This document shows, one piece after another, positions 1 to 64,000 of a DNA stretch of 64,000 bases (position 1 is the first letter of the stretch; every line of letters starts with the position of its first letter). The DNA is from an uncultured Acidobacteriota bacterium. Lineage in GTDB: Bacteria; Acidobacteriota; Thermoanaerobaculia; UBA5066; Gp7-AA6. A program made the position numbers and the translations under genes. Location: assembly GCA_963824165.1 (NCBI GenBank), contig CAWGOM010000002.1, forward strand, positions 744,286 to 808,285. Reading direction: 5' to 3'. The notes beneath the pieces were generated by a model. That model was not told the origin of the DNA, did no database searches, and saw nothing but the letters and a program-made list of their open reading frames with translations.

Positions 1-1635
1 TCTGCCTGACCCGCGAGGAAGTCTTCTACTGCCACCGCGGCCGCCACCCGATGCTCATGAAGGTCCGGACCGGCGTGAAGAAGGACGGCGCGATCACCGC
101 GATGCACTTCCAGACCGTGCTCGACGGCGGCGGCTACGGCTCGCTACGGCGTCGCGTCGACGTACTACACGGGCGCGCTCCAGACCGTCACCTACCAGGT
201 GCCGGCTACCGCTTCGACGGGGCCCGCGTCTTCACGAACAAGCCGCCGTGCGGCCCCAAGCGCGGCCACGGCACGCCGCAGCCGCGCTTCGCCCTCGAGG
301 TCCAGCTCGACAAGATCGCCTGCGACCTCGGCCTCGACCCGGTCGAGATCCGGCGCAACCACCTCCATCCCGCGAACACGCTCACGGCGAACTTCCTGCG
401 CGTCGGCTCGATGGGCCTCGGCGCCTGCATCGACAAGGTCGTTGCCGCGTCGGGCTGGAAGAAGCGCCGCGGGAAGCTGCCGCCCGGCCGCGGCCTCGGC
501 ATCGCCTGTTCGTCGTACCTCTGCGGCGCGGGCCTGCCGATCTACTGGAACCGGATGCCGCAGTCGGGCGTCCAGCTGAAGATCGACCGCGGCGGCGGCG
601 TGACCGTGTTCTGCGGCTCGACCGACATCGGCCAGGGCTCGGACTCGATCCTCGCCTCGATCGTCGCGGAGGTCCTCGGGATCGATCCCTTCGACATCCG
701 CGTCGTCACCGGCGACACGGATCTGACGCCGGTCGACCTCGGGTCCTACTCGTCGCGCGTGACGCTGATGACCGGCAACGCCGCCATCCAGGCGGCCGAG
801 CGCGCGAGGGAGATGCTCGTCGCGACGGCCGCCGGGAAGCTCGAGGTCCCGCCCGAATGCGTGGGCTTCGCCGGCGGCCGCGTGTTCGACGTCGGCGACC
901 CGGGGAAGGGGATGACCTTCGCCGAGGCCGCGGTCCTCGCCGAGTCGCGCTTCGGCACGCTCGGCACCGTCGGGCTCGTACTCGCCGCCGCCCTCCGCCG
1001 GCCGCTATCGCGGCGCGGGCGTCGGGCCCTCGCCCGGCGTACTCCTATTCGGCCGCCGTCGTCGAGGTCGAGGTCGACCCCGAGACCGGCATCGTGACCA
1101 TTCCGAAGATCTGGATCGCGCACGACGTCGGCAAGTGCATCAATGCGACGCTGGTGATGGGCCAGGTCGAAGGGTCCGTGTACATGGGCCTCGGCGAAGC
1201 GGTGATGGAAGAGATGGCGTACCGCACGAACGCCAACGCGCAACGTCGTCCACAAGTTCCCGTCGATGCTCGAGTACAAGAGCCCGACGACGAAGGAGAT
1301 GCCCGAGGTCGAGACCTACCTCGTCGAAGACCCGGACGCCAACGGGCCGTTCGGCGCCAAGGAGGTCGGGCAGGGCCCGCTGCTTCCCGATCCCGCCCGC
1401 CGTCGCCAACGCCGTCTTCGACGCCGTGGGCGTGCGCGTGGACGAGGTCCCGGTGACGCCGGAGAAGGTCCTGCGGGCGCTGAAGGCGAAGGCGCAGGGC
1501 AAGCCGGCGCGCTTCGGCCCGGAGCGGTTCCCGGACGTGCCGTACCCGGCGCCGATCCACGTTCCGACTCCGGCGCAGGGCGGCGACGGCCGCGCGGCCG
1601 ACGCCACCGTGACGGAAGCCGGAGGGGTGCGGTGA
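1..1635 (+). CDS. hcrA: Xanthine-oxidase-family molybdopterin-binding subunit, 4-hydroxybenzoyl-CoA reductase alpha-like (5' truncated by window, several frameshifts)
   Basis: Motifs PKRGHG.PQ, DIGQGS, DLGSYSSRVT, GQVEGS and GPFGAKEVGQG are spread over ORFs 51..1097, 248..1456, 1266..1643 and 1135..1635; directly upstream of an HcrB-like FAD subunit. Confidence 0.75.
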
Positions 1636-1639
1636 CGCC

Positions 1640-2632
1640 ATGATGCGCCTCCCGAAGTTCCGCTACTTCGCGCCGACGAGCGTGAAGGAGGCGCTCCGCA
1701 TCAAGGCGGGCGAAGGGCCCGACTCCGTTTTCGTCGCCGGCGGCACCGACCTGTACCCGAACATGAAGCGCCGGCAGCAGACCCCGAAGGTCGTCGTCGG
1801 CCTCTCGCGTATCGCCGCGCTCGCGCGACTGCGCGTCACAGACGCCGGGGCCGCGATCGGAGCGGGCGTCCCCCTCTCGCAGATCGAGACCCACCGGCGG
1901 ATGCGCCGCGGCTTCCCGGCGCTCGTCCACGCCATCGAGGAGATCTCGACGCCGCCGCTGCGCAACATGGGCACCCTCGGCGGCAACGTGCTGCTCGACA
2001 CGCGCTGCAACTACTACGACCAGAACTACGAGTGGCGCCAGGCGATCGACTTCTGCATGAAGAAGGACGGCACGGTCTGCTGGGTCGCGCCCGGCTCGCC
2101 GAAGTGTCTCGCCGTGCAGTCGGCGGACTCGGTTCCGATCCTGATCGCCCTCGGCGCGCGGGCCGTCCTCGCCTCGCCCGACGGCGAGCGGGAGATCGCG
2201 CTCGAGAGCCTGTACGCCAACGACGGCATCCACTACCTGACCAAACGCCCGGAGGAGCTCCTCACCGAGATCCGCGTCCCGAAGAACGGCTGGAGGGCCT
2301 CGTACCGGAAGCTCCGGCGACGCGGCTCCTTCGACTTCCCGGTGCTGTCGGTCGGGGCGGCGGTCCGCTTCGACGGGGACCGGGTGGCCGAGGCGCGCAT
2401 CGTCCTGGGCGCCGTGGCTTCCGCTCCCGTCCGGGTGCCCGGCGCCGAGGCCCTCCTCGCCGGGCGGCGCCTGGACGTGACCGCGATCACGGAGGCCGCC
2501 GCGGCGGCGGCCGGGCCGTCCCGGCCCATGGACAACACCGACTTTTCCTTCCTCTGGCGCAAGGAGATGACGGGGAAGTGGGTCGCCGCGGCCCTCCGCG
2601 AGCTGTCGGGTCAGGCCGGGCCGGCGGCTTAA
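1640..2632 (+). CDS. hcrB: FAD-binding subunit with [4Fe-4S] insertion, 4-hydroxybenzoyl-CoA reductase beta-like
   Basis: AGGTDL, RNMGTLGGN and RRRGSFDF motifs plus the four-Cys insert RCNYY..FCMKK..VCWV..KCLA typical of HcrB. Confidence 0.8.
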   Translation: MMRLPKFRYFAPTSVKEALRIKAGEGPDSVFVAGGTDLYPNMKRRQQTPKVVVGLSRIAALARLRVTDAGAAIGAGVPLSQIETHRRMRRGFPALVHAIEEISTPPLRNMGTLGGNVLLDTRCNYYDQNYEWRQAIDFCMKKDGTVCWVAPGSPKCLAVQSADSVPILIALGARAVLASPDGEREIALESLYANDGIHYLTKRPEELLTEIRVPKNGWRASYRKLRRRGSFDFPVLSVGAAVRFDGDRVAEARIVLGAVASAPVRVPGAEALLAGRRLDVTAITEAAAAAAGPSRPMDNTDFSFLWRKEMTGKWVAAALRELSGQAGPAA

Positions 2633-2650
2633 GAAAACCTAAACAGCGGG

Positions 2651-2679
2651 TTGCCGGCCTCCGACCCCGCTGCTATACT
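2651..2679 (+). promoter_or_regulatory. sigma70-type promoter with extended -10
   Basis: TTGCCG (2651-2656), 17 nt spacer, TATACT (2674-2679) preceded by TG. Confidence 0.7.
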
Positions 2680-2824
2680 GCCCGTCTTCTCGTAAATCGC
2701 TCGTCTTCCACGCACGCTTTCCGCGGTCGAAGAAGTCCGACGAATTCCAACGGGAAGGTCGGCTCCTCCGAGCGGCGCGGTTGGGTCGACAGCGAATGAC
2801 GCCGGTTTCGAGGGTTCTGTTTCG

Positions 2825-3100
2825 ATGAAACTCTACGTTGGAAACCTTCCCTACAACACGTCGGAGGACGATCTTCGTACGCTCTTCTCGACCTATGGAG
2901 CGGTCAGCTCCGTCGCGATCATCACCGATCGCGACACGGGTCGTTCGAAGGGGTTCGGGTTCGTCGAGTTCGGTAGCGACGACGAGGCGCGCAACGCGAT
3001 CTCGGCGCTGTCCGGCCAGGAGTACGGCGGCCGCGCGCTGACCGTCAACGAGGCCCGGCCCAAGACGGAGGGCGGCGGAGGACGGGGCGGCCGGTACTGA
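2825..3100 (+). CDS. RRM-domain RNA-binding protein
   Basis: RNP2 LYVGNL, RNP1 KGFGFVEF, Gly/Arg-rich tail. Confidence 0.95.
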   Translation: MKLYVGNLPYNTSEDDLRTLFSTYGAVSSVAIITDRDTGRSKGFGFVEFGSDDEARNAISALSGQEYGGRALTVNEARPKTEGGGGRGGRY

Positions 3101-3122
3101 TTCGGTCTCACGGGGCACTCCA

Positions 3123-3150
3123 GGGGGGCGAAAGCCCCCCTTTTTCTTTT
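3123..3150 (+). terminator. Rho-independent terminator
   Basis: GGGGGGC-GAAA-GCCCCCC followed by TTTTTCTTTT. Confidence 0.9.
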
Positions 3151-3173
3151 CGGCCCGATAGACTTCCGGGCCG

Positions 3174-3488
3174 ATGAACGAGGTGCGCGTCGAGAGGTGG
3201 CGGCCCGGCGACGGCCCGCTCTCCGAACGCCGCATGATGCTCGCGATGCAGATGGAGGGCTACGACGTCCTCGTCTTCACCTACCGCGCCGGCACGGTCT
3301 TCCCTCCGCACGAGCACGCGCAGGGCAAGTGCGACGGCGTGATCGAGGGGACGCTGCGGGTCACGGTCGGGGAGGCGGCATTCGACCTGACGCCGGGGGA
3401 CCGCATCTACCTTCCGGCCGGTACGCGGCACGCCGCGCAAGTCCTCGGCGAGAAAACGGTCGTGTCCCTCGACGGGACGCAGTGGTAG
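3174..3488 (+). CDS. Cupin-domain protein
   Basis: PPHEH...IEGTL...GDRIYLPAGTRH cupin motifs. Confidence 0.85.
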   Translation: MNEVRVERWRPGDGPLSERRMMLAMQMEGYDVLVFTYRAGTVFPPHEHAQGKCDGVIEGTLRVTVGEAAFDLTPGDRIYLPAGTRHAAQVLGEKTVVSLDGTQW

Positions 3489-3501
3489 GGAGGAGAGAGC
3501 C

Positions 3502-3987
3502 ATGGCGCTGACCCGGTCCGAACGCGACGAGCTGATCCGGCGGTACGAGGAGGGCCCGGCAAGGCTCGCCGCGGCGCTGGCGAAAGTCCCCCCGGAAGCC
3601 CTGAAGTGGCGGCCCGCCGAGGGGAAGTGGTCGGTGCACGAGGTGATCTGCCACTGCGCCGACTCCGAGGCGAACGCCTACGCGCGCATCCGGTACCTCG
3701 TCACCGAGCCGGATCCGAAGGTCGTCGGCTACGACCAGGCGCACTGGGCGAAGGTCTTCGACTACCACGCCGCGCCGCTCGAGCCCGCCCTGGCGACGGT
3801 CCGCGCCGTGCGCGCGAACACGGCCGCTCTCCTGAAGCGGCTGTCGGAATCCGCCTGGTCCGCCGTGGGCACGCACACCGAGTCGGGCCGCTACTCTTCG
3901 GAGGACTGGCTCGCGGTCTACGCCGAGCACCTCGAGAAGCACTCGCGGCAGATCGAGCGCAACGTGGAGGCGTGGAAGGCGCGGTAG
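3502..3987 (+). CDS. DinB/YfiT family protein
   Basis: WSVHEVICH, YDQ..W, H..KH..QI motifs; GGAGG ribosome-binding site. Confidence 0.9.
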   Translation: MALTRSERDELIRRYEEGPARLAAALAKVPPEALKWRPAEGKWSVHEVICHCADSEANAYARIRYLVTEPDPKVVGYDQAHWAKVFDYHAAPLEPALATVRAVRANTAALLKRLSESAWSAVGTHTESGRYSSEDWLAVYAEHLEKHSRQIERNVEAWKAR

Positions 3988-3997
3988 GCGTCGCCGC

Positions 3998-6430
3998 TCA
4001 GTCCCGCGTCAGCACGTCGTGCATGGCGTTGGCGACGATCCGCTTCGGCGCCTTCGGCAACCGGATCGTGCCCTCGACCGGCACCGACGTGTTGCCGACG
4101 AACGACACGACGGCCAGCCGCTGGAGCTCGGACTTGTCGTACTCGAGATAGAGCGGCAGGAATCCGACGAAGTCGTTCGAGACGCCGTCCTGCGTCACGG
4201 ACCCTGACAGCTTGTACTCGCCGCCTCCGGCGCTGCGGACGTCCACCTTGACGGTGTAGCGGGGGATCTCGGTTCCGTCGACCCACTGCCGGAAGAACCA
4301 GTCGAGCCTGCCCGTCTTCGCGACGTCGAGTGTCGGCGTCATGTGCCGCTCGACGACGTCCTGGAAGTCGCGCGTCGACGCGTTCCTGCCGGCGAAGGAC
4401 CGGGCGAAGTCCGTCATCATCGCGATGAACCGGCCGTCGGGGGCCTTGGAGCGCGGGTCCCACATCAGCATCCGCAGCATCTGGAGGACGTAGGCCCCCT
4501 TGAGGTAGACGATGGCCTGGTAGGCCGACGGGGTCCTCCGCGTATAGAGGCGGGTTCCGAGCGTGAGGGGCCCGGCCTCATCGTTGGAAACGGAGCTGCG
4601 TGGAGGCGTCTCGAGGATCCATTTCCGGGACTGCTCCCAGTACTCGGAAAGTCGTTTGGGGCCGAGGGTCCGCTGCATCACGAGCGAGGCCGAGAACTCG
4701 GCGAAGCCTTCGGACAGCCAGGTGTCGCGGTAGCTGTCCCAGCCGACGCTGTGCCCCCACCACTGGTGGGCGAGCTCGTGGGGGCCGACGAGGTCGACGA
4801 AGTCCGTCGTGCGGTTTCCGCCGAGCCCGAGCTCGCGCCGCTGGGTCCCGTCGAGAGCGGCGAGATACGGAAGAAAGACGAGCGACGGCCACGACTGCCC
4901 GAAGAACCACTGGGCCTGTTGGGTGATGGCGACGTGGCGTTCCGCGATGGGCCCGAAATACGCCGTGAAGATGCGAGCGGAGTTGACTCCATCCGCCAGG
5001 GCGTTCTGGGCGAACGCATCGGCGTCCATGTCGACGCTGTGCATCCCGGCTCTCGCACCGCCGCCGCCGCCGCGCATGGCGAGGTTGATCTCCGCGATGA
5101 TGTCCGGCGTCCCGGTGTTCGAGAACACCTCGAGCTTCATCCCGCTGTCCTTGTCGTCCGAGTCGATCCGCTTGAACTTCCCGTAGTTGAAGCCGGCGAC
5201 GCGGATGGGCCGCTCCGCCTTCCACACCGAGACCTGCATGTCGCCCTCGACCCTGTCCGAGATCCGCTCGCCGACCGAAACGACCTGCCGGCCCTTCGGC
5301 ACGCGGTAGGTGAGGTCGAACGTCGCCATGTCGCGGAACGTGCCGAGGTTCGGGTACCAGCTCTGGCGCGCGCCGACGGCGAACGTGCCCTCGCCCATGT
5401 CCCGCATCACCTCCCTGCCGTCGTAGGCGATGCGGATGCGCACGGTTCCGCCGGGCGCGGGCGCGGCAGGCAGGACGACCGCGGGGTCGCTGTCCTCCTC
5501 GGCCTTCTCCTGGATGAAGGCGACCGGAGTCCACGCGCCGTCGGCGGCCTCGACGGAGGCCTGGTGGATTCGGAGCTCGTCGAAGAGCTGGAGCGGAACG
5601 ACGCGGAGATCCCCGGCGCTCGCCCGCAGGGTGAGCGTGGTCGTGCCCGAGAGCCGCGTGCTCTCGGAGATCGCCGACTCGATCGCGTAGTGTTCGGCGT
5701 CGGCCGGAGGCTCCGGCGTCGGCGTTCCGGCGTCGGCCCTGCGGCGGGCCAGGTACCAGAATCCGCGATCGAACTCGGGCAGCATCCAGACTCCGGAGTT
5801 CTCGGCGCCGGATCTCGGGCCGGGAGGAAACCAGCCGAGGCCGGTCGGGTCGACCATGACGAGGCCCGCCGGCAGGCTCTTCCCGTCCACCGCGGCCAGG
5901 AAGACCCCGGACTTCGGATCCGCCTTGCGCAACAGGTCCGCGAGGATGCGGATCTGCAGATTGACCTCGAGCGTCTTGCGCTGCTCGGAGCGAAAGTCGT
6001 CCCATGCGCCCGCCGCCCCGGCCGGGGCCGCACCCTCCGAGCCCGCGGCGCGGATCTCGGCCTCCGTGGCGTCCGTGAAGAGGAGGACGAGGGTCTCGAA
6101 TCGGTCGCTCAGGGCCTCGAGGCCCTTCTGCGCCGTCAGGAGCGCCAGGTGGCGGCGCTCGCCCTCGTCGGCGGGCGTCAGCTGCCACGACCCCTGGCCG
6201 ACGAAGGCGGCGCCCGTGACGCGCCCCTCGACGGCCGGGAGAAACTGGAACGCTCCCTTCTCGAAGGTGAGGCGAAAGACGTCGCGTTCGATGGTCAGGT
6301 TCTGCACGGCGATCCCGCCGCCGGATGGCCGCGCCGCGCGCAGGGCCGTGTAGGTCGGATCGCCGTCGGCGAAGAGGGCGGCGGGCAGGGAAAGGGCGAC
6401 CGACGCCAGGAAACCCGGGCGGAGCTTCAT
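3998..6430 (-). CDS. Secreted M1-family (gluzincin) metallo-aminopeptidase
   Basis: Signal peptide; HELAHQWWG...WLSEGFAE zinc motif; Y.KGA.VL.MLR. Confidence 0.88.
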   Translation of the reverse strand: MKLRPGFLASVALSLPAALFADGDPTYTALRAARPSGGGIAVQNLTIERDVFRLTFEKGAFQFLPAVEGRVTGAAFVGQGSWQLTPADEGERRHLALLTAQKGLEALSDRFETLVLLFTDATEAEIRAAGSEGAAPAGAAGAWDDFRSEQRKTLEVNLQIRILADLLRKADPKSGVFLAAVDGKSLPAGLVMVDPTGLGWFPPGPRSGAENSGVWMLPEFDRGFWYLARRRADAGTPTPEPPADAEHYAIESAISESTRLSGTTTLTLRASAGDLRVVPLQLFDELRIHQASVEAADGAWTPVAFIQEKAEEDSDPAVVLPAAPAPGGTVRIRIAYDGREVMRDMGEGTFAVGARQSWYPNLGTFRDMATFDLTYRVPKGRQVVSVGERISDRVEGDMQVSVWKAERPIRVAGFNYGKFKRIDSDDKDSGMKLEVFSNTGTPDIIAEINLAMRGGGGGARAGMHSVDMDADAFAQNALADGVNSARIFTAYFGPIAERHVAITQQAQWFFGQSWPSLVFLPYLAALDGTQRRELGLGGNRTTDFVDLVGPHELAHQWWGHSVGWDSYRDTWLSEGFAEFSASLVMQRTLGPKRLSEYWEQSRKWILETPPRSSVSNDEAGPLTLGTRLYTRRTPSAYQAIVYLKGAYVLQMLRMLMWDPRSKAPDGRFIAMMTDFARSFAGRNASTRDFQDVVERHMTPTLDVAKTGRLDWFFRQWVDGTEIPRYTVKVDVRSAGGGEYKLSGSVTQDGVSNDFVGFLPLYLEYDKSELQRLAVVSFVGNTSVPVEGTIRLPKAPKRIVANAMHDVLTRD

Positions 6431-6479
6431 GAGGGCTCCTTTCGCGCGGCGGGGGACTCGCGCAACAGGATAGCAGGGG

Positions 6480-7939
6480 TCAGTGCGAGCCCAGCAGCTC
6501 CCGCCCGATCCGCGCCGCCTCGTCGAGGAGCGCGGTCAGGTCCGCCTCGCGAGTCCGGAAGTTCGTGATCGCGACGCGCAGGGCCGAGCGCCCCTTGAGG
6601 ACCGTCGGCGCCAGGAAGAAGGCGCCGTCGGCGACGAGGCGGTTGATGATCTTCCGGTTGATCCGGTCGAGCTCGCGGTCGGACAGGCCCCGGCCCGCCG
6701 GCCGAAATCGGAAGTTGACGATCGAGAGCACGCACTCGGCCAGCAGCTCGAAATCCGGGCGCCGGTCGACCTCCGCGGCGAGGCCCTTCGCCAGGCGCAC
6801 GTCGCTCTCGATCTGTTCGGCGTAGGCGCGGCGCCCGTGCACCTTGATTCCCATCCAGACCTTCAGCGCCTTGAAGCCGCGCGAGAGCTCGATGCCGCGC
6901 TCGGCGAACCAGGCGGGGCCCGGGAACGGGCTCTCGGGATCGGCCGCGAGGTACTCGGGGAACTTGCGGAACGTCGCCGCGAAGCGGCCCGGCTCGCGCA
7001 CGAGGGTGGCGCCGGCCTCGTAGGGCACGTACAGCCACTTGTGCGGATCGGCGGCGATCGAGTCGGCGCGCTCCATCCCCGCGAAGGAGCGGCGCTAGCG
7101 CCGGCACCATCGAGGCGAGCGCCGCCGTAGGCGCCGTCGACGTGGAACCACAGCTTCTCGCGGGCGCAGAGGTCCGCGAGCCGGTCGAGCGGGTCGATCG
7201 CGCCGGTGTTGACCGTCCCGGCGTTGCCGACCACGATCGCCGGGAGGTACCCGGCCCGCCGGTCGGCCGCGATCGCGGCTTCGAGCGTCGTCGAGCGGGA
7301 TGCGGAAGTCCGCGTCGCTCTCGAGCTTGCGAAGCTGGTTCGTGCCGATGCCGAGCAGGTCCACGGCCTTGTCCACGCAGGAGTGAACCTGGTCCGAGGC
7401 ATACACCGTGAGGCGTGGCCGGCCCGGCCCCGCGAGGCCCTCCTCGCGCACGTTGCCCGGCGTCATCGCCCGGCGCGCGACGGCGAGCGCGGTGAAGTTG
7501 GCCATCGATCCGCCCGAGACGAGGATGCCCTCGGCGGTCCGGCGGGAAGCCCAGCATCTCGGCGAGCCAGCGCATGACGCTCTGCTCGACGTGGGCCGCG
7601 GCGTGGTCGCCGCCCCAGCAGTTGGGGTTCATGGCCGAGGCGAGGAAGTCCGCGAGGATGCCGACCGGGTCCGCCGTCGCGTTGATGAAGCCGTAGAAGC
7701 GCGGGATGCGAGTTGCCCATCGGGTAGGGCATCACGTTTTCGCGAACGAAGGCGAGGACCTCTTCGAACGGCCGGCCGTCCTCCGGCAGCGGCTCGTCGA
7801 AGATCGCGGCGCGCGGGCCGATCTTGCCGAAGACCGGGCGCGATTCGAGCGATGCACGGTGCTCGGCGACGGCGTCGGCCGCGAGCCCTCCGAGCCGGCG
7901 CAGCTCGTCCGGCGAAAGGTCGAAGTCGGACTTGGTCAT
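6480..7939 (-). CDS. PLP-dependent group II amino-acid decarboxylase (frameshifted)
   Basis: [25 protein letters not shown] and ADPHKW motifs across ORFs 7463..7939, 7095..7505, 6863..7402 and 6480..7076. Confidence 0.85.
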
Positions 7940-7984
7940 GCCGGAGATTGAATCACGCGGCGAGGACGGGCCCCGCCGGCGAAG

Positions 7985-8512
7985 CTATTTCACGACGCCA
8001 CACCCCAGCCGTCCGCCGGCGTCTCCCGTGGGCTGCGTCTTGAGATCGTCGGGTTTGTCGTGGAACACGACGGCCTTGCCGACGACGGAGTTGGGCCCCG
8101 GCTCGACCGTCAGCATGTCCGAGGTGACCTCGAGGTGGCCCTTCCCGTCGGCGCCGACCGTGATGTTGCCCCAGTCTCCGGCGTGGTGCTTCGCGTCGGC
8201 GGGCCCGGCGTGCGGAGCGCCGGTCGGGTTGAAGTGCGGGCCGGCCGACGAGGCGTCGGGCGCGGAACAGTCGCCCTTCTCGTGAAGGTGAATCCCGTGG
8301 ACCCCGGGCGTCGCGTTTTCGATCCACACCTCGACCTTCGTCGCGCCCGAGGGCAGCTCCGTGAAGACGGCCTTGCCGGTGACCTTCGATCCGCTGCGGG
8401 ACTCGATCGCGGCCGAGGCCTGCGGGGCCGGCGCGGGGGCCGCCGAGCACGCCAGGCACAGCAGCGCCGCCGTCCCCGCCGCGGCCGATCCGATGTTACC
8501 GAGTCGCTTCAT
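7985..8512 (-). CDS. sodC: Cu/Zn superoxide dismutase, probable lipoprotein
   Basis: HGIHLH, GPHFNP, HAGDWGN, VVFH, GGRLGCGV; lipobox-like LAC; AGGAGG upstream of ATG 8512. Confidence 0.92.
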   Translation of the reverse strand: MKRLGNIGSAAAGTAALLCLACSAAPAPAPQASAAIESRSGSKVTGKAVFTELPSGATKVEVWIENATPGVHGIHLHEKGDCSAPDASSAGPHFNPTGAPHAGPADAKHHAGDWGNITVGADGKGHLEVTSDMLTVEPGPNSVVGKAVVFHDKPDDLKTQPTGDAGGRLGCGVVK

Positions 8513-8571
8513 TTCTTCCTCCTTGATTAAGGCGGTCATAATAACGGCAGCGAGACCCTATGATCCCCCCA

Positions 8572-8779
8572 GTGCCTCCGATCGCGGTTTCCCGCCCGCT
8601 GCTCTTCGGCCTCGTTGCCGCCGGAGCGCTCGCCGCCGTGGCGCTCGAGCCCCCGCACGCCGCGTTCGCGGCGGGCTTCGCGGCCGGGGCCGGCTCGGTC
8701 TTCGTCCTCTCGTTCATGAAGCGCGCCGGGGGCGAGAGCGCCTCCCCGCCGGATCGAAGGCGAGGAGAACCCGCCGTGA
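8572..8779 (+). CDS. Small two-helix membrane segment: either the N-terminal extension of the response regulator or a separate small membrane protein
   Basis: Hydrophobic PLLFGLVAAGALAAVAL and AAFAAGFAAGAGSVFVLSF, in frame with the receiver domain; TATGAT 7 nt before GTG 8572. Confidence 0.5.
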
Positions 8780-9467
8780 AGGTCGTGGTCGTCGAGGACG
8801 AGCAGCGCATCGCCCAGTTCCTGCGCAAGGGGCTGACCGAGAAGGGTTACACCGTCGAGGCCGTCGGCGACGCCGACGCCGCCCTGGAGAAGATCGTCGC
8901 CGGAGCGCCCGGATCTCGTCATCCTCGACCTGATGCTCGACGGCTCGCGGGACGGCCTGGAGCTCTGCCGGGAGCTGCGGTCCCGCGGCGTGCGCGCCAA
9001 GATCCTCATGCTCACGGCGCGCGACACGATCGAGAACAAGATCGAGGGCCTCGACGCCGGGGCCGACGACTATCTCGTCAAGCCCTTCTCGTTCCGGGAG
9101 CTCATGGCGCGCATGCGCGCGCTGCTGCGGCGGACCGAGGTCGTGACGCCGGGACCGCTCGTCTTCGAGGACCTGACCTACGAGCCGGAGTCGCGCGAGG
9201 TCACCCGCGGCGGCGAGACCGTCCAGCTGACCGTTCGCGAGGGCGCGCTCTTCGAGCTGCTGCTGCGCCGGCGCGGCAAGGTCGTTCCGCGCTCCGAGAT
9301 CCAGGCGCGCATCTGGGAAGACTCCTTCGACCTCTCGACCAACATCATCGACGTGTACATCAACGCGCTGCGCAAGAAGATCGACGGCGGCGAGCGCGAG
9401 AAGCTGATCCAGACGGTCCGCGGCGTCGGCTATCGCGTCCGCGAGCCCGAACCGGCAGCGCGGGTAG
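8776..9467 (+). CDS. OmpR-family response regulator, CusR/CopR-like (frameshifted)
   Basis: VVEDE..IAQFLRKGL, LMLTARD, GADDYLVKPF, NIIDVYI..LRKKID, TVRGVGY; AGGAG before GTG 8776; 3' end approximate. Confidence 0.85.
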
Positions 9468-9471
9468 GTCC

Positions 9472-10360
9472 GTGGCCGGGCTCTTCGGCAGGCTCTTCGG
9501 CGAGGGGAGCGCTCCGCGCCGGACGCCGGAGCCCTCGCCCCTGGCGGAGCTCGCGCGGCGGCTGGAGGAGACCGAGAAGCGACCGCTCGTCCGGATCCCG
9601 ACGGAAGGCCTCGGCGAGGAAGCGCGACGCGGTCGCGGACCGTGCTGAACGCGAGGCTCGACTCGCTCGCCTCCGCGGAGAAGGAGCAGCAGCAGTTCAT
9701 CGCCGACGTCTCCCACGAGCTGCGCACGCCGCTGACGGTGCTCCGCGGCTCGCTCGAGGTGGCGCTCGAGGAGGAGCGGTCGGCCGAGGAGTATCGCGAG
9801 GCGATCGGCAACGCCATCCTCGAGGTGCGGCACCTGACCCGCATCTCGCAGAACCTCCTCTTCCTGACGCGCGGCGAGAGCGGCCGCGTCACGCTGTCCT
9901 TCGCGAACCTGGACCTGGGCCGGTTCGCGGCCGACGTGGTCAAGGACCTCTCCGATCGCGGCCGCCGATCGCGGGCTGGAGCTCACGGCCGACATCCCGC
10001 GGATTCCGGTCTTCGTGTTCGCCGACGGCGGCCGGCTGCAGCAGGTCCTCCACAACCTGATCGAGAACAGCCTGCGCTACACGGAGGCGGGCGGGAAGAT
10101 CCGGGTGGCCGTCGCCGCCGCGCCGGGCGAAGCGCGGCTCTCGGTCGCGGACACCGGCGTCGGCATCCCCGAGGCGGATCTGCCGTTCGTCTTCGAGCGG
10201 TTCTACCGCGGCCAAGCGTTCGCGCGCCGCCAACCCGGGCGGCTCGGGCCTGGGGCTCTCGATCGTGCGCTGGATCGTCGAGGCCCACAAGGGGAGCGTC
10301 GGGGTCGAGAGCGTGGTCGGAAGAGGCTCGACGTTCACGGTCAGACTGCCAGTCATCTAG
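9472..10360 (+). CDS. Histidine kinase (HAMP-HisKA-HATPase) without transmembrane or sensor domain (frameshifted)
   Basis: H-box [14 protein letters not shown]-box [31 protein letters not shown]. Confidence 0.8.
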
Positions 10361-10424
10361 AGGCCGCCGCCGCCGTCGCCCGAGCCCTGGGCCGCGTCTC
10401 GTCCCTTATAATCCGCGCTCCCCA

Positions 10425-11604
<1,180 letters not shown>

Positions 11605-11607
11605 AGA

Positions 11608-11632
11608 GGGCGGCCGCAAGGGCCGCCCCTAC
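11608..11632 (-). repeat. GTAG-family REP-like palindrome
   Basis: Minus strand reads GTAGGGGCGGCCCTTGCGGCCGCCC (GTAG head plus GC-rich hairpin), just after the thiolase stop. Confidence 0.6.
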
Positions 11633-11649
11633 GACACTAGAATGAATCC

Positions 11650-12354
11650 ATGCGCATCGCCCTGACCCTCGATCGGGACTCGGACACCTCGGAGTCGAAC
11701 GACTACCTGCGCAGCCTGGTCGACGCCGGCGTGCCGCGCGAGTCGATCGAGATCGTCACGCCGCTGTCGGGGGGCGCGCCGCGCGAGTTCGACGCGCTGG
11801 TCCTCGGCGGGGGCGTGGACGTGGACCCCGAGCGATACGGGCAGGCGCGTCTCGGCAACGGCACGGTCGAGGTGGACGCGGAGCGGGACCGGATCGACTT
11901 CGACCTCTTCTCGGAGGCCCGCCGCCGCGGCGCGCCGGTCCTCGGGATCTGCCGCGGGCTCCAGGTCGTCAACGTCGCCCTCGGCGGCACGCTCGTGCAG
12001 GACATTCCGACCGAGCGTCCCTCCGACGTCGTCCATGCACGGGAGCGCGACAAGACGCGCCTCGACCACGCGGTGGCGATCGAGCCCGGCACGCGGCTGG
12101 CGGATCTGTCCGGCGGCGCCGAGGTCCTCGTCAACAGCCGCCACCACCAGGCGATCGAGTCGGTCGCGCCGGGCCTCGCGGTTTCGGGAACGTCGCCCGA
12201 CGGTCTGGCGGAGGCGGTGGAGACCGCGGGCGGACCCTGGCTCGTGGCCGTGCAGTGGCACCCGGAGAACCTCGCCGCCGCCGGCGACCCCGTCTCGCGC
12301 CGCCTCTTCGCCGAATTCGCCGTGGCCGCCCGCGAGGCGGCGGCGCGACGCTGA
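11650..12354 (+). CDS. Peptidase C26 / gamma-glutamyl-gamma-aminobutyrate hydrolase family (class I glutamine amidotransferase)
   Basis: GG.DVDP..Y, LGICRGLQ, NSRHHQ, VQWHPE. Confidence 0.92.
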   Translation: MRIALTLDRDSDTSESNDYLRSLVDAGVPRESIEIVTPLSGGAPREFDALVLGGGVDVDPERYGQARLGNGTVEVDAERDRIDFDLFSEARRRGAPVLGICRGLQVVNVALGGTLVQDIPTERPSDVVHARERDKTRLDHAVAIEPGTRLADLSGGAEVLVNSRHHQAIESVAPGLAVSGTSPDGLAEAVETAGGPWLVAVQWHPENLAAAGDPVSRRLFAEFAVAAREAAARR

Positions 12355-12355
12355 C

Positions 12356-12380
12356 GGAATTTTCGAGAACGCCCCGCGTT
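12356..12380 (+). promoter_or_regulatory. Putative ECF-sigma promoter
   Basis: GGAAT-N17-GTT (SigH/SigR-like layout) upstream of the MBL gene. Confidence 0.35.
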
Positions 12381-12426
12381 GTGGAGCCGGATTTCCGCCG
12401 ATGAATGGCCCGAAGGAGTGTTTGTG

Positions 12427-13379
12427 ATGAAGATTCGCGCGATCGTCCCGGTTCTGGCCCTGGCCGCCGCCGTCCTGGCGGCGCCGCTGTCGGCCCAGCC
12501 CCAGCTCAAGGTTCAGAAGCTCGCCGACGGCGTCTGGGCCGCCACGCCCGACAAGGGCGCCAACGTGGGCTGGTTCCTGCTCGGCGACGGCGTCGTGGCC
12601 GTGGACGCGGGCACCGACGCCGCGACGGCCCGCGAGGTCCTGAAGCAGATCGCCGCGACGACGGGCGGCAAGCCCGTGCGCCTTCTCGTGCTCACGCACG
12701 GGCACGCCGATCACAGCGCGGGGGCGCGGGCGTTCGTCGCGGCGGGGGCCCGCGTGCTCTGCCACGAAGGGATCGCGGGGCAGATCCTCGCGTACGTCAC
12801 GCAGGCGACGACGGACCCCGCCGACCCGCTCTCCGGGAAGGCGGACGTCCGTCCCGGTCGTCGAGTCGATCTCGGAGCGCTCGATCCAGCTCGACGGCAT
12901 CCACAACGTCCAGATCTACTACCTGGGCGCGGGCCACACCGCCGGCGACCTCGTGGTCTATCTGGCGGGCGACAAGATCCTCTACGGCGGCGACCTCGCC
13001 GCCGGCGGCCGGCAGCCTTTCATGCAGTCGCCCGACGTGGATCCCGCCGCCTGGGAACGCGTGCTCCAGGCCCTCGCGCGCGTGCCGGTCGAAAAGTTCG
13101 TGCCCGGCCACGGCGAGATCGGGACCGCCACCGACATCAAGGACTCGCTCGCCTACGTGCACGCCGTCAACGTGCTCGCAAAGAAGTTCGTCGACGCCGG
13201 GACAGCGGACACGATGATCGACGGCCAGCTCCGGGACCCCGAGAACACGATCGCGAACGTGCCGCTGACGCGACGCGCACATCGCCAACGTCAAGGCCTC
13301 CGTCAAGGCGATGCGCGAGAAGGCCGCGAAGAAGACGACGCCCGCCGCGGCGCCCGCCCCGACGCCCGCGAAGAAGTGA
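12427..13379 (+). CDS. Secreted metallo-beta-lactamase-fold hydrolase (frameshifted)
   Basis: Signal peptide; THGHADH, GHTAGD, GGDL, VPGHG; AAGGAG ribosome-binding site. Confidence 0.82.
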
Positions 13380-14153
13380 TGCCGGTGAAGGGCTCCCCGG
13401 CGGGAGCGGGGGTGCGGCTCGAGCGCTCGCGCGGCGGCGCGCGGGCCGACCTGTCGATCGACCTTCCGCCGGTCAACGTGCTCGGTCCGCGGCGTCGCTC
13501 GGCGATCTCGCCGCGGCGATCGCGGCGGCCCCGCCGGCGCGCCTGCTCGTCCTGACGGGCCTTCCGCGCGCCTTCTCGGCCGGCGTCGAGGTGGCCGCGC
13601 ACGCGCCCGAGCCCGCCCGGATCGAGGCGATGCTCGCCGCGATGCGCGCGGTGCTCGCGGCCCTCGTCGAAACGCCGGCCGTCACGCTCGCCTCCGTGTC
13701 GGGCGCGTGCCTGGGCGGGGGAGCCGAGATCGTCGCGGCCTGCGACCTGGTGCTCGTCTCCGAGGACGCGCGCATCGGTTTCCCGGAGATCCGCCTCGCC
13801 TGCTTTCCGCCGGGCGCGGCGGTGCTGCTGCCGCTGCGCCTCGGGGAGGCGCGGGCCACGGAGTGGATCCTGACGGGGCAGACCTATCTCGGGACGGGAG
13901 GCCGCCGCCGCGGGATTCGCCGCGCGCGCCGTGCGAGCCGGGCCGCCTCGCCGCGGAGACCGAGCGGCTCGCGGAGCGCCTGCTCTCGGCGTCGCCGGCG
14001 GCGCTGTCGGCGGCGCTCGGCCTCGTCCGGCGCAGCCGCCGCGAGGCGCTGACGCAGGGGCTCCCGGCGGCCGAGGACGCCTACCGGACGCTCGCGGGAA
14101 GCGAGGACCTCGAGCGCGCCGTCCGCGAGTTCGAGGCCGCGCGCCGCCGCTGA
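13379..14153 (+). CDS. Enoyl-CoA hydratase/isomerase resembling cyclohexa-1,5-dienecarbonyl-CoA hydratase (Dch) (frameshifted)
   Basis: PPVNVL, FSAGVEVAAH, GACLGGGAE, GFPEIRLACFPP; start overlaps the upstream stop. Confidence 0.75.
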
Positions 14154-14167
14154 TAGCATCCCGCGCG

Positions 14168-15025
14168 ATGGCGATCCTGTACCTGAACGGGCGCTTCGTG
14201 CCCGAGGCCGAGGCGCGCGATCTCGCCGCTCGACCGCGGGTTTCTGTTCGCCGACGCGATCTACGAGGTCGTGCGCTACTGGCGCGGCCGGCCGTACCAC
14301 CTCGAGGCGCACGTCGAGCGCATGCGGGAGGGGCTCGACGGCCATCCGCATCAAGGCCTCGCCGGACTTCTTTCCCGAGGTGGGCCGACGCCTCCTCGAG
14401 GAGAACGGCCTTTCGGACAAGGACGCCTTCGTTTACGCGCAGGTCTCGCGCGGCGCCGCGCCGCGGTACCACGCCTTCCCGCCCGAGGGCACCACGCCCA
14501 CGGTCTTCGCCTTCGCCCGCGAGGTGGACCCGCCACCGCCGGCCGAGGGCAGCAAGGTGATCCTCCTGACCGACGAACGCTGGGGTCGCTGCGACATCAA
14601 GAGCGTGATGCTCCTGCCCAACGTCCTCGCGGCGCAGAAGGCCCGGGAGGCCGGGCGCGATCGACGCGATCCTCGTCCGGGACGGGTTCGCGCTCGAGGC
14701 GACCAAGGCCAACGTGTTCATCGTCGCGAAGGGCGTGCTGCGGACCGCGCCGAACGGCCCGCGGATCCTGCCCGGCGTGACCCGCACGGCGACGATCGAC
14801 GCCGCCCGCCGCCTCGGCCTGACGGTCGAGGAGCGCGCCTTCACGGTCGAGGAGCTCTGCTCGCGCGCAGGAGGCCTTTCTCGCCTCGACGACGATGTGG
14901 ACCCAGCCCATCGTCGCCGTCGAGGACCGCGTCATCGGGAGCGGGAAGCCCGGACCGGTCGCGCGGATGCTGAAGGAGGCCCTGGTCGCGGAGTTCCGGG
15001 GCGTGCGGCGACGGCGTCGCCCTAG
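14168..15025 (+). CDS. Class IV aminotransferase, D-amino-acid transaminase-like (frameshifted)
   Basis: DRGFLFADAIYEV, QVSRG..PRYH, RWGRCDIKS, ILPGVTR, GKPGP. Confidence 0.85.
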
Positions 15026-15027
15026 TC

Positions 15028-15411
15028 CTAACCCGTCGGGTACTTCGCCTCGATCGTCGACGAGATCCCGCCGCGCGAGGAGAATCGGCCGGTGATCGTC
15101 ATCGACTTCGGCCGGCACGCCGCCACGCAGTCCTCGAGGATCCGGTTGACCGCGTTCTCGTAGAAGATCCCGACGTTGCGGTACGCGACGATGTAGAGCT
15201 TCAGGGACTTCAGCTCCAGGCACAGCCGGTCCGGCACGTACCGGATCGTCAGGTGGCCGAAGTCCGGCAGCTCCGTCTTCGGGCAGATCGCGTTGTACTC
15301 CGGGATCTCGACGGTGATCTCGTAGTCGGGGTACTGGTTCGGCCAGGTCTCGATCGCGGGCAGCTTCGCGTCGATCCCGGAGCGGGCGTGCGCGTCGGTG
15401 TATTCGGGCAT
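15028..15411 (-). CDS. queF: NADPH-dependent 7-cyano-7-deazaguanine reductase (short type)
   Basis: PEY.AICPKT..PDF, ELKSLKLY, RGGI. Confidence 0.95.
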   Translation of the reverse strand: MPEYTDAHARSGIDAKLPAIETWPNQYPDYEITVEIPEYNAICPKTELPDFGHLTIRYVPDRLCLELKSLKLYIVAYRNVGIFYENAVNRILEDCVAACRPKSMTITGRFSSRGGISSTIEAKYPTG

Positions 15412-15452
15412 GGGCGCAAATCCTATCCGAGCCTGCTACCATCCGCTCGCGC

Positions 15453-16086
15453 CATGGAGTGGTTCAAGCAGCTCTTCCACCAGCTCACCGACGTCGAGAC
15501 GCTCGTCCGCGTCGGCGGGCTGACCGCGATGACGATCATCGTCTTCGCCGAGACCGGCCTTCTCGTCGGCTTCTTCCTGCCGGGCGACTCGCTGCTCGTG
15601 ACGGCCGGCGTCTTCGCGGGGACGGGCCAGATCAACATCGTTCACCTGAACCTCGTCCTGATGGCGGCGGCGATCCTCGGCGACACCGTGGGCTACTGGT
15701 TCGGCCGCAAGACCGGGCCCGCGCTCTTCAAGCGGCCGAAGTCGTTCTTCTTCAACCCCGACCACCTGCGCCGCGCGCACGACTTCTACGAGAAGCACGG
15801 CGGGAAGACGATCGTCATCGCGCGCTTCATGCCCATCGTCCGGACCTTCGCGCCGATCGTCGCCGGCATGGGCCAGATGGAGTACCGCCGCTTCCTCCTC
15901 TTCAACGTCTTCGGCGGGATCTTCTGGGTCCTCTCGATGACGCTGATCGGCTACTTCCTCGGCCAGATCCCGGGCGTCAAGGAGCACATCGAGATCGTCA
16001 TCATCGCGGTCGTCTTCCTCTCGATCCTGCCGGGCATCATCGCCGCGGCCATCGAGTGGCGGAAGAAGCGCGTCAGGTCGTCCTGA
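15453..16086 (+). CDS. DedA/VTT family membrane protein
   Basis: FAETGLLVGFFLPGDSLL, ARFMPIVRTFAP. Confidence 0.95.
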
Positions 16087-16604
16087 CGGGAACGAGCAGC
16101 GGCACGGCGCCCGCCACGAGCCCGGCGGCGAGTCCCGCCAGGCCCGCGACTCCCGCGATCCAGCAGCCCGACGGTGCCCGCGAGCAGCGTGACCAGGGCG
16201 GCCGTGACCCAGTAGGCGGCCGGGTTCTCCAGCCGCACCCGCCGCCGGGACGCGAGCACGAGGCCCGCCGCGGCGCCGCCGGCGGCGCAGAACCACGGCA
16301 GGAGATCGCAGAGCGCGGGCGAGCCGAACGCCTCGATCGCCGGCGGCAGCAGGAAGGGCACGAGCCCGGCCGCCAGCCCCGCGCGCGCCCCCCGGCCCCA
16401 GTCCTGGCCGCGATACAGCATGGCCGCGACCAGGATCCCCAGCGCGACCGAGCACGCGACGGACGGGAACGGCTGGGCGCACTGCAGGAAGGCGAGCGAC
16501 GCCGCCGGCGGGATCAGGACGGCGGGCAGCACGGCTCGCCGGAGCCGCCCGCGCTCGTATGCGCGCCGCGCCCGCGCCTTCAGGTCGTCAGGCATCCGGT
16601 CCAT
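16073..16604 (-). CDS. Multi-pass membrane protein, probable anti-sigma factor (one frameshift)
   Basis: Overlaps the 3' end of the ECF sigma gene; ARARRAYERGRLR N-terminus followed by several TM helices containing Cys. Confidence 0.6.
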
Positions 16605-17134
16605 GTCCCGTCGTCCACGCGCGGCGCAGCCGCGTCACGGCGCGCTGCACCCGCTTGCGAAAGGTCGCCGGCGGCACGCCCGGCCGTTCTCCCGTCATGT
16701 ACGCCCGAAGCGTCGCTTCGTCGGACGGATCGAGCTCCGCCAGGACGTCGTCGATCTGGCGCGCGCGCTGGGCTTCGACCGCGGCGTCCTCCGGCGATCG
16801 CCCGCCGTCGGGCCGCCCGGCCAGCGACTCCGTCGTCGAGGACCTCCTCGCGCCGGCGGCGTCGGCGCGTGCGGGCCGTCCGGATCTCCCAGGCCGCGAT
16901 CCCGAGAATCCAGGCGAGGGCGTCGCGGCTGCGGTCGAACTCGCTCGCCCGGGCGAACACGGAGAGCAGCGCCTCCTGCGCGGCGTCGTCCGCGTCGGCG
17001 GGCGGAAGGTGGCGGCCGACGAATCCGCGCACGAGCGGCCAGACGCTCTCGAACACGCCGTCGAACACGGCCCGGTTGCCGTCGGCGAGCTCGGCCATCT
17101 GCGACCGGAGCCATTCGCGCTCATGGCGCTCCAT
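16588..17134 (-). CDS. ECF-type RNA polymerase sigma factor (one frameshift)
   Basis: Region 2 DADDAAQE..L.VF...FD...W...IA; region 4 ATFRKRVQRA..RLR. Confidence 0.82.
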
Positions 17135-17178
17135 TCTTTCGAGCGTAACAGCCGCCGGACACCCCTCTCGAGGGGGTA

Positions 17179-17245
17179 TAGGCGCGAGGGGGCCCGGGCG
17201 TGACACCCCCCGGCGACGTGTCACGCCGGGCGGCACTGGCGCCTA
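17179..17245. promoter_or_regulatory. Back-to-back putative ECF promoters (TGTCAC-N15-CGCCTA on both strands)
   Basis: Plus strand: TGTCAC 17219-17224 and CGCCTA 17240-17245; minus strand: TGTCAC 17205-17200 and CGCCTA 17184-17179. Confidence 0.6.
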
Positions 17246-17265
17246 GTGCTCTCCGGAGGAATCGA

Positions 17266-18235
17266 ATGAACGCTGTGATGACGCTCGCCCTCGTCGCGCT
17301 CGGCCTGCTCGCGCCGCCGCCCCCGGAGTCCTGCCCGCCGGCCTCGTGCGCGCCCGGCGAGACCGCTTCCGTCGGCCGGCTGATCGTGCCGTCGGAGCAC
17401 TATGCGCGGCTCGCCCGCCTCGACGCGCTCCGCGCGAGGGCGGCGGGCCGGCGCGACCGGCAGCTCTTCGACCTCGCCGTCGATGAGCCCGGGCTACTTC
17501 AAGATCCTCGGCCGCGCTCCGGCGTACCTGAGCGCGCCGCCCTCCGTCTTCTCCCTCCCCGAGTTCCCGGCCAACAGCTCCGCGCAGACCCGCGCGGAGC
17601 TCGACTTCCTGCTGGAGCTCCAGGCGAAGTCGCGCAGCCCGGAAAACGTGGCGCGCAGCAAGGCCCTGGCGGGCGTGTACTACCGGGTCAGCACGCAGCC
17701 CGGCGACGAGGACTACGCGCGCATGCGCCGCAACCTCTTCTTCACGGGCAGCGCGCTCGGCGAGTGGTTCGGTCCCGAGACTCTGCCGAAGACGGCGGAC
17801 CTCATGGCCCGCGTCCAGTCGGACGCCTCGTACTACATCTGGACGCAGAAGTACCGTTTCGACCGCGCGCGGCCCTACGAGATCGAGCCGAGGATCGAGA
17901 CGGCTGGAAACGCCCAACTTTCCGGCCTATCCCAGCGCCCACTCGGGCAACTCGTGGGTGGCGGCCTTCGTCTTCGAGGAGCTGCTGCCCGACGGAGCGC
18001 GACGTCTTTCATCGCGGGGCCGCGGAGCTCGCCTTCTCGCGCGAGATCCTGGGAGTCCACTTCCCGAGCGACTCGACCTCGGGCCGGGCGCTCGCCCGTC
18101 AGATCGTCGACCGCCTGAAGACGCGTTCCGCAGTTTCGCAACGACCTCGAGGCCGCGCGCGCGGAGATCGCGGGCGCCCGGCGGACGGGCGCGGCCGCGA
18201 CGAAGGCGGCGTCGAAGGACGGCGACTGTTTCTGA
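17266..18235 (+). CDS. Secreted PAP2-superfamily (class A acid phosphatase-like) protein (frameshifted)
   Basis: Signal peptide; KYRFDRARPY, YPSAH, SREILGVHFPSD. Confidence 0.8.
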
Positions 18236-18254
18236 GGAGCGGCGGAAGGCGAGA

Positions 18255-18782
18255 CTAGGCGACGGCCGAGGTGAAGGGCCGCAGCGCGTCGGGCATCGAG
18301 CCGCGGATCTCGGCGAGCAGGCTCGCGATCTCGACGCCGTGCGCGCGGTCGTGCTCGACCATCATGCGCGGGAGGTCCTCGAGGGTGACGCGTCCCACGC
18401 CTTCCTGCGCGCCGGCGCGCTTCCACTCGGACGGGGAAAGGCGCGCGAGCGCCTCGAGGTTCTGCCGCCGCGAGCGGGCGAAGCACACGATGCCGCGGTC
18501 GACGTCCCGTTCCTGGTAGGCGCGCTCGCGGGCGATGCGGTCCCCGTCGAAGTTCAGCAGGGCCGGCTCCGTCTCGCCGAGGATGCGCCGGATGCGCACG
18601 CCGTAGCCGTCGCGCTCGAGGTCGGCCAGGTGCCAGACGTTCTCGAGCAGCGAGAAGCCGCCCGCGGCCGGGCGCCGCCGTGCCTCCGCCGGGGACAGGA
18701 GGGCCGCCGCGCGGGACAGGAGGGCCGGCGTGGACTCGAGGGTCAGCAGGAGGGTCTCGAATTCGCGCCGTTTCATCGTCAT
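18255..18782 (-). CDS. DinB family protein
   Basis: FSLLENVWHLADLE, RIRRIL.E..P.L, EHDRAH. Confidence 0.85.
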   Translation of the reverse strand: MTMKRREFETLLLTLESTPALLSRAAALLSPAEARRRPAAGGFSLLENVWHLADLERDGYGVRIRRILGETEPALLNFDGDRIARERAYQERDVDRGIVCFARSRRQNLEALARLSPSEWKRAGAQEGVGRVTLEDLPRMMVEHDRAHGVEIASLLAEIRGSMPDALRPFTSAVA

Positions 18783-18796
18783 TCCTCAGTACCCAA

Positions 18797-18822
18797 TACG
18801 CGCGCCGGACCGGAAAAGTTTC
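18797..18822 (-). promoter_or_regulatory. Putative ECF (SigW-like) promoter for the DinB gene
   Basis: Minus strand GAAAC-N17-CGTA. Confidence 0.3.
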
Positions 18823-18839
18823 GCCATAGACTGCAAACC

Positions 18840-19295
18840 ATGGGGATCCACGAAATCCGTCAGTACTTCCTTTCGAAGCTGTCCTCTCCGGAGGAGCCCC
18901 GCGCGGCCGGACGAAGTGGCGATCGCGGCCTGCGCGCTGCTGCTCGAGATCGCCAACGCCGACGACGGCCTTCGACGGAGGCCGAGCGCGAGCGGATTTT
19001 ACGCGCCGTTCGCGAGGACTTCGGCGTGGCGCCGTAGGACGTCGCCGAGATCGTCCGGCTCGCGGAGGCGGAGCGGCGCGAGAGCGTCGACCTCTACCAG
19101 TTCACGCGGCTGATCACCGAGCGGTTCACGCGCGAGGAGCGGCTGCGCCTGGTCGAGGTGATCTGGGGCGTCGTCTACTCCGACGGGTCGCTCACCGCCG
19201 CCGAGAACCAGCTCGCGCGGCGCATCGCCGAGCTGCTCGGGTTCCAGCACCCGGAGGTGCAGGCGGTGCGGGAGAAGGTCGCCGGGAAGAGCTAG
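18840..19295 (+). CDS. TerB family tellurite-resistance-like protein (indels and one in-frame stop, probably errors)
   Basis: AACALLLEIANAD, DLYQFTRLI, W.VVYSDG.L...E....RRIAELLG. Confidence 0.75.
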
Positions 19296-19305
19296 CCCGG
19301 CGCCG

Positions 19306-20729
19306 TCACCGGGGCGCCCACACGGGCAGCGACGCGCTTCTCCGGCGGGATCCGCTCGAGCGTCGCCGGCGATCTCGGCGAGCACGTAGGCGAGCGTCGC
19401 CGTCGCCGCGGTCGACCGGTCCAGGATCTTCGGGTCGATGCGGTCGAAGTTGTCGTTGGCCGTGTGGTGGTGGTCGAAGTAGTCCGTCGCGTCGAGCAGG
19501 AGCCCCAGGTTCGGAATGCCCGAGGGCAGCAGGTACGTCAGGTCGGCCCCGCCGATGTCCGCGACCGTGAGCGTGTCGGCGGCGATCGGCGCGAGCACGC
19601 CGGCCACGGCCTTGAGCATCGCCTCGGCCGAGGGGCCGGCGTTCCACGAGAATCCGAGCGGCGGTCCCTGTCCCAGGTCGGCCTCGAGCGCCGCCACGTG
19701 CGACGCGAGCTCGGCCGCGTGCGCCTCGGCGTAGGCCTTGCCGCCCCTGAGGCCGTTCTCCTCGTTGGCGAAGAGGACGACGCGGACCGTCCGCCGCGGG
19801 CGCTCGCGAAGCAGGCCGATCTGGCGCGCCGCCTCGATGACGATGCCGCAGCCCGCGGCGTCGTCGAGGGCGCCCGTGCCGAGGTCCCAGGAGTCGAGGT
19901 GCGCGCCGAGGAGCACGATCTCCTCCGGCGCCTCGCGGCCCGGGATGTCGCCGATCACGTTGGCGGACTCGGCGTCGGGCAGCGTGCGGCAGCCGAGCGT
20001 GAAGCGCACGCGGACGGGGCCGCGCTGCGAGGAGACGGGTCAGGAGCGCCGCGTCGGGCGCCGACACGGCCGCCGCCGGGATCTTCGTCACGCCTGCTCG
20101 TAGTGCGTGCCGCCGGTGTGGGGGAGGCGGTCGTCGTCGGTCCCGATCGAGCGGATGAGCAGGCCGACGGCGCCGAGCCTCGCAGGCGCCGAGGGGCCGT
20201 CGCCGCGCACACGGCCGGCCGAGGCATAGCCCGAGCCGTCCGACGTGCGCGCGGTCGGGCGGTCGATGAAGACGATCTTGCCCCGGACGGCGCTCGCCCC
20301 GCCCGCGAGCTCGTCGAGCGACGCGACCCGCACGATCTCGCCCTCGAGGCCGCCCTCGGGCGTCGCGACGCTGCCGCCCAGGGCCGTCAGGGCGAGCGTC
20401 TGCGAGACGGGTGAAACGACCTCGCCGGTCTCGACGCCGCGCTGCCAGACGGGGACCATCACCTTCTCGGCCCGGACGTTCTGGAAGCCCTGGGCCTGCG
20501 AGCATCCTGACCGCCAGCGCCACCGCGGCGCGGTCGCCCGCGGAGCCGGCGAGCCGGGGCCCGGCGAGGTCGGTCAGGTCGCGCACCCAGTCGACGGCTT
20601 TCGATCCCGCGAGGATGCGTGTCGCGCAGCGTCGCGGCGGACGCGAGGACGGCGGGCGGGACGGCCGGGTCGGCGGCCGGCGCCGGCCGAGGCGAGCGCG
20701 CACACCGAGAGAACGAGGACGAGGCGCAT
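19306..20729 (-). CDS. Secreted M28 peptidase, carboxypeptidase Q-like (frameshifted)
   Basis: GPRLAGS, ALGGSVAT, GAHLDSWDLGTGALDD, NEENGLRG, YFDHHHTAND. Confidence 0.88.
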
Positions 20730-20846
20730 CAATGACTTCAAGAGCTCCCTCCGCGCCGCGGCATCCTATCAGCCGTGCCCCGCGCTCCGGCTTCTGCCGT
20801 CGCACGGCCTCCGGCCTCCCGCCTCCTGCATTAATATCCCCCTCCC

Positions 20847-23800
20847 ATGTCCACCCGCAGCTCCGCAGGCCGAGCCTGTCCGAGGAGCTCCTCGCCGAGT
20901 TCGGCGCCAACGCCAGCTACGTCGAGGAGCTCTTCCACCGCTACCGGGCCAACCCCGCCGCCGTCGACGACGAGTGGCGCCGGTACTTTCGCGAGCGCTT
21001 CGGCGAGGCGGAGCCGAGCGTCCCGGCGCCTGCGGCGGAGGCGGCGCGCCCCGCGCCGGCGGCGGCCCCGGCCCCCGCTCCGGGACCGGCGATCTCCGGC
21101 GAGCGGATCCCCCTGCGCGGCGCGGCGGCCCGGATCGCCGAGAACATGCAGGCGAGCCTCGCGGTCCCGACCGCCACGACGCAGCGTCAGATCCCGATCA
21201 AGCTGCTCGACGAGAACCGCCGCCTCATCAACGACGCGCGCGCGTCGATGGGGCAGTCCAAGATCTCGTTCACCCACCTGATCTCGTGGGCCATCATCCG
21301 CGGGATCGAGGCCTTCCCCGTCATGAACGACGCGTTCGACGCGGCTTCGGGCGAGCCCGTCCGCGTGCGGCGCGGGGAGATCCGCTTCGGCCTCGCGGTC
21401 GACGTGACGAAGTCCGACGGCTCGCGTTCCCTCCTCGTTCCCAACGTGAAGAACGCGCAGGCGCTGAGCTTCGCGCAGTTCCTGGCGGCCTCGGACGACA
21501 TCGTCACCCGCGCCCGCGCCGGCAAGCTGCAGATCTCCGACTTCGAGGGCACGACGATCTCGCTGACCAACCCGGGCACGCTCGGCACGACCGCGTCGGT
21601 GCCGCGCCTGATGCCCGGGCCAGGGCGCCATCATCGCGACCGGGGCGATCGAGTACCCGGCCGAGTTCGCGGCCTCCGCTCCGGCGACGCTCTCGCGCCT
21701 GGCGATCAGCAAGGCCGTGACGTTCACGTCCACCTACGACCACCGCATCATCCAGGGCGCCGAGTCGGGCGCCTTCCTGGCGCACGTCCAGGAGCTGCTG
21801 CTGGGCGGCCACGGCTTCTACGAGGGCGTGTTTTCCGACCTCGGGATCGCGTTCCGGCCCCTGAAGTGGGAGACCGACAAGAACCCGCCGTATGCCGCCG
21901 ACGGCCACGCCGAGGACATCGCCAAGCAGGCGCGGGTCCTCGAGCTCATCAACGCCTACCGCGTCCGCGGCCACCTGCTCGCCGACATCGACCCGCTGCG
22001 CTCGCGCGAGATCGCGGCCCACCCGGAGCTGGAGCTCGAGACTTACGGCCTGACGATCTGGGACCTCGACCGCGAGTTCTACACGGGCGGCCTGAAGGGC
22101 GGCGACCGGATGCCGCTGCGCGAGATCATCGCGCTGATGCGCCGCGTGTACTGCGGCAAGATCGGCACCGAGTATCGCTACATCTCGAGCCCCACCGAGA
22201 AGTACTGGATCCGGGCGCACGTCGCCGCGGCCGCCGCGGCCGGGCCCCTGCCGACGGAGGTTCGCAAGAGCCTGCTCGTCAAGCTGATCGCGGCGGAGGA
22301 GTTCGAGCGGTTCCTCGGCACGAAGTTCCTGGGCCAGCGGCGCTACTCGGTCGAGGGCTGCGAGACGGCGATCCCGCTGCTCGACCGGCTCGTCGAGGGC
22401 TCCGCCGCGCGCGGAAGTCGACGAGGTCGTCATCGGGATGTCGCACCGCGGGCGGCTGAACATCCTCGCCAACGTCGTCGGCAACTCGGCCGAGCGGATC
22501 TTCTCGGGTTTCGAGGGCGTCGTGCACCCGGACTTTCCGGCCGACGAGGGCGACGTCAAGTATCACCAGGGCGCGCGCACGGTCCGCCGCTCCGAGTCCG
22601 GCCGCGAGATCGGCGTGCAGGTCGAGTCGAACCCCTCGCACCTCGAGGCCGTCGACCCGGTGGTCGAGGGCGTCGTGCGCGCCAAGCAGGAGCGCAAGGC
22701 CGGCGCACGGCCCCGCGGCGTGGAAGCCCGTGCTGCCGGTCCTCCTCCACGGCGACGCGGCCTTCGCGGGGCAGGGGATGGTGGCCGAGGTGCTGAATCT
22801 CGCGCAGCTGCCGGGCTACCGCACCGGCGGCACGATCCACGTCGTCGTCAACAACCAGATCGGATTCACGACGCCGCCCTCGAAGGGCCGCTCCTCGGTC
22901 TACTCGACCGACGTCGCGAAGATCAACCAGGTCCCGATCTTCCACGTCAACGCGCGACGATCCCGAGGCGGCCTACCGCGTGCTCGAGATCGCGCTCGAC
23001 TACCGCCAGGAGTTCCACAAGGACGTCGTCATCGACCTGATCGGCTTCCGCCGGCACGGCCACAACGAGGGCGACGAGCCCACGTACACGCAGCCCCTGA
23101 TGTACCGGGCGATCGAGGCGCACCCCGGCGTGCGGACGCTGTACGCGCGGCGGCTCGTCCGCGAGGGCGTCGTCACCGAGGCGGAGGTGCAGGAGCTCGA
23201 GGCGCGCCAGCTCGCGGCGTACGAGGCGGCGCTCGCCTCGGCCAAGGAAGCCGCCGCGCCGGCCCGCGCGCGCCCGCCCCGGCCGGACCGGAGGGCGCGC
23301 TCGGCGTCGTCGAGATCGAGACGGGCGTTTCGCGCGAGACGCTCGCGCGGATCGGCCGCGTGCTCGACGACGGTGCCCGGCGGGCTTCGGCCTGAACCCC
23401 AAGATGGTCCAGCAGCTCGCCCGCCGCGCGAAGATGGCGGAGGGCGCGCTGCCGCTCGACTGGGGGACGGCCGAGGCCCTCGCCTTCGGAACGCTGCTGC
23501 TCGAGGGGACGCCGATCCGCGTCAGCGGCCAGGACTCGAGCCGCGGGACCTTCTCGCAGCGGCACGCCGTCCTCCACGACACGCAGACGGCGGAGACCTG
23601 GACGCCGCTTTCGACACTCGACCCGAGGCCAGGCCCACTTCGAGGCCTGCGACAGCCCGCTCTCGGAGTTCGCGGTGCTCGGCTTCGACTACGGCTACAG
23701 CGTCGAGTGGCCCGAGGCGCTCGTCCTCTGGGAGGCGCAGTTCGGCGACTTCGCCAACGGCGCCCAGGTCATCGTCGACCAGTTCATCGCGTCGGCCGAG

Positions 23801-24483
23801 GACAAGTGGCGCCAGCGCTCGCGCATGGGCATGCTCCTGCCGCACGGCTCCGAGGGCCAGGGGCCCGAGCACTCGAGCGCGCGCATCGAGCGCTACCTCC
23901 AGCTCTGCGCCGACGGCAACATGCAGGTCTGCAACGCGACGACGCCGGCGCAGTACTTCCACCTGCTCCGCCGCCAGATGCGCCAGCCGCTCGCCAAGCC
24001 GATCATCGTCTTCACGCCGAAGAGCCTGCTGCGGCTCCCGGCCGCCTCCTCGCCGATCGAGGCCCTGGCCTCGGGCGGGTTCCGCGTCTGCCTCGACGAC
24101 CCGGAGGTCGGCGACCGCGCTCTCGTCGAGCGGGTCCTCTTCTGCAGCGGCAAGGTCTACTACGACCTGCGCGCCGAGAAGGAGAAGCGCGGCGACTTCA
24201 AGACCGCGATCGTGCGCGTCGAGCAGCTCTACCCGTTCCCGCAGGAGCGGCTCGCGGCGATCGCCGCGGGCTACCCGAACGCGCGCCGCGCGGTCTGGGT
24301 CCAGGAAGAGCCGAAGAACATGGGCGCCTGGAGCTTCGTCCAGGAGCGCTCGGAAGCCTTCCTGCCGCCGGGCCGGCGCCTCGAGTACGTCGGCCGCGCC
24401 GCCGCGCCGTCGCCCGCGACCGGCAACGCCGGCGTGCACAAGAAGGAGCTCGAGCGGTTTCTCGCCGAGGCGTTCGCGGCTAG
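20847..24483 (+). CDS. kgd: Multifunctional 2-oxoglutarate dehydrogenase/decarboxylase (E2o-E1o fusion, Kgd-type; frameshifted)
   Basis: [11 protein letters not shown]; E2 domain [12 protein letters not shown]; [58 protein letters not shown]. Confidence 0.9.
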
Positions 24484-24489
24484 CCGCGG

Positions 24490-24853
24490 TCAGGTTCGCG
24501 GGTCCCGCCAGACGAGCCTCTCCTCGGATCGCATCGAGAAGAAGTCCGGGCACCGGCCGTCTCCGCCGCCGTCGACGCCTCCGTTCGGGCTCGCAGAGGA
24601 TGGCGCCGTCCGCGTCGTAGAGGACGCTTCGAATGTCGCAGCAGCGACTGATTCGGAAGTACACCGTGTCGCCCTGGTATCGATAGCTGTAGATCGCCGT
24701 GGGAGGCGTGGTGACGGGCTCCGCTTCGATCCGGGCGATCAGGCTCTGCAGCCACTGCGGGCTGCCCTGAGGCTCGGTGGGCATCGAGTCGCCGCACGCG
24801 ACGACGAGCAGCAGGGCGACGCCCGGAAGCAGGAATCGAACTCGGCGTTTCAT
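24490..24853 (-). CDS. Small Cys-containing lipoprotein, DUF6970-like (frameshifted)
   Basis: Lipobox VVAC; WL..LI, Y.Y.G..VY, CCD...LYDADG..LC.P. Confidence 0.65.
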
Positions 24854-24963
24854 CTTCTCCTCCCTGGCTCCAGGCGGATGCGACGCAAGAAAAATGCCCG
24901 TCGGTACGCGTCCTCCAGGCGCTTGACGCGGCCGATGGTTTCAGGCCCGAACCAGGCAGACAT
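24850..24963 (-). CDS. Putative 37-aa upstream ORF coupled to the lipoprotein gene
   Basis: MSAWFGPETIGRVKRLEDAYRRAFFLRRIRLEPGRRR*; its TGA overlaps the lipoprotein ATG (ATGA). Confidence 0.35.
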   Translation of the reverse strand: MSAWFGPETIGRVKRLEDAYRRAFFLRRIRLEPGRRR

Positions 24964-24997
24964 GGTCTCGACGATTCAATCCGGTGGATTCGGGTAC

Positions 24998-25030
24998 AGA
25001 AAAACCAGCCGCGGACTTCTTGCCGGGGCT
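24998..25030 (-). terminator. Possible intrinsic terminator after the NmrA-like gene
   Basis: Minus strand AGCCCCGG-caagaagt-CCGCGGCT followed by GGTTTTTCT. Confidence 0.45.
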
Positions 25031-25892
25031 CACGCCCATGCGGCGGCGGCCTCCCGCACGAAGGCGTCGAAGCTCCGCGGCGCGCGGCCGAGGATCGCCC
25101 GGGTCTCACCGAGCTGCTCCGGCGTCGCCTTGAGGCCCTTCTTCTGGAACATGGCGTACATGAGGGCGTAGTCGTAGATCGCCCACGCCGGAAGGTAGGG
25201 CTTCATCGCCTTCGCCCACGCGGCGAGGTCGTCGCCGCCGTAGGCGATCTTCCGTCCCAGCGCCTCCGAGAAATGCGCGGCGCAGTCCTCGCCGGTCAGG
25301 GCGTCCGGGCCCGCGAGCGCGTAGGTCTTGCCGATGTGGCCGGCTCTCGGTCAGGGCCCGGACGCCCGCGTCGCCGATGTCGCGCGTGTCGACCCGCGAG
25401 AGGCCGATCGATCCGATCGGCTGGGGATACACGCCGTACTGGAGGATCGCGTCCTTCCACCAGTAGTCGTTCTGGTAGAAGTTGTTGGGCCGCAGGATCG
25501 TCCAGGGCAGGCCGCTCTGCTTCAGCGCCGCCTCGATCGCGATCTTCGAGGCGAAGTGCGGCGCATCGAGCCCCTTTTCCACGTCCTGGATCGAGAGGTG
25601 CACGACGCGCCTGGCCCCGGTCCGGCGCGCCTCGGCCACGGCGGCGAGGCCTTCCATCAGGTCACTCGGCCCGTTGGCCGTCAGCAGGAAGAGGTGGTCG
25701 TAGTCGCGGAAGATCGCCTCGTACGTGTCGGGGTTCGCGAGGTCGCCGACGACGCCCACGACGCCCTTCGGGAGCGTCTTCGCGCGCTCGGCGGTGCGGG
25801 TCACGACCCGCACGGCCTCGCCCTTCGCGAGCGAGGCCCTGCACGACGAGGCTTCCCACGGTCCCGGTTCCGCCGAGCACGAGATGTCGCAT
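25030..25892 (-). CDS. NmrA-family NAD(P)-binding protein (frameshifted)
   Basis: LVLGGTGTVGS, HFASK..IE, ILRPNNFYQN, VDTRDIG. Confidence 0.85.
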
Positions 25893-25902
25893 GGTCGCTT
25901 CC

Positions 25903-26771
25903 TCAGCCCTTCTTCGGCTTCATCGCGTCGAACGCGGCCTTGAGCGCCTCCCGCGGCACGCGCCGGTAGTCCGAGAACTCTCCCGCGCCGGCGATCCACT
26001 CGCCGCCGTCCATCGTGACGACGTCGCCGGTCTGGTACGGGCAGAGGTCCGAGAGCAGGAACGTCGCGAGGTTGGCGATCTCCTCGGGCTTGCCGAAGCG
26101 CGCCGAGCGGGATGCGGCCGCGCGCCGCCTTCTCCGCGGCGGGATTGGCCATGAGGCGCGAGAAGGCGCCCTCGGTCGGGATCGGCCCGGGAGCGATGGC
26201 GTTCAGGCGGATGCCCGGCGTGGCCCCACTCGACGGCGAGCGAGCGCGTCATGGCCATCACGCCCGCCTTCGCGCAGGCGGACGGCAGGACGAACGCGGA
26301 CCCGGTCCAGGCGTAGGTCGCGAGGATCGAGACGACGGCGCCCGGCGGCCTTCCGCGCGAGCAGGTGCCGGCCGAAGGCGAGCGTGCAGTTCACGGTGCC
26401 GTAGAGCACGGTGCGCACGACGGCGTCGAAGCCGTTGGGCGTCAGCTCCTCGGAGAAGGCGAGGAAGTTGCCGGCGGCGTTGTTGACGAGACCGTCGACG
26501 CTGCCGAAGCGCTCCGCGGCGTGCGCCACGAGCGCCTCGCAGGCCGCGGGCTCGCGCACGTCGGCGGCGAAGGTCTCGACCGCGCCGCCCTCGCGCGCGG
26601 CGGCGGCGATCTCGCGCGCCGCCGCCTCGAGGCGCTCGGCGCCGACGGCCCGCGATCGTGACGCGCGCGCCGCAGGAGACGAACTGCTTCGCCATCGCGA
26701 GGCCGAGGCCGGAGCCTCCGCCGGTGACGACGATGGAGCGGCCGGCGAGGGTGCGCGACGTCGAAGGTCAT
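25903..26771 (-). CDS. SDR oxidoreductase, 2,4-dienoyl-CoA reductase-like (frameshifted)
   Basis: VTGGGSGLG, VNNAAGNF, PSACAKAG, SLAVEW, IAPGPI, DGGEW. Confidence 0.85.
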
Positions 26772-26779
26772 CGGGGGTT

Positions 26780-28744
26780 TCAGGTACCGATCAAACCACG
26801 CCGCGCTCCGTTCTGACGATGTCGAGCTGGTTCTCGGGCTTGCGGATCGCCGTGGCCCTCGTCGGTGTAGATCACGAGCTGGGTCGGCACGCCGAGCGTC
26901 TTCAGCGCGTGCCAGAACTCGTAGCCCTGGGGCGTGGGGACTTCCGAGTCGCGCTCGCCGTGGAGGACGAGCGTGGGCGTCTTCACCCTCTTGATGAACT
27001 CGATCGGCGAGGACTTCGCGTAGACCTTCGGGTCGTCGTAGACCGAGGCGCCGAAGAAGGGGAGCATCCACGTGTCGATCTTGTTCTGGCCGTAGTAGCT
27101 CTGCCAGCTCGCGATGCCGGCGCCGGCCACGCCGGCGGCGAAGCGGTCGGTCTGCGTGACGGCCCACATCGTCATGTAGCCGCCGTAGCTCCAGCCGGTG
27201 ATGCCGAGGCGCTTCGCCGTCGATCGGGGCCGCGGCGAGCGACGGCGTCGATTCCCGAGAGGATGTCCGCGAGGTCGCCGCCGCCGAAGTCCTTCACGTT
27301 GGCCTCGGCGAACGCCTCGCCGAAGCCGAAGCTGCCCCGCGGGTTGGGCAGGAAGACGAAGTAGCCCTGCGAGGGAAGCACCGACGTCCAGCGCGAGGGC
27401 CAGGAGGCCGTCGCGGCGCCGGAGGGACCTCCGTGGACGACGACGACCATCGGGTACCGCCGCGAGGGGTCGTAGCCCTCGCGGGTAGAGGAGCCAGCCC
27501 TGGACCGAGGCGCCGCGCGCTCTGCCAGTGCAGGGACTTCGCCTCGCCCCAGAACCGCTTCGCCTTCGCATTGACGGACGAGAGCTTCTTCCAGGCGCCG
27601 ATCGGCCCCGCCCAGACCTCGGGCGGGTCCTGGAACGATTCGCGGATCGCGACCGTCGCGCTCGCCGGCCGCGCGCGGCGCCGAAGTGGCCGAGCTTCTC
27701 GGCGCCCGACGAAGCGCGTCGTCGAGCCGCCCGGTCGCCGGATCGATCGCGGCGACGCCGTAGCCGCCGTCGGTGTGCCCCGCGAAGAGAAGCTCGCCCG
27801 CCGAACGCCAGACGAGGCTCGCGCGCGGACCAGCGCATGCCCGGGCGTGAGGTTGCGCGCGCCGCCGGCGCCCGCGACGCCGGCACTTCCCAGACGTCGC
27901 CGCCGTTGGAGCCCTCGTCGCTCATGATCCCGTGGATCACGGCGATCGCGCGGCCGTCGGGCGAGAAGCGGGGGCAGGCGATCTGGAGCGGCGGCTTCCA
28001 GATCGAGCGCGCCGTCCCGGACGCGGCGTCGACGAGGTAGAGCTCGGCCACCCAGTAGTTGTTGGTGCCCGAGCCCAACGCCGCCTCCGCGGCGAAGCGT
28101 CCTCCCGTCGGGGGACCAGTCGTAGTCGTAGACGATAGAGGTCCGGAGGCGAGACCGAGCGGACCTTGCCCGGTCGCGATCGTCCGCGACCGCGATGCGC
28201 TGCATCTCGGGCTTCTCCTCGACCGGGCCGGAGTCGCGGGCGTGAGCGACGAGCGCGCCGGTCTCCTGCGCCGAGCCTTCGACGAACAGGAAGGAGACCG
28301 ACTTGCCGTCCGGCGACCAGCGGAGCTCCTGGAGCTGGCCCTTCACGCGCGTGAGCTGCCGCGCGCGGCGCCGCCGGCCGCCGGCGCGATCCAGACCTGG
28401 AGCTGGCCGCGGTGTCGCGGCGTCGGAGAGGAACGCGATCGACCGGCCGTCCGGAGAGAAGACCGGCTCCTTCTCCCGGCGCGGCTTGCCGTCGGCGGCG
28501 GCCGAGAGCGGCCGCGAGGCGCCCGGTGGCGAGGTCGGCGACGCGGATCGCCCCCAGCCGCTCGAGCCCGCCGGCGTCGGCAAGCTTCTCGGACCACGCC
28601 GCCCGCCGGCCGTCGGGCGAGATCGAGGCGTCGTGGAATCCGCGGACCTTCTCGCAGGGAGGCGAAGACCGAGTCGATCGAGGGAGGCGCGCTCGCGTTC
28701 GGGGACGCGAGGAGCGCGGTCAGCAGGAGCGCGGAAGAGACCAT
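26780..28744 (-). CDS. Secreted S9 prolyl-oligopeptidase/acylaminoacyl peptidase (frameshifted)
   Basis: Propeller repeats FSPDG/WSPDG, VHGGP, NPRGS.G.G, GWSYGG, D and EGH catalytic residues. Confidence 0.88.
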
Positions 28745-28764
28745 TTCCCCCTCACCCGGAATCC

Positions 28765-28850
28765 GGGTCAGACCCCCTAACGCCGGCCTCCGGCCGGCGT
28801 TGCCTACTGCCGACGGTCTGCCTTCGGTGGTCGGCCTGGGGGTCAGACCC
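28765..28850. repeat. Structured intergenic element bounded by GGGTCAGACCC palindromes
   Basis: GGGTCAGACCCCC (28765-28777) and GGGGGTCAGACCC (28838-28850) enclose hairpins AACGCCGGCC-TCC-GGCCGGCGTT and GCCGAC...GTCGGC. Confidence 0.6.
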
Positions 28851-28862
28851 TTCTCCAGTCGA

Positions 28863-30317
28863 CTACGTCAGGTCGACCCAGATGCTCTTGACCTGCGTGT
28901 ACTCCTCGAGCGCGTAGTGCCCGCGCTCGCGGCCGAAGCCCGACTCCTTGTAGCCGCCGAAGGGCAGGCCCGGATCGTAGAGGTTGTAGGCGTTGATCCA
29001 CACCGTGCCGGCCTTCAGGGCCTTCGCGGTCCGGAGCGCCTTCTTGATGTCCTTCGACCAGACCGCGGCGGCGAGGCCGTAGATCGTGGAGTTGCCGATC
29101 GCGACGGCCTCCTCTTCGCCCTGGAAGGTGAGCGTCGCGAGCACGGGACCGAAGATCTCCTCGCGCGCGATCGTCATCGTCGGCGTGACGCCGTCGAAGA
29201 CCGTCGCCTCGAAGAAGGCTCCCTTGCCGTTGACCGACGCGCGGTTGCCGCCGGCGACGAGCTTCGCGCCGTCCTTCTTCCCGGCCTCGACGTACCGCGC
29301 GACGCTGTCGCGCTGCTTCTCGGAGACGAGGGCGCCGAGGCGCGTCTTCGGGTCCATCGGGATCGCCGGGGGTCATCTTCTTCGCCCGCTCGACGACCTT
29401 CTCGATCAGCGCGTCGTGGATCGACGTCCTCGACGAGCAGGCGCGACCCCGCCGAGCAGAGCTCGCCCTTGCCGTAGAAGATCGCGTTGATCGCGCCCCT
29501 GGCCGCGGCGTCGAGGTCCGCGTCGGCGAAGACGACGTTGGGCGACTTGCCGCCGAGCTCCATCGACACGCGCTTGACCGTGCCGGCCGCGGCGCGGAGG
29601 ATCGACTTGCCGGTTTCGGTCTCGCCGGTGAACGAGATCTTGTCGATGCCGGGATGCTCGGCCATCGCCTGACCCGACGAGCGCGCCGGGCCCGGGGACG
29701 ACCTGGAAGGCGCCGGGCGGCAGGCCCGCCTCGGCCAGCAGCTCGCGCGAACATGAGCGCCGTCAGCGGCGTGGCGGACGCCGGCTTGAGAACGACCGCG
29801 TTGCCGAGCGCGAGCGCCGGCGCGATCTTCCACATGGCCTGCAGCAGCGGGAAGTTCCAGGGCGTGATCGCGCCGACGACGCCGACGGGCTCGCGCACCG
29901 TCATCAGGAAGGCGTCGGGCCGGCCGGGATGGGTGTCGCCATAGAGCTTGTCGGCGGACTCGCCGAAGTACGCCAGGCACTCGGCGGCGGCCGGCATGTC
30001 GATCTTGGCGGCCTCGAAGATGGGCTTGCCGTTGTCCTGCGTCTCGACCTTGCCGAACTCGTCGGCGCGCGAGAGCAGCAGCTCCGCCGCGCGCGTCAGG
30101 ATCCGCCCGCGCTGCGCGCGGCTTCATCGCCGCCCACGGGCCCGGACTCGAACGCCTTGCGGGCGCCGGCGACGGCCCGGTCGAGGTCCGCCTTGCCGGC
30201 CTCGGCGACCTCGGCGATCGTCTCGCCGGTGGCCGGGTTGACCGTCGCGAAGCGCTTTCCCGACTCGGCGGGCGCGAACGTCCCGTCGATGAAGAGGTCG
30301 GTCGGAAGCGTGCTCAC
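28863..30317 (-). CDS. NAD-dependent aldehyde dehydrogenase (frameshifted)
   Basis: [33 protein letters not shown], catalytic [24 protein letters not shown]; GTG start overlaps the upstream stop. Confidence 0.9.
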
Positions 30318-31150
30318 TTCCCGGTGAACTTCGGCACGCGCTTCTCCTGGTTGGCGGCGATGCCTTCCTTCGCGTCGTCGCTCTGGAAGAGAAGCTGCTG
30401 GAGCTCGCGCTCGACCGCCAGCGCCGACTCGATCGGGAGGTCGCAGGATGCATTGACCGACCGCTTGATGCGGCCCACGGCCTTCGAGGCCTTGTTCGGC
30501 GGCACGAACTGGCGGGCATAGTCCATGACCTGCTCCCACCACTCGTCGGGGGTCGCGTCGATGACCTGGTTGACGACGCCCATCTCGAGCGCCTCCTCGA
30601 AGGAGAAGGTGTTGCCCGTGACCATGAGCTCGATCGCCTTCGCCTTGCCGACCATCTTGGTCAGCCGCGTCGTGCCGCCCGTGCCCGGAAGCACGCCCAG
30701 GGTGACCTCCGGCAGGCCGATCTTGCCGGCGTCCTTGCGGGCGATCCGGAGGTCGCACGCCATCGCGATCTCGAGCCCGCCGCCGACCGTGTGGCCGTTC
30801 AGGGCCGCGATCACGAGCTTGGGCGTGTGCTCGAGGCGCAGCAGCGTCTCGTTGGCGTGCAGGCAGAAGAAGTACTTGAAGCCGGGCGTGACCGCGTTCA
30901 GCATGCCGATGTTCGCGCCGGCCGAGAAGAACCGGTCGCCCTTGCCGCGCAGGACGATGACGTGCACGTCGTCGTCGAAGCGCGCCTTGAGGATCGCCTC
31001 GTCGAGCTGGCGGTTCATCGCGTAGGTGTAGGTGTTGGCGGGCGGGTCGTCGATCTCGATGACCGCGATGCCGTCGGCGGCGCGGTAGTTGATGACGGGG
31101 TGGTCGAGCTCCGGGCTCGTCCAGTCGCGGGTCTTGGCGGTCGTGCTCAT
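30314..31150 (-). CDS. Enoyl-CoA hydratase/isomerase, BoxC-N-domain-like
   Basis: FFSAGANIGML..FKYFFCLHANET, GHTVGGGLE, GLPEV.LGVLPGTGGT; GGAGG ribosome-binding site. Confidence 0.85.
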   Translation of the reverse strand: MSTTAKTRDWTSPELDHPVINYRAADGIAVIEIDDPPANTYTYAMNRQLDEAILKARFDDDVHVIVLRGKGDRFFSAGANIGMLNAVTPGFKYFFCLHANETLLRLEHTPKLVIAALNGHTVGGGLEIAMACDLRIARKDAGKIGLPEVTLGVLPGTGGTTRLTKMVGKAKAIELMVTGNTFSFEEALEMGVVNQVIDATPDEWWEQVMDYARQFVPPNKASKAVGRIKRSVNASCDLPIESALAVERELQQLLFQSDDAKEGIAANQEKRVPKFTGK

Positions 31151-31193
31151 GGGGTCCTCCGTAGTGCGTATTCGGGCGCGGGATGGTATCAGA

Positions 31194-31219
31194 GGCGGCC
31201 CGCGCCGGCTCGCCCCTAC
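31194..31219 (-). repeat. Degenerate GTAG-family REP-like palindrome overlapping the mgtE stop
   Basis: Minus strand GTAGGGGCGAGCCGGCGCGGGCCGCC. Confidence 0.35.
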
Positions 31220-32577
31220 AGGCCCAGAAAGGTCTTGGCGATCGAGAAATAGATGATCAGCCCCGTCGCGTCCACGAGGGTCGCGATCAGGGGCGCCGAC
31301 ATCACCGTCGGGTCGATCTTGAAGACCGTCGCGAGCATCGGGATCATGGCGCCGACCGTGTTGGCCCAGGCGCAGATCACGAGGATCGAGACGCCGACCG
31401 TCAGCGCGAGGGGCATGCGTCGAGCCCCAGAGCACGGCACGGCCGAAGCCCGACGACGCCGAGCAGGATGCCGAGCACGAGGCCGCTGCCGCCCTCGCGG
31501 CCGAGGACCCGCCAGAAGTCGCGCAGGCGGATCTCGCCCACCGCGAGACCCCGGACGATGGTCGTCACGGTCTGCGAGCCGGAGTTGCCGCCGGTGCCGA
31601 TGAGGAGCGGGATGAAGAACGAGAGCGCCACGACCTTCGCGATCTCGTCCTCGTAGTGCCGCAGGACGGTGCCCGTGAGCGTCTCGGTCACGAAGAGCAA
31701 CAGCAGCCAGTTGAACCGGAGCCGGACGTTGCGCCACGGCTTCGACGCGAAGTACCCCTGCTCGACCTCTTCCTCGGTGGCGGAGACGCCGCCCAGGTGA
31801 AGGACGTCCTGCGGTCTGCTCCTCGATCAGGATGTCGATGACGTCGTCGACGGTGACGATCCCGAGGAGCTTGCTGTCGTCGTCGACCACGGGGATCGCA
31901 TGGACGTCGTACTTCGAGACGAGCCGCGCGACCTCTTCCTGGTCGGCGTCGGCCCGCACCGTCAGCAGCCGGCGCTCCATCATGTCGGCGATCTTCCGGT
32001 CGGGCGGAGCGGGGAAGAGGCGCCGCAGCGCGACGTACCCGACGAGGCGCCCGGCGTCGTCGACCGCGTAGAGGCTCTGCACCGTTTCGACCTCGGGGTC
32101 GATCCGCTTCAAGTGCTCGAGGGTCTCCGCCACGGTCCACTCCGGCCGGATCGTGGCGAACTTGATGGTCATGAGGCGGCCGGCCGTGCGCGCCGGGTAG
32201 CGCTGGAGCCGCTCGACCTCCGCGGCGTCGCGCGGCGACATCTTCGCGATGATCGATTCGCGCTGGCGCTGGGTCAGGTGCTCGAGGAGGTCGGTCACCT
32301 CGTCGGCCGGGAGCCGGTCGAGCATCGGCCCGAGCTTGGCGGGGGAGGCCGCGTGGAGAACCAGGCGGAGGGACTCGCCCTTCAGCTCCGAGAGCACCGC
32401 GGCGCCCTGCTCGACGGGCAACGCCTCGAACAGGACCAGGCGGTCCTCGCGCGGCAGGTCGTCGAGGAGCTCGGCGAGGTCCGCCGGGTGGATGTTCGCG
32501 ACCGCGGCCGGCAGCTCCGCCGGGTTTTCCCGGATCAGCTCCTCGATGTCGGGACCGATGACCTTCGCGAGGGACAT
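31216..32577 (-). CDS. mgtE: Magnesium transporter MgtE (frameshifted)
   Basis: HPADLAE, TAGRLM, CBS pair, GTGGNSGSQ, DPTVMSAPLIATLVD. Confidence 0.93.
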   Translation of the reverse strand: MSLAKVIGPDIEELIRENPAELPAAVANIHPADLAELLDDLPREDRLVLFEALPVEQGAAVLSELKGESLRLVLHAASPAKLGPMLDRLPADEVTDLLEHLTQRQRESIIAKMSPRDAAEVERLQRYPARTAGRLMTIKFATIRPEWTVAETLEHLKRIDPEVETVQSLYAVDDAGRLVGYVALRRLFPAPPDRKIADMMERRLLTVRADADQEEVARLVSKYDVHAIPVVDDDSKLLGIVTVDDVIDILIEEQTAGRPSPGRRLRHRGRGRAGVLRVEAVAQRPAPVQLAAVALRDRDAHGHRPAALRGRDREGRGALVLHPAPHRHRRQLRLADRDDHRPGSRGGRDPPARLLAGPRPRGRQRPRARHPARRRRASAVPCSGARRMPLALTVGVSILVICAWANTVGAMIPMLATVFKIDPTVMSAPLIATLVDATGLIIYFSIAKTFLGL

Positions 32578-32621
32578 TCGGGAGGATTGTGACCGATCAG
32601 GAGGCGGAGGACGGTTACCGC

Positions 32622-33032
32622 TTACCTCTTCGTCGGATCCACCCAGTCGCACGTGCCGTCCGGATGGAACTCCTTTTTCCAGATCGGGACGGTCGTCTTG
32701 ATGCGATCGATCGCGGCCCGGCAGGCCGCAAAGGCCTCCGCGCGGTGGGGCGAGACGGCCGCGATCGCGACGGAGGCCTCGCCGACTTCGAGCCGGCCGA
32801 CGCGGTGCTGCATCGAGATCTTCACCGCGGGGAAGTCGCGCGCGAGACCCTCGGCGATCTTCGCCATCTCGGATTCGGCCATCGGGCCGTAGGCCTGGTA
32901 CTCGATCGCGGTCGTCCGGCGGCCCTGGTGCTCGTTGCGCACGACTCCGACGAAGAGGCAGAGTGCGCCGTCGCTCGCACGGGCCTCGAGGAGAAGCGCC
33001 GGCAGATCGATTGGGGAGGTGGTGATGTACAC
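32622..33032 (-). CDS. moaE: Molybdopterin synthase catalytic subunit
   Basis: F.GVVRN, Y.AY..MA, HRVG.L.VGE, SPHR.EAF, PIWKKE. Confidence 0.95.
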   Translation of the reverse strand: MYITTSPIDLPALLLEARASDGALCLFVGVVRNEHQGRRTTAIEYQAYGPMAESEMAKIAEGLARDFPAVKISMQHRVGRLEVGEASVAIAAVSPHRAEAFAACRAAIDRIKTTVPIWKKEFHPDGTCDWVDPTKR

Positions 33033-33039
33033 GCCGGCC

Positions 33040-33285
33040 CTAGCCTCCGGCGACCGGGGGCAGGAAGGCCACCTCGTCGCCCTCGCAGAGCGCGGTGCCG
33101 GCCGGGACGTACTCCCGGTTCACCGCGGCGGGCGGCATCGAGGGAAACCGGGCGAAGAGGGGGACTTCGCGGCAGAGGGCCGCCCAGAGGTCCTCGACCT
33201 TCGCGCCCTCCTCCACGCGGCGAGTCTCTTCCTCGCGCCCGACGGCGTCGCGGAAGGACGCGAAGTGGAGGAGGCGGACGTTCAC
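33040..33285 (-). CDS. moaD: Molybdopterin synthase sulfur carrier
   Basis: AVN.EY, GDEVAFLPPVAGG C-terminus. Confidence 0.95.
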   Translation of the reverse strand: MNVRLLHFASFRDAVGREEETRRVEEGAKVEDLWAALCREVPLFARFPSMPPAAVNREYVPAGTALCEGDEVAFLPPVAGG

Positions 33286-33335
33286 GCCGCAAGTCTATGG
33301 TAGGCAGGGGCTTCAGGGGGTCGGGCCGGGCCCGG

Positions 33336-33365
33336 TTGACATCTGACTGACTGGTCAGTTAGGAT
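33336..33365 (+). promoter_or_regulatory. sigma70 promoter with overlapping TetR operator palindrome
   Basis: TTGACA-N18-TAGGAT; inverted repeat CTGACTGAC-TG-GTCAGTTAG at 33343-33362; ATG 7 nt after the -10. Confidence 0.75.
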
Positions 33366-33372
33366 CCGGACC

Positions 33373-34002
33373 ATGACGCGATCCGCCGTTTCCAGCGAGC
33401 CCGAGCGGCGCCTGACGCTGCTCAAGGCCGCGTTTCGCGAGGTGGCCGAGAAGGGCTTCTCGGAGGTCACCCTCGACGACATCGCGCGGCGCGCCGGGGT
33501 CTCCAAGGGCGTGACCCTCTACTACTTCGATTCCAAGGAGGAGCTCTTCCGCGAGCTCTTCTCCTGGCTGATCGACTCGATCCACGGGCGGATGCGCGAG
33601 GCCGTCGGGAAGGAGCAGGACCCGGTCGCGAAGGTCCGCGCGCTCGTGGCGCTGATCTTCCCGTCGCCTTCGAAGAACCGCGCCTTCTTCCGGGCCTTCG
33701 TCGACTTCTGCGGCCTGGCGGCGCGGCGGGAGGCCTTCCGGGAGGTCAACGAGCGCTTCTACGCGGGCTGCCGCGAGATCGACGGCGGCATCGTCGAAGA
33801 GGGGATGCGGCGGGGCGTCTTCGTGGTGCGCGACGCGAAGGAGGCCGGATCCACGATGCGCGCGATGTTCGACGGTCTGATGATGCAGTGGCTTTCGGAA
33901 AAGGACCCGGAGGCGACCTTTGGCGCCTACCGGGAGCGCTGCGAGCGGGAGCTCCTGCACTACCTGCTCCCGCCGCGAAGCGAGAAAGGGAGGAATCGAT
34001 GA
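33373..34002 (+). CDS. TetR/AcrR family regulator
   Basis: KGFSEVTLDDIARRAGVSKGVTLYYFDSKEEL helix-turn-helix. Confidence 0.95.
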   Translation: MTRSAVSSEPERRLTLLKAAFREVAEKGFSEVTLDDIARRAGVSKGVTLYYFDSKEELFRELFSWLIDSIHGRMREAVGKEQDPVAKVRALVALIFPSPSKNRAFFRAFVDFCGLAARREAFREVNERFYAGCREIDGGIVEEGMRRGVFVVRDAKEAGSTMRAMFDGLMMQWLSEKDPEATFGAYRERCERELLHYLLPPRSEKGRNR

Positions 34003-34178
34003 GCGTGAACGAAAGGGTCGAGCGCCCCTGCGCCAACGAGGCCTGCGGCCGCGGGGCCGAGCCGGGCGAGAGATTCTGCGCCGAGTGCGGTCTGGAGCGG
34101 TCGCTCTTCTTCCGGGGGCGCCGCGAGGATCCGGCCGAGGTCCGGAGCGAGGGACGCGAAGGCGAACCCGGGCGATAG
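33999..34178 (+). CDS. 59-aa Cys-rich small protein (putative zinc ribbon)
   Basis: MSVNERVERPCANEACGRGAEPGERFCAECGLE...; ATGA overlap with the tetR stop; GGAGG upstream. Confidence 0.65.
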   Translation: MSVNERVERPCANEACGRGAEPGERFCAECGLERSLFFRGRREDPAEVRSEGREGEPGR

Positions 34179-34194
34179 AATCGCCCGCGGCGCC

Positions 34195-34971
34195 ATGAAT
34201 CCCGAACGCATGACGGGACGCCTCCAGGGCAAGGTCGCGCTGGTGACCGGCGCCTCGCGCGGCATCGGTGCCGCGATCGCCCGCCGCTTCGCCGAAGAAG
34301 GGGCGCGGGTCGTGCTGGCGGCGCGGGACCACGGCGCCATCGGCCGCCACGCCGCCGCGCTTTCCGCCGCCGGCGCGGAAGCGATGGCGGTCCCGTGCGA
34401 CGTCACCGACGCGGAATCGATCCGGCAGGCCGTCGCGGCCGGCCCGGGCCGGTGGGGGAAGCTCGACATCCTCGTCAACAACGCGGGCCTCGGCGGCTTC
34501 ACGCCGCTCGAGGACGCCGGCGACGAGCTGTGGGACGCGATGGTCGCGACCAACCTCACCGCGGTCTTCCGCGTCACGCGCGCCGCGGCGCCGCATCTCT
34601 CGAAGGGCGGCCGCGTGATCAACCTGTCCTCCGTGCTGGGGCGCTTCGGCGTTCCCGGGTACTCGGCCTACTGCGCCTCCAAGCACGGCGTGATCGGCCT
34701 GACCCGGGCGCTCGCCCTGGAGCTCGCTCCCCGGGACATCACGGTCAACGCCATCTGCCCGGGCTGGGTCGAGACGGAGATGGCGCGGCAGGGCTTCGAG
34801 CGCTTCGGCTCGGTCGAGGCGGGGCGGGCCGCGGCCGCCGCGATGGCCCCGCTCAAGCGGGTGCTCGAGCCCGAGGAGATCGCGGGCCTCGCCGCCTACC
34901 TGGCCTCGGACGACGCCCGGTCGGTCACCGGACAGGCGATCGTGGCCGACGGCGGGCAGGTGATGCCCTAG
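34195..34971 (+). CDS. Classical SDR oxidoreductase
   Basis: TGASRGIG, NNAG, YCASK, PGWVET. Confidence 0.93.
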   Translation: MNPERMTGRLQGKVALVTGASRGIGAAIARRFAEEGARVVLAARDHGAIGRHAAALSAAGAEAMAVPCDVTDAESIRQAVAAGPGRWGKLDILVNNAGLGGFTPLEDAGDELWDAMVATNLTAVFRVTRAAAPHLSKGGRVINLSSVLGRFGVPGYSAYCASKHGVIGLTRALALELAPRDITVNAICPGWVETEMARQGFERFGSVEAGRAAAAAMAPLKRVLEPEEIAGLAAYLASDDARSVTGQAIVADGGQVMP

Positions 34972-35025
34972 GGCGTTTTGGGGTTAGACTTTCGCCCTCG
35001 TCGTCACCGACGTGGGAGGTTTTGA

Positions 35026-35706
35026 ATGACGCGCGAAGAATTCCTCACCGCCCTGGATGCCCTGATCGCCGAGAAGCATCTGCTCAAGCACCCCTTCTAC
35101 CAGCTCTGGTCGCAGGGCCGCCTCACCCGCGAGAACCTGCGCGAGTACGCGATCTCCTACTACCCGCACGTCGCGGCGTTCCCGACCTACGTGTCGGGCG
35201 TGCACGCCGGCTGCGAGGACGCGGCCCTGCGGCAGGACCTCCTCGAGAACCTCATCGAGGAAGAGCGCGGCACCGACAATCATCCGGCGCTGTGGCGCAA
35301 GTTCGCCGCGGCGCTCGGCGCCGCCGAGTCCGACCTGGCCTCCTCGCCCCGCACGGCCGAAGTGGCCGGGACGATCGCCGAGTTCCGCCGCGCGACGCGC
35401 GAGGGCTCGACGGCCGAGGGCCTCGCGGCGCTCTACGCCTACGAGTCGCAGATTCCCGAGGTCTCGAAGACCAAGCGCGAGGGCCTGAAGGCGTTTTACG
35501 GCATCGAAGAGGGCGACGCGACGAAGTTCTTCTCCGTGCACGAGGAGGCCGACGTGTGGCACCGCCAGGTCGAGCGCGAGGCGCTCGGCCGCGTGGCCGA
35601 CACGCCCGAGGCGCGCGAGAAGGCGCTCGCGGCGGCCCGCCGCTGCTGCGACGCCCTGAACCGGGCGCTCGACGGCGTGATGCGGGAGAACGCGCTCGTC
35701 TGCTGA
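35026..35706 (+). CDS. CADD/CT610-like heme-oxygenase-like dimetal oxidase (PqqC/TenA superfamily)
   Basis: HLLKHPFY, YYPHV.AFP.Y, EE.G..NH..LW, YAYESQIP, HEEAD.WH. Confidence 0.88.
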   Translation: MTREEFLTALDALIAEKHLLKHPFYQLWSQGRLTRENLREYAISYYPHVAAFPTYVSGVHAGCEDAALRQDLLENLIEEERGTDNHPALWRKFAAALGAAESDLASSPRTAEVAGTIAEFRRATREGSTAEGLAALYAYESQIPEVSKTKREGLKAFYGIEEGDATKFFSVHEEADVWHRQVEREALGRVADTPEAREKALAAARRCCDALNRALDGVMRENALVC

Positions 35707-36395
35707 TCCGCGCGGTCTGCTTCGACGCCGGCGCGACCCTTCTCCGCCCGGATCCTCCCGTCGAGGAGGTCTACGCCCGCGTGTTCGGCGAGGACGGAGC
35801 GCGTTTCGCGCCGGAGCAGCTGCGGGAAGCCCTCGGGCAGACGTGGGCCGACGTGCAGGCGCGTTCGGCGGGCGACCGGTACGGAGGCGTCTCGGGTGAG
35901 GCGGAATTCTGGCGGGGGTTCCTGACCGAGATCCGTTCCCGGCTGGACGGGGGAGGGGTCTCCCCCGAGGCCTTCGCGCGGCTGGCCGAGCACTTTCGCA
36001 ATCCGGGGTCCTGGGCGATCTACGGCGACGTCCTGCCCACGCTCGAGGACCTGCGGGAGCGCGGGCTCGCGCTCGCCGTGATCTCGAACTGGGACTCCCA
36101 CCTGCCGCGGCTGCTCGAGGCCCTGGGCCTCGCGTCCTTCTTCCGCGTCCTCTCCGTCTCGGCGATCGAGGCGACCGGGAAGCCCGACGCCGAGATCTTC
36201 CACCGGACCTGCGCGCGGCTCGGAGTCGCGCCGGCCGAGGCGCTCCACGTGGGCGACTCGCTGCGCGACGACTACGAGGGGGCGCGCGAGGCGGGCCTCG
36301 CGGCGCTGCTACTCGATCGCGAGGGGCGCCACCCGCAGGTGCCCGATCGGATCGAGGGCCTGGTGGAGATCTGCGGCCGCGTCCGGTCGCCGTGA
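35703..36395 (+). CDS. HAD-superfamily hydrolase (REG-2-like), probable CTG start
   Basis: AVCFDAGATL, ISNWD, KPD.EIF, HVGDS...DY.GA; CTGA overlap with the upstream stop. Confidence 0.88.
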   Translation: MIRAVCFDAGATLLRPDPPVEEVYARVFGEDGARFAPEQLREALGQTWADVQARSAGDRYGGVSGEAEFWRGFLTEIRSRLDGGGVSPEAFARLAEHFRNPGSWAIYGDVLPTLEDLRERGLALAVISNWDSHLPRLLEALGLASFFRVLSVSAIEATGKPDAEIFHRTCARLGVAPAEALHVGDSLRDDYEGAREAGLAALLLDREGRHPQVPDRIEGLVEICGRVRSP

Positions 36396-38437
36396 GCGCG
36401 CCCCGGGATCGGTCCTCCCTTTGGGCGGCCGCGGGCTTTGCCGTCCTCGTCGTCGTCGCCTTCTTCCCGGTGGCCGCGGGCTTCCGGACCTTCTTCCACC
36501 TCGATCTCTTTTACGAACACCTTCCAGTCTGGGAGGTGACGCAGAAGGCGCTCGCTGCCGGCGACTCGCCGTACTGGATCGACGGCGAGTACTGCGGCCA
36601 GCCCCTCCTGTTTCACCAGGAAGCGCCGCTCTTTTATCCCCTCATGGTCCCGCTGCTCGCGACGGGTGCGTCCGTGTCGCGATTGGCCGACCTGTTCACG
36701 CTGCTGCACCTGTGGCTCGCCGGTTTCGCGGCGTTCCTGCTTCTGCGCGACCTGACGCGCGACTCCGGCGCGGCGTTTTTCGGCGGCACGGCGTGGATGC
36801 TCTCCGCGCGGCTGGTGCAGAGCGTTCTGTGGCCCAATGCCGTTGCCGTCTCCGCGCTGCTTCCCTTGATGCTCTGGGCCATCCTGAGGATCGGCGCGGG
36901 ACGGCGGCGCTCCGGTGTCCTGGGCCTCGCCGTGTTCGGAGGCCTGGCGATTCTCGCGGCGCGTCCGCACGTGCTCCTCGCCGCGGCGCCCCTCGTGGCC
37001 GCCGTGACCGCGGCGGCGATCGCCCGGGCGCCTCGGCGGGGACAAGCCCTCCGCGACCTGGCGCTGGGAGGCCTCCTCGCGCTCGCCCTGGGTGCACCAT
37101 CGCTTGCGCCCTCGGTCGCGCTGTATCCCGAGATGTCGCGTTCGGGCGGCCTCTCCCGCGAGGAGAGGGACGTTCTCCCCGTTTCGATGGGCCGAGATCT
37201 CGCTCCCGTGTTTCTGCCGGTGGACGGGGCGCGGCGGTGGCCCGAGAGCGCGGCCTATGCGGGGGTTGTCGCCTCCGGTTTGTTCGTCGCGGGCTTCGTC
37301 CTCGCCGCGCGGCGGCGACCCTTTCCCCGGGCGATTTTTCTGGCCCTGGCCGCCGGCGGCCTCGTCGGGCTCGTGTTCGCGTTCGGCGAGCGAGGCCCCT
37401 ACGGACTGATCGCGGAGCTCCCGATCATCAGCGGATTTCGCGTTCCCGCCCGGTACCTGGCCTCCTGGTCTCTGGCCGTCGCGCTGGGCTCCGGGCTCGC
37501 CCTGTCGAGTCTGGTGGCGGGTCGGAGGCACCGCCACGCCCTGACGGCGCTGGCGATCGCCGTCCTCGCCGCCGACCTCATCTGGCACGCGCGGCGTGCC
37601 GCGCCGACCGCGCCGGCCGAGGTCTACGCCATCCGCCCGCTTCTGGTCGAGGAGCTGCGGCGCCGGCTCCCGCCGGACGCGTCGGGGTTTCCCCGCCGCT
37701 ATGTGTCGGCGGCCGACACGATCTATCCCAACCTCTACTCGGACGACAACCTTCGCGTGATCTTGCGGCACTTCGAACCCCTCAAGCTCGCGCTCGGAAT
37801 GCGTTTCGGGCTCGAGGCCGTCAACGGGTACGGGCCGATGCTCAAGCGAACGTACGAGACGCTCGCTTCCGGCACGGCGCGTCCACTCAGTCTCGCCGGC
37901 ACGGCCGCGGTCGTCGTGAGCGGACCCCGCCCCGCCGGTGCGCCACCCACCGAGGCGCGGCCGCTCCTCGTCGAGGACTTCCCGGGACTGCCTCGCGCCA
38001 TCCTCGTGCCCGAGGCTCTCGTCGTCCCCGCCGAAAAGGCGGTGGAATTGGCGCTGTCGGCAGCGATCGATCCGCGCCGGACGGCGGTCCTCGAGGTAGG
38101 CGAGCCGATGGCCGCCGATCCGCGGTGGCGCGAGGACGCCGGGTCCGTGCGCGCTCTCGAGTATCGGCCGGGCCGGATCGCGCTCGAGGCGCGCCTGCCT
38201 GCCCCGGGAACGCTCGTCGTCTTCAACGCCTTCGAAGCGGGCTGGCGAGCCCGCGTCGACGGCCGGCCGGCGCCGCTGACGCGCGCCGACGGCGCATTCC
38301 AGGCCGTTCGCCTGCCGCAGGGAGACCATCGGGTCGAGCTCGATTACCGGCCGCGTGGTCTCGTCGAGGGGCTCCTCCTCGGCGCCGCGGGGGTGCTCGG
38401 CACGCTGCTGGCCGCGATGCGCCTTTCCTCCGTCTGA
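36392..38437 (+). CDS. YfhO-like polytopic membrane protein (GT-C fold)
   Basis: DL..EH.P, P.W...YCG.PL...Q...FYP, FRVPARY, C-terminal GW.A.VDG..A...RA.G.FQAV..P.G.HRV...Y.P. Confidence 0.78.
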   Translation: MSAPRDRSSLWAAAGFAVLVVVAFFPVAAGFRTFFHLDLFYEHLPVWEVTQKALAAGDSPYWIDGEYCGQPLLFHQEAPLFYPLMVPLLATGASVSRLADLFTLLHLWLAGFAAFLLLRDLTRDSGAAFFGGTAWMLSARLVQSVLWPNAVAVSALLPLMLWAILRIGAGRRRSGVLGLAVFGGLAILAARPHVLLAAAPLVAAVTAAAIARAPRRGQALRDLALGGLLALALGAPSLAPSVALYPEMSRSGGLSREERDVLPVSMGRDLAPVFLPVDGARRWPESAAYAGVVASGLFVAGFVLAARRRPFPRAIFLALAAGGLVGLVFAFGERGPYGLIAELPIISGFRVPARYLASWSLAVALGSGLALSSLVAGRRHRHALTALAIAVLAADLIWHARRAAPTAPAEVYAIRPLLVEELRRRLPPDASGFPRRYVSAADTIYPNLYSDDNLRVILRHFEPLKLALGMRFGLEAVNGYGPMLKRTYETLASGTARPLSLAGTAAVVVSGPRPAGAPPTEARPLLVEDFPGLPRAILVPEALVVPAEKAVELALSAAIDPRRTAVLEVGEPMAADPRWREDAGSVRALEYRPGRIALEARLPAPGTLVVFNAFEAGWRARVDGRPAPLTRADGAFQAVRLPQGDHRVELDYRPRGLVEGLLLGAAGVLGTLLAAMRLSSV

Positions 38438-38457
38438 TATCCTGCCGCCACTTTCGC

Positions 38458-39978
38458 ATGAGCAGCCAGCTCTTCCGGACCAAGACCCTCGACTCGATCC
38501 TCGCCGACGCGGAGGCGCCCGCCCACCAGTTGAAGCGCACGCTCGGCCCGATCCAGCTGATCGCGCTCGGCATCGGGGCGATCATCGGAGCCGGGATCTT
38601 CGCCGGGATCGGGACGGCGGCGGCCGGCGGCGCCCACCACGCCGGGGCGGGCCCGGCACTCGTCATCTCGATCCTCATCACCGCGATCGGATGCGGCTTC
38701 TGCGCGCTCTGCTACGCGGAGTTCGCGTCGCTGGTGCCGATCTCGGGCAGCGCCTACACGTACTCGTACGCGACGCTCGGCGAGTTCATCGCCTGGATCA
38801 TCGGCTGGGACCTCATCATCGAGTACGCGATGGGCAACGTCGCCGTCGCCGTGTCCTGGTCCGGCTATTTCGTGGAGCTGCTCCGGGGATTCGGAATCGA
38901 GATCCCGGCCTGGCTGCGGACCGACCTCGTCACGGCCGCGCGCACCGAGGGGTTCTTCGACGCGGCCCCGCACGTCCTCGGAATCCCGATCGTGTTCAAC
39001 CTCCCGGCGGTCGTCATCACGGCGCTCGTGACGTGGGTCCTCGTGATCGGCATCAAGGAGTCGTCGCGTTTCAACACGGGCATGGTCGTCCTGAAGCTCG
39101 CGATCCTCCTGTTCTTCATCCTCGTCGGGGCCTTTTACGTGAAGCCCGGGAACTGGCAGCCCTTCGCCCCGAACGGGTGGGCGGGGATCGGCACCGGCGC
39201 CGCCCTGATCTTCTTCGCGTACATCGGCTTCGACGCCGTTTCGACCGCGGCCGAGGAATGCAAAAATCCGCAGAAGGACATGCCGATCGGCATGATCGGC
39301 TCGCTCGCCATCTGCACCGTGCTCTACGTTGCCACCTCCCTGGTGCTGACCGGCATGATTCCGCTGGCGGACATCCGGGGCTCCGCCGAGCCCCTGGCCA
39401 AGGCCTTCTCACTGCTCGGGATGAACTGGGCGGCCGGAATCGTGGCCTTCGGGGCGGTCGTCGCGACGACCGCGGTCCTCCTCGTCTTTCAGTACGGCCA
39501 GGCGCGCATCTTCTTCTCGATGGCGCGCGACGGGCTGCTTCCGCCCGCGTTTGCAAAGGTCCACCCGAAGTTCCGCACACCCCACGTGACGACCATCTGG
39601 ATCGGCGTCGCGGTCGGGGTCCTCTCCGCCTTCGCCAACCTCGACGTGTTCATCGAGCTGACGAACATCGGAACGCTCTTCGCCTTCATCCTCGTGTGCG
39701 CGGGCATCCTGGTCCTGCGTCACAAGGACCCGCACCGCAAGCGCGCGTTCCGCACGCCGTTCGTGCCCTTCGTCCCGCTCGCGGGCATCGCGATCTGTCT
39801 CTACCTGATCGTGGGGTTCCCGTGGTTCCGCTCGACCCCCGAGGGACTCGTCTTCGTTCGATACGGGGGGCTTCCGGCCGACACCTGGATGAGGTTCGGC
39901 ATCTGGCTCGCGATCGGTCTCGTCATCTACTTCCTCTACGGCTACCGCCGCTCCCGCCTGGCGAAAACCGCCGCGTAG
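38458..39978 (+). CDS. APC-superfamily amino-acid permease
   Basis: GAIIGAGIF, GSAYTY, FFAYIGFD, EE.KNP, MARDGLLP. Confidence 0.95.
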   Translation: MSSQLFRTKTLDSILADAEAPAHQLKRTLGPIQLIALGIGAIIGAGIFAGIGTAAAGGAHHAGAGPALVISILITAIGCGFCALCYAEFASLVPISGSAYTYSYATLGEFIAWIIGWDLIIEYAMGNVAVAVSWSGYFVELLRGFGIEIPAWLRTDLVTAARTEGFFDAAPHVLGIPIVFNLPAVVITALVTWVLVIGIKESSRFNTGMVVLKLAILLFFILVGAFYVKPGNWQPFAPNGWAGIGTGAALIFFAYIGFDAVSTAAEECKNPQKDMPIGMIGSLAICTVLYVATSLVLTGMIPLADIRGSAEPLAKAFSLLGMNWAAGIVAFGAVVATTAVLLVFQYGQARIFFSMARDGLLPPAFAKVHPKFRTPHVTTIWIGVAVGVLSAFANLDVFIELTNIGTLFAFILVCAGILVLRHKDPHRKRAFRTPFVPFVPLAGIAICLYLIVGFPWFRSTPEGLVFVRYGGLPADTWMRFGIWLAIGLVIYFLYGYRRSRLAKTAA

Positions 39979-40063
39979 ACGCCTCGGCCTGCTACACTCC
40001 CTAGAGTCCGCGCCGGAGCGTCCGGCACGGCATGGCTTTGGCGTTTCGCAGATGGAGGTGGGA

Positions 40064-40594
40064 ATGAGATTCGGCAGGCTGGCTTCGGCTTTGGCTCTGG
40101 CGGGGGTTTTCGCGGCGCCGCTCGCGGGCGAGGTGGCGACCAAGAAGTTCGAGTGGGCGCCCATCAACGGCGTCCAGGAAATCAACATCCAGGCCGGCGA
40201 GATCGTGATCGGCCAGGTGGTCTTCAACGTCGGAAGCACGCTCAAGGGGACGCCGCTGCGGAAGTCGAGCGCGGACGTGCGCGTCCGGATCGACAACAAC
40301 GGTCTGACGGATCAGCAGGTCGGGGTCGCCGTCGTCGTCTTCGATGCGGAGGGCAACGTCGTCGCCGCCGGCTCCAACGGCACCAAGTGGGGCTATCTGA
40401 CCAAGGGCGACCGCACGTATTACGCGATCGACTTCCCCTACGTCTACCGGCGACTCGACCAGGCCGCGAGCTTCCTGGTGACGATCGAGACGCAGGGCAA
40501 GTCGTCCAAGCCCTCCAAGAGCTCCACCAAGACCTCGTCTTCTTCCTCGACCGTCGAGTCCGAGCCGCTGGCGTCGCCGACCCCGGTTCCCTGA
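40064..40594 (+). CDS. Secreted beta-sandwich protein (FxLYD-like) with Ser/Thr/Pro-rich tail
   Basis: Signal peptide; VRIDNNG...VGVAVVVFDAEGNVVAAG; ends SPTPVP. Confidence 0.7.
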   Translation: MRFGRLASALALAGVFAAPLAGEVATKKFEWAPINGVQEINIQAGEIVIGQVVFNVGSTLKGTPLRKSSADVRVRIDNNGLTDQQVGVAVVVFDAEGNVVAAGSNGTKWGYLTKGDRTYYAIDFPYVYRRLDQAASFLVTIETQGKSSKPSKSSTKTSSSSSTVESEPLASPTPVP

Positions 40595-40625
40595 CGCGCG
40601 GCGTTCCCCGAGAGTGATCGAAACG

Positions 40626-40646
40626 GCGGGCCTTCGGGCCCGCTTT
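40626..40646 (+). terminator. Hairpin or weak terminator between the paralogs
   Basis: GCGGGCC-TTCG-GGCCCGC-TTT. Confidence 0.55.
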
Positions 40647-40675
40647 GATATGGTGCCGGCACGGAGGAACGCGCC

Positions 40676-41164
40676 ATGCGCCGAGGTTTTCTCTTCGCCG
40701 CCGCGGCCCTTCTCGCGGCGCCGCTCGCGGCCCAGCAGCCGACGAAGACGCCCCCGGCGGCCCGGCAACTGACGAAGACCTTCGACTACAAGCCCGTCAA
40801 AAGCATCCAGGACATCCGTCTCTCCCTCGACAACGTCAAGATCAACCAGATCGTCTTCCACGGCGGCAAGGAGGCGGGGGCCGGCGTGCGCCGCTCGACG
40901 AGCGAGGCCGTGGTGCGCATCGACAACGACGGGCCGACGCCGGTCGCCGTGGGCGTCGCCGTGGCCGTGATGGACGAGGACGGCAACCTCGTGGCGGCGG
41001 GCTCGGGCGGCACCCGCGTCGGCTGGCTTCTGGCCGGGGAACGGGACGCCGCGGCGATCAAGTTTCCGTTCGTGTATCGCAACATCGCGAACGCCAGGAC
41101 CTTCACGATCACGATGGAGGTCGAGCCGAAACCCGGGACCGCGACGCCGACGCCGGTGCCCTGA
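40676..41164 (+). CDS. Secreted paralog of 40064..40594
   Basis: Signal peptide; VRIDNDG...VGVAVAVMDEDGNLVAAG; ends TPTPVP. Confidence 0.72.
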   Translation: MRRGFLFAAAALLAAPLAAQQPTKTPPAARQLTKTFDYKPVKSIQDIRLSLDNVKINQIVFHGGKEAGAGVRRSTSEAVVRIDNDGPTPVAVGVAVAVMDEDGNLVAAGSGGTRVGWLLAGERDAAAIKFPFVYRNIANARTFTITMEVEPKPGTATPTPVP

Positions 41165-41167
41165 CGC

Positions 41168-42181
41168 CTACGGAGCGAACCCCGGGACGTCCCGTCCCGC
41201 GTAGCCCGTCATCTCGACGTAGGCGCGCCCGGCGATCGGGCGGCCGTCCCGGGTGCCCTCGATCCGGCACGCGCCCTCCCAGTACGTGACCTGCGTCGAC
41301 TGCGCCGTGACGAGCTCCTGGTCGGAGAGCAGCGGCGAAATCGTCACGTCGAGACCGAGCGGCACCACCGCGAGCGACCAGACCGCGGGGTAGACGCCCT
41401 TCGACCGGGGCGAGGCCCAGATCGTCTTCGGCGCGAGACGCACGTCCTTCCAGGCGATCGGCCGGGGCGGCCCGGAGGCGGGAATGAACGTGCCGGCGGA
41501 GAACGGCGACGCGGCGCCCCCGGAGAGGCGCATCCGGTAGAGCATCAACTCCGATCCGTCCGAGAGCTGCAGCGCGAACCAGTCCCACCCGGCGACTCCC
41601 GCCGGTAATCCCCCCGGGCCCCACTCGTGGTCGAACCACGCCGTGCCCGCGAGCTTTTCCGAGCGGCCCTTGCGGTCGAGCGTGCCGGTGACCGCGAGAC
41701 GCGGGATCGAGACGTAGTGCGAGTACTCGTTCGGGCCGGGCCCCTTGCGGGAGATACCGGCCTCGCCGTGGAGCACCGGCGGCTTCGCCGGCGCGAGCGT
41801 CAGCGTCAGAAGGCCCTCGGCCGTGCGCGCCGAGAGCTTCTGCGCGCCGCGCTCTTCGCGCGCCGACCAGTCTTCGTTGAAGACCTCGAGGCGCTCCGCC
41901 GAGGCGCCGGCGATCCCCGGCAGCGCCAGGTGCACCTTCTCCTCGAAGGCGAACGTTTTCGAGGCGACGTCCGTCCAGGCGAAGTGGGCCAGGTGCACGT
42001 CGCGCAGCCGGAAGAACGTGAGCTGGAACCCGTACGCGCGGCCGCCATCGCCCGCGAGGTGCCCGGTCCAGTACCACCACTCGAGCGCCGCGTCGGGGTG
42101 CGAGCCGTGGTCGCGCGGGAAGGCGACGGGCGGGGCGGCCGTCGACGCGAAGATCAGGAGTCCCGCGAAGAGGCGCGCCAT
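41168..42181 (-). CDS. Secreted AttH/CrtC-like lipocalin-fold protein
   Basis: FPRDHG.HP...EWWYWTG, GFQLTFFR, WFDHEW, GWDWFALQL, YWEG, YVEMTGY. Confidence 0.88.
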   Translation of the reverse strand: MARLFAGLLIFASTAAPPVAFPRDHGSHPDAALEWWYWTGHLAGDGGRAYGFQLTFFRLRDVHLAHFAWTDVASKTFAFEEKVHLALPGIAGASAERLEVFNEDWSAREERGAQKLSARTAEGLLTLTLAPAKPPVLHGEAGISRKGPGPNEYSHYVSIPRLAVTGTLDRKGRSEKLAGTAWFDHEWGPGGLPAGVAGWDWFALQLSDGSELMLYRMRLSGGAASPFSAGTFIPASGPPRPIAWKDVRLAPKTIWASPRSKGVYPAVWSLAVVPLGLDVTISPLLSDQELVTAQSTQVTYWEGACRIEGTRDGRPIAGRAYVEMTGYAGRDVPGFAP

Positions 42182-44739
42182 CACTCCTCCTGCAGCGCCG
42201 CCGCCGGGTCGACCGCCGCCGCGACGCGGCCCGGAGCGAGCCCGGCGAGGATCGAGGCGGCGAGCACGAGGGCCGTCGCGCCGGCGAGCGTTCGCCACGG
42301 CACGGCGAGCGACACGGTCCAGCCGAACGACTGCGGGTTGATGACTTCGAGCAGCAGCCAGGCGAACGCGGCGCCCGCCGCCGTGGCCGCAACCGTACCC
42401 GTCAGGCCCGAGAGGAGCGCCTCGACGAGCGTCGCGCGGCGGATCTGCTCGCCCGAGGCGCCGATCGCGCGGAGGAGGCCGAACGAGCGGCGGCGCTCGA
42501 CGGCTGAAGCCATCAGCGCGTTGGCGATCCCGAGCACCGCGACCGCCACCGCGATCGCCTCGAGAGCGCGCGTGACCGCGAAGGTCCGGTCGAAGATCCG
42601 AAACACCTCTTTGCGGAGCTCCCGGTTCGTCGACACCGAAAGAGCGTAACGCCCGGCAGCGGCGGCGAGGATGCGGCGCCGCAGCTCCGTCGCGTCGACC
42701 CCGGGCCGCGCCGTCACGGCGAGGCTCGAGATCCGCGGGTCGGAAAAGAGCGCGAGGTAGAGCTCCCGATCCAGGACGACCGTCCCCCGGTCGTTCGAGT
42801 AATCGCGGTAGACGCCGTGGACGCGGAACGCGCGGAGGCCGGCCGGCGTCGCGAGGCGGACGACGGAGCCCGCGGGAGCGGAGAAGCGCCGGGCGTAGGG
42901 CTCCGACACGAGGACCTCGCCGCGCCGGCGGGCCTCGAGCGCCGCGGCGCGCGGGTCCCGCCCGTCGAGCAGCGCCAGGCCGCCCGAGCGCGCCGCGACC
43001 CGGAAGTCGCCCGAGCCGAGGGTGAACGGCCGGCCGCGCTCGTCCGAGGCGTCGCGGGCGCGGAACGGGTCGACCTCGCCGACGCCCTCGATGCCCTGCA
43101 GGAAGGGAAGGACGTCCTCGGGGAGGTCGCCGAGGATTCCGCTGCGCCCGCCGGAGTCCGTCTTGATCCAGAGATCGGACTGAAGCGTCGTCTCGACCCA
43201 GACGCGGACGGTCTCGCGGATCGACGCCACCGTGACGATCATCGCCAGCGTCATGCCGAGGGCCATCGCGAGCGCCGTGACGGCGATGCCGTTCTTCGCG
43301 AGCGCGCCGCCGAAGAAGCCCGCGCCGAGACGCCCCGCCGCTCCGAGGGCCCGCGACGGGAGCCGGCGCGGCAGGGACGCGGCGGCGCGAACGAGAAGCG
43401 GGGAGGCCGCGGCGAGCGCCGCGACGACGAGACCGACGGCCGCGAAGCCGAAGAGGGGCAGGCCGTCGACCGGGGGCGCCGTCGAGGCCACGGCGGCGAG
43501 CGCGAGGGCGAGGACGGCCACACCCGCCCGGAGGGGAAGACGCGTGCGCGCGATCCGCTCGATGGCGCCCGAGCGCATCGCGGGAGCGGGATCGACGCGC
43601 ATCGCCTCGAGCGCGGGCAGGATCGTGGCGACGAGGGAAGCGGCCATACCGACGAGCGCCGCCAGCGCCGCGGGCCCGGTCCGGCCCGCCGCGGCGATGC
43701 GCGCCGCCGGCGCGTAGAGGCTCGAGACGGTGCCCCCGACCGCTCGAACGGCCTCGCGGGAAACGAGGATGCCGAGGACCTCGCCGAGGGCCGTCCCGGC
43801 GAGACCCACCACCGCGCCCTCGACCAGAAACGCCGCGAAGATCGACGCGCGCGAGGCGCCGATCGCCCGCAGCGCGGCGATCTCCGGACGGCGGCGCAGC
43901 ACCGCGATCGACACAGCGTTGGCGATGAGAAACATCCCGACGAGAAGGGTCAGCGAGCCGAGCGCGTTGAGGTTGAACCGGAAGGCGCGGACCATCCGGT
44001 CCGCCGTCGCCGCCGCGCGGCCCGGCGGCTCGAGGGAGAGGCCCGGCGGCAGGCGTCGCGCGATCTCGTCGCGCATCGCCTCGCGGGACACGCCGGCGTC
44101 GAGAACGACGTCCACGCGGTCGACGACGCCTGGGCGCCCGAGCAGGTCCTGGGCGGTCGAGACGTCGGTGAGCAGCAGATCGCCGCCCGAGGCCCGCGCC
44201 ACGCCCGAGAGCTCCAGGATCCCGCCGACGCGGACCCGTCGCGGCACGCCCCCGGCCGTCAGGGCGAGCTCGGTCCCCGGCGAGAGCCCGTGCCGCGCCG
44301 CGAGGGGGGCGGGCACGAGGACCGATCCGCGGGTGGCCAGGAGTCCGCGCCCGCCGTCGGCCGGCGCGACGAGACGCACGTCGCGCACGACGCCGTCGCC
44401 GCCCCAGTCGACGCCGAGCAACTGCACGACCTCCCCGCCTTCGAGCAGGACCGTCCCCGTGACCGCCGGCGTGAACGCGCCGACCTCCCAGAGGAACGCG
44501 AGCTTCGGAAGCTCGGAGAGCCGCACGCCCGCCGGGCCCGTGATCACGAAATCGCTCCGGCCCGCGATCGCCGAGGCCGCGTCCCGGAAGGACTCGGTCA
44601 CGCTGCGGTTGGCGTGGTGGATGGCGGCGACCGCGGCGACGCCGATGGCGACTCCGAGGATCGGCAGCGCGACGCGGGCGGGGCGGCGCAAGGCGGGACC
44701 GGTCACGAGCGCCTTCAGGACCAGCCCGAAGCCGTTCAT
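42181..44739 (-). CDS. Double FtsX-domain ABC transporter permease (AttF/G-like)
   Basis: LGVAIGVA, AFRFNL.AL, RR.EIA.LRAIG, VINPQSFGW. Confidence 0.88.
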   Translation of the reverse strand: MNGFGLVLKALVTGPALRRPARVALPILGVAIGVAAVAAIHHANRSVTESFRDAASAIAGRSDFVITGPAGVRLSELPKLAFLWEVGAFTPAVTGTVLLEGGEVVQLLGVDWGGDGVVRDVRLVAPADGGRGLLATRGSVLVPAPLAARHGLSPGTELALTAGGVPRRVRVGGILELSGVARASGGDLLLTDVSTAQDLLGRPGVVDRVDVVLDAGVSREAMRDEIARRLPPGLSLEPPGRAAATADRMVRAFRFNLNALGSLTLLVGMFLIANAVSIAVLRRRPEIAALRAIGASRASIFAAFLVEGAVVGLAGTALGEVLGILVSREAVRAVGGTVSSLYAPAARIAAAGRTGPAALAALVGMAASLVATILPALEAMRVDPAPAMRSGAIERIARTRLPLRAGVAVLALALAAVASTAPPVDGLPLFGFAAVGLVVAALAAASPLLVRAAASLPRRLPSRALGAAGRLGAGFFGGALAKNGIAVTALAMALGMTLAMIVTVASIRETVRVWVETTLQSDLWIKTDSGGRSGILGDLPEDVLPFLQGIEGVGEVDPFRARDASDERGRPFTLGSGDFRVAARSGGLALLDGRDPRAAALEARRRGEVLVSEPYARRFSAPAGSVVRLATPAGLRAFRVHGVYRDYSNDRGTVVLDRELYLALFSDPRISSLAVTARPGVDATELRRRILAAAAGRYALSVSTNRELRKEVFRIFDRTFAVTRALEAIAVAVAVLGIANALMASAVERRRSFGLLRAIGASGEQIRRATLVEALLSGLTGTVAATAAGAAFAWLLLEVINPQSFGWTVSLAVPWRTLAGATALVLAASILAGLAPGRVAAAVDPAAALQEE

Positions 44740-45422
44740 GCGCCGAGCACCCTGCCGTCCTTCAGGTGGACGACCCGGTCCGCCCGGGCGGCCGCCGCCG
44801 CGGAGTGCGTGGCGAGGAGGAGCGTCACCCCGCGCTCGCGCCGGACCTCGTCGAGGAGCGAGAGCACGGCTTCGCCGTTGCGGCTGTCGAGGTTGCCGGT
44901 CGGCTCGTCGGCCAGAAGCAGCCGGGCGCCGGTCACGAGCGCCCGGGCGATGGCCACCCGCTGCATCTGTCCGCCCGAGAGCTCGTACGGGTGCGCCCCG
45001 GCGCGCGCGGACAGGCCCACGCGCTCGAGCAGGTCTGCGGCGCGCTCGGGCGCGTCGGAGCGGCCGTCGAGACGCCGCGGCAGCTCCACGTTCTCTCCCA
45101 CCGTCAGGTGCGGCAGGAGGTTGAAGAACTGGAAGACCAACCCGACCTCGCGCCGGCGGAACAGGACGAGCTCCCGTTCCGGCAGGGCGCCGACGCTCGC
45201 GCCGGCGACCCGGATCTCGCCCGACGACGGCCGATCGATGCCCCCGGTCAGGTGGAGGAGGGTCGACTTTCCGCTTCCCGACTCGCCGACGAGGGCGAGG
45301 AACTGGCCCGGCGGGACCTCCAGATCGACGCCGTCGAGGGCGACGACGGCCTGTCCGCCGGCGTAGACCTTCGTGACGGCCCGGAAGGAAACGGCGGGCG
45401 CGGCGGGCGGATCGCTCGACAC
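44736..45422 (-). CDS. ABC transporter ATP-binding protein (LolD/MacB-like)
   Basis: GESGSGKST, LSGGQMQR, LLADEPTGNLD. Confidence 0.95.
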   Translation of the reverse strand: MSSDPPAAPAVSFRAVTKVYAGGQAVVALDGVDLEVPPGQFLALVGESGSGKSTLLHLTGGIDRPSSGEIRVAGASVGALPERELVLFRRREVGLVFQFFNLLPHLTVGENVELPRRLDGRSDAPERAADLLERVGLSARAGAHPYELSGGQMQRVAIARALVTGARLLLADEPTGNLDSRNGEAVLSLLDEVRRERGVTLLLATHSAAAAARADRVVHLKDGRVLGA

Positions 45423-45513
45423 GATGCGAGAATACCCGACGGCATCTTCCGTCCTCGCGATCTGTCCGTCGAGCCGAAACCGAAAACGGGAACGAGACTG
45501 GAGACCTGAGACG

Positions 45514-46311
45514 GTGTTCCTGGCCCCGCTTGCCCGCGCGATCGCGCAACGCGCGCTCGTCCTCGCGCTGACGCGCAGGGAGCTCAACGCCCGCTACCGC
45601 GGCGGCGCGCTCGGCTTCCTCTGGTCGCTCGTCAACCCGCTCCTGCTCCTCCTGGTGTACGCGACGGTGTTTCGCCTCGTCTTCGAGCCGCGCGCGGACG
45701 TCCGGCCCTACGCGCTCTTCCTCTTCTCCGGGGTCCTCGTGTGGGGGTTCGTCTCCGCGGCCCTGAACGACGCGGTCGAGACCTTCCGGGCGAACGGCCC
45801 GCTCCTGCGCAAGACGACGGTGGCGCCCGAGGTGTTTCCGGCCGCGTGCGTGGGAGCGCGGCTCGCGCACCTGCTGCTCGCCCTGCCCGTGCTCGCCGCG
45901 GCGATCGGGTATGCCGCGTTCCGGGGGAGCGTCCGGCCGGGCCTCGCCCTCCTCGAGTTTCCGGCGGTGCTGCTGCTTCTCGCCCTGACCGTCTTCGGGA
46001 TCGCGCTCGCGGTCTCGGCCCTGGCGGTGCACTTCGGCGACGTGCGCGACGTGGTCGGAAACCTCCTGACGCTGGCCTTCTTCGTGACGCCGGTCCTCTA
46101 TCCCGTCGAGGCCGTGCCGGAGCGCTTCCGCGGGCTGCTGCGCTTCAACCCGTTCGCGACCTTCTTCGCCGGCATCCACGACACGCTCTTCTACTTTCGG
46201 CCGGTGGGCGCCGCGGACTGGGCCTGGATGGCCGGGACGGCCGCGGTGGCGCTCGCGGCGGGCGGCTGGATCTTCGAGCGCTTGCGCGACTCGCTGGCGG
46301 AGAACGCGTGA
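45514..46311 (+). CDS. wzm: Glycan-export ABC permease (Wzm/TagG-like)
   Basis: RELNARYRGGALGFLWSLVNPL, F.DV, FFVTPVLYP, NP. Confidence 0.9.
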   Translation: MFLAPLARAIAQRALVLALTRRELNARYRGGALGFLWSLVNPLLLLLVYATVFRLVFEPRADVRPYALFLFSGVLVWGFVSAALNDAVETFRANGPLLRKTTVAPEVFPAACVGARLAHLLLALPVLAAAIGYAAFRGSVRPGLALLEFPAVLLLLALTVFGIALAVSALAVHFGDVRDVVGNLLTLAFFVTPVLYPVEAVPERFRGLLRFNPFATFFAGIHDTLFYFRPVGAADWAWMAGTAAVALAAGGWIFERLRDSLAENA

Positions 46312-47534
46312 GCGCCCCGGCGGTCGCCGTCCGCGGCGTGACGAAAGTGTATCGGCGCTACGGCCGGCGCCCGCACGGCACGCTCAAGTCGGCGCTGCTC
46401 GCCGGCGGCCGGGCGCCGGCGATGCCGGGCGGGGTCACCGCGCTCGAGCACGTCTCCTTCGAGGTGGCGCCTGGAGAGACGCTCGGCGTCGTCGGAGCCA
46501 ACGGCTCGGGCAAGTCGACGCTCCTGAAGATTCTCGCCGGGATCGTCCGCCCGACGCAGGGCTCGATCGAAGTGCAGGGGCGCCTGGCGGCGCTCCTCGA
46601 GCTCGGCGCGGGTTTCCACCCGGAGATCTCGGGACGCGAGAACGTCGAGATCACCGGCCTGCTCCTGGGGCTGACCCGGAAGGAGGTCGCGGCGCGCTTC
46701 GACGACATCGTGCGGTTTGCGGGCGTCGAGGCGTTCCTGGACGCTCCCGTCAAGACGTACTCCTCCGGCATGGCCGTGCGCCTGGGGTTCGCGATCGCCG
46801 CGCACAGCGATCCCGACGTCCTGCTCGTCGACGAGGTGCTCGCCGTCGGCGACGAGGCTTTCTCGCACCGGGCGCTCGAGAAGTTCTCGGAGTTCGAGCG
46901 CGCGGGCAAGACGCTCGTCGTCGTGTCGCACGACCTGTCGCTCGTCGAACGCCGCTGCCGCCGCGCGATCTGGCTCGAGGGCGGCCGGATCGCGGCCGAC
47001 GGCCCCGCCCCGGAGACCGTGTCCCGCTACCTCGAGCGCGTGGCCGTCGAAGAGGGAGAGCGGCGGCTCGCGGAGGCCGGGGCGGGAGGGCGCATCGGGT
47101 CCGGCGTGGCGACGATCGCCGGCGTGCGCCTGCTCGACGGGAGCGGCCGCCCGGCGGGCCGCCTGCGCGCGGGCGAGCCCGCGTCGCTCGAAATGACGGT
47201 GCGCGCGGACGAGCCGTTGACCGATTTCGTGTTCGGCTTTCGCGTGACGACCGTGTCCGGGGTCATGGTCCTCGGCACCAACACCGAGCTCGAGGGTTTC
47301 CGTCCCCGCGAGCTCCGGGGCGAGGCGCGCGTGACGCTCGCGCTGCCCTCGCTCGATCTGGCGCCCGGCGTCTACCGCCTCGACGCCGCGATCCACGCCC
47401 GCGACGGCGCCCCCTACGACGCGCGCGCCGACGTCCTGCGCTTCGAGGTGACCTCGGACCGCGCGGGCGCCGGCGTCTGGGGGCCGCCGCGCCGCTGGGA
47501 TTTCTCCGGCGGCGTGCGGTGGGACGGGTCGTGA
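46308..47534 (+). CDS. wzt: Glycan-export ABC ATPase with C-terminal carbohydrate-binding domain (Wzt)
   Basis: GANGSGKST, LLELGAGFHPE.SGREN, KTYSSGM..RL.F, DEVLAVGD, C-terminal beta domain with L.PG.Y. Confidence 0.92.
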   Translation: MSAPAVAVRGVTKVYRRYGRRPHGTLKSALLAGGRAPAMPGGVTALEHVSFEVAPGETLGVVGANGSGKSTLLKILAGIVRPTQGSIEVQGRLAALLELGAGFHPEISGRENVEITGLLLGLTRKEVAARFDDIVRFAGVEAFLDAPVKTYSSGMAVRLGFAIAAHSDPDVLLVDEVLAVGDEAFSHRALEKFSEFERAGKTLVVVSHDLSLVERRCRRAIWLEGGRIAADGPAPETVSRYLERVAVEEGERRLAEAGAGGRIGSGVATIAGVRLLDGSGRPAGRLRAGEPASLEMTVRADEPLTDFVFGFRVTTVSGVMVLGTNTELEGFRPRELRGEARVTLALPSLDLAPGVYRLDAAIHARDGAPYDARADVLRFEVTSDRAGAGVWGPPRRWDFSGGVRWDGS

Positions 47535-47550
47535 CGGGCGCGTCCCGGCG

Positions 47551-48621
47551 TTGAGCGCGCGCCTTCGGGCGGGACTCCTCGCCGCCGGTTTCCTCGCGGC
47601 GCTCGCCGCGCGCCTGGCGCTGCTCCACGCCTTTCCGGGAAACTACGACACCGAGTCCTACGACATCGTCGCGGACGTCGTCACGCGGGGCGGCGACCCG
47701 TACCGCGAGACGACCCGGTACAACTATTCGCCCCTGTGGGCCTTCGTGATCGCGGGAGCCGGGGCGGCGGCGCGGACGTCGGGCGCCTCGCCGACCTCGG
47801 TCCTCGGCCTGCTGTTGCTCGCGGGCGACGTCGCGACGGCGGTCCTCGTGTACCGGCTCGCCCGTCGGCGCCGGTCCGGCGCGGCCTCGGCGCTGGCGGC
47901 CCTCTTCTTCTTCGCCAACCCCGTCTCGATCCTGGTCTCGAGCCATCACCTCCAGTTCGACGGGCTCGCCGTTCTCTTCCTCGTCGCCGCGGTGCTTCTC
48001 TCGGATCGCGGGCGCGACCTGCCGGCCGCGGCGGCGCTCGCGGTTTCCCTCCTCGTCAAGCACGTCACGGCGTTCCATCCGCTGCTCTTCCGCCGCCGGC
48101 CGGGTTGGCGCGGCCTCCTTCCGGCGACTCTTCCCTACGCCGCCTTCGCGGCCTCGTTCCTGCCCTACGCCGCGTCGTGGCGGGAGATCCTCGAGAACGT
48201 GCTTCTCTATCGCGGCGTGACGGGCAACTACGGCATCGAGGCCATGGTGCTCCTGCCCGGCGTGCCCGACTGGGCGCCGGTCCCGATCTTCCTCGCGGCG
48301 GTGGCGGTCGCGGTGTTCTTCCTGCGGCGCGAAGAGCTCGTGCGCGCGAGCCTGCTCCTCTTTCTCGTCGTGCTCGTCTTCGCGCCGGGCTTCGGACGCC
48401 AGTACTGCGTCTGGCCGATCGCCCTCGGCGCGATCTTCGCGGGTCCGGGGTTCTTCCTCTACAGCTTCGTCGCCGCCGCGTTCCTCGTGGGTGCCCTCTT
48501 TCCCGGAGCGCGGGAGATCCTGCCGCTGCCCGGCTGGTACGGGCCGTGGTGGGCCGCGATCGCGTGGCTGCTGTGGGAGCTTCGCGGTCCGCGGGTTAAG
48601 ATCCCGGCGAACTCGCGATGA
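47551..48621 (+). CDS. GT-C-fold membrane glycosyltransferase (GT87/PIG-M-like)
   Basis: First loop NYDTESY...GDPY..TRYNYSPLW, FFANP.SI..S..H.QFD, GFG.QY..W. Confidence 0.7.
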   Translation: MSARLRAGLLAAGFLAALAARLALLHAFPGNYDTESYDIVADVVTRGGDPYRETTRYNYSPLWAFVIAGAGAAARTSGASPTSVLGLLLLAGDVATAVLVYRLARRRRSGAASALAALFFFANPVSILVSSHHLQFDGLAVLFLVAAVLLSDRGRDLPAAAALAVSLLVKHVTAFHPLLFRRRPGWRGLLPATLPYAAFAASFLPYAASWREILENVLLYRGVTGNYGIEAMVLLPGVPDWAPVPIFLAAVAVAVFFLRREELVRASLLLFLVVLVFAPGFGRQYCVWPIALGAIFAGPGFFLYSFVAAAFLVGALFPGAREILPLPGWYGPWWAAIAWLLWELRGPRVKIPANSR

Positions 48622-49565
48622 AAGTCTCGATCGTCGTCCCGGTCTTCAACGAGGAAGGCAACCTGCCGGAGCTGCTGACGCGGCTTTCCGCCGTCATGGA
48701 GGGCACCGGGCGGCCCTACGAGCTCGTGTTCGTCGACGACGGCAGCCGCGACCGGTCGCTGGAGATCCTCAAGGCGGCTTCGCGCGAGCGGCCCGAAACC
48801 GTCCGGGTCCTCGAGCTCGCGCGCAACTTCGGGCAGCACCAGGCGATCCTGGCCGCCTTCGAGAACGTGACCGGCGACGTCGTGGTGACGCTCGACGCCG
48901 ACCTGCAGAATCCTCCCGAGGAGATCCCGAAGCTCCTCGCGAAGTTCGACGAGGGATACGACGTCGTCGGCGGCGTGCGCCAGGACCGCCAGGACTCCTT
49001 CCTGCGCCGGGCGGCCTCGCGCCTCGTCAATCGCGCCACGACCTTCATCACGCGGATGAAGCTCTCGGACTTCGGCTGCATGCTGCGCGCATACTCGAAG
49101 GAGGTCGTCGAGGAGATCAACCGGTGCGACGAGGCCTCGACCTTCATCCCGGCGCTCGGCCAGAGCTTCGCGCGGCGGCCCACGGAGATCCAGGTCGCGC
49201 ACGCCGCGCGGCGGCACGGAGCGTCGAACTACTCGCTCTACCGGCTGATCCGCCTGAACTTCGACCTGATGACCGGTTTCTCCCTCGTGCCGCTCCAGGT
49301 CTTCGGCCTGATGGGCACGGCCGTCGCCTTCGGCGGCGTCGCCTTCGGCCTCTTCCTCTTCGTGCGCCGGCTGGTGGTCGGCGCCGAGGTCGAGGGGGTC
49401 TTCACGCTCTTCGCCATCCTCTTCACGCTTCTCGGGATCGCGATGGCGGGGCTCGGCCTCGTCGGCGAATACGTCGGGCGGATCTATCTCCAGGTCCGCG
49501 GCCGGCCGCGGTTCCGCGTGCGCCAGGTCCACGGAGGCGCCCGGCCGCCGGGCCCGGACGCATGA
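48618..49565 (+). CDS. arnC: Undecaprenyl-phosphate (Ara4FN) glycosyltransferase, GT2
   Basis: [41 protein letters not shown], two C-terminal TMs, GEYVGRIY. Confidence 0.85.
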
Positions 49566-50473
49566 CGGCGCCGCGCATCGCGGTCTTCGCCTACTCGGGG
49601 ACCGGCCACGCCTGCCTCGACGTTCTCCTCAGGCGCGGCCGCCGACCCGTCCTCGTCGCGACGCATCGCGACCTGCCCGAAGAGGCGCGGTGGTTCCCGA
49701 GCGTCGCGGAGCTCGCGCGCGCCCACGGGATCGAGCCGGTCGTCATCGACAACCCGCTCGACCCCGCGGCGATCACGCGGGTGCGGATCGCCGCGCCGGA
49801 CCTGCTCTTCTCCTTCTACTACCGCACTCTCCTGCCGGCGGAGATGCTCGCGGTCCCGCGGCTCGGGGCCTTCAACATGCACGGCTCGCTCCTGCCGAAG
49901 TACCGCGGCCGCGCGCCGGTCAACTGGGCGGTCTTGAAGGGCGAGACGCGCACCGGCGCGACGCTCCACGTCATGACCGAGCGGGCGGACCGGGGCGCGA
50001 TCGTCGACCAGGAAGCCGTGCCGATCGGCTCCGACGACACCGCGATCGACGTCCAGAAGCGGGTGACCGCGGCCGCGGCGGCGATCCTCGAGCGACGCCT
50101 CGAGGAGCTCGAGGCCGGCTCCGCGAAGGCGACGCCTCAGGACGAGACGCGGGCGACCCGCTTCGGGCGGCGGCGGCCCGAGGACGGGCGCATCGACTGG
50201 AGCCGGCCGGCGAAGGAAGTCCACGACCTCGTCCGGGCCGTGACCCACCCGTACCCCGGGGCCTTCACGGACCTGTTCGGCGCGAAGACCTTCGTGTGGC
50301 GCAGCCGGCTGCCGGGCCTGGCGGCGCACGATACGTTCCCCGGCCAGGTCCGCGGCGAGGCCGGCCGGCTCCACGTCGCCTGCGGCGACGACCGGTACGT
50401 GGAGCTGCTGTCCCTCCAGACGGAGGGCGGCGAGGAGACGGACGCGGCGCGGTTTCTCGCGGCGAGGGGGTAG
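49562..50473 (+). CDS. UDP-Ara4N formyltransferase (stand-alone ArnA N-terminal domain)
   Basis: [53 protein letters not shown]. Confidence 0.88.
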
Positions 50474-50475
50474 GG

Positions 50476-51507
50476 ATGCGGATCCTGATTCTCGGCGTCA
50501 ACGGCTTCATCGGCAACGCGCTGACGGAGCGGGTCCTCCAGACGACCGACTGGCACGTCTCGGGACTCGACATCGGCTCGGACAAGATCGCGCCGTTCCT
50601 CGACAACCCGCGCTTCACGTACCTCGAGGGCGACATCGCCATCAACAAGGAGTGGATCGAGTACCAGGTCAAGAAGTGCGACGTGGTGCTGCCGCTCGTC
50701 GCGATCGCGACCCCCTCGGCCTACGTGCGCGAGCCCCTGGCGGTCTTCGAGCTCGACTTCGAGGAGAACCTCCGGATCGTCAAGCAGGCGGTCCGCTACG
50801 CGAAGCGCGTCGTGTTTCCGTCCACCTCCGAGGTCTACGGGATGTGCCCCGACGCCGAGTTCGACGAGGACTCCTCGCCGCTCGTCTACGGCCCGATCCA
50901 GAAGCAGCGCTGGATCTACTCCTGCTCCAAGCAGCTCCTGGACCGCGTGATCTGGGCGTACGGAACGAAGGGGCTGCAGTTCACGCTCTTCCGGCCGTTC
51001 AACTGGTTCGGGCCCCACCTCGACGACATCGATTCCCCCAAGGAGGGCTCGAGCCGGGTGCTGACGCAGTTCCTCCACAACATCCTGTACGGCGAGCCCA
51101 TCAAGCTGGTCGACGGCGGGACGCAGCGGCGGTCCTTCACCTACATCTCGGACGGCATCGACTGCCTGATGAAGATCCTCGAGAACCGCGCCGGCGCGGC
51201 CGACGGGGGGATCTTCAACATCGGCAACCCCGCCAACGACCTGTCGATCCGCGAGCTCGCGCAGCGCATGGTCGCGGCGGTCGGCGCCCATCCCGGATTC
51301 GAGGCCCTCGCGGCGAAGGCGGCGCTGACCGACGTGGCTTCCGGCGCGTACTACGGCCCGGGTTACCAGGACATGCTCACGCGGGTGCCGTCGATCCGGC
51401 GCGCGCGGCAGATTCTCGGCTGGGAGCCGCAGGTCTCCCTCGACGAGGGCATCCGGCGGACCCTCGACTTCTACCTGACGCGGCGCCGTTCCGGGGTCAG
51501 GCCTTGA
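50476..51507 (+). CDS. arnA: UDP-glucuronic acid oxidase/decarboxylase (stand-alone ArnA C-terminal domain)
   Basis: [62 protein letters not shown]. Confidence 0.92.
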
Positions 51508-51592
51508 ATCTGTACTCACATGACGCCGGTCGAGCGCCTGGTTCGCGGCTCTGTTTCTTGAACGACCGAGTACAAAATCAAGGCCTGACCCC
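51493..51592. mobile_element. 100-bp MITE-like element with 25-bp terminal inverted repeats
   Basis: GGGGTCAGGCCTTGAATCTGTACTC ... GAGTACAAAATCAAGGCCTGACCCC (23/25 complementary); more AT-rich than the flanks. Confidence 0.7.
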
Positions 51593-52513
51593 GTGATCGG
51601 TCGCGTCGCCCTCAAGGTCGACTGCGACACCGACGAGGGCACCCGCGACGGCGTGCCGCGCCTGCTCGCGATGTTCGCGGCGCGGGGGATCCGGGCGACG
51701 TTCTTCTTCACGCTCGGGCCCGACCGGTCGGGCCTCGCCGTCCGGCGGATCTTCACCCGCAAGGGCTTCCTGAAGAAGATGCTGCGGTCCCGCGCGCCGT
51801 CGCTCTACGGCTGGAGGACGATGCTCTCGGGGACGCTCCTTCCGGCGCCGATGATCGGCGAGCGCTGCGCGGGCCAGATGCGCGCGGCGGCGAAGGCCGG
51901 GCACGGCACCGGCGTCCACGGCTGGGACCACGTCCGCTGGCACGACGAGCTTCCCGCGATGAGCGCGGAGGAGATCCGGGCCGACTACGGCCGCGCGCAC
52001 GCCGAGTACCTCCGGATCTTCGGCGTGCCCGCCCGCGCGAGCGCCGCGCCCGGGTGGACGGCCGACGCGCGGTCCCTCGAGGCGCAGGAGGAACGCTCGC
52101 TCCTCTTCGCGTCCGACACGCGGGGCGGCTCCTACTTTTTTCCCGAGGCGGGCGGCCGCGTGTTCCGGACCCTCGAGATCCCCACGACCCTGCCGACCCT
52201 CGACGAAACCCTCGCCTGGCCGGAGCTTTCGTCGGACGAAGACCAGCGGGCGTTCTTCCGCAAGGCGGCGAGCGGCACGCACGTGCACACGATCCACGCC
52301 GAGGTCGAGGGGCGGTCCAAGGCGCCGCTCTTCGAGGGGATCCTCGACGACTGGCTCGCGGACGGGGTCGCGTTCCCGCTCCTGTCGGATCTCGCGCGGG
52401 AGGTGCTCGCGCACCACGACGCGATCCCGGTGCGCCGGCTCACCACGACGACGCTGCCCGGGCGCGCCGGGACCGTGGCGACGGGGTGGCCCGAGACGTC
52501 CGGCTCGGCCTGA
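51593..52513 (+). CDS. arnD: Undecaprenyl-P-Ara4FN deformylase (polysaccharide deacetylase family)
   Basis: LKVDCDT..GTRDGVP.L, F.LGPD, HGWDH..W, AAPGW, PTTLPTLDE, TIHAEVEG. Confidence 0.85.
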   Translation: MIGRVALKVDCDTDEGTRDGVPRLLAMFAARGIRATFFFTLGPDRSGLAVRRIFTRKGFLKKMLRSRAPSLYGWRTMLSGTLLPAPMIGERCAGQMRAAAKAGHGTGVHGWDHVRWHDELPAMSAEEIRADYGRAHAEYLRIFGVPARASAAPGWTADARSLEAQEERSLLFASDTRGGSYFFPEAGGRVFRTLEIPTTLPTLDETLAWPELSSDEDQRAFFRKAASGTHVHTIHAEVEGRSKAPLFEGILDDWLADGVAFPLLSDLAREVLAHHDAIPVRRLTTTTLPGRAGTVATGWPETSGSA

Positions 52514-52544
52514 GCCGGTGTCGAGGAGTATCCTCTCGAAAGAC

Positions 52545-53663
52545 GTGACCGAGCGACCGCGGGCCGGCGTGCGGCCGGAGATCTGGATCACCCTCGCCTC
52601 GGTCGCGGGCTCTTTCCTCGTCTACTGGCCGTTCCGCGCGGACATGTCCGTCGTGTACCGCTTCTGGGACGGGCCGAACTACCTCACGGTCGCCCGGACG
52701 CTCTACGACGTCGCGCCCGGCAACCCGCTGCTCGCGTACGTCTACCAGCCCGCGTACTTCCTGACGCACCTGCCGCTCTACCCGCTGTGCGTCCGGGCGC
52801 TCGCGGGGCTCGCGGGGTACGAGCCGGCGCTGCTGCTCGTCTCGGTCCTCGCCTCGGCGGCCGCCGCCGTCCTCTTCTACCGGCTCGCGCGCGACGCGTG
52901 GCGCCTCCCGTCCCCGGAGTTTCTCGCGCTCGTCTTCCTGTTCCTGCCCCCGCGGTGGCTCCTCTATCGCTCGACCGGCGCGACGGAGGCGCTCGCGATG
53001 GCGTTGACGCTGGCGTCGATCGGGTTCTTCGAGAAGTCCCGCTACGGCCGGGCCTCGCTTCTCGGCGGGCTCGCGGCGCTGACGCGCATCTCGGGCCTGA
53101 TGCTCGCTCCCGCGTACGCCGTGGCGCTCGCGCGCGAGCGGAAGTGGCGGGCCTGGCCGTGGCTCGCGCTCATCCCGGCGGGCCTCCTCGCCTACTTCGT
53201 CTTCTGCGCCGTGCGCTTCGGAAATTTCTTCGCCTATCTCGCGCCGCACGGCGAGAAGGTCGCGGCGTTCCGGCCGTTCGGGTTCCTGCCGGCGCTCTTC
53301 GAGAAGGGCCTGTACCACCAGGCCGAGTTCCACATCCTGCTCTTCCTCGTGTACGCCGTCGGCACCTTCCGCCTGCGCGTCCGGTTCCCGGTCCTCTTCT
53401 GGTACTGCCTCTTCGAGCTCGCCCTGCTCGTGTGCGTCTCGACGGAGGACTGGAGCCGGTACTTTCTCGCGATGGCGCCCTTCGCCCTGGTCGTCGGCTA
53501 CCACGACGTCCTCGACACGCGCGCCTTCCGCTGGCTGCTCCCGGTCTTCGCGGCCCTCTCGGTGTACTACGCCTGGAGCGTGATTCCGTTGAACGGCTGC
53601 CGGCCGGACATCTACCAGGGGCTCCTCATGCACCTGGGGCTGGCGCCGGTCCCCGTCCCGTAG
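52545..53663 (+). CDS. GT-C-fold membrane glycosyltransferase (PIG-V/GT76-like)
   Basis: RFWDGPNYL.VA..Y, HLPLYPL..R, TEAL, LAALTRI.G. Confidence 0.7.
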   Translation: MTERPRAGVRPEIWITLASVAGSFLVYWPFRADMSVVYRFWDGPNYLTVARTLYDVAPGNPLLAYVYQPAYFLTHLPLYPLCVRALAGLAGYEPALLLVSVLASAAAAVLFYRLARDAWRLPSPEFLALVFLFLPPRWLLYRSTGATEALAMALTLASIGFFEKSRYGRASLLGGLAALTRISGLMLAPAYAVALARERKWRAWPWLALIPAGLLAYFVFCAVRFGNFFAYLAPHGEKVAAFRPFGFLPALFEKGLYHQAEFHILLFLVYAVGTFRLRVRFPVLFWYCLFELALLVCVSTEDWSRYFLAMAPFALVVGYHDVLDTRAFRWLLPVFAALSVYYAWSVIPLNGCRPDIYQGLLMHLGLAPVPVP

Positions 53664-56040
53664 GCCGGGCCCGCGTCGCCGCCGCCGCGGCGAGGGCCGC
53701 AAGCAGCGCCGCGGCCTGGATCGCGACGCCGCGGCGAAACGGGCCGCGGTCGTACTCGAGCTCGACACGGTGGCGCCCCGCGGGCACCGCCACCGCGAGG
53801 TCGCGGCCGTTGGCGACGCCGACGGGAGCGCGCAGGCCGTCCACGCGCGCGCGCCAGGCCGGGAAGAACGTCCTCGAAAAGAGGAGGTGGCCGGGAGCGG
53901 CCGCGTCGATCGTCGCGGCCGCGCGGTCGGCCCCGAGCGACTCGATCGCCACGCCCGCCTCCGACGGCGCCTGCGTCGGGTCCTCGTCGCGCGGACCGGG
54001 GAACGCGACGTCGGTCGACGGCTCGAACCGGTCCGAGCGGACGAGCTCGAGCGTTCCGGAGAGGGAGCGGCGGCGCCACGCGCGGCCCGCCCAGCGGAGC
54101 TCGGCGACCGGCTCCGGGTTTTCGTAGAGCACCAGCCGCCGGCCCGCCACCGCGAAGCCGGTCGACGCGCGAAAGAGCGGGTGCTCCTCGCCCTCGTCCG
54201 CGAGGGCCCACCGCGCGCCGAACGCGCGCAACAGCCGGTCGCGCTCGGCCGGCGTGGAGGCGTCGGCGACCTCGTTGGCCAGGCGATTGTAGAAGCCGTA
54301 CGAGCCGTCGGGGTCGGTCTCGAAGAGGTATCGGACGCCGAATTCCGCGGCGGTCGCGGGAACGAGTTGCTCGAGCATGACGCGGGCGGTCTTCTCCGAG
54401 CGCGGCAGGTCTCCCGGGGCGTCGACCGGGATCGCGCCGGCGTCGAAGCGGGGAAGCCGCGGCGAGACGTAGAGCCTCCCGTCCCCGGCCACGCGCGAGA
54501 CGAGCGCCGGCGGCCGGGCCAGCTCCGTCTCGCGGGCCGTCACGAAGAGGGGCAGTCCCCAGACGAGTGAGGCGACGAGGGTCAGCAGGCCGAGCACGTA
54601 CCCGGCCTCGCGGCGCACGCGCTTCCAGGCGAGCACGGTCGCGAGCGCGGCCAGCGAGCCGACCAGCGCGTCGCCCCGGACGGCCCCCCGGAACGCCGAG
54701 AGGAACCCGTCCGGGTTGGCGGAGACCGACGCCACCGCGGGCGACGCCCAGGCGTCGAGCGTTCCGCCCGGCGCGGCCATCCACCAGGCGGCCGCCAGGG
54801 CGGCGAGGACCGCCAGGACCGGGACGGCGTCGGCCCGGCCGGCGCGCCGGCGGGCCAGGGCTTCGGCGGCGAGCCCGGCCAGCAGCGCCACGCACAGGGT
54901 CGTGAGCAGGTAGAACTTGATCGGGTAGCGGAGCCTGCGCAGGAACTCGACCGCGTACACGAGTCGATAGAGGGGCAGGGCGAAGCCGAACGCGAGGGCG
55001 AGCGCCAGGAGGCCCCCGCCGGCCAGGGCGGCACAGCGGCGGCTCCAGAAGTCGCGCCGCAGCGCCGCGAGCAGGATCACGACCAGCGGCACGATCCCGA
55101 AGCTCACGCACCAGATGTAGACGATGCCGGCTTCGCCCGAGGGGGCCAGCCAGTTGGCGCCTCCGCCGAGCGTCCCCGGATCGCCGCCGAAGCGGGGAAG
55201 GAGCCATTCGATCGTTCGCGCCGGCGTCAGCGCCGCGGCGCCGAAGGCCTTCTCGGAATAGAGGTGCTGTCCGCGGTAAGTCAGCGGGAAGACCCGGGCG
55301 AGCGGGAGAAGCAGCGGGGCCGCGAGGGCGAGCGCGAGGAGCCCCGCCCCCGCTGTGCCGGCGAGGAGCGCGACGAGCCGCGGCCGTCTCTCTCCGCGCG
55401 GCGCGGAGACGGCGCGCGCCAGGCCGAGCGCGCCGGCGAAGGCCACGGTCAGAAGCGACAGCGCGGGCTCGCCGGCGAGAAGCTGCAACCCGAGCGCGAG
55501 GCCGAGCGCCACGGCGGCCCGCGCGGCAGCCTTTCGTCCCGGCGCGCAGACGAGCGCGAGCGCCGCGGCGGCGCACCAGGGCAGCCATGCGGCGGCGGCG
55601 ATCGAGTTCATGAAGGCCGCGCCGTACGAGAGCACCATGCCGGAAAAGGCGAAGGCCGCGCCCGCGAGAAACGCGGCGTCGTCCGCCAGGCCGAGCTCGC
55701 GGGCGAGCCGCCGCGCGCCGAAGAACGCCCAGAGCACGTGGAGCAGGAAGTGCAGGTTGAAAGCCACGGCGGGCGGGACGGCGAGCTCGAGCAGGAACGT
55801 GGGGTAGAGGAGCACGGCGTTGGGATTCGCGAGCAGCGGCTGGCCGCCCGAGGCCGCCTCATTCACGAAGGGCACCTCGCCCCTGGCCAGCGCGGCCGCG
55901 GCCACGCGCCGCCAGGGCCAGTGCGTGACCTGGGCGTCCCGGAAGACGAGCCGTCGCGTCCCCAAGATCTCGGGCAGGAGCGGGAGGGCGAAGAGTACGA
56001 CGACCGCGAGGCTCGAGGAGAGCGCGCGCCGCGAGGACAT
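53626..56040 (-). CDS. YfhO-like polytopic membrane protein (GT-C fold)
   Basis: FRDA...HWP, P..N....GGQPLLANPN...LYP, RYPIKF, C-terminal PAW.A.VDG....V.VP.G.HRV.L.Y. Confidence 0.78.
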   Translation of the reverse strand: MSSRRALSSSLAVVVLFALPLLPEILGTRRLVFRDAQVTHWPWRRVAAAALARGEVPFVNEAASGGQPLLANPNAVLLYPTFLLELAVPPAVAFNLHFLLHVLWAFFGARRLARELGLADDAAFLAGAAFAFSGMVLSYGAAFMNSIAAAAWLPWCAAAALALVCAPGRKAAARAAVALGLALGLQLLAGEPALSLLTVAFAGALGLARAVSAPRGERRPRLVALLAGTAGAGLLALALAAPLLLPLARVFPLTYRGQHLYSEKAFGAAALTPARTIEWLLPRFGGDPGTLGGGANWLAPSGEAGIVYIWCVSFGIVPLVVILLAALRRDFWSRRCAALAGGGLLALALAFGFALPLYRLVYAVEFLRRLRYPIKFYLLTTLCVALLAGLAAEALARRRAGRADAVPVLAVLAALAAAWWMAAPGGTLDAWASPAVASVSANPDGFLSAFRGAVRGDALVGSLAALATVLAWKRVRREAGYVLGLLTLVASLVWGLPLFVTARETELARPPALVSRVAGDGRLYVSPRLPRFDAGAIPVDAPGDLPRSEKTARVMLEQLVPATAAEFGVRYLFETDPDGSYGFYNRLANEVADASTPAERDRLLRAFGARWALADEGEEHPLFRASTGFAVAGRRLVLYENPEPVAELRWAGRAWRRRSLSGTLELVRSDRFEPSTDVAFPGPRDEDPTQAPSEAGVAIESLGADRAAATIDAAAPGHLLFSRTFFPAWRARVDGLRAPVGVANGRDLAVAVPAGRHRVELEYDRGPFRRGVAIQAAALLAALAAAAATRARPTGRGPAPAPGA

Positions 56041-56068
56041 CGCGAAGAGTGTACAGTGAGCGCCACGC

Positions 56069-57688
56069 ATGATCGACGCGCAAACCCGCGACGCCACGCG
56101 CGCGGCCACGGCGGTCCTCTTCGCGTTCGCCTTCTCGGCCGTCTTCTTCTCGGGTCTCTTTCCGCCCTTTTCCAACCCGAACGAGCTCTCGCGCCTGGAG
56201 GCGGTGGTGGCCGCCGTGGATCACGGCACGTTCGCGATCGACGAGGTGATCCCCCGCCTCGGCGACCACGAGGACAAGGCCGTCTCCGGAGACCGGACCT
56301 ACTCCAACAAGGCTCCGGGGCTCGCGTTCGCGGCCGTCCCCTTCTACGCGCTCTACCGGCTCGCGCTGCCCGAGCCCGGCTCGCCCGCGGCGCCCGTCTT
56401 CCCGTGGCTGCGCGTCCTCACGGTGACCGCGGCGGCCATTCTCGCGCTCGTGCGGCTGCGGCGGCGCCTGGGCCTTCAGATCGAGCCCGCCGCCGTCGCG
56501 CTCCTCTTCTGCGCGGCGGCGCTCGGGACGCCGTACCTCTTCTACGCCCGGTCCTTCTTCGCTCACGCGTGGACCGCGGCGCTCCTCTACCTGGCGTGGG
56601 ACGGCCTGATGACGTCGGACGAGCCCGGCCGTCGACGCGGCGGCTGGCTGGGGCTCGTCGCAGGGCTTCTCGCCGGCTGGGCCGCGATCTCGGAGTACAC
56701 GGTTGCGCCGCTCGCCGTCCTGCTCGCGCTGAGGTCCGCCGCCGGCGGCTCGTGGCGGCGGCTGGCGGCGTTCGCGGCCGGCCTCGCTCTGCCGCTCGCG
56801 CTTCTCGCGGCCTACAACGCGGCCTGCTTCGGCTCGCCGTGGATCCTGTCGTCGGCGCGGGAGGCGTACCCCGCCTACGGCGATCTCGCCTCGAAGGGAC
56901 TCTTCGGCTTCGGCGCGCCGAGCCTCGCCGTCGCGCTGCGATACCTCGTCTCTCCCGAGCGCGGGGTCCTGCTCTTCTCGCCGTTCCTGCTGTGGTGCGT
57001 GCCGGGCTTCTTCCGCTGGTGGCGCTCGGGCCGCGGCCGCGCGGACTGCCTGCTCGCGGCGGCGGCGACGCTGGGCTTCTTCGTGGTCATGACCGGTTAC
57101 CCGAACTGGCACGGGGGCTGGTCCCTCGGGAGCCGTTACCTGCTGCCGATCCTCTTCTTCCCGATCGTGGCCGCGGGCCATGCCCTGGCGACGCCGCTGT
57201 CGCGCGGCCTCTTCGCCGCGGCCGTCGTCTTCTCGGTCGCGAGCCAGTTCCTGCTGTCCTCGACCTTTCCGCACTTTCCGGACAACGTTCCCTGGCCCGC
57301 GGCGACGGGCTCCGCCTGGTTCCTCGCTCGCGGCTGGACGGCGCCGACGCTGGCGGGCATCTCCGGAATCGCGGGTCTCCTGCTTCCGGCCGCCGCCTTC
57401 CTCGCCGCCCTGGCCCTCTCCATCCGGGCGTCCGGCCCGCTCGCGCCGCGCGCCTCCGTGGCCGCGTTGCTCGGAGCGGCGCCGCTCGTCCTTCTGTTGC
57501 TGCGCCCGCCCGAGCTCGTCTACGGGGCGCGGCTGTGGCGGGCGGCGATGTTCGGGGCGTACTCGGGCCGCGACCCCGCGCGCGAGGAGCTCAAGGCCGT
57601 CGCGCTCGAGGCGGCGACCGACGGGCAGCGGCGCCAGGCCCTCGGGGCGTGGCGGATCTACGGGCCGCCGCCCGAACCGGCTCCCTGA
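56069..57688 (+). CDS. Polytopic membrane protein, probable GT-C glycosyltransferase
   Basis: First loop NPNE.SR...G.F.ID...DKA...YSNKAPG, W.GGWS.G.RYL. Confidence 0.62.
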   Translation: MIDAQTRDATRAATAVLFAFAFSAVFFSGLFPPFSNPNELSRLEAVVAAVDHGTFAIDEVIPRLGDHEDKAVSGDRTYSNKAPGLAFAAVPFYALYRLALPEPGSPAAPVFPWLRVLTVTAAAILALVRLRRRLGLQIEPAAVALLFCAAALGTPYLFYARSFFAHAWTAALLYLAWDGLMTSDEPGRRRGGWLGLVAGLLAGWAAISEYTVAPLAVLLALRSAAGGSWRRLAAFAAGLALPLALLAAYNAACFGSPWILSSAREAYPAYGDLASKGLFGFGAPSLAVALRYLVSPERGVLLFSPFLLWCVPGFFRWWRSGRGRADCLLAAAATLGFFVVMTGYPNWHGGWSLGSRYLLPILFFPIVAAGHALATPLSRGLFAAAVVFSVASQFLLSSTFPHFPDNVPWPAATGSAWFLARGWTAPTLAGISGIAGLLLPAAAFLAALALSIRASGPLAPRASVAALLGAAPLVLLLLRPPELVYGARLWRAAMFGAYSGRDPAREELKAVALEAATDGQRRQALGAWRIYGPPPEPAP

Positions 57689-59697
57689 GCGGGGTCGACG
57701 ATCTCGTAGACCGCCCACCGGGGCACCCAGCGGCCCCCGCGGCGGATCGCGGTCTGCGAGCGGTGCAGCAGCCGGACGCTCGAGAGCGGCGGGATCTCGA
57801 GGCCCGGGACGCTGCCGCCGCGCCCTTCGAAGTCGTAGAGGCGCGACTGCATGGTCGCGAAGTACTCGGGGGTGGGCACCTGGCCGCCGGGCGTGTCGCG
57901 GATCAGAGGCGGCCGGCCGAGGTACGAGGCGTAGTCGTTCATGCGGGGCACCAGGTCCGTCGCGACGATCCAGCGCGCGCGGTGCTTTCGCGCGATCGCC
58001 AGCGCCTCCTCCTCGCTTCCCGCGAGGAAGAAGCGGATCGAGTCGAGAAAGCCGTACCCGAAGTTGTTGGCGACGACCGGCAGCCCGGCCTCGTAGAGGA
58101 GGAGGTGCCCCATCGACCAGGGCGCGATCACCGCTGAAGCGCGGGCGAGCGCGGCGGGGAACGGCGGCGGCCCCAGCAGCGCCGGGTCGTAGGCGTCCAC
58201 CGCGTGCGGCAGCTCGGCGCGCATCCAGTCGAGGGTCTCGAAGAGGTCGGAGCCCGGCACGTGAACGCTCGCGAGCTCGGCCGAGAGCCCCTGGCGCATC
58301 GGCAGCGCGAGAACGAGGCCGACGGCGACCGCGGCCGGCGCCCGAAGGAGGCGGCCGGCCGAGGGCACGAGCCGCGGCAGGCGGTTCGCGGCGGCCCTCG
58401 CCGCCTCGACGAGGGCGAGCGCCGAGAGCACCGCCGCGTAGTGGACGTTCAGGCGCTGCGAGAGAGCGAGGAAGAGGACGACCGCGCCCCAGACCGCCAG
58501 GCCGACGTTGACGCCCGGACGAAAGCCCCGCACGGCCCGGCGCGCCCAGAGGAAGATCGCGACGGGGGTCAGGAAGAACGCCGCGGATAGCTGCTGCCAG
58601 GCGAGCGCCGGCCCGTCGGCGAAGAGCGGCCGGGCCTCGAAGATCCCCTTGAGCCAGTCCTTCGGGTAGGAGACGTAGCCGCCCTCGCCCGCCACTTCCT
58701 GCGTCGCCCCGGCGACGTAGCCGATTCCGTTGGTCAGGCCCGCCAGGAGCGGCCGCGCGAAGGGGAGCGTGGCCACGGCGACGGCGGCGACGACGAGAAG
58801 CGTTGTCACGAGCTCGCGGCGCCCGGCCCGCCGCTTCGCCGCGCGCGCGAGGAGGGCCAGCGCGGCCGTGCCTCCGCAGAGCGCCGCCAGAAAGAGCGGC
58901 TGAAAGAAACCGAACGACACGTAGGTCAGCGGCGGGGACAGCCAGCCGAGCCAGGCGGCCGTCGCCGCGCCCGTGACGGCGGCCGGCAGGCCCAGCGTCA
59001 GGACCGCTGCGCGCAGCACGCTGCGCGGGAGCAGGATCGATTCGAGGAAGACCGCGAGAGCGAAAACCGCTCCCAGGAAAACCGCGCCCTGCCAGGCGAG
59101 GACGGCGACCGCGAGAGCGAGCCCCGCCGCCGCCTCCCGCCAGGCCCGGCCGCGCGCTTCCGGATGCTCGCGGCTGCCGAGGAAGAGCACGAGGGCGAGC
59201 AGGCTGCAGAAGGACTCCGCCGCGTGCTGGTCCGTGTGCCCGTACTGCGTCCAGAGGATGTGGGCCGGACAGACCGCGAGAAACGCGGCCGCGGCCACGC
59301 CGGCGGCCGCGCCGTGCAGGCGAAACGCGAGCAGCCCCGCGAGCGCGATCGCGCCGGCCGCGAGCACGACCGGCACCCACGCCGCACCGCGCGCGACGGC
59401 GTCCGTCGAGGCCCCCGGGCCGTCCGCCAGCCGCGCCGGCGCCGCGAGGGCCAGGTCGAAGAGCGGCGGCCAGATCGGGACGCCGCCCTCGGGAAAGTTC
59501 ATGAGCGGATCGAAGACGATCGTGCGCGGGAAATTCGCCGCGGCGAACCGGGCGCGGCGCAGGTGATAGGCGGAGTCCGAGTCGAACGGCCGCAGGACGC
59601 CTCCGGCCGTGACCTGCGCGCGCGTGTGGAGCCGCAGGGCGACGCCGGCGGCGACGGCCGCGCACACGCCGAGCGCCAACGCGAGTCGACGAGTCAC
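57658..59697 (-). CDS. STT3-family oligosaccharyltransferase, archaeal AglB-like
   Basis: DSDSAYHLRR..NFP...FDP..NFP.G..WPPLFD, GHTDQHAAE, GIFEARPL, QRLNVHY, APWSMGH, ANNFG, FFLA.SEEEA. Confidence 0.8.
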   Translation of the reverse strand: MTRRLALALGVCAAVAAGVALRLHTRAQVTAGGVLRPFDSDSAYHLRRARFAAANFPRTIVFDPLMNFPEGGVPIWPPLFDLALAAPARLADGPGASTDAVARGAAWVPVVLAAGAIALAGLLAFRLHGAAAGVAAAAFLAVCPAHILWTQYGHTDQHAAESFCSLLALVLFLGSREHPEARGRAWREAAAGLALAVAVLAWQGAVFLGAVFALAVFLESILLPRSVLRAAVLTLGLPAAVTGAATAAWLGWLSPPLTYVSFGFFQPLFLAALCGGTAALALLARAAKRRAGRRELVTTLLVVAAVAVATLPFARPLLAGLTNGIGYVAGATQEVAGEGGYVSYPKDWLKGIFEARPLFADGPALAWQQLSAAFFLTPVAIFLWARRAVRGFRPGVNVGLAVWGAVVLFLALSQRLNVHYAAVLSALALVEAARAAANRLPRLVPSAGRLLRAPAAVAVGLVLALPMRQGLSAELASVHVPGSDLFETLDWMRAELPHAVDAYDPALLGPPPFPAALARASAVIAPWSMGHLLLYEAGLPVVANNFGYGFLDSIRFFLAGSEEEALAIARKHRARWIVATDLVPRMNDYASYLGRPPLIRDTPGGQVPTPEYFATMQSRLYDFEGRGGSVPGLEIPPLSSVRLLHRSQTAIRRGGRWVPRWAVYEIVDPAQGAGSGGGP

Positions 59698-59764
59698 GCC
59701 CGTGATTATGAGACCGTTCCCTCCGGCTCGCCGCGTCCGCTTCGCGTATCATTCGCCCAACGCC

Positions 59765-60463
59765 GTGAAGCTCTCCGTCCTGATTCCCGTCTACAACGAG
59801 GAGCGAACGATCGACGAGATCCTTCGCCTCGTCACGAGCGAGCCGACGGAGAAGGAAGTCGTCGTCGTCGACGACGGCTCGACCGACGGCACCCGCGAGA
59901 AGCTTCGCGCCTGGGACGGCCGGAACGGCGTGCGGGTGATCCTCCAGCCGGGTAACTTCGGCAAGGGTCGGGCCGTGGCGGCGGCGCTCGCCGCGGCCCG
60001 CGGCGAGATTCTCCTGATCCAGGACGCGGACCTCGAGTACGACCCGGCCGAGTACCCGATCCTGCTGAAGCCGATCGAGTCCGGCCGCGCCGACGTGGTC
60101 TTCGGGTCCCGATTCATCGGAAGCTCCGAGCACCGCGTCCAGAACTTCTGGCACCAGCAGGGCAACCGGCTGTTGACGCTCATCTCCAACGTGGTGACGG
60201 GCTTGAACCTCTCCGACATGGCGACCTGCTACAAGGCGTTCCACCGGCGCGTGGTGCCGTCGCTCGACCTCCAGTCGCCGGGCTTCGGCATCGACGCGGA
60301 GATCACGGCCAAGGTCGCCCGGGGCGGATTCCGGATCTTCGAGGTGCCGGTGTCCTACTTCGGCCGCTCCCAGGCGGAGGGCAAGAAGATCCGGCTGAAG
60401 GACGGGTTCGCGGCGCTGGTGTCGCTGGCGCGGCACTCGTTCGGGGCGGGCCCGAAGCGTTGA
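59765..60463 (+). CDS. GT2 polyprenyl-phosphate glycosyltransferase (DPM1-like)
   Basis: IPVYNEE, VDDGSTDG, N.GKG.A, IQDADLEYDP, GSRF, DM.TCYK, GKKI...DG. Confidence 0.9.
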   Translation: MKLSVLIPVYNEERTIDEILRLVTSEPTEKEVVVVDDGSTDGTREKLRAWDGRNGVRVILQPGNFGKGRAVAAALAAARGEILLIQDADLEYDPAEYPILLKPIESGRADVVFGSRFIGSSEHRVQNFWHQQGNRLLTLISNVVTGLNLSDMATCYKAFHRRVVPSLDLQSPGFGIDAEITAKVARGGFRIFEVPVSYFGRSQAEGKKIRLKDGFAALVSLARHSFGAGPKR

Positions 60464-62181
60464 GGCCGGCCCTCGGGGTCCTGGCCGCTCTCGCGCTCGC
60501 GGCGGCGGCGGTGTTCCTGGTGCGCGACCACACGCGCGAGGACGCCCTGTCGGCCGACGAGCCGATCCACATCCTCTCCGGCTACTTCGCCGTCGCGAGC
60601 CGGACGGCGATCGTCAACATCGAGCACCCGCCGCTGATGAAGGCGCTCTCCGGCCTCGCGCTCGCGGCCCTCCCGCTCGCCCCGCCCCCGGAGAAGGTCC
60701 CGATGGGGAACCTGTTCCTCGGCTACGGTCCGGACTTCTTCTATCGCAACCGCGTCCCGCCGGACCGGATCATCGCCGCCGCGCGCGCGCCGTTCCTCCT
60801 GGTCCTCGCCGGCCTGCTGCTCGTCGTCTTCTTCGCGGCCCGCTCGCGGTACGGCGTGGCGCCGGCCCTCTTCGCGACGGCGCTCCTCGCCTTCGACCCC
60901 AACCTCCTCGCCCACGCCGGGGTCGTCCACACGGACCTGGGGGCCGCGCTGGCGTTTCTCGCGACGGTGCTCGCCTGGGAGGCGGCGCGCGAGCGCCCGA
61001 CCGCCCTCCGGCTCGCCGGCGCCGCGGCGTGCCTGGGGCTGGCGCTCGTCACGAAGTTCTCGGCCGTGTACCTGGCGCCGATCCTGCTGCTCCAGACGCT
61101 TCTCGCCGCGCGGCGCGAGGGGTCGGGCCGGCGGGTCCTCGCGAGCCTCGGGCGCCTCGCCGCGGTCGTGGCCGGGGCGCTCCTCGTCGTCGTCGCGGTG
61201 TACGCGTCGGTCACGACGGGGATGGACCGGGCCGACCAGAAGACGATCATCCGCGAAAAGGTCGGCGCCCTCGGGAAGGCGCCGGCGCTGGCCGAGAGGA
61301 TCGTCGCCGTTTCCGACGTCTCGGCGCCGCTCGCCCATTACCTCGGAGGCCTGGCTTCGGTCGCGCGGCAGAACGCCGTGGGCGGCGGGATCACGTACCT
61401 GAACGGACGCGTCTCCACCGACGGCTTTCCCGAGTACTTCTTCGTGGCCTTCGCGGTGAAGTCGACCCTCGCGTTCCTCGCCGTGGCTCTCGCCGTCCTC
61501 GCGGCCTCGCTCCTGCGGCGGGCCGGGTTCGCGGAGGAGCTGCGCCTCTTCGGCCTCCCGGTCGTCGTGCTCTTCCTCGCGTCGATCGGCACGACGTACA
61601 ACATCGGGATCCGGCACCTCCTTCCGGTGTACCCGTTTCTCGCGCTCTTCGGCGCCGCGCTCTTCGCGCGGGCCTGGGCGCGCCGGTCCGAGTCGCTCGC
61701 GCGGCGCGCCGCCGCCGGGGTCTGGGCGGCCCTGCCGCTGCTCTCGGCGGTCGAGCTCGCGCGGATCCACCCCCACGAGCTGTCCTACTTCAACCCGCTC
61801 GCCGGCGGGCCGGAAGGCGGCGCCCGGATCCTGACCGATTCCAACGTCGACTGGGGGCTCGACCTGCGGCGCCTCCGGACGGAGCTCGCGCGGCGAGGCG
61901 TCAAGCGCGAGGACCTGATGGTCTCGTACTTCGGAGGCGACAACGTGTCGTACCGGCTGGGCGTCCCCGACTTCTCGGCGCTGCCGGTCGTGCGCGGGCG
62001 CCTGCTGGCGATCTCGGTCTTCCTGCTGACGGCGGGACCGGAATTTTCCGCGTATCATGGCGACGAGACGATGGCGGAGGCGCAGCGCGGGCTGCAGCGC
62101 GTGATCGCGCGCTCGAGGCCGGTCGGCCGCATCGGACATTCGATCTATCTCTTCGAGCTGCCGGAGCCAGAAACGCCGTGA
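60460..62181 (+). CDS. GT-C-fold glycosyltransferase (ArnT/PMT_2-like)
   Basis: ADEP.H..SG, NIEHPPL.K, HTD, TKFS, NIGIRHLLP, L.YFN.L.GG, DSNVDWG. Confidence 0.78.
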   Translation: MRPALGVLAALALAAAAVFLVRDHTREDALSADEPIHILSGYFAVASRTAIVNIEHPPLMKALSGLALAALPLAPPPEKVPMGNLFLGYGPDFFYRNRVPPDRIIAAARAPFLLVLAGLLLVVFFAARSRYGVAPALFATALLAFDPNLLAHAGVVHTDLGAALAFLATVLAWEAARERPTALRLAGAAACLGLALVTKFSAVYLAPILLLQTLLAARREGSGRRVLASLGRLAAVVAGALLVVVAVYASVTTGMDRADQKTIIREKVGALGKAPALAERIVAVSDVSAPLAHYLGGLASVARQNAVGGGITYLNGRVSTDGFPEYFFVAFAVKSTLAFLAVALAVLAASLLRRAGFAEELRLFGLPVVVLFLASIGTTYNIGIRHLLPVYPFLALFGAALFARAWARRSESLARRAAAGVWAALPLLSAVELARIHPHELSYFNPLAGGPEGGARILTDSNVDWGLDLRRLRTELARRGVKREDLMVSYFGGDNVSYRLGVPDFSALPVVRGRLLAISVFLLTAGPEFSAYHGDETMAEAQRGLQRVIARSRPVGRIGHSIYLFELPEPETP

Positions 62182-63572
62182 AGCTGTCGGTCGTGATGCC
62201 CGCCTACAACGAGTCGAAGACGATCCGCGAGATCGTGCGGCGCGTGCAGGCCGTGCCGGTCGAGAAGGAGATCGTCATCGTCGACGACGGCTCGACGGAC
62301 GGAACGCGGGACATCCTGCGGGAGCTCGACGGGAAGGACGGCGTTCGCGTCGTCTTCCAGCCCTTCAACCAGGGCAAGGGGGCGGCCGTCTCCGCCGGGT
62401 TCCGGCACGCGACGGGGGACGTCGTGATCGTGCAGGACGCGGACCTCGAGTACGACCCGATGGAGTATCCGAAGCTGCTCGCCCCGATCGAGCAGGGGCA
62501 CGCCGACGTGGTGTACGGCTCGCGCTTCCTCGGGGGCGGGGCCCGGCGGGTCCTCTACTTCTGGCACACCGTCGGAAATCGCTTCCTCACGCTCGCCTCG
62601 AACATGTTCACCAACCTGAACCTGACGGACATGGAGACCTGCTACAAGATGTTCCGGCGCGAGGTCGTCTCGTCGATGACGATCGAGTCGCGCCGCTTCG
62701 GCATCGAGCCGGAGATCACGGCGAAGGTCGCCCGCCGCGGCTACCGGATCTACGAGGTCCCGATCTCCTACTACGGCCGCACCTACGAGGAAGGCAAGAA
62801 GATCGGCTGGAAGGACGCGGTCTCCGCGCTCTGGACGATCGCGAAGCACTCGATGCGCGAGACCGAGGACCCGAAGAACGTCGGCCACGTCACCCTCGCG
62901 CGCATGGGCAAGCTCGACGCGTACAACCGCTGGCTCGCAGACCGCTTCGAGCGCGCTCTCGGTTCCCGGGTGCTCGAGATCGGCGCCGGGTTCGGCAACA
63001 TGACGCGGTTCATGGTCGGGCGCGAGCTCGTCGTGGCCTCGGATCTGGACCCGGTCGCCCTCGAGTACCTGCGCGGGGCCTTCCGCGAAGACCCGCGCGT
63101 GCGCGTGGCCTCCTACCGGTTCCCGCTGGCGGAGGCCGAGAAGGCCGAGATCCGGTCGCTTCGCGTCGACACCGTCGTCTGCCTGAACGTGCTCGAGCAC
63201 ATCGCGGAGGACGTGGCGACGCTCGCGGATCTCCACTCCCTGATCGCGCCGGGCGGACGGCTGATCCTCATCGTGCCGGCCCTGCAGCGTCTCTTCGGCA
63301 CGCTCGACGAGCACCTTCACCACGTGCGCCGCTACGAGAAGGCGGAGCTCGAGGACAAGGTCCGCGCGGCCGGGTTCGTGCTCGAGGACGTGCGGTTCCT
63401 GAATCGGCCCGGCATCCTCGGCTGGTGGATCAACGGCAAGCTCCTGCGCCGCCGCGTTCTTCCCGCCAGCCAGCTCGCCGCCTTCAAGCTCCTGCTGCCG
63501 ATCCTGAGGCGCGAGGAGAAGAATCCGCCGAGCGTCGGGATGTCCCTGCTCGCGATCGCCCGAAAGCCCTAG
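62178..63572 (+). CDS. GT2 polyprenyl-phosphate glycosyltransferase fused to a class I SAM methyltransferase
   Basis: N-terminal VQDADLEYDP, DMETCYK; C-terminal VLEIGAGFG, NVLEHI.ED, PGG..I..VPA. Confidence 0.88.
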   Translation: MKLSVVMPAYNESKTIREIVRRVQAVPVEKEIVIVDDGSTDGTRDILRELDGKDGVRVVFQPFNQGKGAAVSAGFRHATGDVVIVQDADLEYDPMEYPKLLAPIEQGHADVVYGSRFLGGGARRVLYFWHTVGNRFLTLASNMFTNLNLTDMETCYKMFRREVVSSMTIESRRFGIEPEITAKVARRGYRIYEVPISYYGRTYEEGKKIGWKDAVSALWTIAKHSMRETEDPKNVGHVTLARMGKLDAYNRWLADRFERALGSRVLEIGAGFGNMTRFMVGRELVVASDLDPVALEYLRGAFREDPRVRVASYRFPLAEAEKAEIRSLRVDTVVCLNVLEHIAEDVATLADLHSLIAPGGRLILIVPALQRLFGTLDEHLHHVRRYEKAELEDKVRAAGFVLEDVRFLNRPGILGWWINGKLLRRRVLPASQLAAFKLLLPILRREEKNPPSVGMSLLAIARKP

Positions 63573-64000
63573 GGCCCGGGCCGCGTCCAGAGCAGGACGA
63601 GCGCGTTCGGGCTCCTCGACAGCTCGCGCACCGCGCCCCCTGGCAGCGCCGACAGCAGCTCCGGCGTGGCATACGCGGGAGGCAGGACGACGTAGAGTCG
63701 TCCGCCGGGCGCGAGCCCGCCAGCCGCGACGGCGAGCGCCTGCCGCTCGCCCTCGGCGGGAAGGCCCGGCACGAACCACCCCGGGTGCGCGGCGAGCTCC
63801 ACGGGCAGCGCATGGACGGTCACGGCCGCCGGCTGCCGGCCGGCTTCGCGGCGCATCGGCAGATAGAACCCGCCCGCCGCCGCGACCGCGTCCGCCGGCC
63901 TCGCGGTGCGGGAGACCGCCGCCGCGATGTCGGACGCCTCGGTCGAGGGGGATGGCCCGAGGGCGACCGCAGCGGTCGCCGCCGCCCCGAGCAGCACCGC
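63569..64000 (-). CDS. C-terminal part of a membrane protein (starts beyond the window)
   Basis: ORF 63569..>63997 with a TM helix followed by a soluble domain; convergent overlap with the GT2-MTase stop. Confidence 0.55.
   Translation of the reverse strand, partial: AVLLGAAATAAVALGPSPSTEASDIAAAVSRTARPADAVAAAGGFYLPMRREAGRQPAAVTVHALPVELAAHPGWFVPGLPAEGERQALAVAAGGLAPGGRLYVVLPPAYATPELLSALPGGAVRELSRSPNALVLLWTRPGP

Follow-up and report, generated by a model that had tools for sequence, protein, structure and literature searches.

A conserved GT-C-rich gene cluster with an AglB-like STT3 lacking the WWDYG motif in one lineage of Thermoanaerobaculia

Introduction

[quoted passage not shown] In these enzymes the acceptor carboxamide is held by the Glu of loop 5 and the Asp of the first loop (in part PMC7226087). 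Teichoic-acid glycosylation is known to involve members of the YfhO family (PMC5836110), and systems in which a GT2 and a GT-C enzyme modify the O antigen once it is polymerized are described as widespread (PMC11127046). The Campylobacter pgl system differs from the locus examined here, whose STT3 cluster encodes no cytoplasmic elongating glycosyltransferase, as evident from Pfam and NCBIfam searches of the cluster genes. The logic of the cluster is therefore unlike that of pgl, a contrast already drawn in the initial annotation.

We analysed a window of 64,000 nucleotides from the MAG of an uncultured soil and freshwater acidobacterium (Thermoanaerobaculia). The initial annotation had read positions 45514-64000 as a glycosylation pathway in which a lipid-PP core is flipped, decorated in the periplasm and transferred to protein by an AglB-like OST. 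This interpretation is partly supported: the conserved cluster, the GT-C battery, the Ara4N module and the AglB-like STT3 stand, transfer to protein at a sequon is not to be taken for granted, and the lipid-PP core is conjectural.

Results

Gene content and extent

All 15 genes of the annotated series, from wzm to a partial membrane protein, were recovered in the same order by third-position GC, Pfam and NCBIfam, with three (a YfhO-like gene, STT3 and the partial gene at the end of the series) on the minus strand. Intergenic spacers measure 0-85 nt (21-67 nt where genes diverge), and gene ends overlap at many junctions. Although these genes are real, the boundaries first assigned are too narrow, because the cluster passes both ends of the annotated range. 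Beyond 64000, another 15 kb of cluster runs to the contig end and carries two YfhO-like genes, an M20 peptidase, three tandem pilins, another YfhO-like gene, a prepilin peptidase, a histidine kinase and one PMT_2-like gene. The cluster comprises about a dozen membrane glycosyltransferases and three makers of lipid-linked sugars.

Upstream, a MacB/FtsX-type permease and its ABC ATPase (42181..45422, minus strand; Pfam FtsX, MacB_PCD, ABC_tran) diverge from wzm, and this pair also adjoins Wzm in loci L031, L045, L048 and L055 and in the sister family. A further YfhO-like protein (36470..38437, plus strand; Pfam YfhO 47.6 bits, cut-off 28.5; PTPS_related) is an uncertain member of the glycosylation system.

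Export and lipid-linked sugar synthesis

The ABC-2 permease Wzm (265 aa; 45514..46311, plus strand) matches Pfam ABC2_membrane (E 3.4e-17) and, below cut-off, the NCBIfam galactan/Wzm permease family (E 4.5e-18). Its partner ATPase Wzt (408 aa; 46308..47534, plus strand; ABC_tran E 5.6e-22) ends in a carbohydrate-binding Wzt_C domain (E 1.9e-25).

An Ara4FN/Ara4N module is present on the plus strand, in agreement with the donor pathway originally proposed. It consists of an ArnC-like polyprenyl-phosphate Ara4FN transferase of family GT2 (48618..49565; Pfam Glycos_transf_2; NCBIfam NF007986 E 6.2e-111, 370 bits against a cut-off of 529) with C-terminal membrane helices (hydrophobic segments at 220-264), a split ArnA, and an ArnD-like deformylase (51593..52513; NCBIfam NF011923 E 6e-66, 222.7 bits, cut-off 382; Pfam Polysacc_deac_1). 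The two ArnA halves are a stand-alone formyltransferase of the N-terminal-domain type (49562..50473; NCBIfam NF005414 366.5 bits, cut-off 316; ArnA model residues 3-285, E 8.7e-82) and a UDP-glucuronate oxidative decarboxylase of the C-terminal-domain type (50476..51507; NCBIfam NF008872 561.4 bits, cut-off 294; residues 317-649, E 2.4e-153), the latter predicted to be of the UDP-4-keto-pentose/UDP-xylose synthase type.

Two additional GT2 proteins bear out the claim of several polyprenyl-phosphate GT2s. One, next to STT3, is an AglJ/DPM1-like candidate polyprenyl-phosphate hexose synthase (59765..60463, plus strand; Pfam Glycos_transf_2 E 2.1e-34; NCBIfam AglJ TIGR04182 E 3e-40, below cut-off), whose most likely start is 59765, since the longer frame reaches the Pfam domain at its residue 56. 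The other (464 aa; 62178..63572, plus strand) fuses an AglJ/DPM1-like GT2 (Glycos_transf_2 E 8.4e-41) to a SAM methyltransferase (Methyltransf_12 E 5.4e-13). This fusion is among the best-conserved proteins of the cluster, with a median identity of 80.3% over 42 of 44 loci, second to the decarboxylase (83.7%), and retains 63% identity in the sister family.

GT-C enzymes

The GT-C battery anticipated in the initial annotation is borne out by the modelled folds of two proteins and by family or profile links for others. The AlphaFold model of a 539-aa protein (56069..57688, plus strand; pLDDT 89, pTM 0.92) has an ArnT-like fold, with ArnT 5ezm as its best Foldseek match (E 4.4e-6), followed by EmbC/A/B, ALG12 and AglB; its invariant residues are N38-E39, H67-E68-D69 and K81-A-P-G. 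A YfhO-like protein of 804 aa with a C-terminal beta-rich periplasmic domain (53626..56040, minus strand; pLDDT 77, pTM 0.80), whose start is most likely the ATG at 56040 rather than 56175, yields AftD (E 7.6e-8), ArnT (1.2e-5) and EmbA/B as best Foldseek matches, and hhalign links it to three YfhO-like paralogues (probability 99.3-99.9%). The ArnT, AftD and Emb matches of these models indicate a GT-C fold for both proteins.

A GT87/ALG6-like protein (356 aa; 47551..48621, plus strand; Pfam GT87 26.9 bits, cut-off 25; Alg6_Alg8 26 bits) has ~10 hydrophobic segments by hydropathy. A 381-aa membrane protein (52518..53663, plus strand), which has no Pfam match, is a GT87/PIG-V-like candidate: hhalign ties it to the GT87-like protein above with a probability of 85.5% (E 5.6e-6), it resembles AZOBR_p60025 of NCBIfam at E 7.7e-10 (below cut-off), and its nearest Atlas clusters bear GT87 (11%) or Mannosyl_trans2 (53%). 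Both proteins sit in the cluster's variable portion. A PMT_2-type enzyme (573 aa; 60460..62181, plus strand; 28.4 bits, cut-off 26.1) carries the invariant columns D33-E34 and H56-P-P. The partial gene at the window edge (63569..64000, minus strand), which holds the C-terminal part, extends to the equivalent of position 64996 and encodes a membrane protein of ~475 aa that has no Pfam or PDB sequence match. Its probable GT-C membership is therefore inferred from topology and motif, namely a W-x-D-E that follows the first hydrophobic helix and is invariant (W36, D38, E39), together with the equally invariant G62-P63. Profile comparison ties the other Pfam-less membrane proteins to the YfhO, GT87 or PMT_2 groups. 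The whole genome has 24 PMT_2 matches, and GT-C richness is thus not peculiar to the STT3 locus.

An STT3 that lacks the WWDYG motif

The STT3 protein (679 aa; 57658..59697, minus strand) matches Pfam STT3 (45.1 bits, cut-off 24.5) and TIGR04154 of NCBIfam (E 1.6e-64, below cut-off), and its family profile aligns with Archaeoglobus fulgidus AglB 3waj over residues 15-611 (E 4.8e-23). In this alignment D41 corresponds to the D of NDP, D156/H158 to NDHH and I352/E354 to TIAE. These positions are invariant among 24 relatives and are retained in 98/103, 95/103 and 98/103 distant representatives, respectively. The enzyme therefore has its catalytic Asp, DxH motif and loop-5 Glu in place, as does A. 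fulgidus AglB. Unlike that enzyme, the family has an invariant P-W-S-x-G-H (here P-W-S-M-G-H) at the WWDYG position. Thus the AglB-like assignment holds, but the motif does not support a canonical N-x-S/T transferase, and protein N-glycosylation can no longer be taken as the default. Judged by its sequence, this STT3 is an archaeal-type OST that has lost the N-x-S/T-reading motif.

Conservation and distribution

Synteny was evaluated with 44 loci from other species, each at least 21 kb long. In 40-44 of these, the core genes stand in the same order (YfhO-like, GT-C, STT3, GT2, PMT_2-like, GT2-methyltransferase, GT-C and two YfhO-like genes), so the cluster is more than chance. By gene, the counts out of 44 are 40 for the YfhO-like gene, 42 for the 539-aa GT-C, 43 for the GT2, 42 each for the PMT_2-like gene and the GT2-methyltransferase, 43 for the last GT-C candidate, and 42 and 40 for the two downstream YfhO-like genes. 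A sister family, in which STT3 has 34-38% tblastn identity, also keeps the core order, running M20, YfhO-like, GT2-methyltransferase, PMT_2-like, STT3, YfhO-like, ArnD, ArnA-C, formyltransferase, ArnC, Wzt, Wzm and ABC ATPase.

The variable segment lies between the YfhO-like gene and wzt, where the Arn module may be present or absent and GT87-like copies number 0-3. Such variation in presence and copy number is typical of surface-glycan loci. Insertion of the Arn module is optional: L031, L045, L048 and L055 lack it although the rest of the cluster is unchanged. Among five genomes without it in the cluster, an ArnD-like gene lies elsewhere in two and was not found in three. STT3 relatives from more distant Acidobacteriota (22-28% tblastn identity) lack all of the cluster's neighbours, and one MAG (L050) carries a second, solitary STT3 copy. 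The system is limited to one order-level lineage and has no broad distribution.

Pilins, LPS and initiating enzymes

In 13/13 family genomes examined (this one and 12 relatives), type IV pilin genes in tandem are located 12-19 kb away from STT3, and in the present genome a YfhO-like gene separates them from the prepilin peptidase. Conservation of the pilin sequons is partial: of 24 sequences, 15 have N-L-S/T and 11 have N-G-S/T, with N/D exchange. The two or three sequons per pilin approximate, by our estimate, what composition predicts.

No phosphoglycosyltransferase was found in or near the cluster or on its contig; two Bac_transf genes and a single Glycos_transf_4 gene sit on contigs C15, C17 and C1. 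The flipped lipid-PP core for en bloc transfer is therefore not seen in the gene content, and the AglJ-like GT2s fit monophosphate-linked donors equally well. LpxC is present, indicating that the organism makes lipid A, and three Wzy_C/WaaL-family genes sit away from the cluster on another contig. LPS is thus an available acceptor, and Ara4N may go to it or to lipid A, the more so in a genome with 24 PMT_2 matches.

Discussion

Our preferred explanation, held tentatively and given somewhat less than an even chance, is a lineage-specific system for extracytoplasmic glycan assembly and transfer that ends in a non-canonical OST. It draws on the gene identities, the two modelled GT-C folds, the synteny, the OST residues kept in STT3, the lack of a cytoplasmic elongating glycosyltransferase, the variable segment and the nearby pilins. 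Several observations count against it: the ArnC-like, ArnD-like, AglJ-like and STT3 proteins score below NCBIfam curated cut-offs, the cluster lacks an ArnB aminotransferase, no GtrA-type flippase was found in this 68% complete genome, and the pilins of the sister family are 50 kb from STT3. The lost WWD motif, the contig's lack of an initiating phosphoglycosyltransferase, LPS as an available acceptor, the partial pilin sequons and the GT-C genes elsewhere in the genome weigh in the same direction.

It is also possible, though somewhat less likely, that the locus decorates LPS or a surface polysaccharide and that no protein is glycosylated. Wzm/Wzt would then export an O-polysaccharide-like polymer made elsewhere, stacked GT2 plus GT-C 'three-component' systems would act in the periplasm, adding hexose, methylated sugar and Ara4N branches to this polymer as well as to lipid A or core, and the WWD-less STT3 would have been recruited as a glycan- or lipid-directed GT-C or a ligase-like enzyme. 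The Arn module is a classic route of lipid A and core modification, Wzt carries a glycan-binding domain, LpxC is encoded, and variation in the Arn module and in GT87-like copies resembles that of serotype determinants. With WWD gone, the sole sequence feature tying STT3 to a peptide sequon is gone as well, and the accounts of YfhO proteins and O-antigen decoration cited above fit the same picture. However, STT3 retains both putative carboxamide-holding residues, the cluster has no polymer-building cytoplasmic glycosyltransferase or initiating enzyme, and the WaaL-family genes are on a different contig. Moreover, ten to twelve GT-C enzymes far exceed the number used by known decoration systems, and pilin genes adjoin the cluster throughout the family.

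Far less probable is a patchwork of independent systems that share no more than a neighbourhood: arn genes serving lipid A, Wzm/Wzt serving an O antigen, an STT3 paired with a GT2 of its own, various GT-C enzymes and a pilin locus. The loci without the Arn module and the scattered ArnD-like genes would suit such an arrangement, as would the edge position of Wzm/Wzt, the general abundance of PMT_2 proteins, the solitary STT3 and the neighbourless distant homologues. It is difficult to reconcile with an order and orientation kept across two families, Arn module and Wzt/Wzm included, with overlapping gene ends and short divergent spacers, or with three lipid-sugar synthases whose products have no other consumer in the neighbourhood.

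Under the preferred explanation of assembly and transfer, three cytoplasm-facing GT2s would load single sugars onto polyprenyl phosphate: the ArnC-like enzyme, fed by the split ArnA and ArnD (Ara4FN, then Ara4N), the AglJ/DPM1-like enzyme and the methyltransferase fusion. The lipid-linked sugars would then reach the periplasmic face of the membrane, where the glycan may be extended, one linkage per enzyme, by about a dozen GT-C proteins, of which five are YfhO-like, three or four PMT_2/ArnT-like and two GT87/PIG-V-like. In the order of steps that we propose, Wzm/Wzt, with its glycan-end-binding domain, would export the lipid-linked precursor. Since STT3 keeps the catalytic residues of an OST without WWD, this AglB-derived enzyme may make the final transfer to a protein amide or another nucleophile, leaving N-x-S/T unread. 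The acceptor is the most conjectural element of this scheme, and the neighbouring tandem type IV pilins would be the most obvious candidates in this order-level clade of Thermoanaerobaculia.

Gene content and organization of the cluster

Genes were called from third-position GC (the window is ~72% G+C) and then checked against Pfam and NCBIfam. All 15 genes listed in the initial annotation, from wzm at nucleotide 45514 through the end of the window, were recovered in the order that it gave. Spacers within the cluster are 0 to 85 nucleotides long, and gene ends overlap in many cases. Lone minus-strand genes among those of the plus strand are the YfhO-like gene (53626-56040), the STT3 gene (57658-59697), and the last, partial gene (63569 onward), which encodes a GT-C candidate of ~475 amino acids.

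This alternation, with single minus-strand genes set between plus-strand genes from 53626 to 65018, is kept in relatives. Convergent gene ends in this interval overlap by 4 to 38 nucleotides, and the divergent starts are separated by 28, 67 and ~21 nucleotides (56040/56069, 59697/59765 and 64996/65018, respectively). Starts that are this close imply either promoters located inside the neighboring coding sequence or leaderless mRNAs.

The Wzm/Wzt pair consists of an ABC-2 permease and an ATPase carrying a Wzt_C domain, as assigned by Pfam, with NCBIfam equivalogs scoring under their cut-offs. Divergent from wzm, at 41168-45422, are genes for a CrtC-type lipocalin protein and a double-FtsX MacB-like permease with its ATPase; the permease and ATPase hold their position beside wzm in relatives, including those of the sister family in the same order.

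The window covers positions 744286-808285 of contig C2, and the contig extends 15 kb past the end of the window. This additional stretch (L002) encodes the remainder of the ~475-amino-acid protein, two YfhO-like proteins (774 and 780 amino acids), an M20 peptidase, and three tandem type IV pilin-like proteins with N_methyl and T2SSG matches (L002:9200-11165; window-equivalent 71200-73165), together with a fourth YfhO-like protein, a prepilin peptidase, a histidine kinase and one weak PMT_2-like protein. A fifth YfhO-like gene (36470-38437) is located upstream of the cluster range.

Pfam searches of window positions 40 to 64 kb and of the 15 kb beyond yielded neither an initiating enzyme nor cytoplasmic polymerizing glycosyltransferases. 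Likewise, no soluble elongating glycosyltransferase or initiating phosphoglycosyltransferase was detected by Pfam in the cluster or on its contig, and the phosphoglycosyltransferase genes of this genome reside on other contigs. The cluster carries no MATE or Wzx gene and no unassigned small membrane ORF, and a search of the genome (68% complete) detected no GtrA-type flippase (PF04138).

The STT3 homolog retains catalytic residues and carries a different motif in place of WWD

STT3-family enzymes are taken as a signature of N-x-S/T glycosylation. The protein encoded here matches Pfam STT3 (PF02516) with 45.1 bits against a cut-off of 24.5 (E = 1.3e-11) and the archaeal STT3 model TIGR04154 with E = 1.6e-64, although its 218.6 bits fall under the curated cut-off of 450. 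A profile built from 24 relatives aligns with residues 15 to 611 of Archaeoglobus fulgidus AglB (E = 4.8e-23), whereas no PglB chain was matched among PDB sequences at E ≤ 0.01.

Residues at the expected catalytic positions are retained in this alignment. Asp41, which is invariant in the 24 relatives, aligns with the first-loop Asp of AglB (the D of ‘NDP’), and Asp156 and His158, each conserved in at least 90% of these sequences, fall on the metal-binding D-x-H within ‘NDHH’. Ile352 and Glu354, both invariant, fall on ‘TIAE’ of AglB (3waj), which carries the loop-5 Glu (TIXE motif). The situation differs where WWD would be expected: the sequence P-W-S-M-G-H falls on W-W-D-Y-G-N/H of three A. 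fulgidus AglB chains (P-W-S-L-G-H on W-W-D-Y-G-H in the profile alignment), and Pro526, Trp527, Gly530 and His531 of this replacement are invariant in the 24 relatives. For the DK/MxxI region, the AglB alignment stops at Asp581, and the residues that follow (L-V-P-R-M-N-D-Y) present no clear D-x-x-K or M-x-x-I. Judged from these alignments, this clade has retained its catalytic residues, with WWD giving way to another motif that has become fixed.

The first-loop Asp corresponds to Asp47 of AglB and Asp56 of PglB, and its catalytic role is described in PMC7226087. [quoted passage not shown] With WWD replaced, we rejected a canonical N-x-S/T oligosaccharyltransferase as the default assignment. 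Loss of this motif argues against reading of N-x-S/T, but retention of the catalytic Asp and the loop-5 Glu argues for an acceptor that is still an amide.

An exhaustive search of a library of 1.8 billion proteins returned 1988 cluster representatives at E ≤ 0.001, of which 990 scored at ≤ 1e-10 and 77 at ≤ 1e-30. We tallied motifs in the best 150 of the 1988, counting the 103 representatives that have at least 560 amino acids. WWDxG occurs in only 12 of these 103 nearest full-length sequences, xWDxG in 17, and xW(non-D)xG in 66, leaving eight with other sequences. Equivalents of Asp41 (98/103), DxH/N (95/103) and Glu354 (98/103) are nevertheless retained. The scarcity of WWDxG suggests a large, mostly bacterial STT3 branch that probably follows an undescribed acceptor rule, and the protein studied here is one member of this large, apparently uncharacterized, WWD-less branch. 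One distant WWD-less group bears source names of Myxococcota and Deltaproteobacteria metagenome-assembled genomes (MAGs).

Bacterial homologs are described in Lombard 2016 (PMC4973528) as merely ‘a few’, located inside a euryarchaeal clade. We found no description of STT3 homologs from Acidobacteria or Thermoanaerobaculia, or of WWD-less bacterial STT3 proteins, in the open-access papers searched.

Two observations were made in passing among the related loci. STT3 occurs twice in one relative MAG (loci L050 and L070), once in the usual cluster and once with no cluster gene within 10 kb. Also, the STT3 matches in two relatives (G291:C2:318541-320532 and G362:C2:774018-776045) each contain one in-frame stop codon (TAG and TGA, respectively), which may reflect a true break, an error or an alignment carried past the end.

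A battery of GT-C-type membrane proteins

Structural models were made for two of the membrane proteins. For the 539-amino-acid protein (56069-57688, plus strand), an AlphaFold model based on a 31-sequence alignment (pLDDT 89, pTM 0.92) retrieves ArnT as the best structural match (E = 4.4e-6, TM-score 0.45), followed by EmbC/A/B, ALG12, AglB and ALG9. The model of the YfhO-like protein encoded at 53626-56040 (pLDDT 77, pTM 0.80) matches AftD (E = 7.6e-8), ArnT and EmbA/B. TM-scores for these structural matches are only 0.35 to 0.5.

Profile-profile comparison with hhalign groups this YfhO-like protein with its three downstream counterparts at 99.3% to 99.9% probability, where the alignment for the fourth YfhO-like protein consists of a single sequence. 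Pfam YfhO is exceeded above its gathering score by the gene products of 36470-38437 (47.6 bits) and L002:11245-13458 (37.2 bits), with only the last ~50 to 70 profile positions covered. The YfhO-like gene inside the cluster reaches 11.3 bits with this model and is tied to the family by its hhalign match of 99.3% and its GT-C fold. The GT87-like protein is a marginal member of its family, scoring 26.9 bits against a Pfam GT87 cut-off of 25, and the same protein reaches 26 bits against a cut-off of 25 for Alg6_Alg8. It is matched with 85.5% probability by the 381-amino-acid protein (52518-53663, plus strand), for which the nearest Atlas clusters are annotated as GT87 (11% of members) or Mannosyl_trans2/PIG-V (53%). 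STT3 and the PMT_2-like protein (60460-62181, plus strand) match each other at 70.3%.

Pfam searches at E ≤ 1 gave nothing useful for the 381-, 539- and 475-amino-acid proteins, and the last of these has no Pfam or PDB match. Its N-terminus comprises a hydrophobic helix followed by invariant W-x-D-E and G-P-P sequences, which we infer may represent a GT-C first-loop signature. The initial annotation had staked its interpretation on the membrane proteins being of GT-C fold, and this fold is seen in two models, with the remaining proteins tied to it by family or profile.

The ~475-amino-acid candidate also has an unusual 5′ end. No ATG, GTG or TTG codon precedes the conserved first helix and W-x-D-E (L002:2985-2999; window-equivalent 64985-64999, minus strand). 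Among relatives, the reading frame opens with a stop codon, a G/S/R codon and ATC in 32 of 38 cases, as counted within the 12 most common patterns, and an AGGA-like box is present 6 nucleotides upstream. These features suggest that a conserved ATC (Ile) codon may serve as the start codon.

The organism is very rich in GT-C proteins more generally, as evident by 24 PMT_2 matches genome-wide, 13 of them above the cut-off. A group of these genes occurs on contig C7 at 110 to 137 kb, and several are present on contig C17 near Wzy_C, DegT and Bac_transf genes.

Genes for lipid-linked sugar donors

Alongside the GT-C transferases, the cluster encodes three GT2 enzymes of the ArnC/AglJ/DPM1 type that would make polyprenyl-phosphate sugars. 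By far the best match of the first is the ArnC model (370.4 bits; cut-off 529). Both others match the archaeal AglJ model best, also under its cut-off (E = 3e-40 and 7.8e-37), and one of these is fused to a SAM methyltransferase (62178-63572, plus strand).

The ArnC-like gene is the first of a module with the order arnC, arnA(FT), arnA(DH), arnD, which is colinear with the enterobacterial arn operon. The stand-alone formyltransferase (NF005414; 366.5 bits) and the decarboxylase (NF008872; 561.4 bits), which is encoded by a separate gene, exceed their curated cut-offs of 316 and 294, respectively. The ArnD-like protein scores 222.7 bits against a cut-off of 382, with ArnD by far its best match. 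No DegT-family gene that could correspond to arnB is found in the cluster, and the best DegT-family gene of the genome is located on contig C17. On that contig, at G000:C17:452592-453760, a DegT-family aminotransferase beside a Bac_transf gene was matched as four separate pieces, which suggests frameshifts or assembly errors. The cluster likewise carries no arnE/F. No ArnT could be named with confidence among the PMT_2-like protein, the ~475-amino-acid candidate and the 539-amino-acid protein: their profiles give no PDB sequence match at E ≤ 1, no NCBIfam ArnT match was obtained, and the PMT_2-like protein matches no NCBIfam model at all.

The cluster is conserved within one order-level lineage

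The source names of STT3 relatives with 60% to 86% identity are those of Thermoanaerobaculia or Acidobacteriota MAGs, and the same applies to all of the best 80 among 107 STT3-relative loci retrieved from contigs representing one genome per species. In an even sample of 401 genomes of the phylum, our own included, 14 gave an STT3 match at E ≤ 1e-20, a tally that includes the unpublished genome G029. Matches are present in every sampled genome of the same family (4/4) and of the sister family in the same order (3/3, ~40% identity), and six weak matches are scattered elsewhere. The other sampled families of the class yielded none at this threshold. A class-wide distribution is therefore rejected by this sample, and the tally indicates that the system is confined to one order-level lineage rather than to the class or phylum.

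Conservation of the gene neighborhood, which the initial annotation had proposed as a check, is extensive across the 44 related loci that span 21 kb or more. The YfhO-like gene (40/44), the 539-amino-acid GT-C (42/44), the AglJ-like GT2 (43/44) and the PMT_2-like gene (42/44) are almost always present, as are the GT2-methyltransferase (42/44), the last GT-C candidate (43/44) and the two downstream YfhO-like genes (42/44 and 40/44). Order and orientation of the genes flanking STT3 are unchanged across this set. Counts for Wzm, Wzt and the pilins (4, 6 and 4 of 44) say little, since the 10-kb flank stops short of these genes in most loci.

The segment from the YfhO-like gene to wzt is variable, with zero to three GT87-like copies among relatives. 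The Arn module is optional: the formyltransferase is found in 26, the decarboxylase in 27 and ArnD in 29 of the 44 loci, and the figure for ArnC (43) is too high because other GT2 enzymes were cross-hit (median identity 35%). In four loci, 381-amino-acid or GT87-like genes lead straight to wzt with no Arn module, whereas others carry Arn but lack those genes. Among five genomes with no Arn genes in the fetched flank, four run to wzt and one (L021) showed nothing past the YfhO-like gene. An ArnD-like gene with 42% to 44% identity is located elsewhere in two of these five genomes, and our ArnD-like query found none in the other three. Our own genome has only the cluster copy of ArnD.

The sister family keeps M20, YfhO-like, GT2-methyltransferase, PMT_2-like, STT3, YfhO-like, ArnD, ArnA-C, formyltransferase and ArnC genes, followed by Wzt, Wzm and the ABC ATPase. 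A shared neighborhood in more distant Acidobacteriota was considered and rejected, because none of the neighbors is present in five such genomes (STT3 with 22% to 28% tblastn identity). In one of the five, two small N-methyl pilin-like genes reside 3 kb from STT3, behind a PNPase gene, and we treat this arrangement as a coincidence.

Type IV pilin genes adjoin the cluster

Tandem pilin genes are located 12 to 19 kb from STT3 in all 13 genomes of the family examined (our own, seven long-contig relatives and five further loci). Of the sister-family genomes, one has its pilin genes 50 kb from STT3 on a shared contig, and a fragmented one has them on a separate contig. In our own genome, the tandem pilins are separated from the prepilin peptidase gene by a YfhO-like gene. 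The three tandem pilin copies here are near-identical, with a G/FTLIE leader, and the first two mature sequences differ by a single residue; relatives have one to three copies.

Enrichment of sequons in these pilins was considered and set aside, since the two or three per protein approximate the composition expectation and offer no support either way. In an alignment of 24 pilin sequences, one N-L-S/T is present in 15 and one N-G-S/T, which exchanges with D-G-T, in 11. This partial conservation speaks neither for nor against pilin glycosylation.

Comparison with known glycan assembly systems

The archaeal N-glycosylation pathway of Haloferax volcanii involves AglB, AglJ-type dolichyl-phosphate hexose synthases, a methyltransferase and a Dol-P-Man-dependent GT-C. 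The cluster resembles this system in that its STT3 is closest in sequence to AglB, the neighboring GT2 enzymes match AglJ best, and a methyltransferase accompanies GT-C enzymes that would use lipid-phosphate sugars. However, the host is a lipid A-producing diderm bacterium (LpxC), its STT3 carries PWSxGH instead of WWDYG, and all scores fall under curated cut-offs. Moreover, the cluster has about a dozen GT-C proteins rather than one, includes an Arn module and Wzm/Wzt, and lacks cytoplasmic elongating glycosyltransferases.

In Campylobacter, soluble glycosyltransferases of the pgl pathway assemble the glycan on undecaprenyl-PP within the cytoplasm, and PglK flips it. Both systems place a single-subunit bacterial STT3-family enzyme inside a glycan biosynthesis cluster, but the cluster described here lacks soluble glycosyltransferases and an initiating enzyme, and PglB has the WWDYG motif that its STT3 does not. 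With the Arn (PmrHFIJKLM) pathway in its split-ArnA form, the cluster shares the arnC-arnA(FT)-arnA(DH)-arnD order, with both ArnA halves above cut-offs. It differs by lacking arnB, a recognizable arnT and arnE/F, and by setting an optional module inside a GT-C/STT3 cluster.

Mycobacteria assemble lipomannan, lipoarabinomannan and arabinan with PimE/GT87, Mpt, Emb and Aft enzymes from polyprenyl-phosphate donors, and the lumenal steps of the ER pathway involve ALG3/9/12/6/8/10 plus OST. In both cases, as is predicted here, a GT-C battery builds a glycan across the membrane from lipid-phosphate monosaccharides, and the likeness extends to model matches with AftD, Emb, ArnT, ALG12 and ALG9 and to the GT87 and ALG6 Pfam matches. 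The phylum and envelope differ from those of mycobacteria, and the GT87 membership is marginal and the TM-scores only 0.35 to 0.5. Mycobacteria are not known to have an STT3-like enzyme, whereas the system described here ends in one. Unlike the ER pathway, the cluster has no adjacent genes for lipid-PP core synthesis.

Three-component systems include GtrA/B/C, CsbB/GtcA/YfhO and the GT136 pentofuranose system of PMC11127046. Features in common are a polyprenyl-phosphate sugar made by a GT2, its use by a GT-C outside the cytoplasm, and members of the YfhO family. In contrast to these systems, the cluster has three synthases for about a dozen GT-C proteins, includes STT3, and has no flippase of the GtrA type that we could find. 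Its scale suggests that it would serve assembly rather than side-branch decoration. For TfpW, which arabinosylates the pilin of Pseudomonas aeruginosa, bioRxiv 10.1101/2020.04.19.049825 describes a GT-C gene directly adjacent to that of the major pilin and the use of lipid-linked monosaccharides as donors. The pilin-adjacent YfhO-like gene is likened to TfpW by gene position. In the present cluster, the pilins are 12 to 19 kb from STT3 and are only candidate acceptors.

All parts of the cluster belong to known enzyme classes. Their combination is what we did not find described in the open-access papers searched: an AglB-type STT3 without WWD, about a dozen GT-C proteins, three lipid-sugar synthases, an embedded Arn module, Wzm/Wzt and pilin genes nearby, all in an acidobacterial lineage of diderms. 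The initial proposal of a eukaryote/archaea-style logic is partly supported. In its logic, the cluster is closer to ER-lumen, archaeal Agl and mycobacterial arabinomannan synthesis than to Campylobacter pgl.

Possible destinations of the glycan

An extracytoplasmic assembly line fed by polyprenyl-phosphate sugars is consistent with the gene content and its conservation. A patchwork of independent systems seems to us improbable, and a small share of likelihood is left unassigned. That the line is one pathway ending in transfer to protein is our tentative preference, held at somewhat less than even confidence. Decoration of a glycan or LPS is a possible alternative to which we assign a lower but still substantial likelihood. 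An LPS or polysaccharide destination is fully alive, given LpxC, three Wzy_C genes elsewhere in the genome, the Wzt_C domain and the Arn module.

A more specific form of transfer to protein would constitute a third kind of bacterial N-glycosylation. A WWD-less, AglB-derived oligosaccharyltransferase would end a wholly periplasmic, ER-lumen-like line along which about a dozen GT-C enzymes use polyprenyl-phosphate sugars, including aminoarabinose and a methylated sugar, and the glycan would be delivered to type IV pilins and other envelope proteins at sites other than N-x-S/T. We regard this full scheme as unlikely; if true, it would imply that WWD-less enzymes of this type are at work in many further bacteria, among them Myxococcota and other Acidobacteriota.

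The cluster offers a defined and conserved context in which to establish the acceptor rule, with donor-making genes, adjoining candidate acceptors, and natural variants with and without Arn. A protein acceptor would broaden the range of routes by which bacteria are known to glycosylate proteins and would provide new enzymes for glycoengineering. If the acceptor is instead a glycan or lipid, an oligosaccharyltransferase scaffold would have been put to a different use. In both cases, a diderm outside the Actinobacteria that relies on about a dozen GT-C enzymes for periplasmic assembly would be unusual.

Follow-up and report, generated by a model that had tools for sequence, protein, structure and literature searches.

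The window, by which we mean the whole stretch of 64,000 nucleotides analysed from an uncultured soil bacterium of the Acidobacteriota, contains a block of six genes, here called A to F. Gene C encodes an STT3/AglB-like GT-C glycosyltransferase, and its partners in the block are one YfhO-like and two PMT-like GT-Cs and two Dpm1/AglJ-like GT2s. The synteny counts given below refer to 47 loci that have at least 6 kb of flank on both sides of the STT3/AglB-like gene.

53626..56175, minus strand: gene A, YfhO-like GT-C of about 815–849 aa, assigned from its ESM Atlas neighbours; present in 46 of 47 loci
56069..57688, plus strand: gene B, polytopic membrane protein of 539 aa, a distant PMT-like GT-C; present in 46 of 47 loci
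57658..59697, minus strand: gene C, STT3/AglB-like GT-C glycosyltransferase of 679 aa, with a GTG start and no internal stop
59768..60463, plus strand: gene D, GT2, Dpm1/AglJ-like polyprenyl-phosphate sugar synthase, divergent from gene C
60460..62181, plus strand: gene E, PMT_2/PMT-like GT-C (Pfam PMT_2, 28.4 bits, cut-off 26.1); present in 45 of 47 loci
62178..63572, plus strand: gene F, fusion of a Dpm1/AglJ-like GT2 and a SAM methyltransferase; present in 46 of 47 loci

Genes B and C converge and share 31 nt at their 3′ ends, while the start of gene E overlaps the stop of gene D, and the start of gene F that of gene E, by 4 nt each, with a TTGA junction between D and E. The longest ORF of gene D begins at 59609. 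The order F− E− D− C+ B− A+ was found in 45 of the 47 loci, and gene D adjoins gene C in 46. Neither gene A nor gene B had a Pfam match. The ESM Atlas clusters nearest to gene A (0.99–1.00) have YfhO in 44–61% of their members, and those nearest to gene B (0.98) have PMT_2/PMT in 11–20%; gene B scored 29.9 bits against the LA_3751/2 family, far under the cut-off. Gene D matched Pfam Glycos_transf_2 with 119 bits, and its best NCBIfam match was AglJ (TIGR04182) with 138.5 bits, which does not reach the cut-off of 325. Gene F matched Pfam GT2 (140 bits) and Methyltransf_12 (49.8 bits).

Gene C is an intact member of the STT3/AglB family, with a third-position GC of 0.93. The gene-caller version (P0001) is 669 aa long and starts 10 codons downstream, but the N-termini of the homologues agree with the 679-aa form. 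The protein is of the short type, with a 13-TM-like N-terminal part and a small periplasmic C-terminal domain. It scored 45.1 bits against Pfam STT3 (PF02516), above the cut-off of 24.5. Its score against AglB_core-like PF22627 was 24.3 bits, under the gathering cut-off of 27, and a precomputed PF22627 label was found on many close homologues, so that membership of PF22627 is borderline. The sole NCBIfam match was TIGR04154 (218.6 bits, E 1.6e-64), under the 450-bit cut-off, with residues 10–625 of the query aligned to positions 3–652 of the 831 in the model.

The AlphaFold (AF2) model of the protein had a pLDDT of 95.4 and a pTM of 0.94, with a drop in pLDDT to 70–82 at residues 331–350, immediately ahead of the GIFE segment. 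The top Foldseek match of this model was 7e9s_A, the archaeal N-oligosaccharyltransferase AfAglB-L (E 5.3e-25, TMq 0.77). AfAglB-L filled ranks 1–4 (TMq 0.72–0.77) and eukaryotic STT3 ranks 5–16, with PglB later (TMq 0.53–0.59) and ArnT at only 0.36–0.39. The neighbours with TM above 0.6 were AglB, STT3, and the C-mannosyltransferase DPY19, all peptide-acting; for DPY19 this holds for the target-normalised value (TMt 0.61–0.62, TMq 0.58–0.60). A profile built from the bacterial clade only (A2) gave E-values of 9.6e-29 for AfAglB-L, 1.5e-16 for AfAglB-S1, and 3.5e-6 for human STT3A; PglB was not matched at E ≤ 0.01. The first-pass annotation had proposed STT3/AglB homology with the acidic metal positions retained, and a closer relation to euryarchaeal AglB than to PglB. 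The Pfam match, the structure match, and the alignments agree with the former, and the A2 profile and the TM values of 0.77 versus 0.53–0.59 with the latter.

The STT3 hallmark segments listed by that annotation were each re-translated from their window coordinates, and all are present and in order. Conservation was counted over 135 aligned sequences of the family, and positions are numbered after the 679-aa protein; equivalences with AfAglB-L (3waj) were taken from profile alignments, and residue roles from PMC8342417.

59554..59583, minus strand: EL1 motif DSDSAYHLRR; D41 corresponds to Asp47 of AfAglB-L (first DXD, metal ligand)
59224..59235, minus strand: TDQH; D156 and H158 correspond to Asp161 and His163 of AfAglB-L (second DXD, metal ligands)
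58636..58647, minus strand: GIFE at the TIXE position of external loop 5 (EL5); E354 corresponds to Glu360 of AfAglB-L
58453..58458, minus strand: Q414-R415; R415 corresponds to Arg426 of AfAglB-L, which adjoins the donor phosphate
58105..58122, minus strand: PWSMGH, replacing the Ser/Thr-binding motif WWDYG(H/N), from alignments and conservation
58057..58074, minus strand: VANNFG, aligned with VANNFQ of the short A. fulgidus AglBs
57931..57963, minus strand: ATDLVPRMNDY, the DK-motif region; D581 aligns with Asp611 of AfAglB-L

The metal site, the EL5 Glu, and the phosphate Arg are strictly conserved in the clade. D41 was kept in 133 of 135 sequences (the other two have gaps) and was invariant in a second alignment of 105 sequences (A1); H45 was kept in 133 and R48 in 134. 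At position 156 there were 126 D and 9 E, and at position 158 there were 129 H and 6 N. E354 and Q414 were kept in all 135, R415 in 132, I352 in 131, and N545, F546, and G547 in 133 each. In AfAglB, Asp47 is a metal ligand, Arg426 lies near the phosphate site, and the TIXE-type strand of EL5 with its Glu pairs with the acceptor peptide and touches the catalytic site (PMC8342417). The missing WWD, and a relative whose match is split into three fragments, might suggest that the gene is decaying or that its product is a scaffold devoid of catalytic activity. The frame and its GC3, the conserved synteny, and the invariance of the catalytic and many other residues among sequences down to about 40% identity all argue against this, and we consider it highly improbable.

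The Ser/Thr-binding motif differs. WWDYG, together with the DK or MI motif, forms the pocket for Ser/Thr and is described as conserved in Stt3, AglB, and PglB (PMC8342417), in line with the role that had been ascribed to it from the window. In phmmer, PWSMGH fell on SWWDYGN in 3VGP and 3VU0, the C-terminal domains of the two short AglBs of A. fulgidus, and profile alignments placed it on WWDYGH (550–555) of AfAglB-L. Of WWDYG (WWDXG), a defining motif of the oligosaccharyltransferases of CAZy family GT66, PWSMG retains the second Trp and the Gly but nothing else. Among the matches listed, 120 close homologues spell the motif PWSLG (95), PWSMG (22), PWALG (2), or PWSVG (1). W527, G530, and H531 were kept in 135 of 135 sequences, P526 in 133, and S528 in 130, the other five having Ala; the homologues in sister families carry PWALGH or PWAMGH. 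PWS.G is thus fixed in the homologues, and the retention of WWD that would have spoken against the first-pass annotation was not seen. At the place of the DK motif the family has a conserved ATDLxPRMNDY (D581 in 130 of 135, R585 in 121, D588 in 112 with E in another 13, Y589 in 134). Lys618 of AfAglB-L lies in a stretch that the alignment treats as inserted with respect to the family profile, so that it has no aligned counterpart.

Since P-W-[S/A]-x-G-H is as fixed as the catalytic residues, it represents a selected replacement rather than decay. The alignments show that the putative Ser/Thr-reading pocket has been rebuilt from WWD to P-W-S and that this form is fixed in an order of Thermoanaerobaculia. 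Specificity may be relaxed or different, as the first-pass annotation had suggested, and the acceptor is probably chosen by a rule other than N-x-S/T. A hydroxyl-reading pocket is still conceivable because W527 is invariant and Ser528 could form a hydrogen bond, and the P-W-S pocket could read the +2 Ser/Thr hydroxyl. Hence P-W-S may be a tolerated variant of W-W-D in an ordinary N-oligosaccharyltransferase that still reads N-x-S/T, as the otherwise intact oligosaccharyltransferase motifs and the adjoining AglJ-like GT2, reminiscent of archaeal Agl clusters, would also allow. However, the hydroxyl is gone where Ala stands at 528, Pro replaces the first Trp in 133 of 135 sequences, and the DK-motif Lys is without an aligned counterpart. 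Moreover, 103 full-length sequences representing the wider family vary greatly at the WWDYG site, with only W527 and G530 constant at the motif, unlike in the characterised oligosaccharyltransferases treated in PMC8342417. We therefore consider an ordinary, sequon-reading enzyme quite unlikely.

The clade with the PWS motif falls within one order of Thermoanaerobaculia (Acidobacteriota). In the window's own family 26 of 27 genomes carry the gene, as do 17 of 19 and 3 of 3 genomes in two sister families. Class-wide, matches were found in 66 of 201 genomes at E ≤ 1e-5, with weak matches only beyond these three families. The wider family comprises 1989 cluster representatives at E ≤ 1e-3. In a tree from alignment A1, which combines the query with 17 of its close homologues and with 87 of the 103 wider-family representatives, eight of the nine WWD-bearing rows formed one clade with 99% SH-aLRT support. 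Of 10 clusters looked up for the nearest WWDYG-bearing relatives, five carry names, and all five are euryarchaeal; the names seen were Methanothrix, Methanomethylovorans, Halobacteriota, Euryarchaeota, and ‘archaeosortase A-associated’. The closest WWDYG-bearing relatives of the clade are euryarchaeal archaeosortase-A-associated AglBs. The TIGR04154 name, ‘oligosaccharyl transferase, archaeosortase A system-associated’, is borne by Methanomethylovorans, a Halobacteriota MAG, and a JGI cluster (P0241), and the Methanothrix cluster bears the plain name ‘Oligosaccharyl transferase’. Unlike TIGR04154 proteins, the gene C product has a bacterial host, lacks WWD, and scores far under 450 bits. Our literature search, run on one library of papers, returned no description of the Thermoanaerobaculia clade or of WWD-less bacterial AglB homologues.

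The best structural and profile match, AfAglB-L (PDB 3WAJ, 3WAK, 5GMY, 7E9S), shares with our protein the catalytic equivalences listed above and a His directly after the motif Gly, at 19–20% identity in the structural alignment. Apart from the motif and the Lys618 segment, it differs in length, as it has 875 aa against 679 aa and carries extra C-terminal beta domains that our protein lacks. The only PDB chains matched by the single sequence at E < 1e-3 were A. fulgidus AglB-S1 (AF_0329, 3VGP; E 1e-9) and AglB-S2 (AF_0040, 3VU0; E 2.1e-8). They have in common with it a short C-terminal domain and the stretch xW..G..lLY....vVaNNF....D...FF.A.SEeEA..IA.k...R, but they carry WWDYGN and were solved as soluble domains only. 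Campylobacter lari PglB (3RCE, 5OGL, 6GXC) has the same fold class and is also a single-subunit bacterial enzyme, but it is much more distant, as its TMq and its absence from the A2 matches indicate. PglB has WWDYG and the MI motif (PMC8342417).

In sister families, E, F, B-like, and A-like genes flank the homologue of about 40% identity in four of six loci, and ArnC-like and ArnD-like genes lie within about 10 kb of it. The wider island around the block encodes an ArnC-like GT2 (370 bits), an ArnD-like deformylase (223 bits), and a UDP-4-keto-pentose/UDP-xylose synthase whose 559 bits exceed the cut-off. It also contains Wzm/Wzt, which include a Wzt_C domain, one GT87-like GT-C, and several GT-Cs of YfhO-like type. 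Three-component polyprenyl-phosphate-sugar systems include a GtrB/CsbB-type GT2 and a GT-C such as YfhO, GtrC, or ArnT. The block resembles them in its workings, with a Dpm1-like GT2 next to a GT-C and more GT2/GT-C pairs in the island; their GT-Cs, however, are not STT3-fold relatives at a comparable level, as the ArnT values show. No GtrA/ArnEF-type flippase family was found among the ORFs scanned, in which small ORFs were covered unsystematically.

Neighbours of this kind (Arn-like, Wzm/Wzt, YfhO-like) are typical of lipid or polysaccharide decoration and would suit a non-protein acceptor too. An O-linkage or a non-protein acceptor is possible, and the AglB scaffold may have been recruited away from proteins, so as to transfer sugar to a polysaccharide, to a glycolipid such as lipid A, or to an intermediate linked to a lipid carrier. 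The enzyme would in that case be one among many GT-Cs of an envelope glycan island that depend on polyprenyl-phosphate sugars. Such a role would fit the loss of the Ser/Thr pocket, the chief peptide-specific feature. On the other hand, the EL5 strand and Glu that pair with peptide (PMC8342417) are strictly kept, and every structural neighbour at TM above 0.6 is peptide-acting, with ArnT far lower. We regard the transfer to a non-protein acceptor as somewhat unlikely. The retained TIXE-type strand and E354 mildly favour a peptide amide as acceptor.

Tandem genes for type IV pilins lie 9–19 kb from gene C on the same contig in at least 18 genomes of the window's own family, among the matches listed. 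In a sister family the distance is about 50–171 kb (8 genomes, among the matches listed), and the pilin family occurs in 201 of 201 genomes of the class, with or without the STT3/AglB-like gene. The pilin link therefore holds only in the window's own family. A more specific scheme, in which the enzyme would be a bacterial N-glycosyltransferase of archaeal ancestry without the N-x-S/T rule, starting protein glycosylation from a polyprenyl-monophosphate sugar supplied by gene D, its glycan extended sugar by sugar in the periplasm by the YfhO-like and PMT-like GT-Cs, and with the pilins of the window's family among its targets, appears doubtful to us.

What we propose, with about an even chance of being right, is that gene C encodes an active periplasmic GT-C, descended from a euryarchaeal-type AglB of the STT3 family, that uses a polyprenyl-phosphate sugar donor and an acceptor outside the N-x-S/T rule. 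The carrier would be charged, probably, by the divergent AglJ/Dpm1-like GT2 of gene D, as in Euryarchaeota. At the periplasmic face the enzyme would take a sugar or short glycan off this carrier and move it to an acceptor outside classical N-x-S/T selection, most likely the amide (Asn) of an envelope or surface protein. The EL5 Glu in oligosaccharyltransferases aids binding and activation of the acceptor amide. The YfhO-like and PMT-like GT-Cs of the block may work on the same product, earlier or later. Euryarchaeota employ monophosphate-type donors, and AfAglB is euryarchaeal (PMC8342417). In the core block we identified no initiating phosphoglycosyltransferase, flippase, or cytoplasmic glycan-extending GT, and for this reason the donor assignment is a guess.

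PMC8342417 presents WWDYG as a hallmark universal to the N-oligosaccharyltransferases of the three domains of life. The bacterial clade combines the full AglB catalytic apparatus with a different fixed motif at the pocket. Under either reading of the acceptor, the six-gene block is a concrete, clonable system. If the acceptor is a lipid or polysaccharide, the oligosaccharyltransferase scaffold would have been recruited to a new substrate class. If it is a protein, the clade would be an example of rewired acceptor choice and a possible source of glyco-engineering transferases free of N-x-S/T. If sequon-free N-glycosylation proves true, the many WWD-less bacterial AglB-like genes would represent a hidden, sequon-independent branch of N-glycosylation.

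The STT3/AglB-like gene (57658–59697, minus strand) is one uninterrupted frame of 679 codons with a GTG start, and its third-position GC of 0.93 is as in the real genes of this 72%-GC genome. It is the one STT3-family match in the window's genome (4.06 Mb, 17 contigs, estimated 68% complete). The protein scored 45.1 bits against Pfam STT3 (cut-off 24.5) and 24.3 bits against the AglB core domain, slightly under the cut-off of 27. Its sole NCBIfam match was TIGR04154, the euryarchaeal 'archaeosortase A system-associated oligosaccharyl transferase' (E 1.6e-64), at 218.6 bits, far under the 450-bit membership cut-off.

The AlphaFold2 model, built on a wide-family alignment of 105 sequences, had a mean pLDDT of 95.4 and a pTM of 0.94. 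Its sole internal dip in confidence was at residues 331–350 (pLDDT 70–82), the EL5-equivalent loop directly before the GIFE motif. Foldseek against the PDB ranked AfAglB-L, the long AglB of Archaeoglobus fulgidus, first (7e9s_A, E 5.3e-25, TMq 0.77), then human and yeast STT3 (TMq 0.57–0.69), followed by PglB (0.53–0.59) and the C-mannosyltransferase DPY19 (0.58–0.60). ArnT, PMT and mycobacterial arabinosyltransferases scored far lower. A profile of the bacterial clade only found AfAglB-L (9.6e-29), the short paralogue AglB-S1 (1.5e-16) and STT3A (3.5e-6), and did not find PglB at E <= 0.01. Both Pfam and fold thus place the protein in the STT3 family, as the first-pass annotation had proposed, and its impression that the segments are nearer to euryarchaeal AglB than to PglB is borne out by the Foldseek ranking and the clade profile.

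Upon phmmer search of the single focal sequence against the PDB at E <= 1, only short AglB domains and, weakly, STT3A were found, and neither AfAglB-L nor PglB, so that profiles are needed for that alignment. The short domains were 3VGP (1e-9) and 3VU0 (2.1e-8), the soluble C-terminal domains of the short A. fulgidus AglBs. The focal APWSMGH aligned on their SWWDYGN, and the focal VANNFGYG...FFLAGSEEEALAIA on their VANNFQAG...FFTAKSEDEAIKIA. By profile searches the protein was alignable over its whole length to AfAglB-L.

Equivalent segments of the focal protein and AfAglB-L in the profile alignment (residue numbers counted along the printed alignment rows)
DSDSAYHLRR (D41): GNDPWYYYR (Asp47)
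TDQH (D156, H158): NDHH (Asp161, His163)
GIFE (E354): TIAE (Glu360)
QR (R415): NR (Arg426)
PWSMGH: WWDYGH (residues 550–555)

Passages of PMC8342417 describe Asp47, Asp161 and His163 of AfAglB as metal ligands, Glu360 as part of the TIXE strand, which pairs with the sequon, Arg426 as close to the phosphate, and WWDYG together with DK/MI as the Ser/Thr pocket. The AfAglB-L segment with Lys618 (the DK-type motif) is an insertion relative to the bacterial family profile, and at this site the bacterial family has a conserved ATDLxPRMNDY instead.

The first-pass annotation had asked whether PWS.G is fixed in homologues or whether these retain WWD. Among the 120 close homologues listed (60–86% identical, with the window's own protein at 100% included), we found PWSLG in 95, PWSMG in 22, PWALG in two and PWSVG in one, so that all 120 carry PW[S/A]xG; those with names come from MAGs of Thermoanaerobaculia or Acidobacteriota. 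The motif columns of a 135-member alignment, reaching down to about 31–40% identity, were P526 (133/135), W527, G530 and H531 (135/135 each), and position 528 was Ser in 130 and Ala in five. The metal-site columns were D41 in 133 (two gaps), D156 in 126 (plus nine Glu) and H158 in 129 (plus six Asn); E354 was kept in 135/135 and R415 in 132/135. The sister-family homologues fetched also have PW[S/A]xGH. A regular-expression search of 73 genome loci and six sister-family loci gave PWSLG 60, PWSMG 9, PWSAG 3, PWALG 2 and PWTLG 1, besides two spurious matches in other frames, and missed four sister-family loci owing to the downstream part of the pattern. The motif is therefore fixed in the homologues.

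Since strict selection acts on the metal site, on the EL5 Glu and on the phosphate Arg, the STT3-like enzyme is almost certainly active, and a dead protein is very improbable. The Ser/Thr pocket has not simply decayed: another conserved motif has taken its place, which points to a contact with the acceptor that is different yet still specific. We consider it unlikely that the enzyme still follows the canonical N-x-S/T rule.

An exhaustive HMMER search through 1.84 billion cluster representatives returned 1989 matches at E <= 1e-3, of which 990 were at <= 1e-10 and 77 at <= 1e-30. In the 103 representatives that reach 550 aa among the best 150 matches, the motif site was extremely variable (APWGLGH, ARWQLGH, SAWGDGH, ARWDYGH and others), with WWDYGN in a minority only. 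The only invariant residues of the 105-sequence alignment were D41 and G530; H45, R48, D63, D156, H158, E354 and W527 were kept in at least 90% of the sequences. The tree that the first-pass annotation had suggested was built by quick maximum likelihood with the motif columns excluded; it is unrooted, with several long-branch warnings and about 37–39 of 102 inner branches unresolved. In this unrooted tree, the window's protein fell into a group of 34 rows, 32 of them PWS/PWA (93% SH-aLRT), and eight of the nine WWD rows formed one clade (99% SH-aLRT). Of ten clusters looked up, the five with names were all euryarchaeal; the names were Methanothrix, Methanomethylovorans, Halobacteriota, Euryarchaeota and 'archaeosortase A-associated'. 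Ten clusters of distant WWD-less relatives gave names for one Omnitrophota and one Thermoanaerobaculia.

In passages of Lombard 2016 (PMC4973528), the bacterial homologues mentioned within the euryarchaeal clade are only few, and they are read as archaea-to-bacteria transfers. In keyword searches of a paper collection we found neither this clade nor any WWD-less bacterial AglB homologue described, and passages of two papers using 'AglB-like' or 'STT3-like' treat other subjects.

With one genome scanned per species, 193 relatives of the bacterial clade were found, and the 73 loci retained were all from Thermoanaerobaculia or Acidobacteriota MAGs. Of 201 genomes sampled from the class Thermoanaerobaculia, 66 matched the STT3-like gene at E <= 1e-5. 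It was present in 26 of 27 genomes of the window's own family, and in 17 of 19 and three of three of two sister families that belong to the same order; elsewhere in the class the matches were weak only (E 9e-21 or weaker), save one at 2.2e-58. Several genomes of the sample had an additional, much weaker match. In one genome of the window's family the match lies in three adjacent pieces with different frames or a stop (G120:C1:224749-226846); this could be a misassembly or a broken copy.

The STT3-like gene, C, lies in a block of six genes:
53626–56175, minus strand: gene A, YfhO-like; no Pfam match; 44–61% of the members of its ESM Atlas neighbours carry YfhO
56069–57688, plus strand: gene B, distant PMT-like membrane protein
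57658–59697, minus strand: gene C
59768–60463, plus strand: gene D, GT2, with AglJ as best NCBIfam match, under cut-off
60460–62181, plus strand: gene E, PMT_2
62178–63572, plus strand: gene F, GT2 fused to a methyltransferase

Gene D is transcribed divergently from gene C. A 4-nt overlap joins D to E (60460–60463, TTGA) and another joins E to F (62178–62181, GTGA), which suggests that D, E and F are translationally coupled. The convergent B and C overlap at their 3' ends by 31 nt (57658–57688). With at least 6 kb on both sides in 47 of the 73 loci, the arrangement F- E- D- C+ B- A+ was found in 45 of these 47. The two exceptions were L059, with no E match, and L071 (CAVUIX010000050.1), with no match to any of the five conserved neighbours. 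The latter is a second STT3-like copy in the MAG of locus L031, 57% identical and with PWSLG. Of the six sister-family loci fetched, four had a homologue of about 40% identity flanked by E-like and F-like genes, while two (L079 and L080) lacked this flanking. Among these four, B-like matches were found in two, ArnC-like and ArnD-like genes in three, and for gene A only weak matches to its C-terminal third (27–31% identity).

Upstream in the same island, and just past the window's end, we found the following:
36392–38437: further YfhO-like gene
45373–47534: Wzm/Wzt
47551–48621: GT87-like GT-C
48618–49565: ArnC-like GT2 (370 bits, under cut-off 529)
within 49690–51507: UDP-4-keto-pentose/UDP-xylose synthase (559 bits, above the NCBIfam cut-off)
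51593–52513: ArnD-like deformylase (223 bits, under cut-off 382)
upstream island: 381-aa membrane protein with weak likeness to a 'cell surface glycopolymer formation' family
just beyond the window's end: polytopic membrane protein without Pfam match, and two more YfhO-like genes

The Arn-type set (ArnC-like, pentose synthase, ArnD-like) adjoins the Wzm/Wzt exporter (45373–52513), and no ArnB-type aminotransferase or formyltransferase domain was found in the ORFs scanned. With Arn-like, Wzm/Wzt and YfhO-like genes close by, an acceptor that is a lipid or polysaccharide must be taken seriously as an alternative. The conserved TIXE-like strand and its Glu favour a peptide amide as acceptor, and we regard a non-protein acceptor as less likely.

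What looked like a frameshift at 36.4–40.0 kb proved to be two genes, one YfhO-like and one for an amino acid permease, overlain by a long spurious high-GC ORF. At 40052–40594 and 40676–41164 are the genes of two paralogous secreted proteins (about 160–180 aa) without Pfam match, each with a signal-peptide-like start and a Ser/Thr/Pro-rich tail ending PTPVP. They could be glycosylation substrates, and nothing ties them to the cluster. The C-terminal '...PVP' of three proteins was rejected as a sorting tag, two being paralogues and the third unrelated DNA.

L075, the stretch beyond the window's end, holds three type IV pilin/T2SS-G-like genes in tandem (N_methyl, 41 bits):
7786–8319: first pilin gene
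8562–9047: second pilin gene
9269–9751: third pilin gene

They lie outside the window, 11.5–13.5 kb beyond the STT3-like gene (G000:C2), are mutually 90–99% identical with a GFTLIE N-terminus, and have YfhO-like GT-C genes on both flanks. Their first-position GC is 0.49, against about 0.7–0.8 in neighbouring genes. Among the matches listed for the 201-genome sample, pilin genes are on the contig of the STT3-like gene, 9–19 kb away from it, in at least 18 genomes of the window's family (G000, G024, G028, G032, G036, G056, G064, G068, G072, G076, G092, G120, G128, G132, G160, G164, G168 and G184). In eight sister-family genomes (G014, G019, G048, G088, G140, G144, G148 and G176) the distance is about 50–171 kb. 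The pilin family itself is present in 201/201 genomes. As a target of the enzyme, pilins are a weak lead only, since they occur class-wide and are linked to the STT3-like gene in the window's family but not in the sister family.

B-family GT-C genes were found 0.7–8.6 kb from pilins in ten genomes without linkage of pilins to the STT3-like gene (G066, G094, G012, G039, G055, G087, G107, G151, G143 and G080). In these the STT3-like match is absent in six, weak in three and about 257 kb from the pilins in G080. In G012, a weak match to the STT3 query (E 2.5e-10) directly adjoins a pilin gene. Across the class, the GT-C with the most consistent linkage to pilins is the B family and not the STT3-like gene. 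This indicates that the association of pilins with GT-C genes is older and wider than the STT3-like gene, and that it does not point to the STT3-like enzyme in particular.

To our knowledge, all GT-C enzymes use a polyprenyl-phosphate-linked donor, and the STT3-like enzyme would do the same. The most economical guess is that its donor would be a monophosphate-linked sugar or short glycan, given the tight pairing with the AglJ/Dpm1-like GT2 and the euryarchaeal ancestry; monophosphate donors are used by Euryarchaeota, as passages of PMC8342417 describe. With about even confidence, we favour an active transferase in these bacteria whose acceptor rule would be non-canonical and whose acceptor is probably protein.
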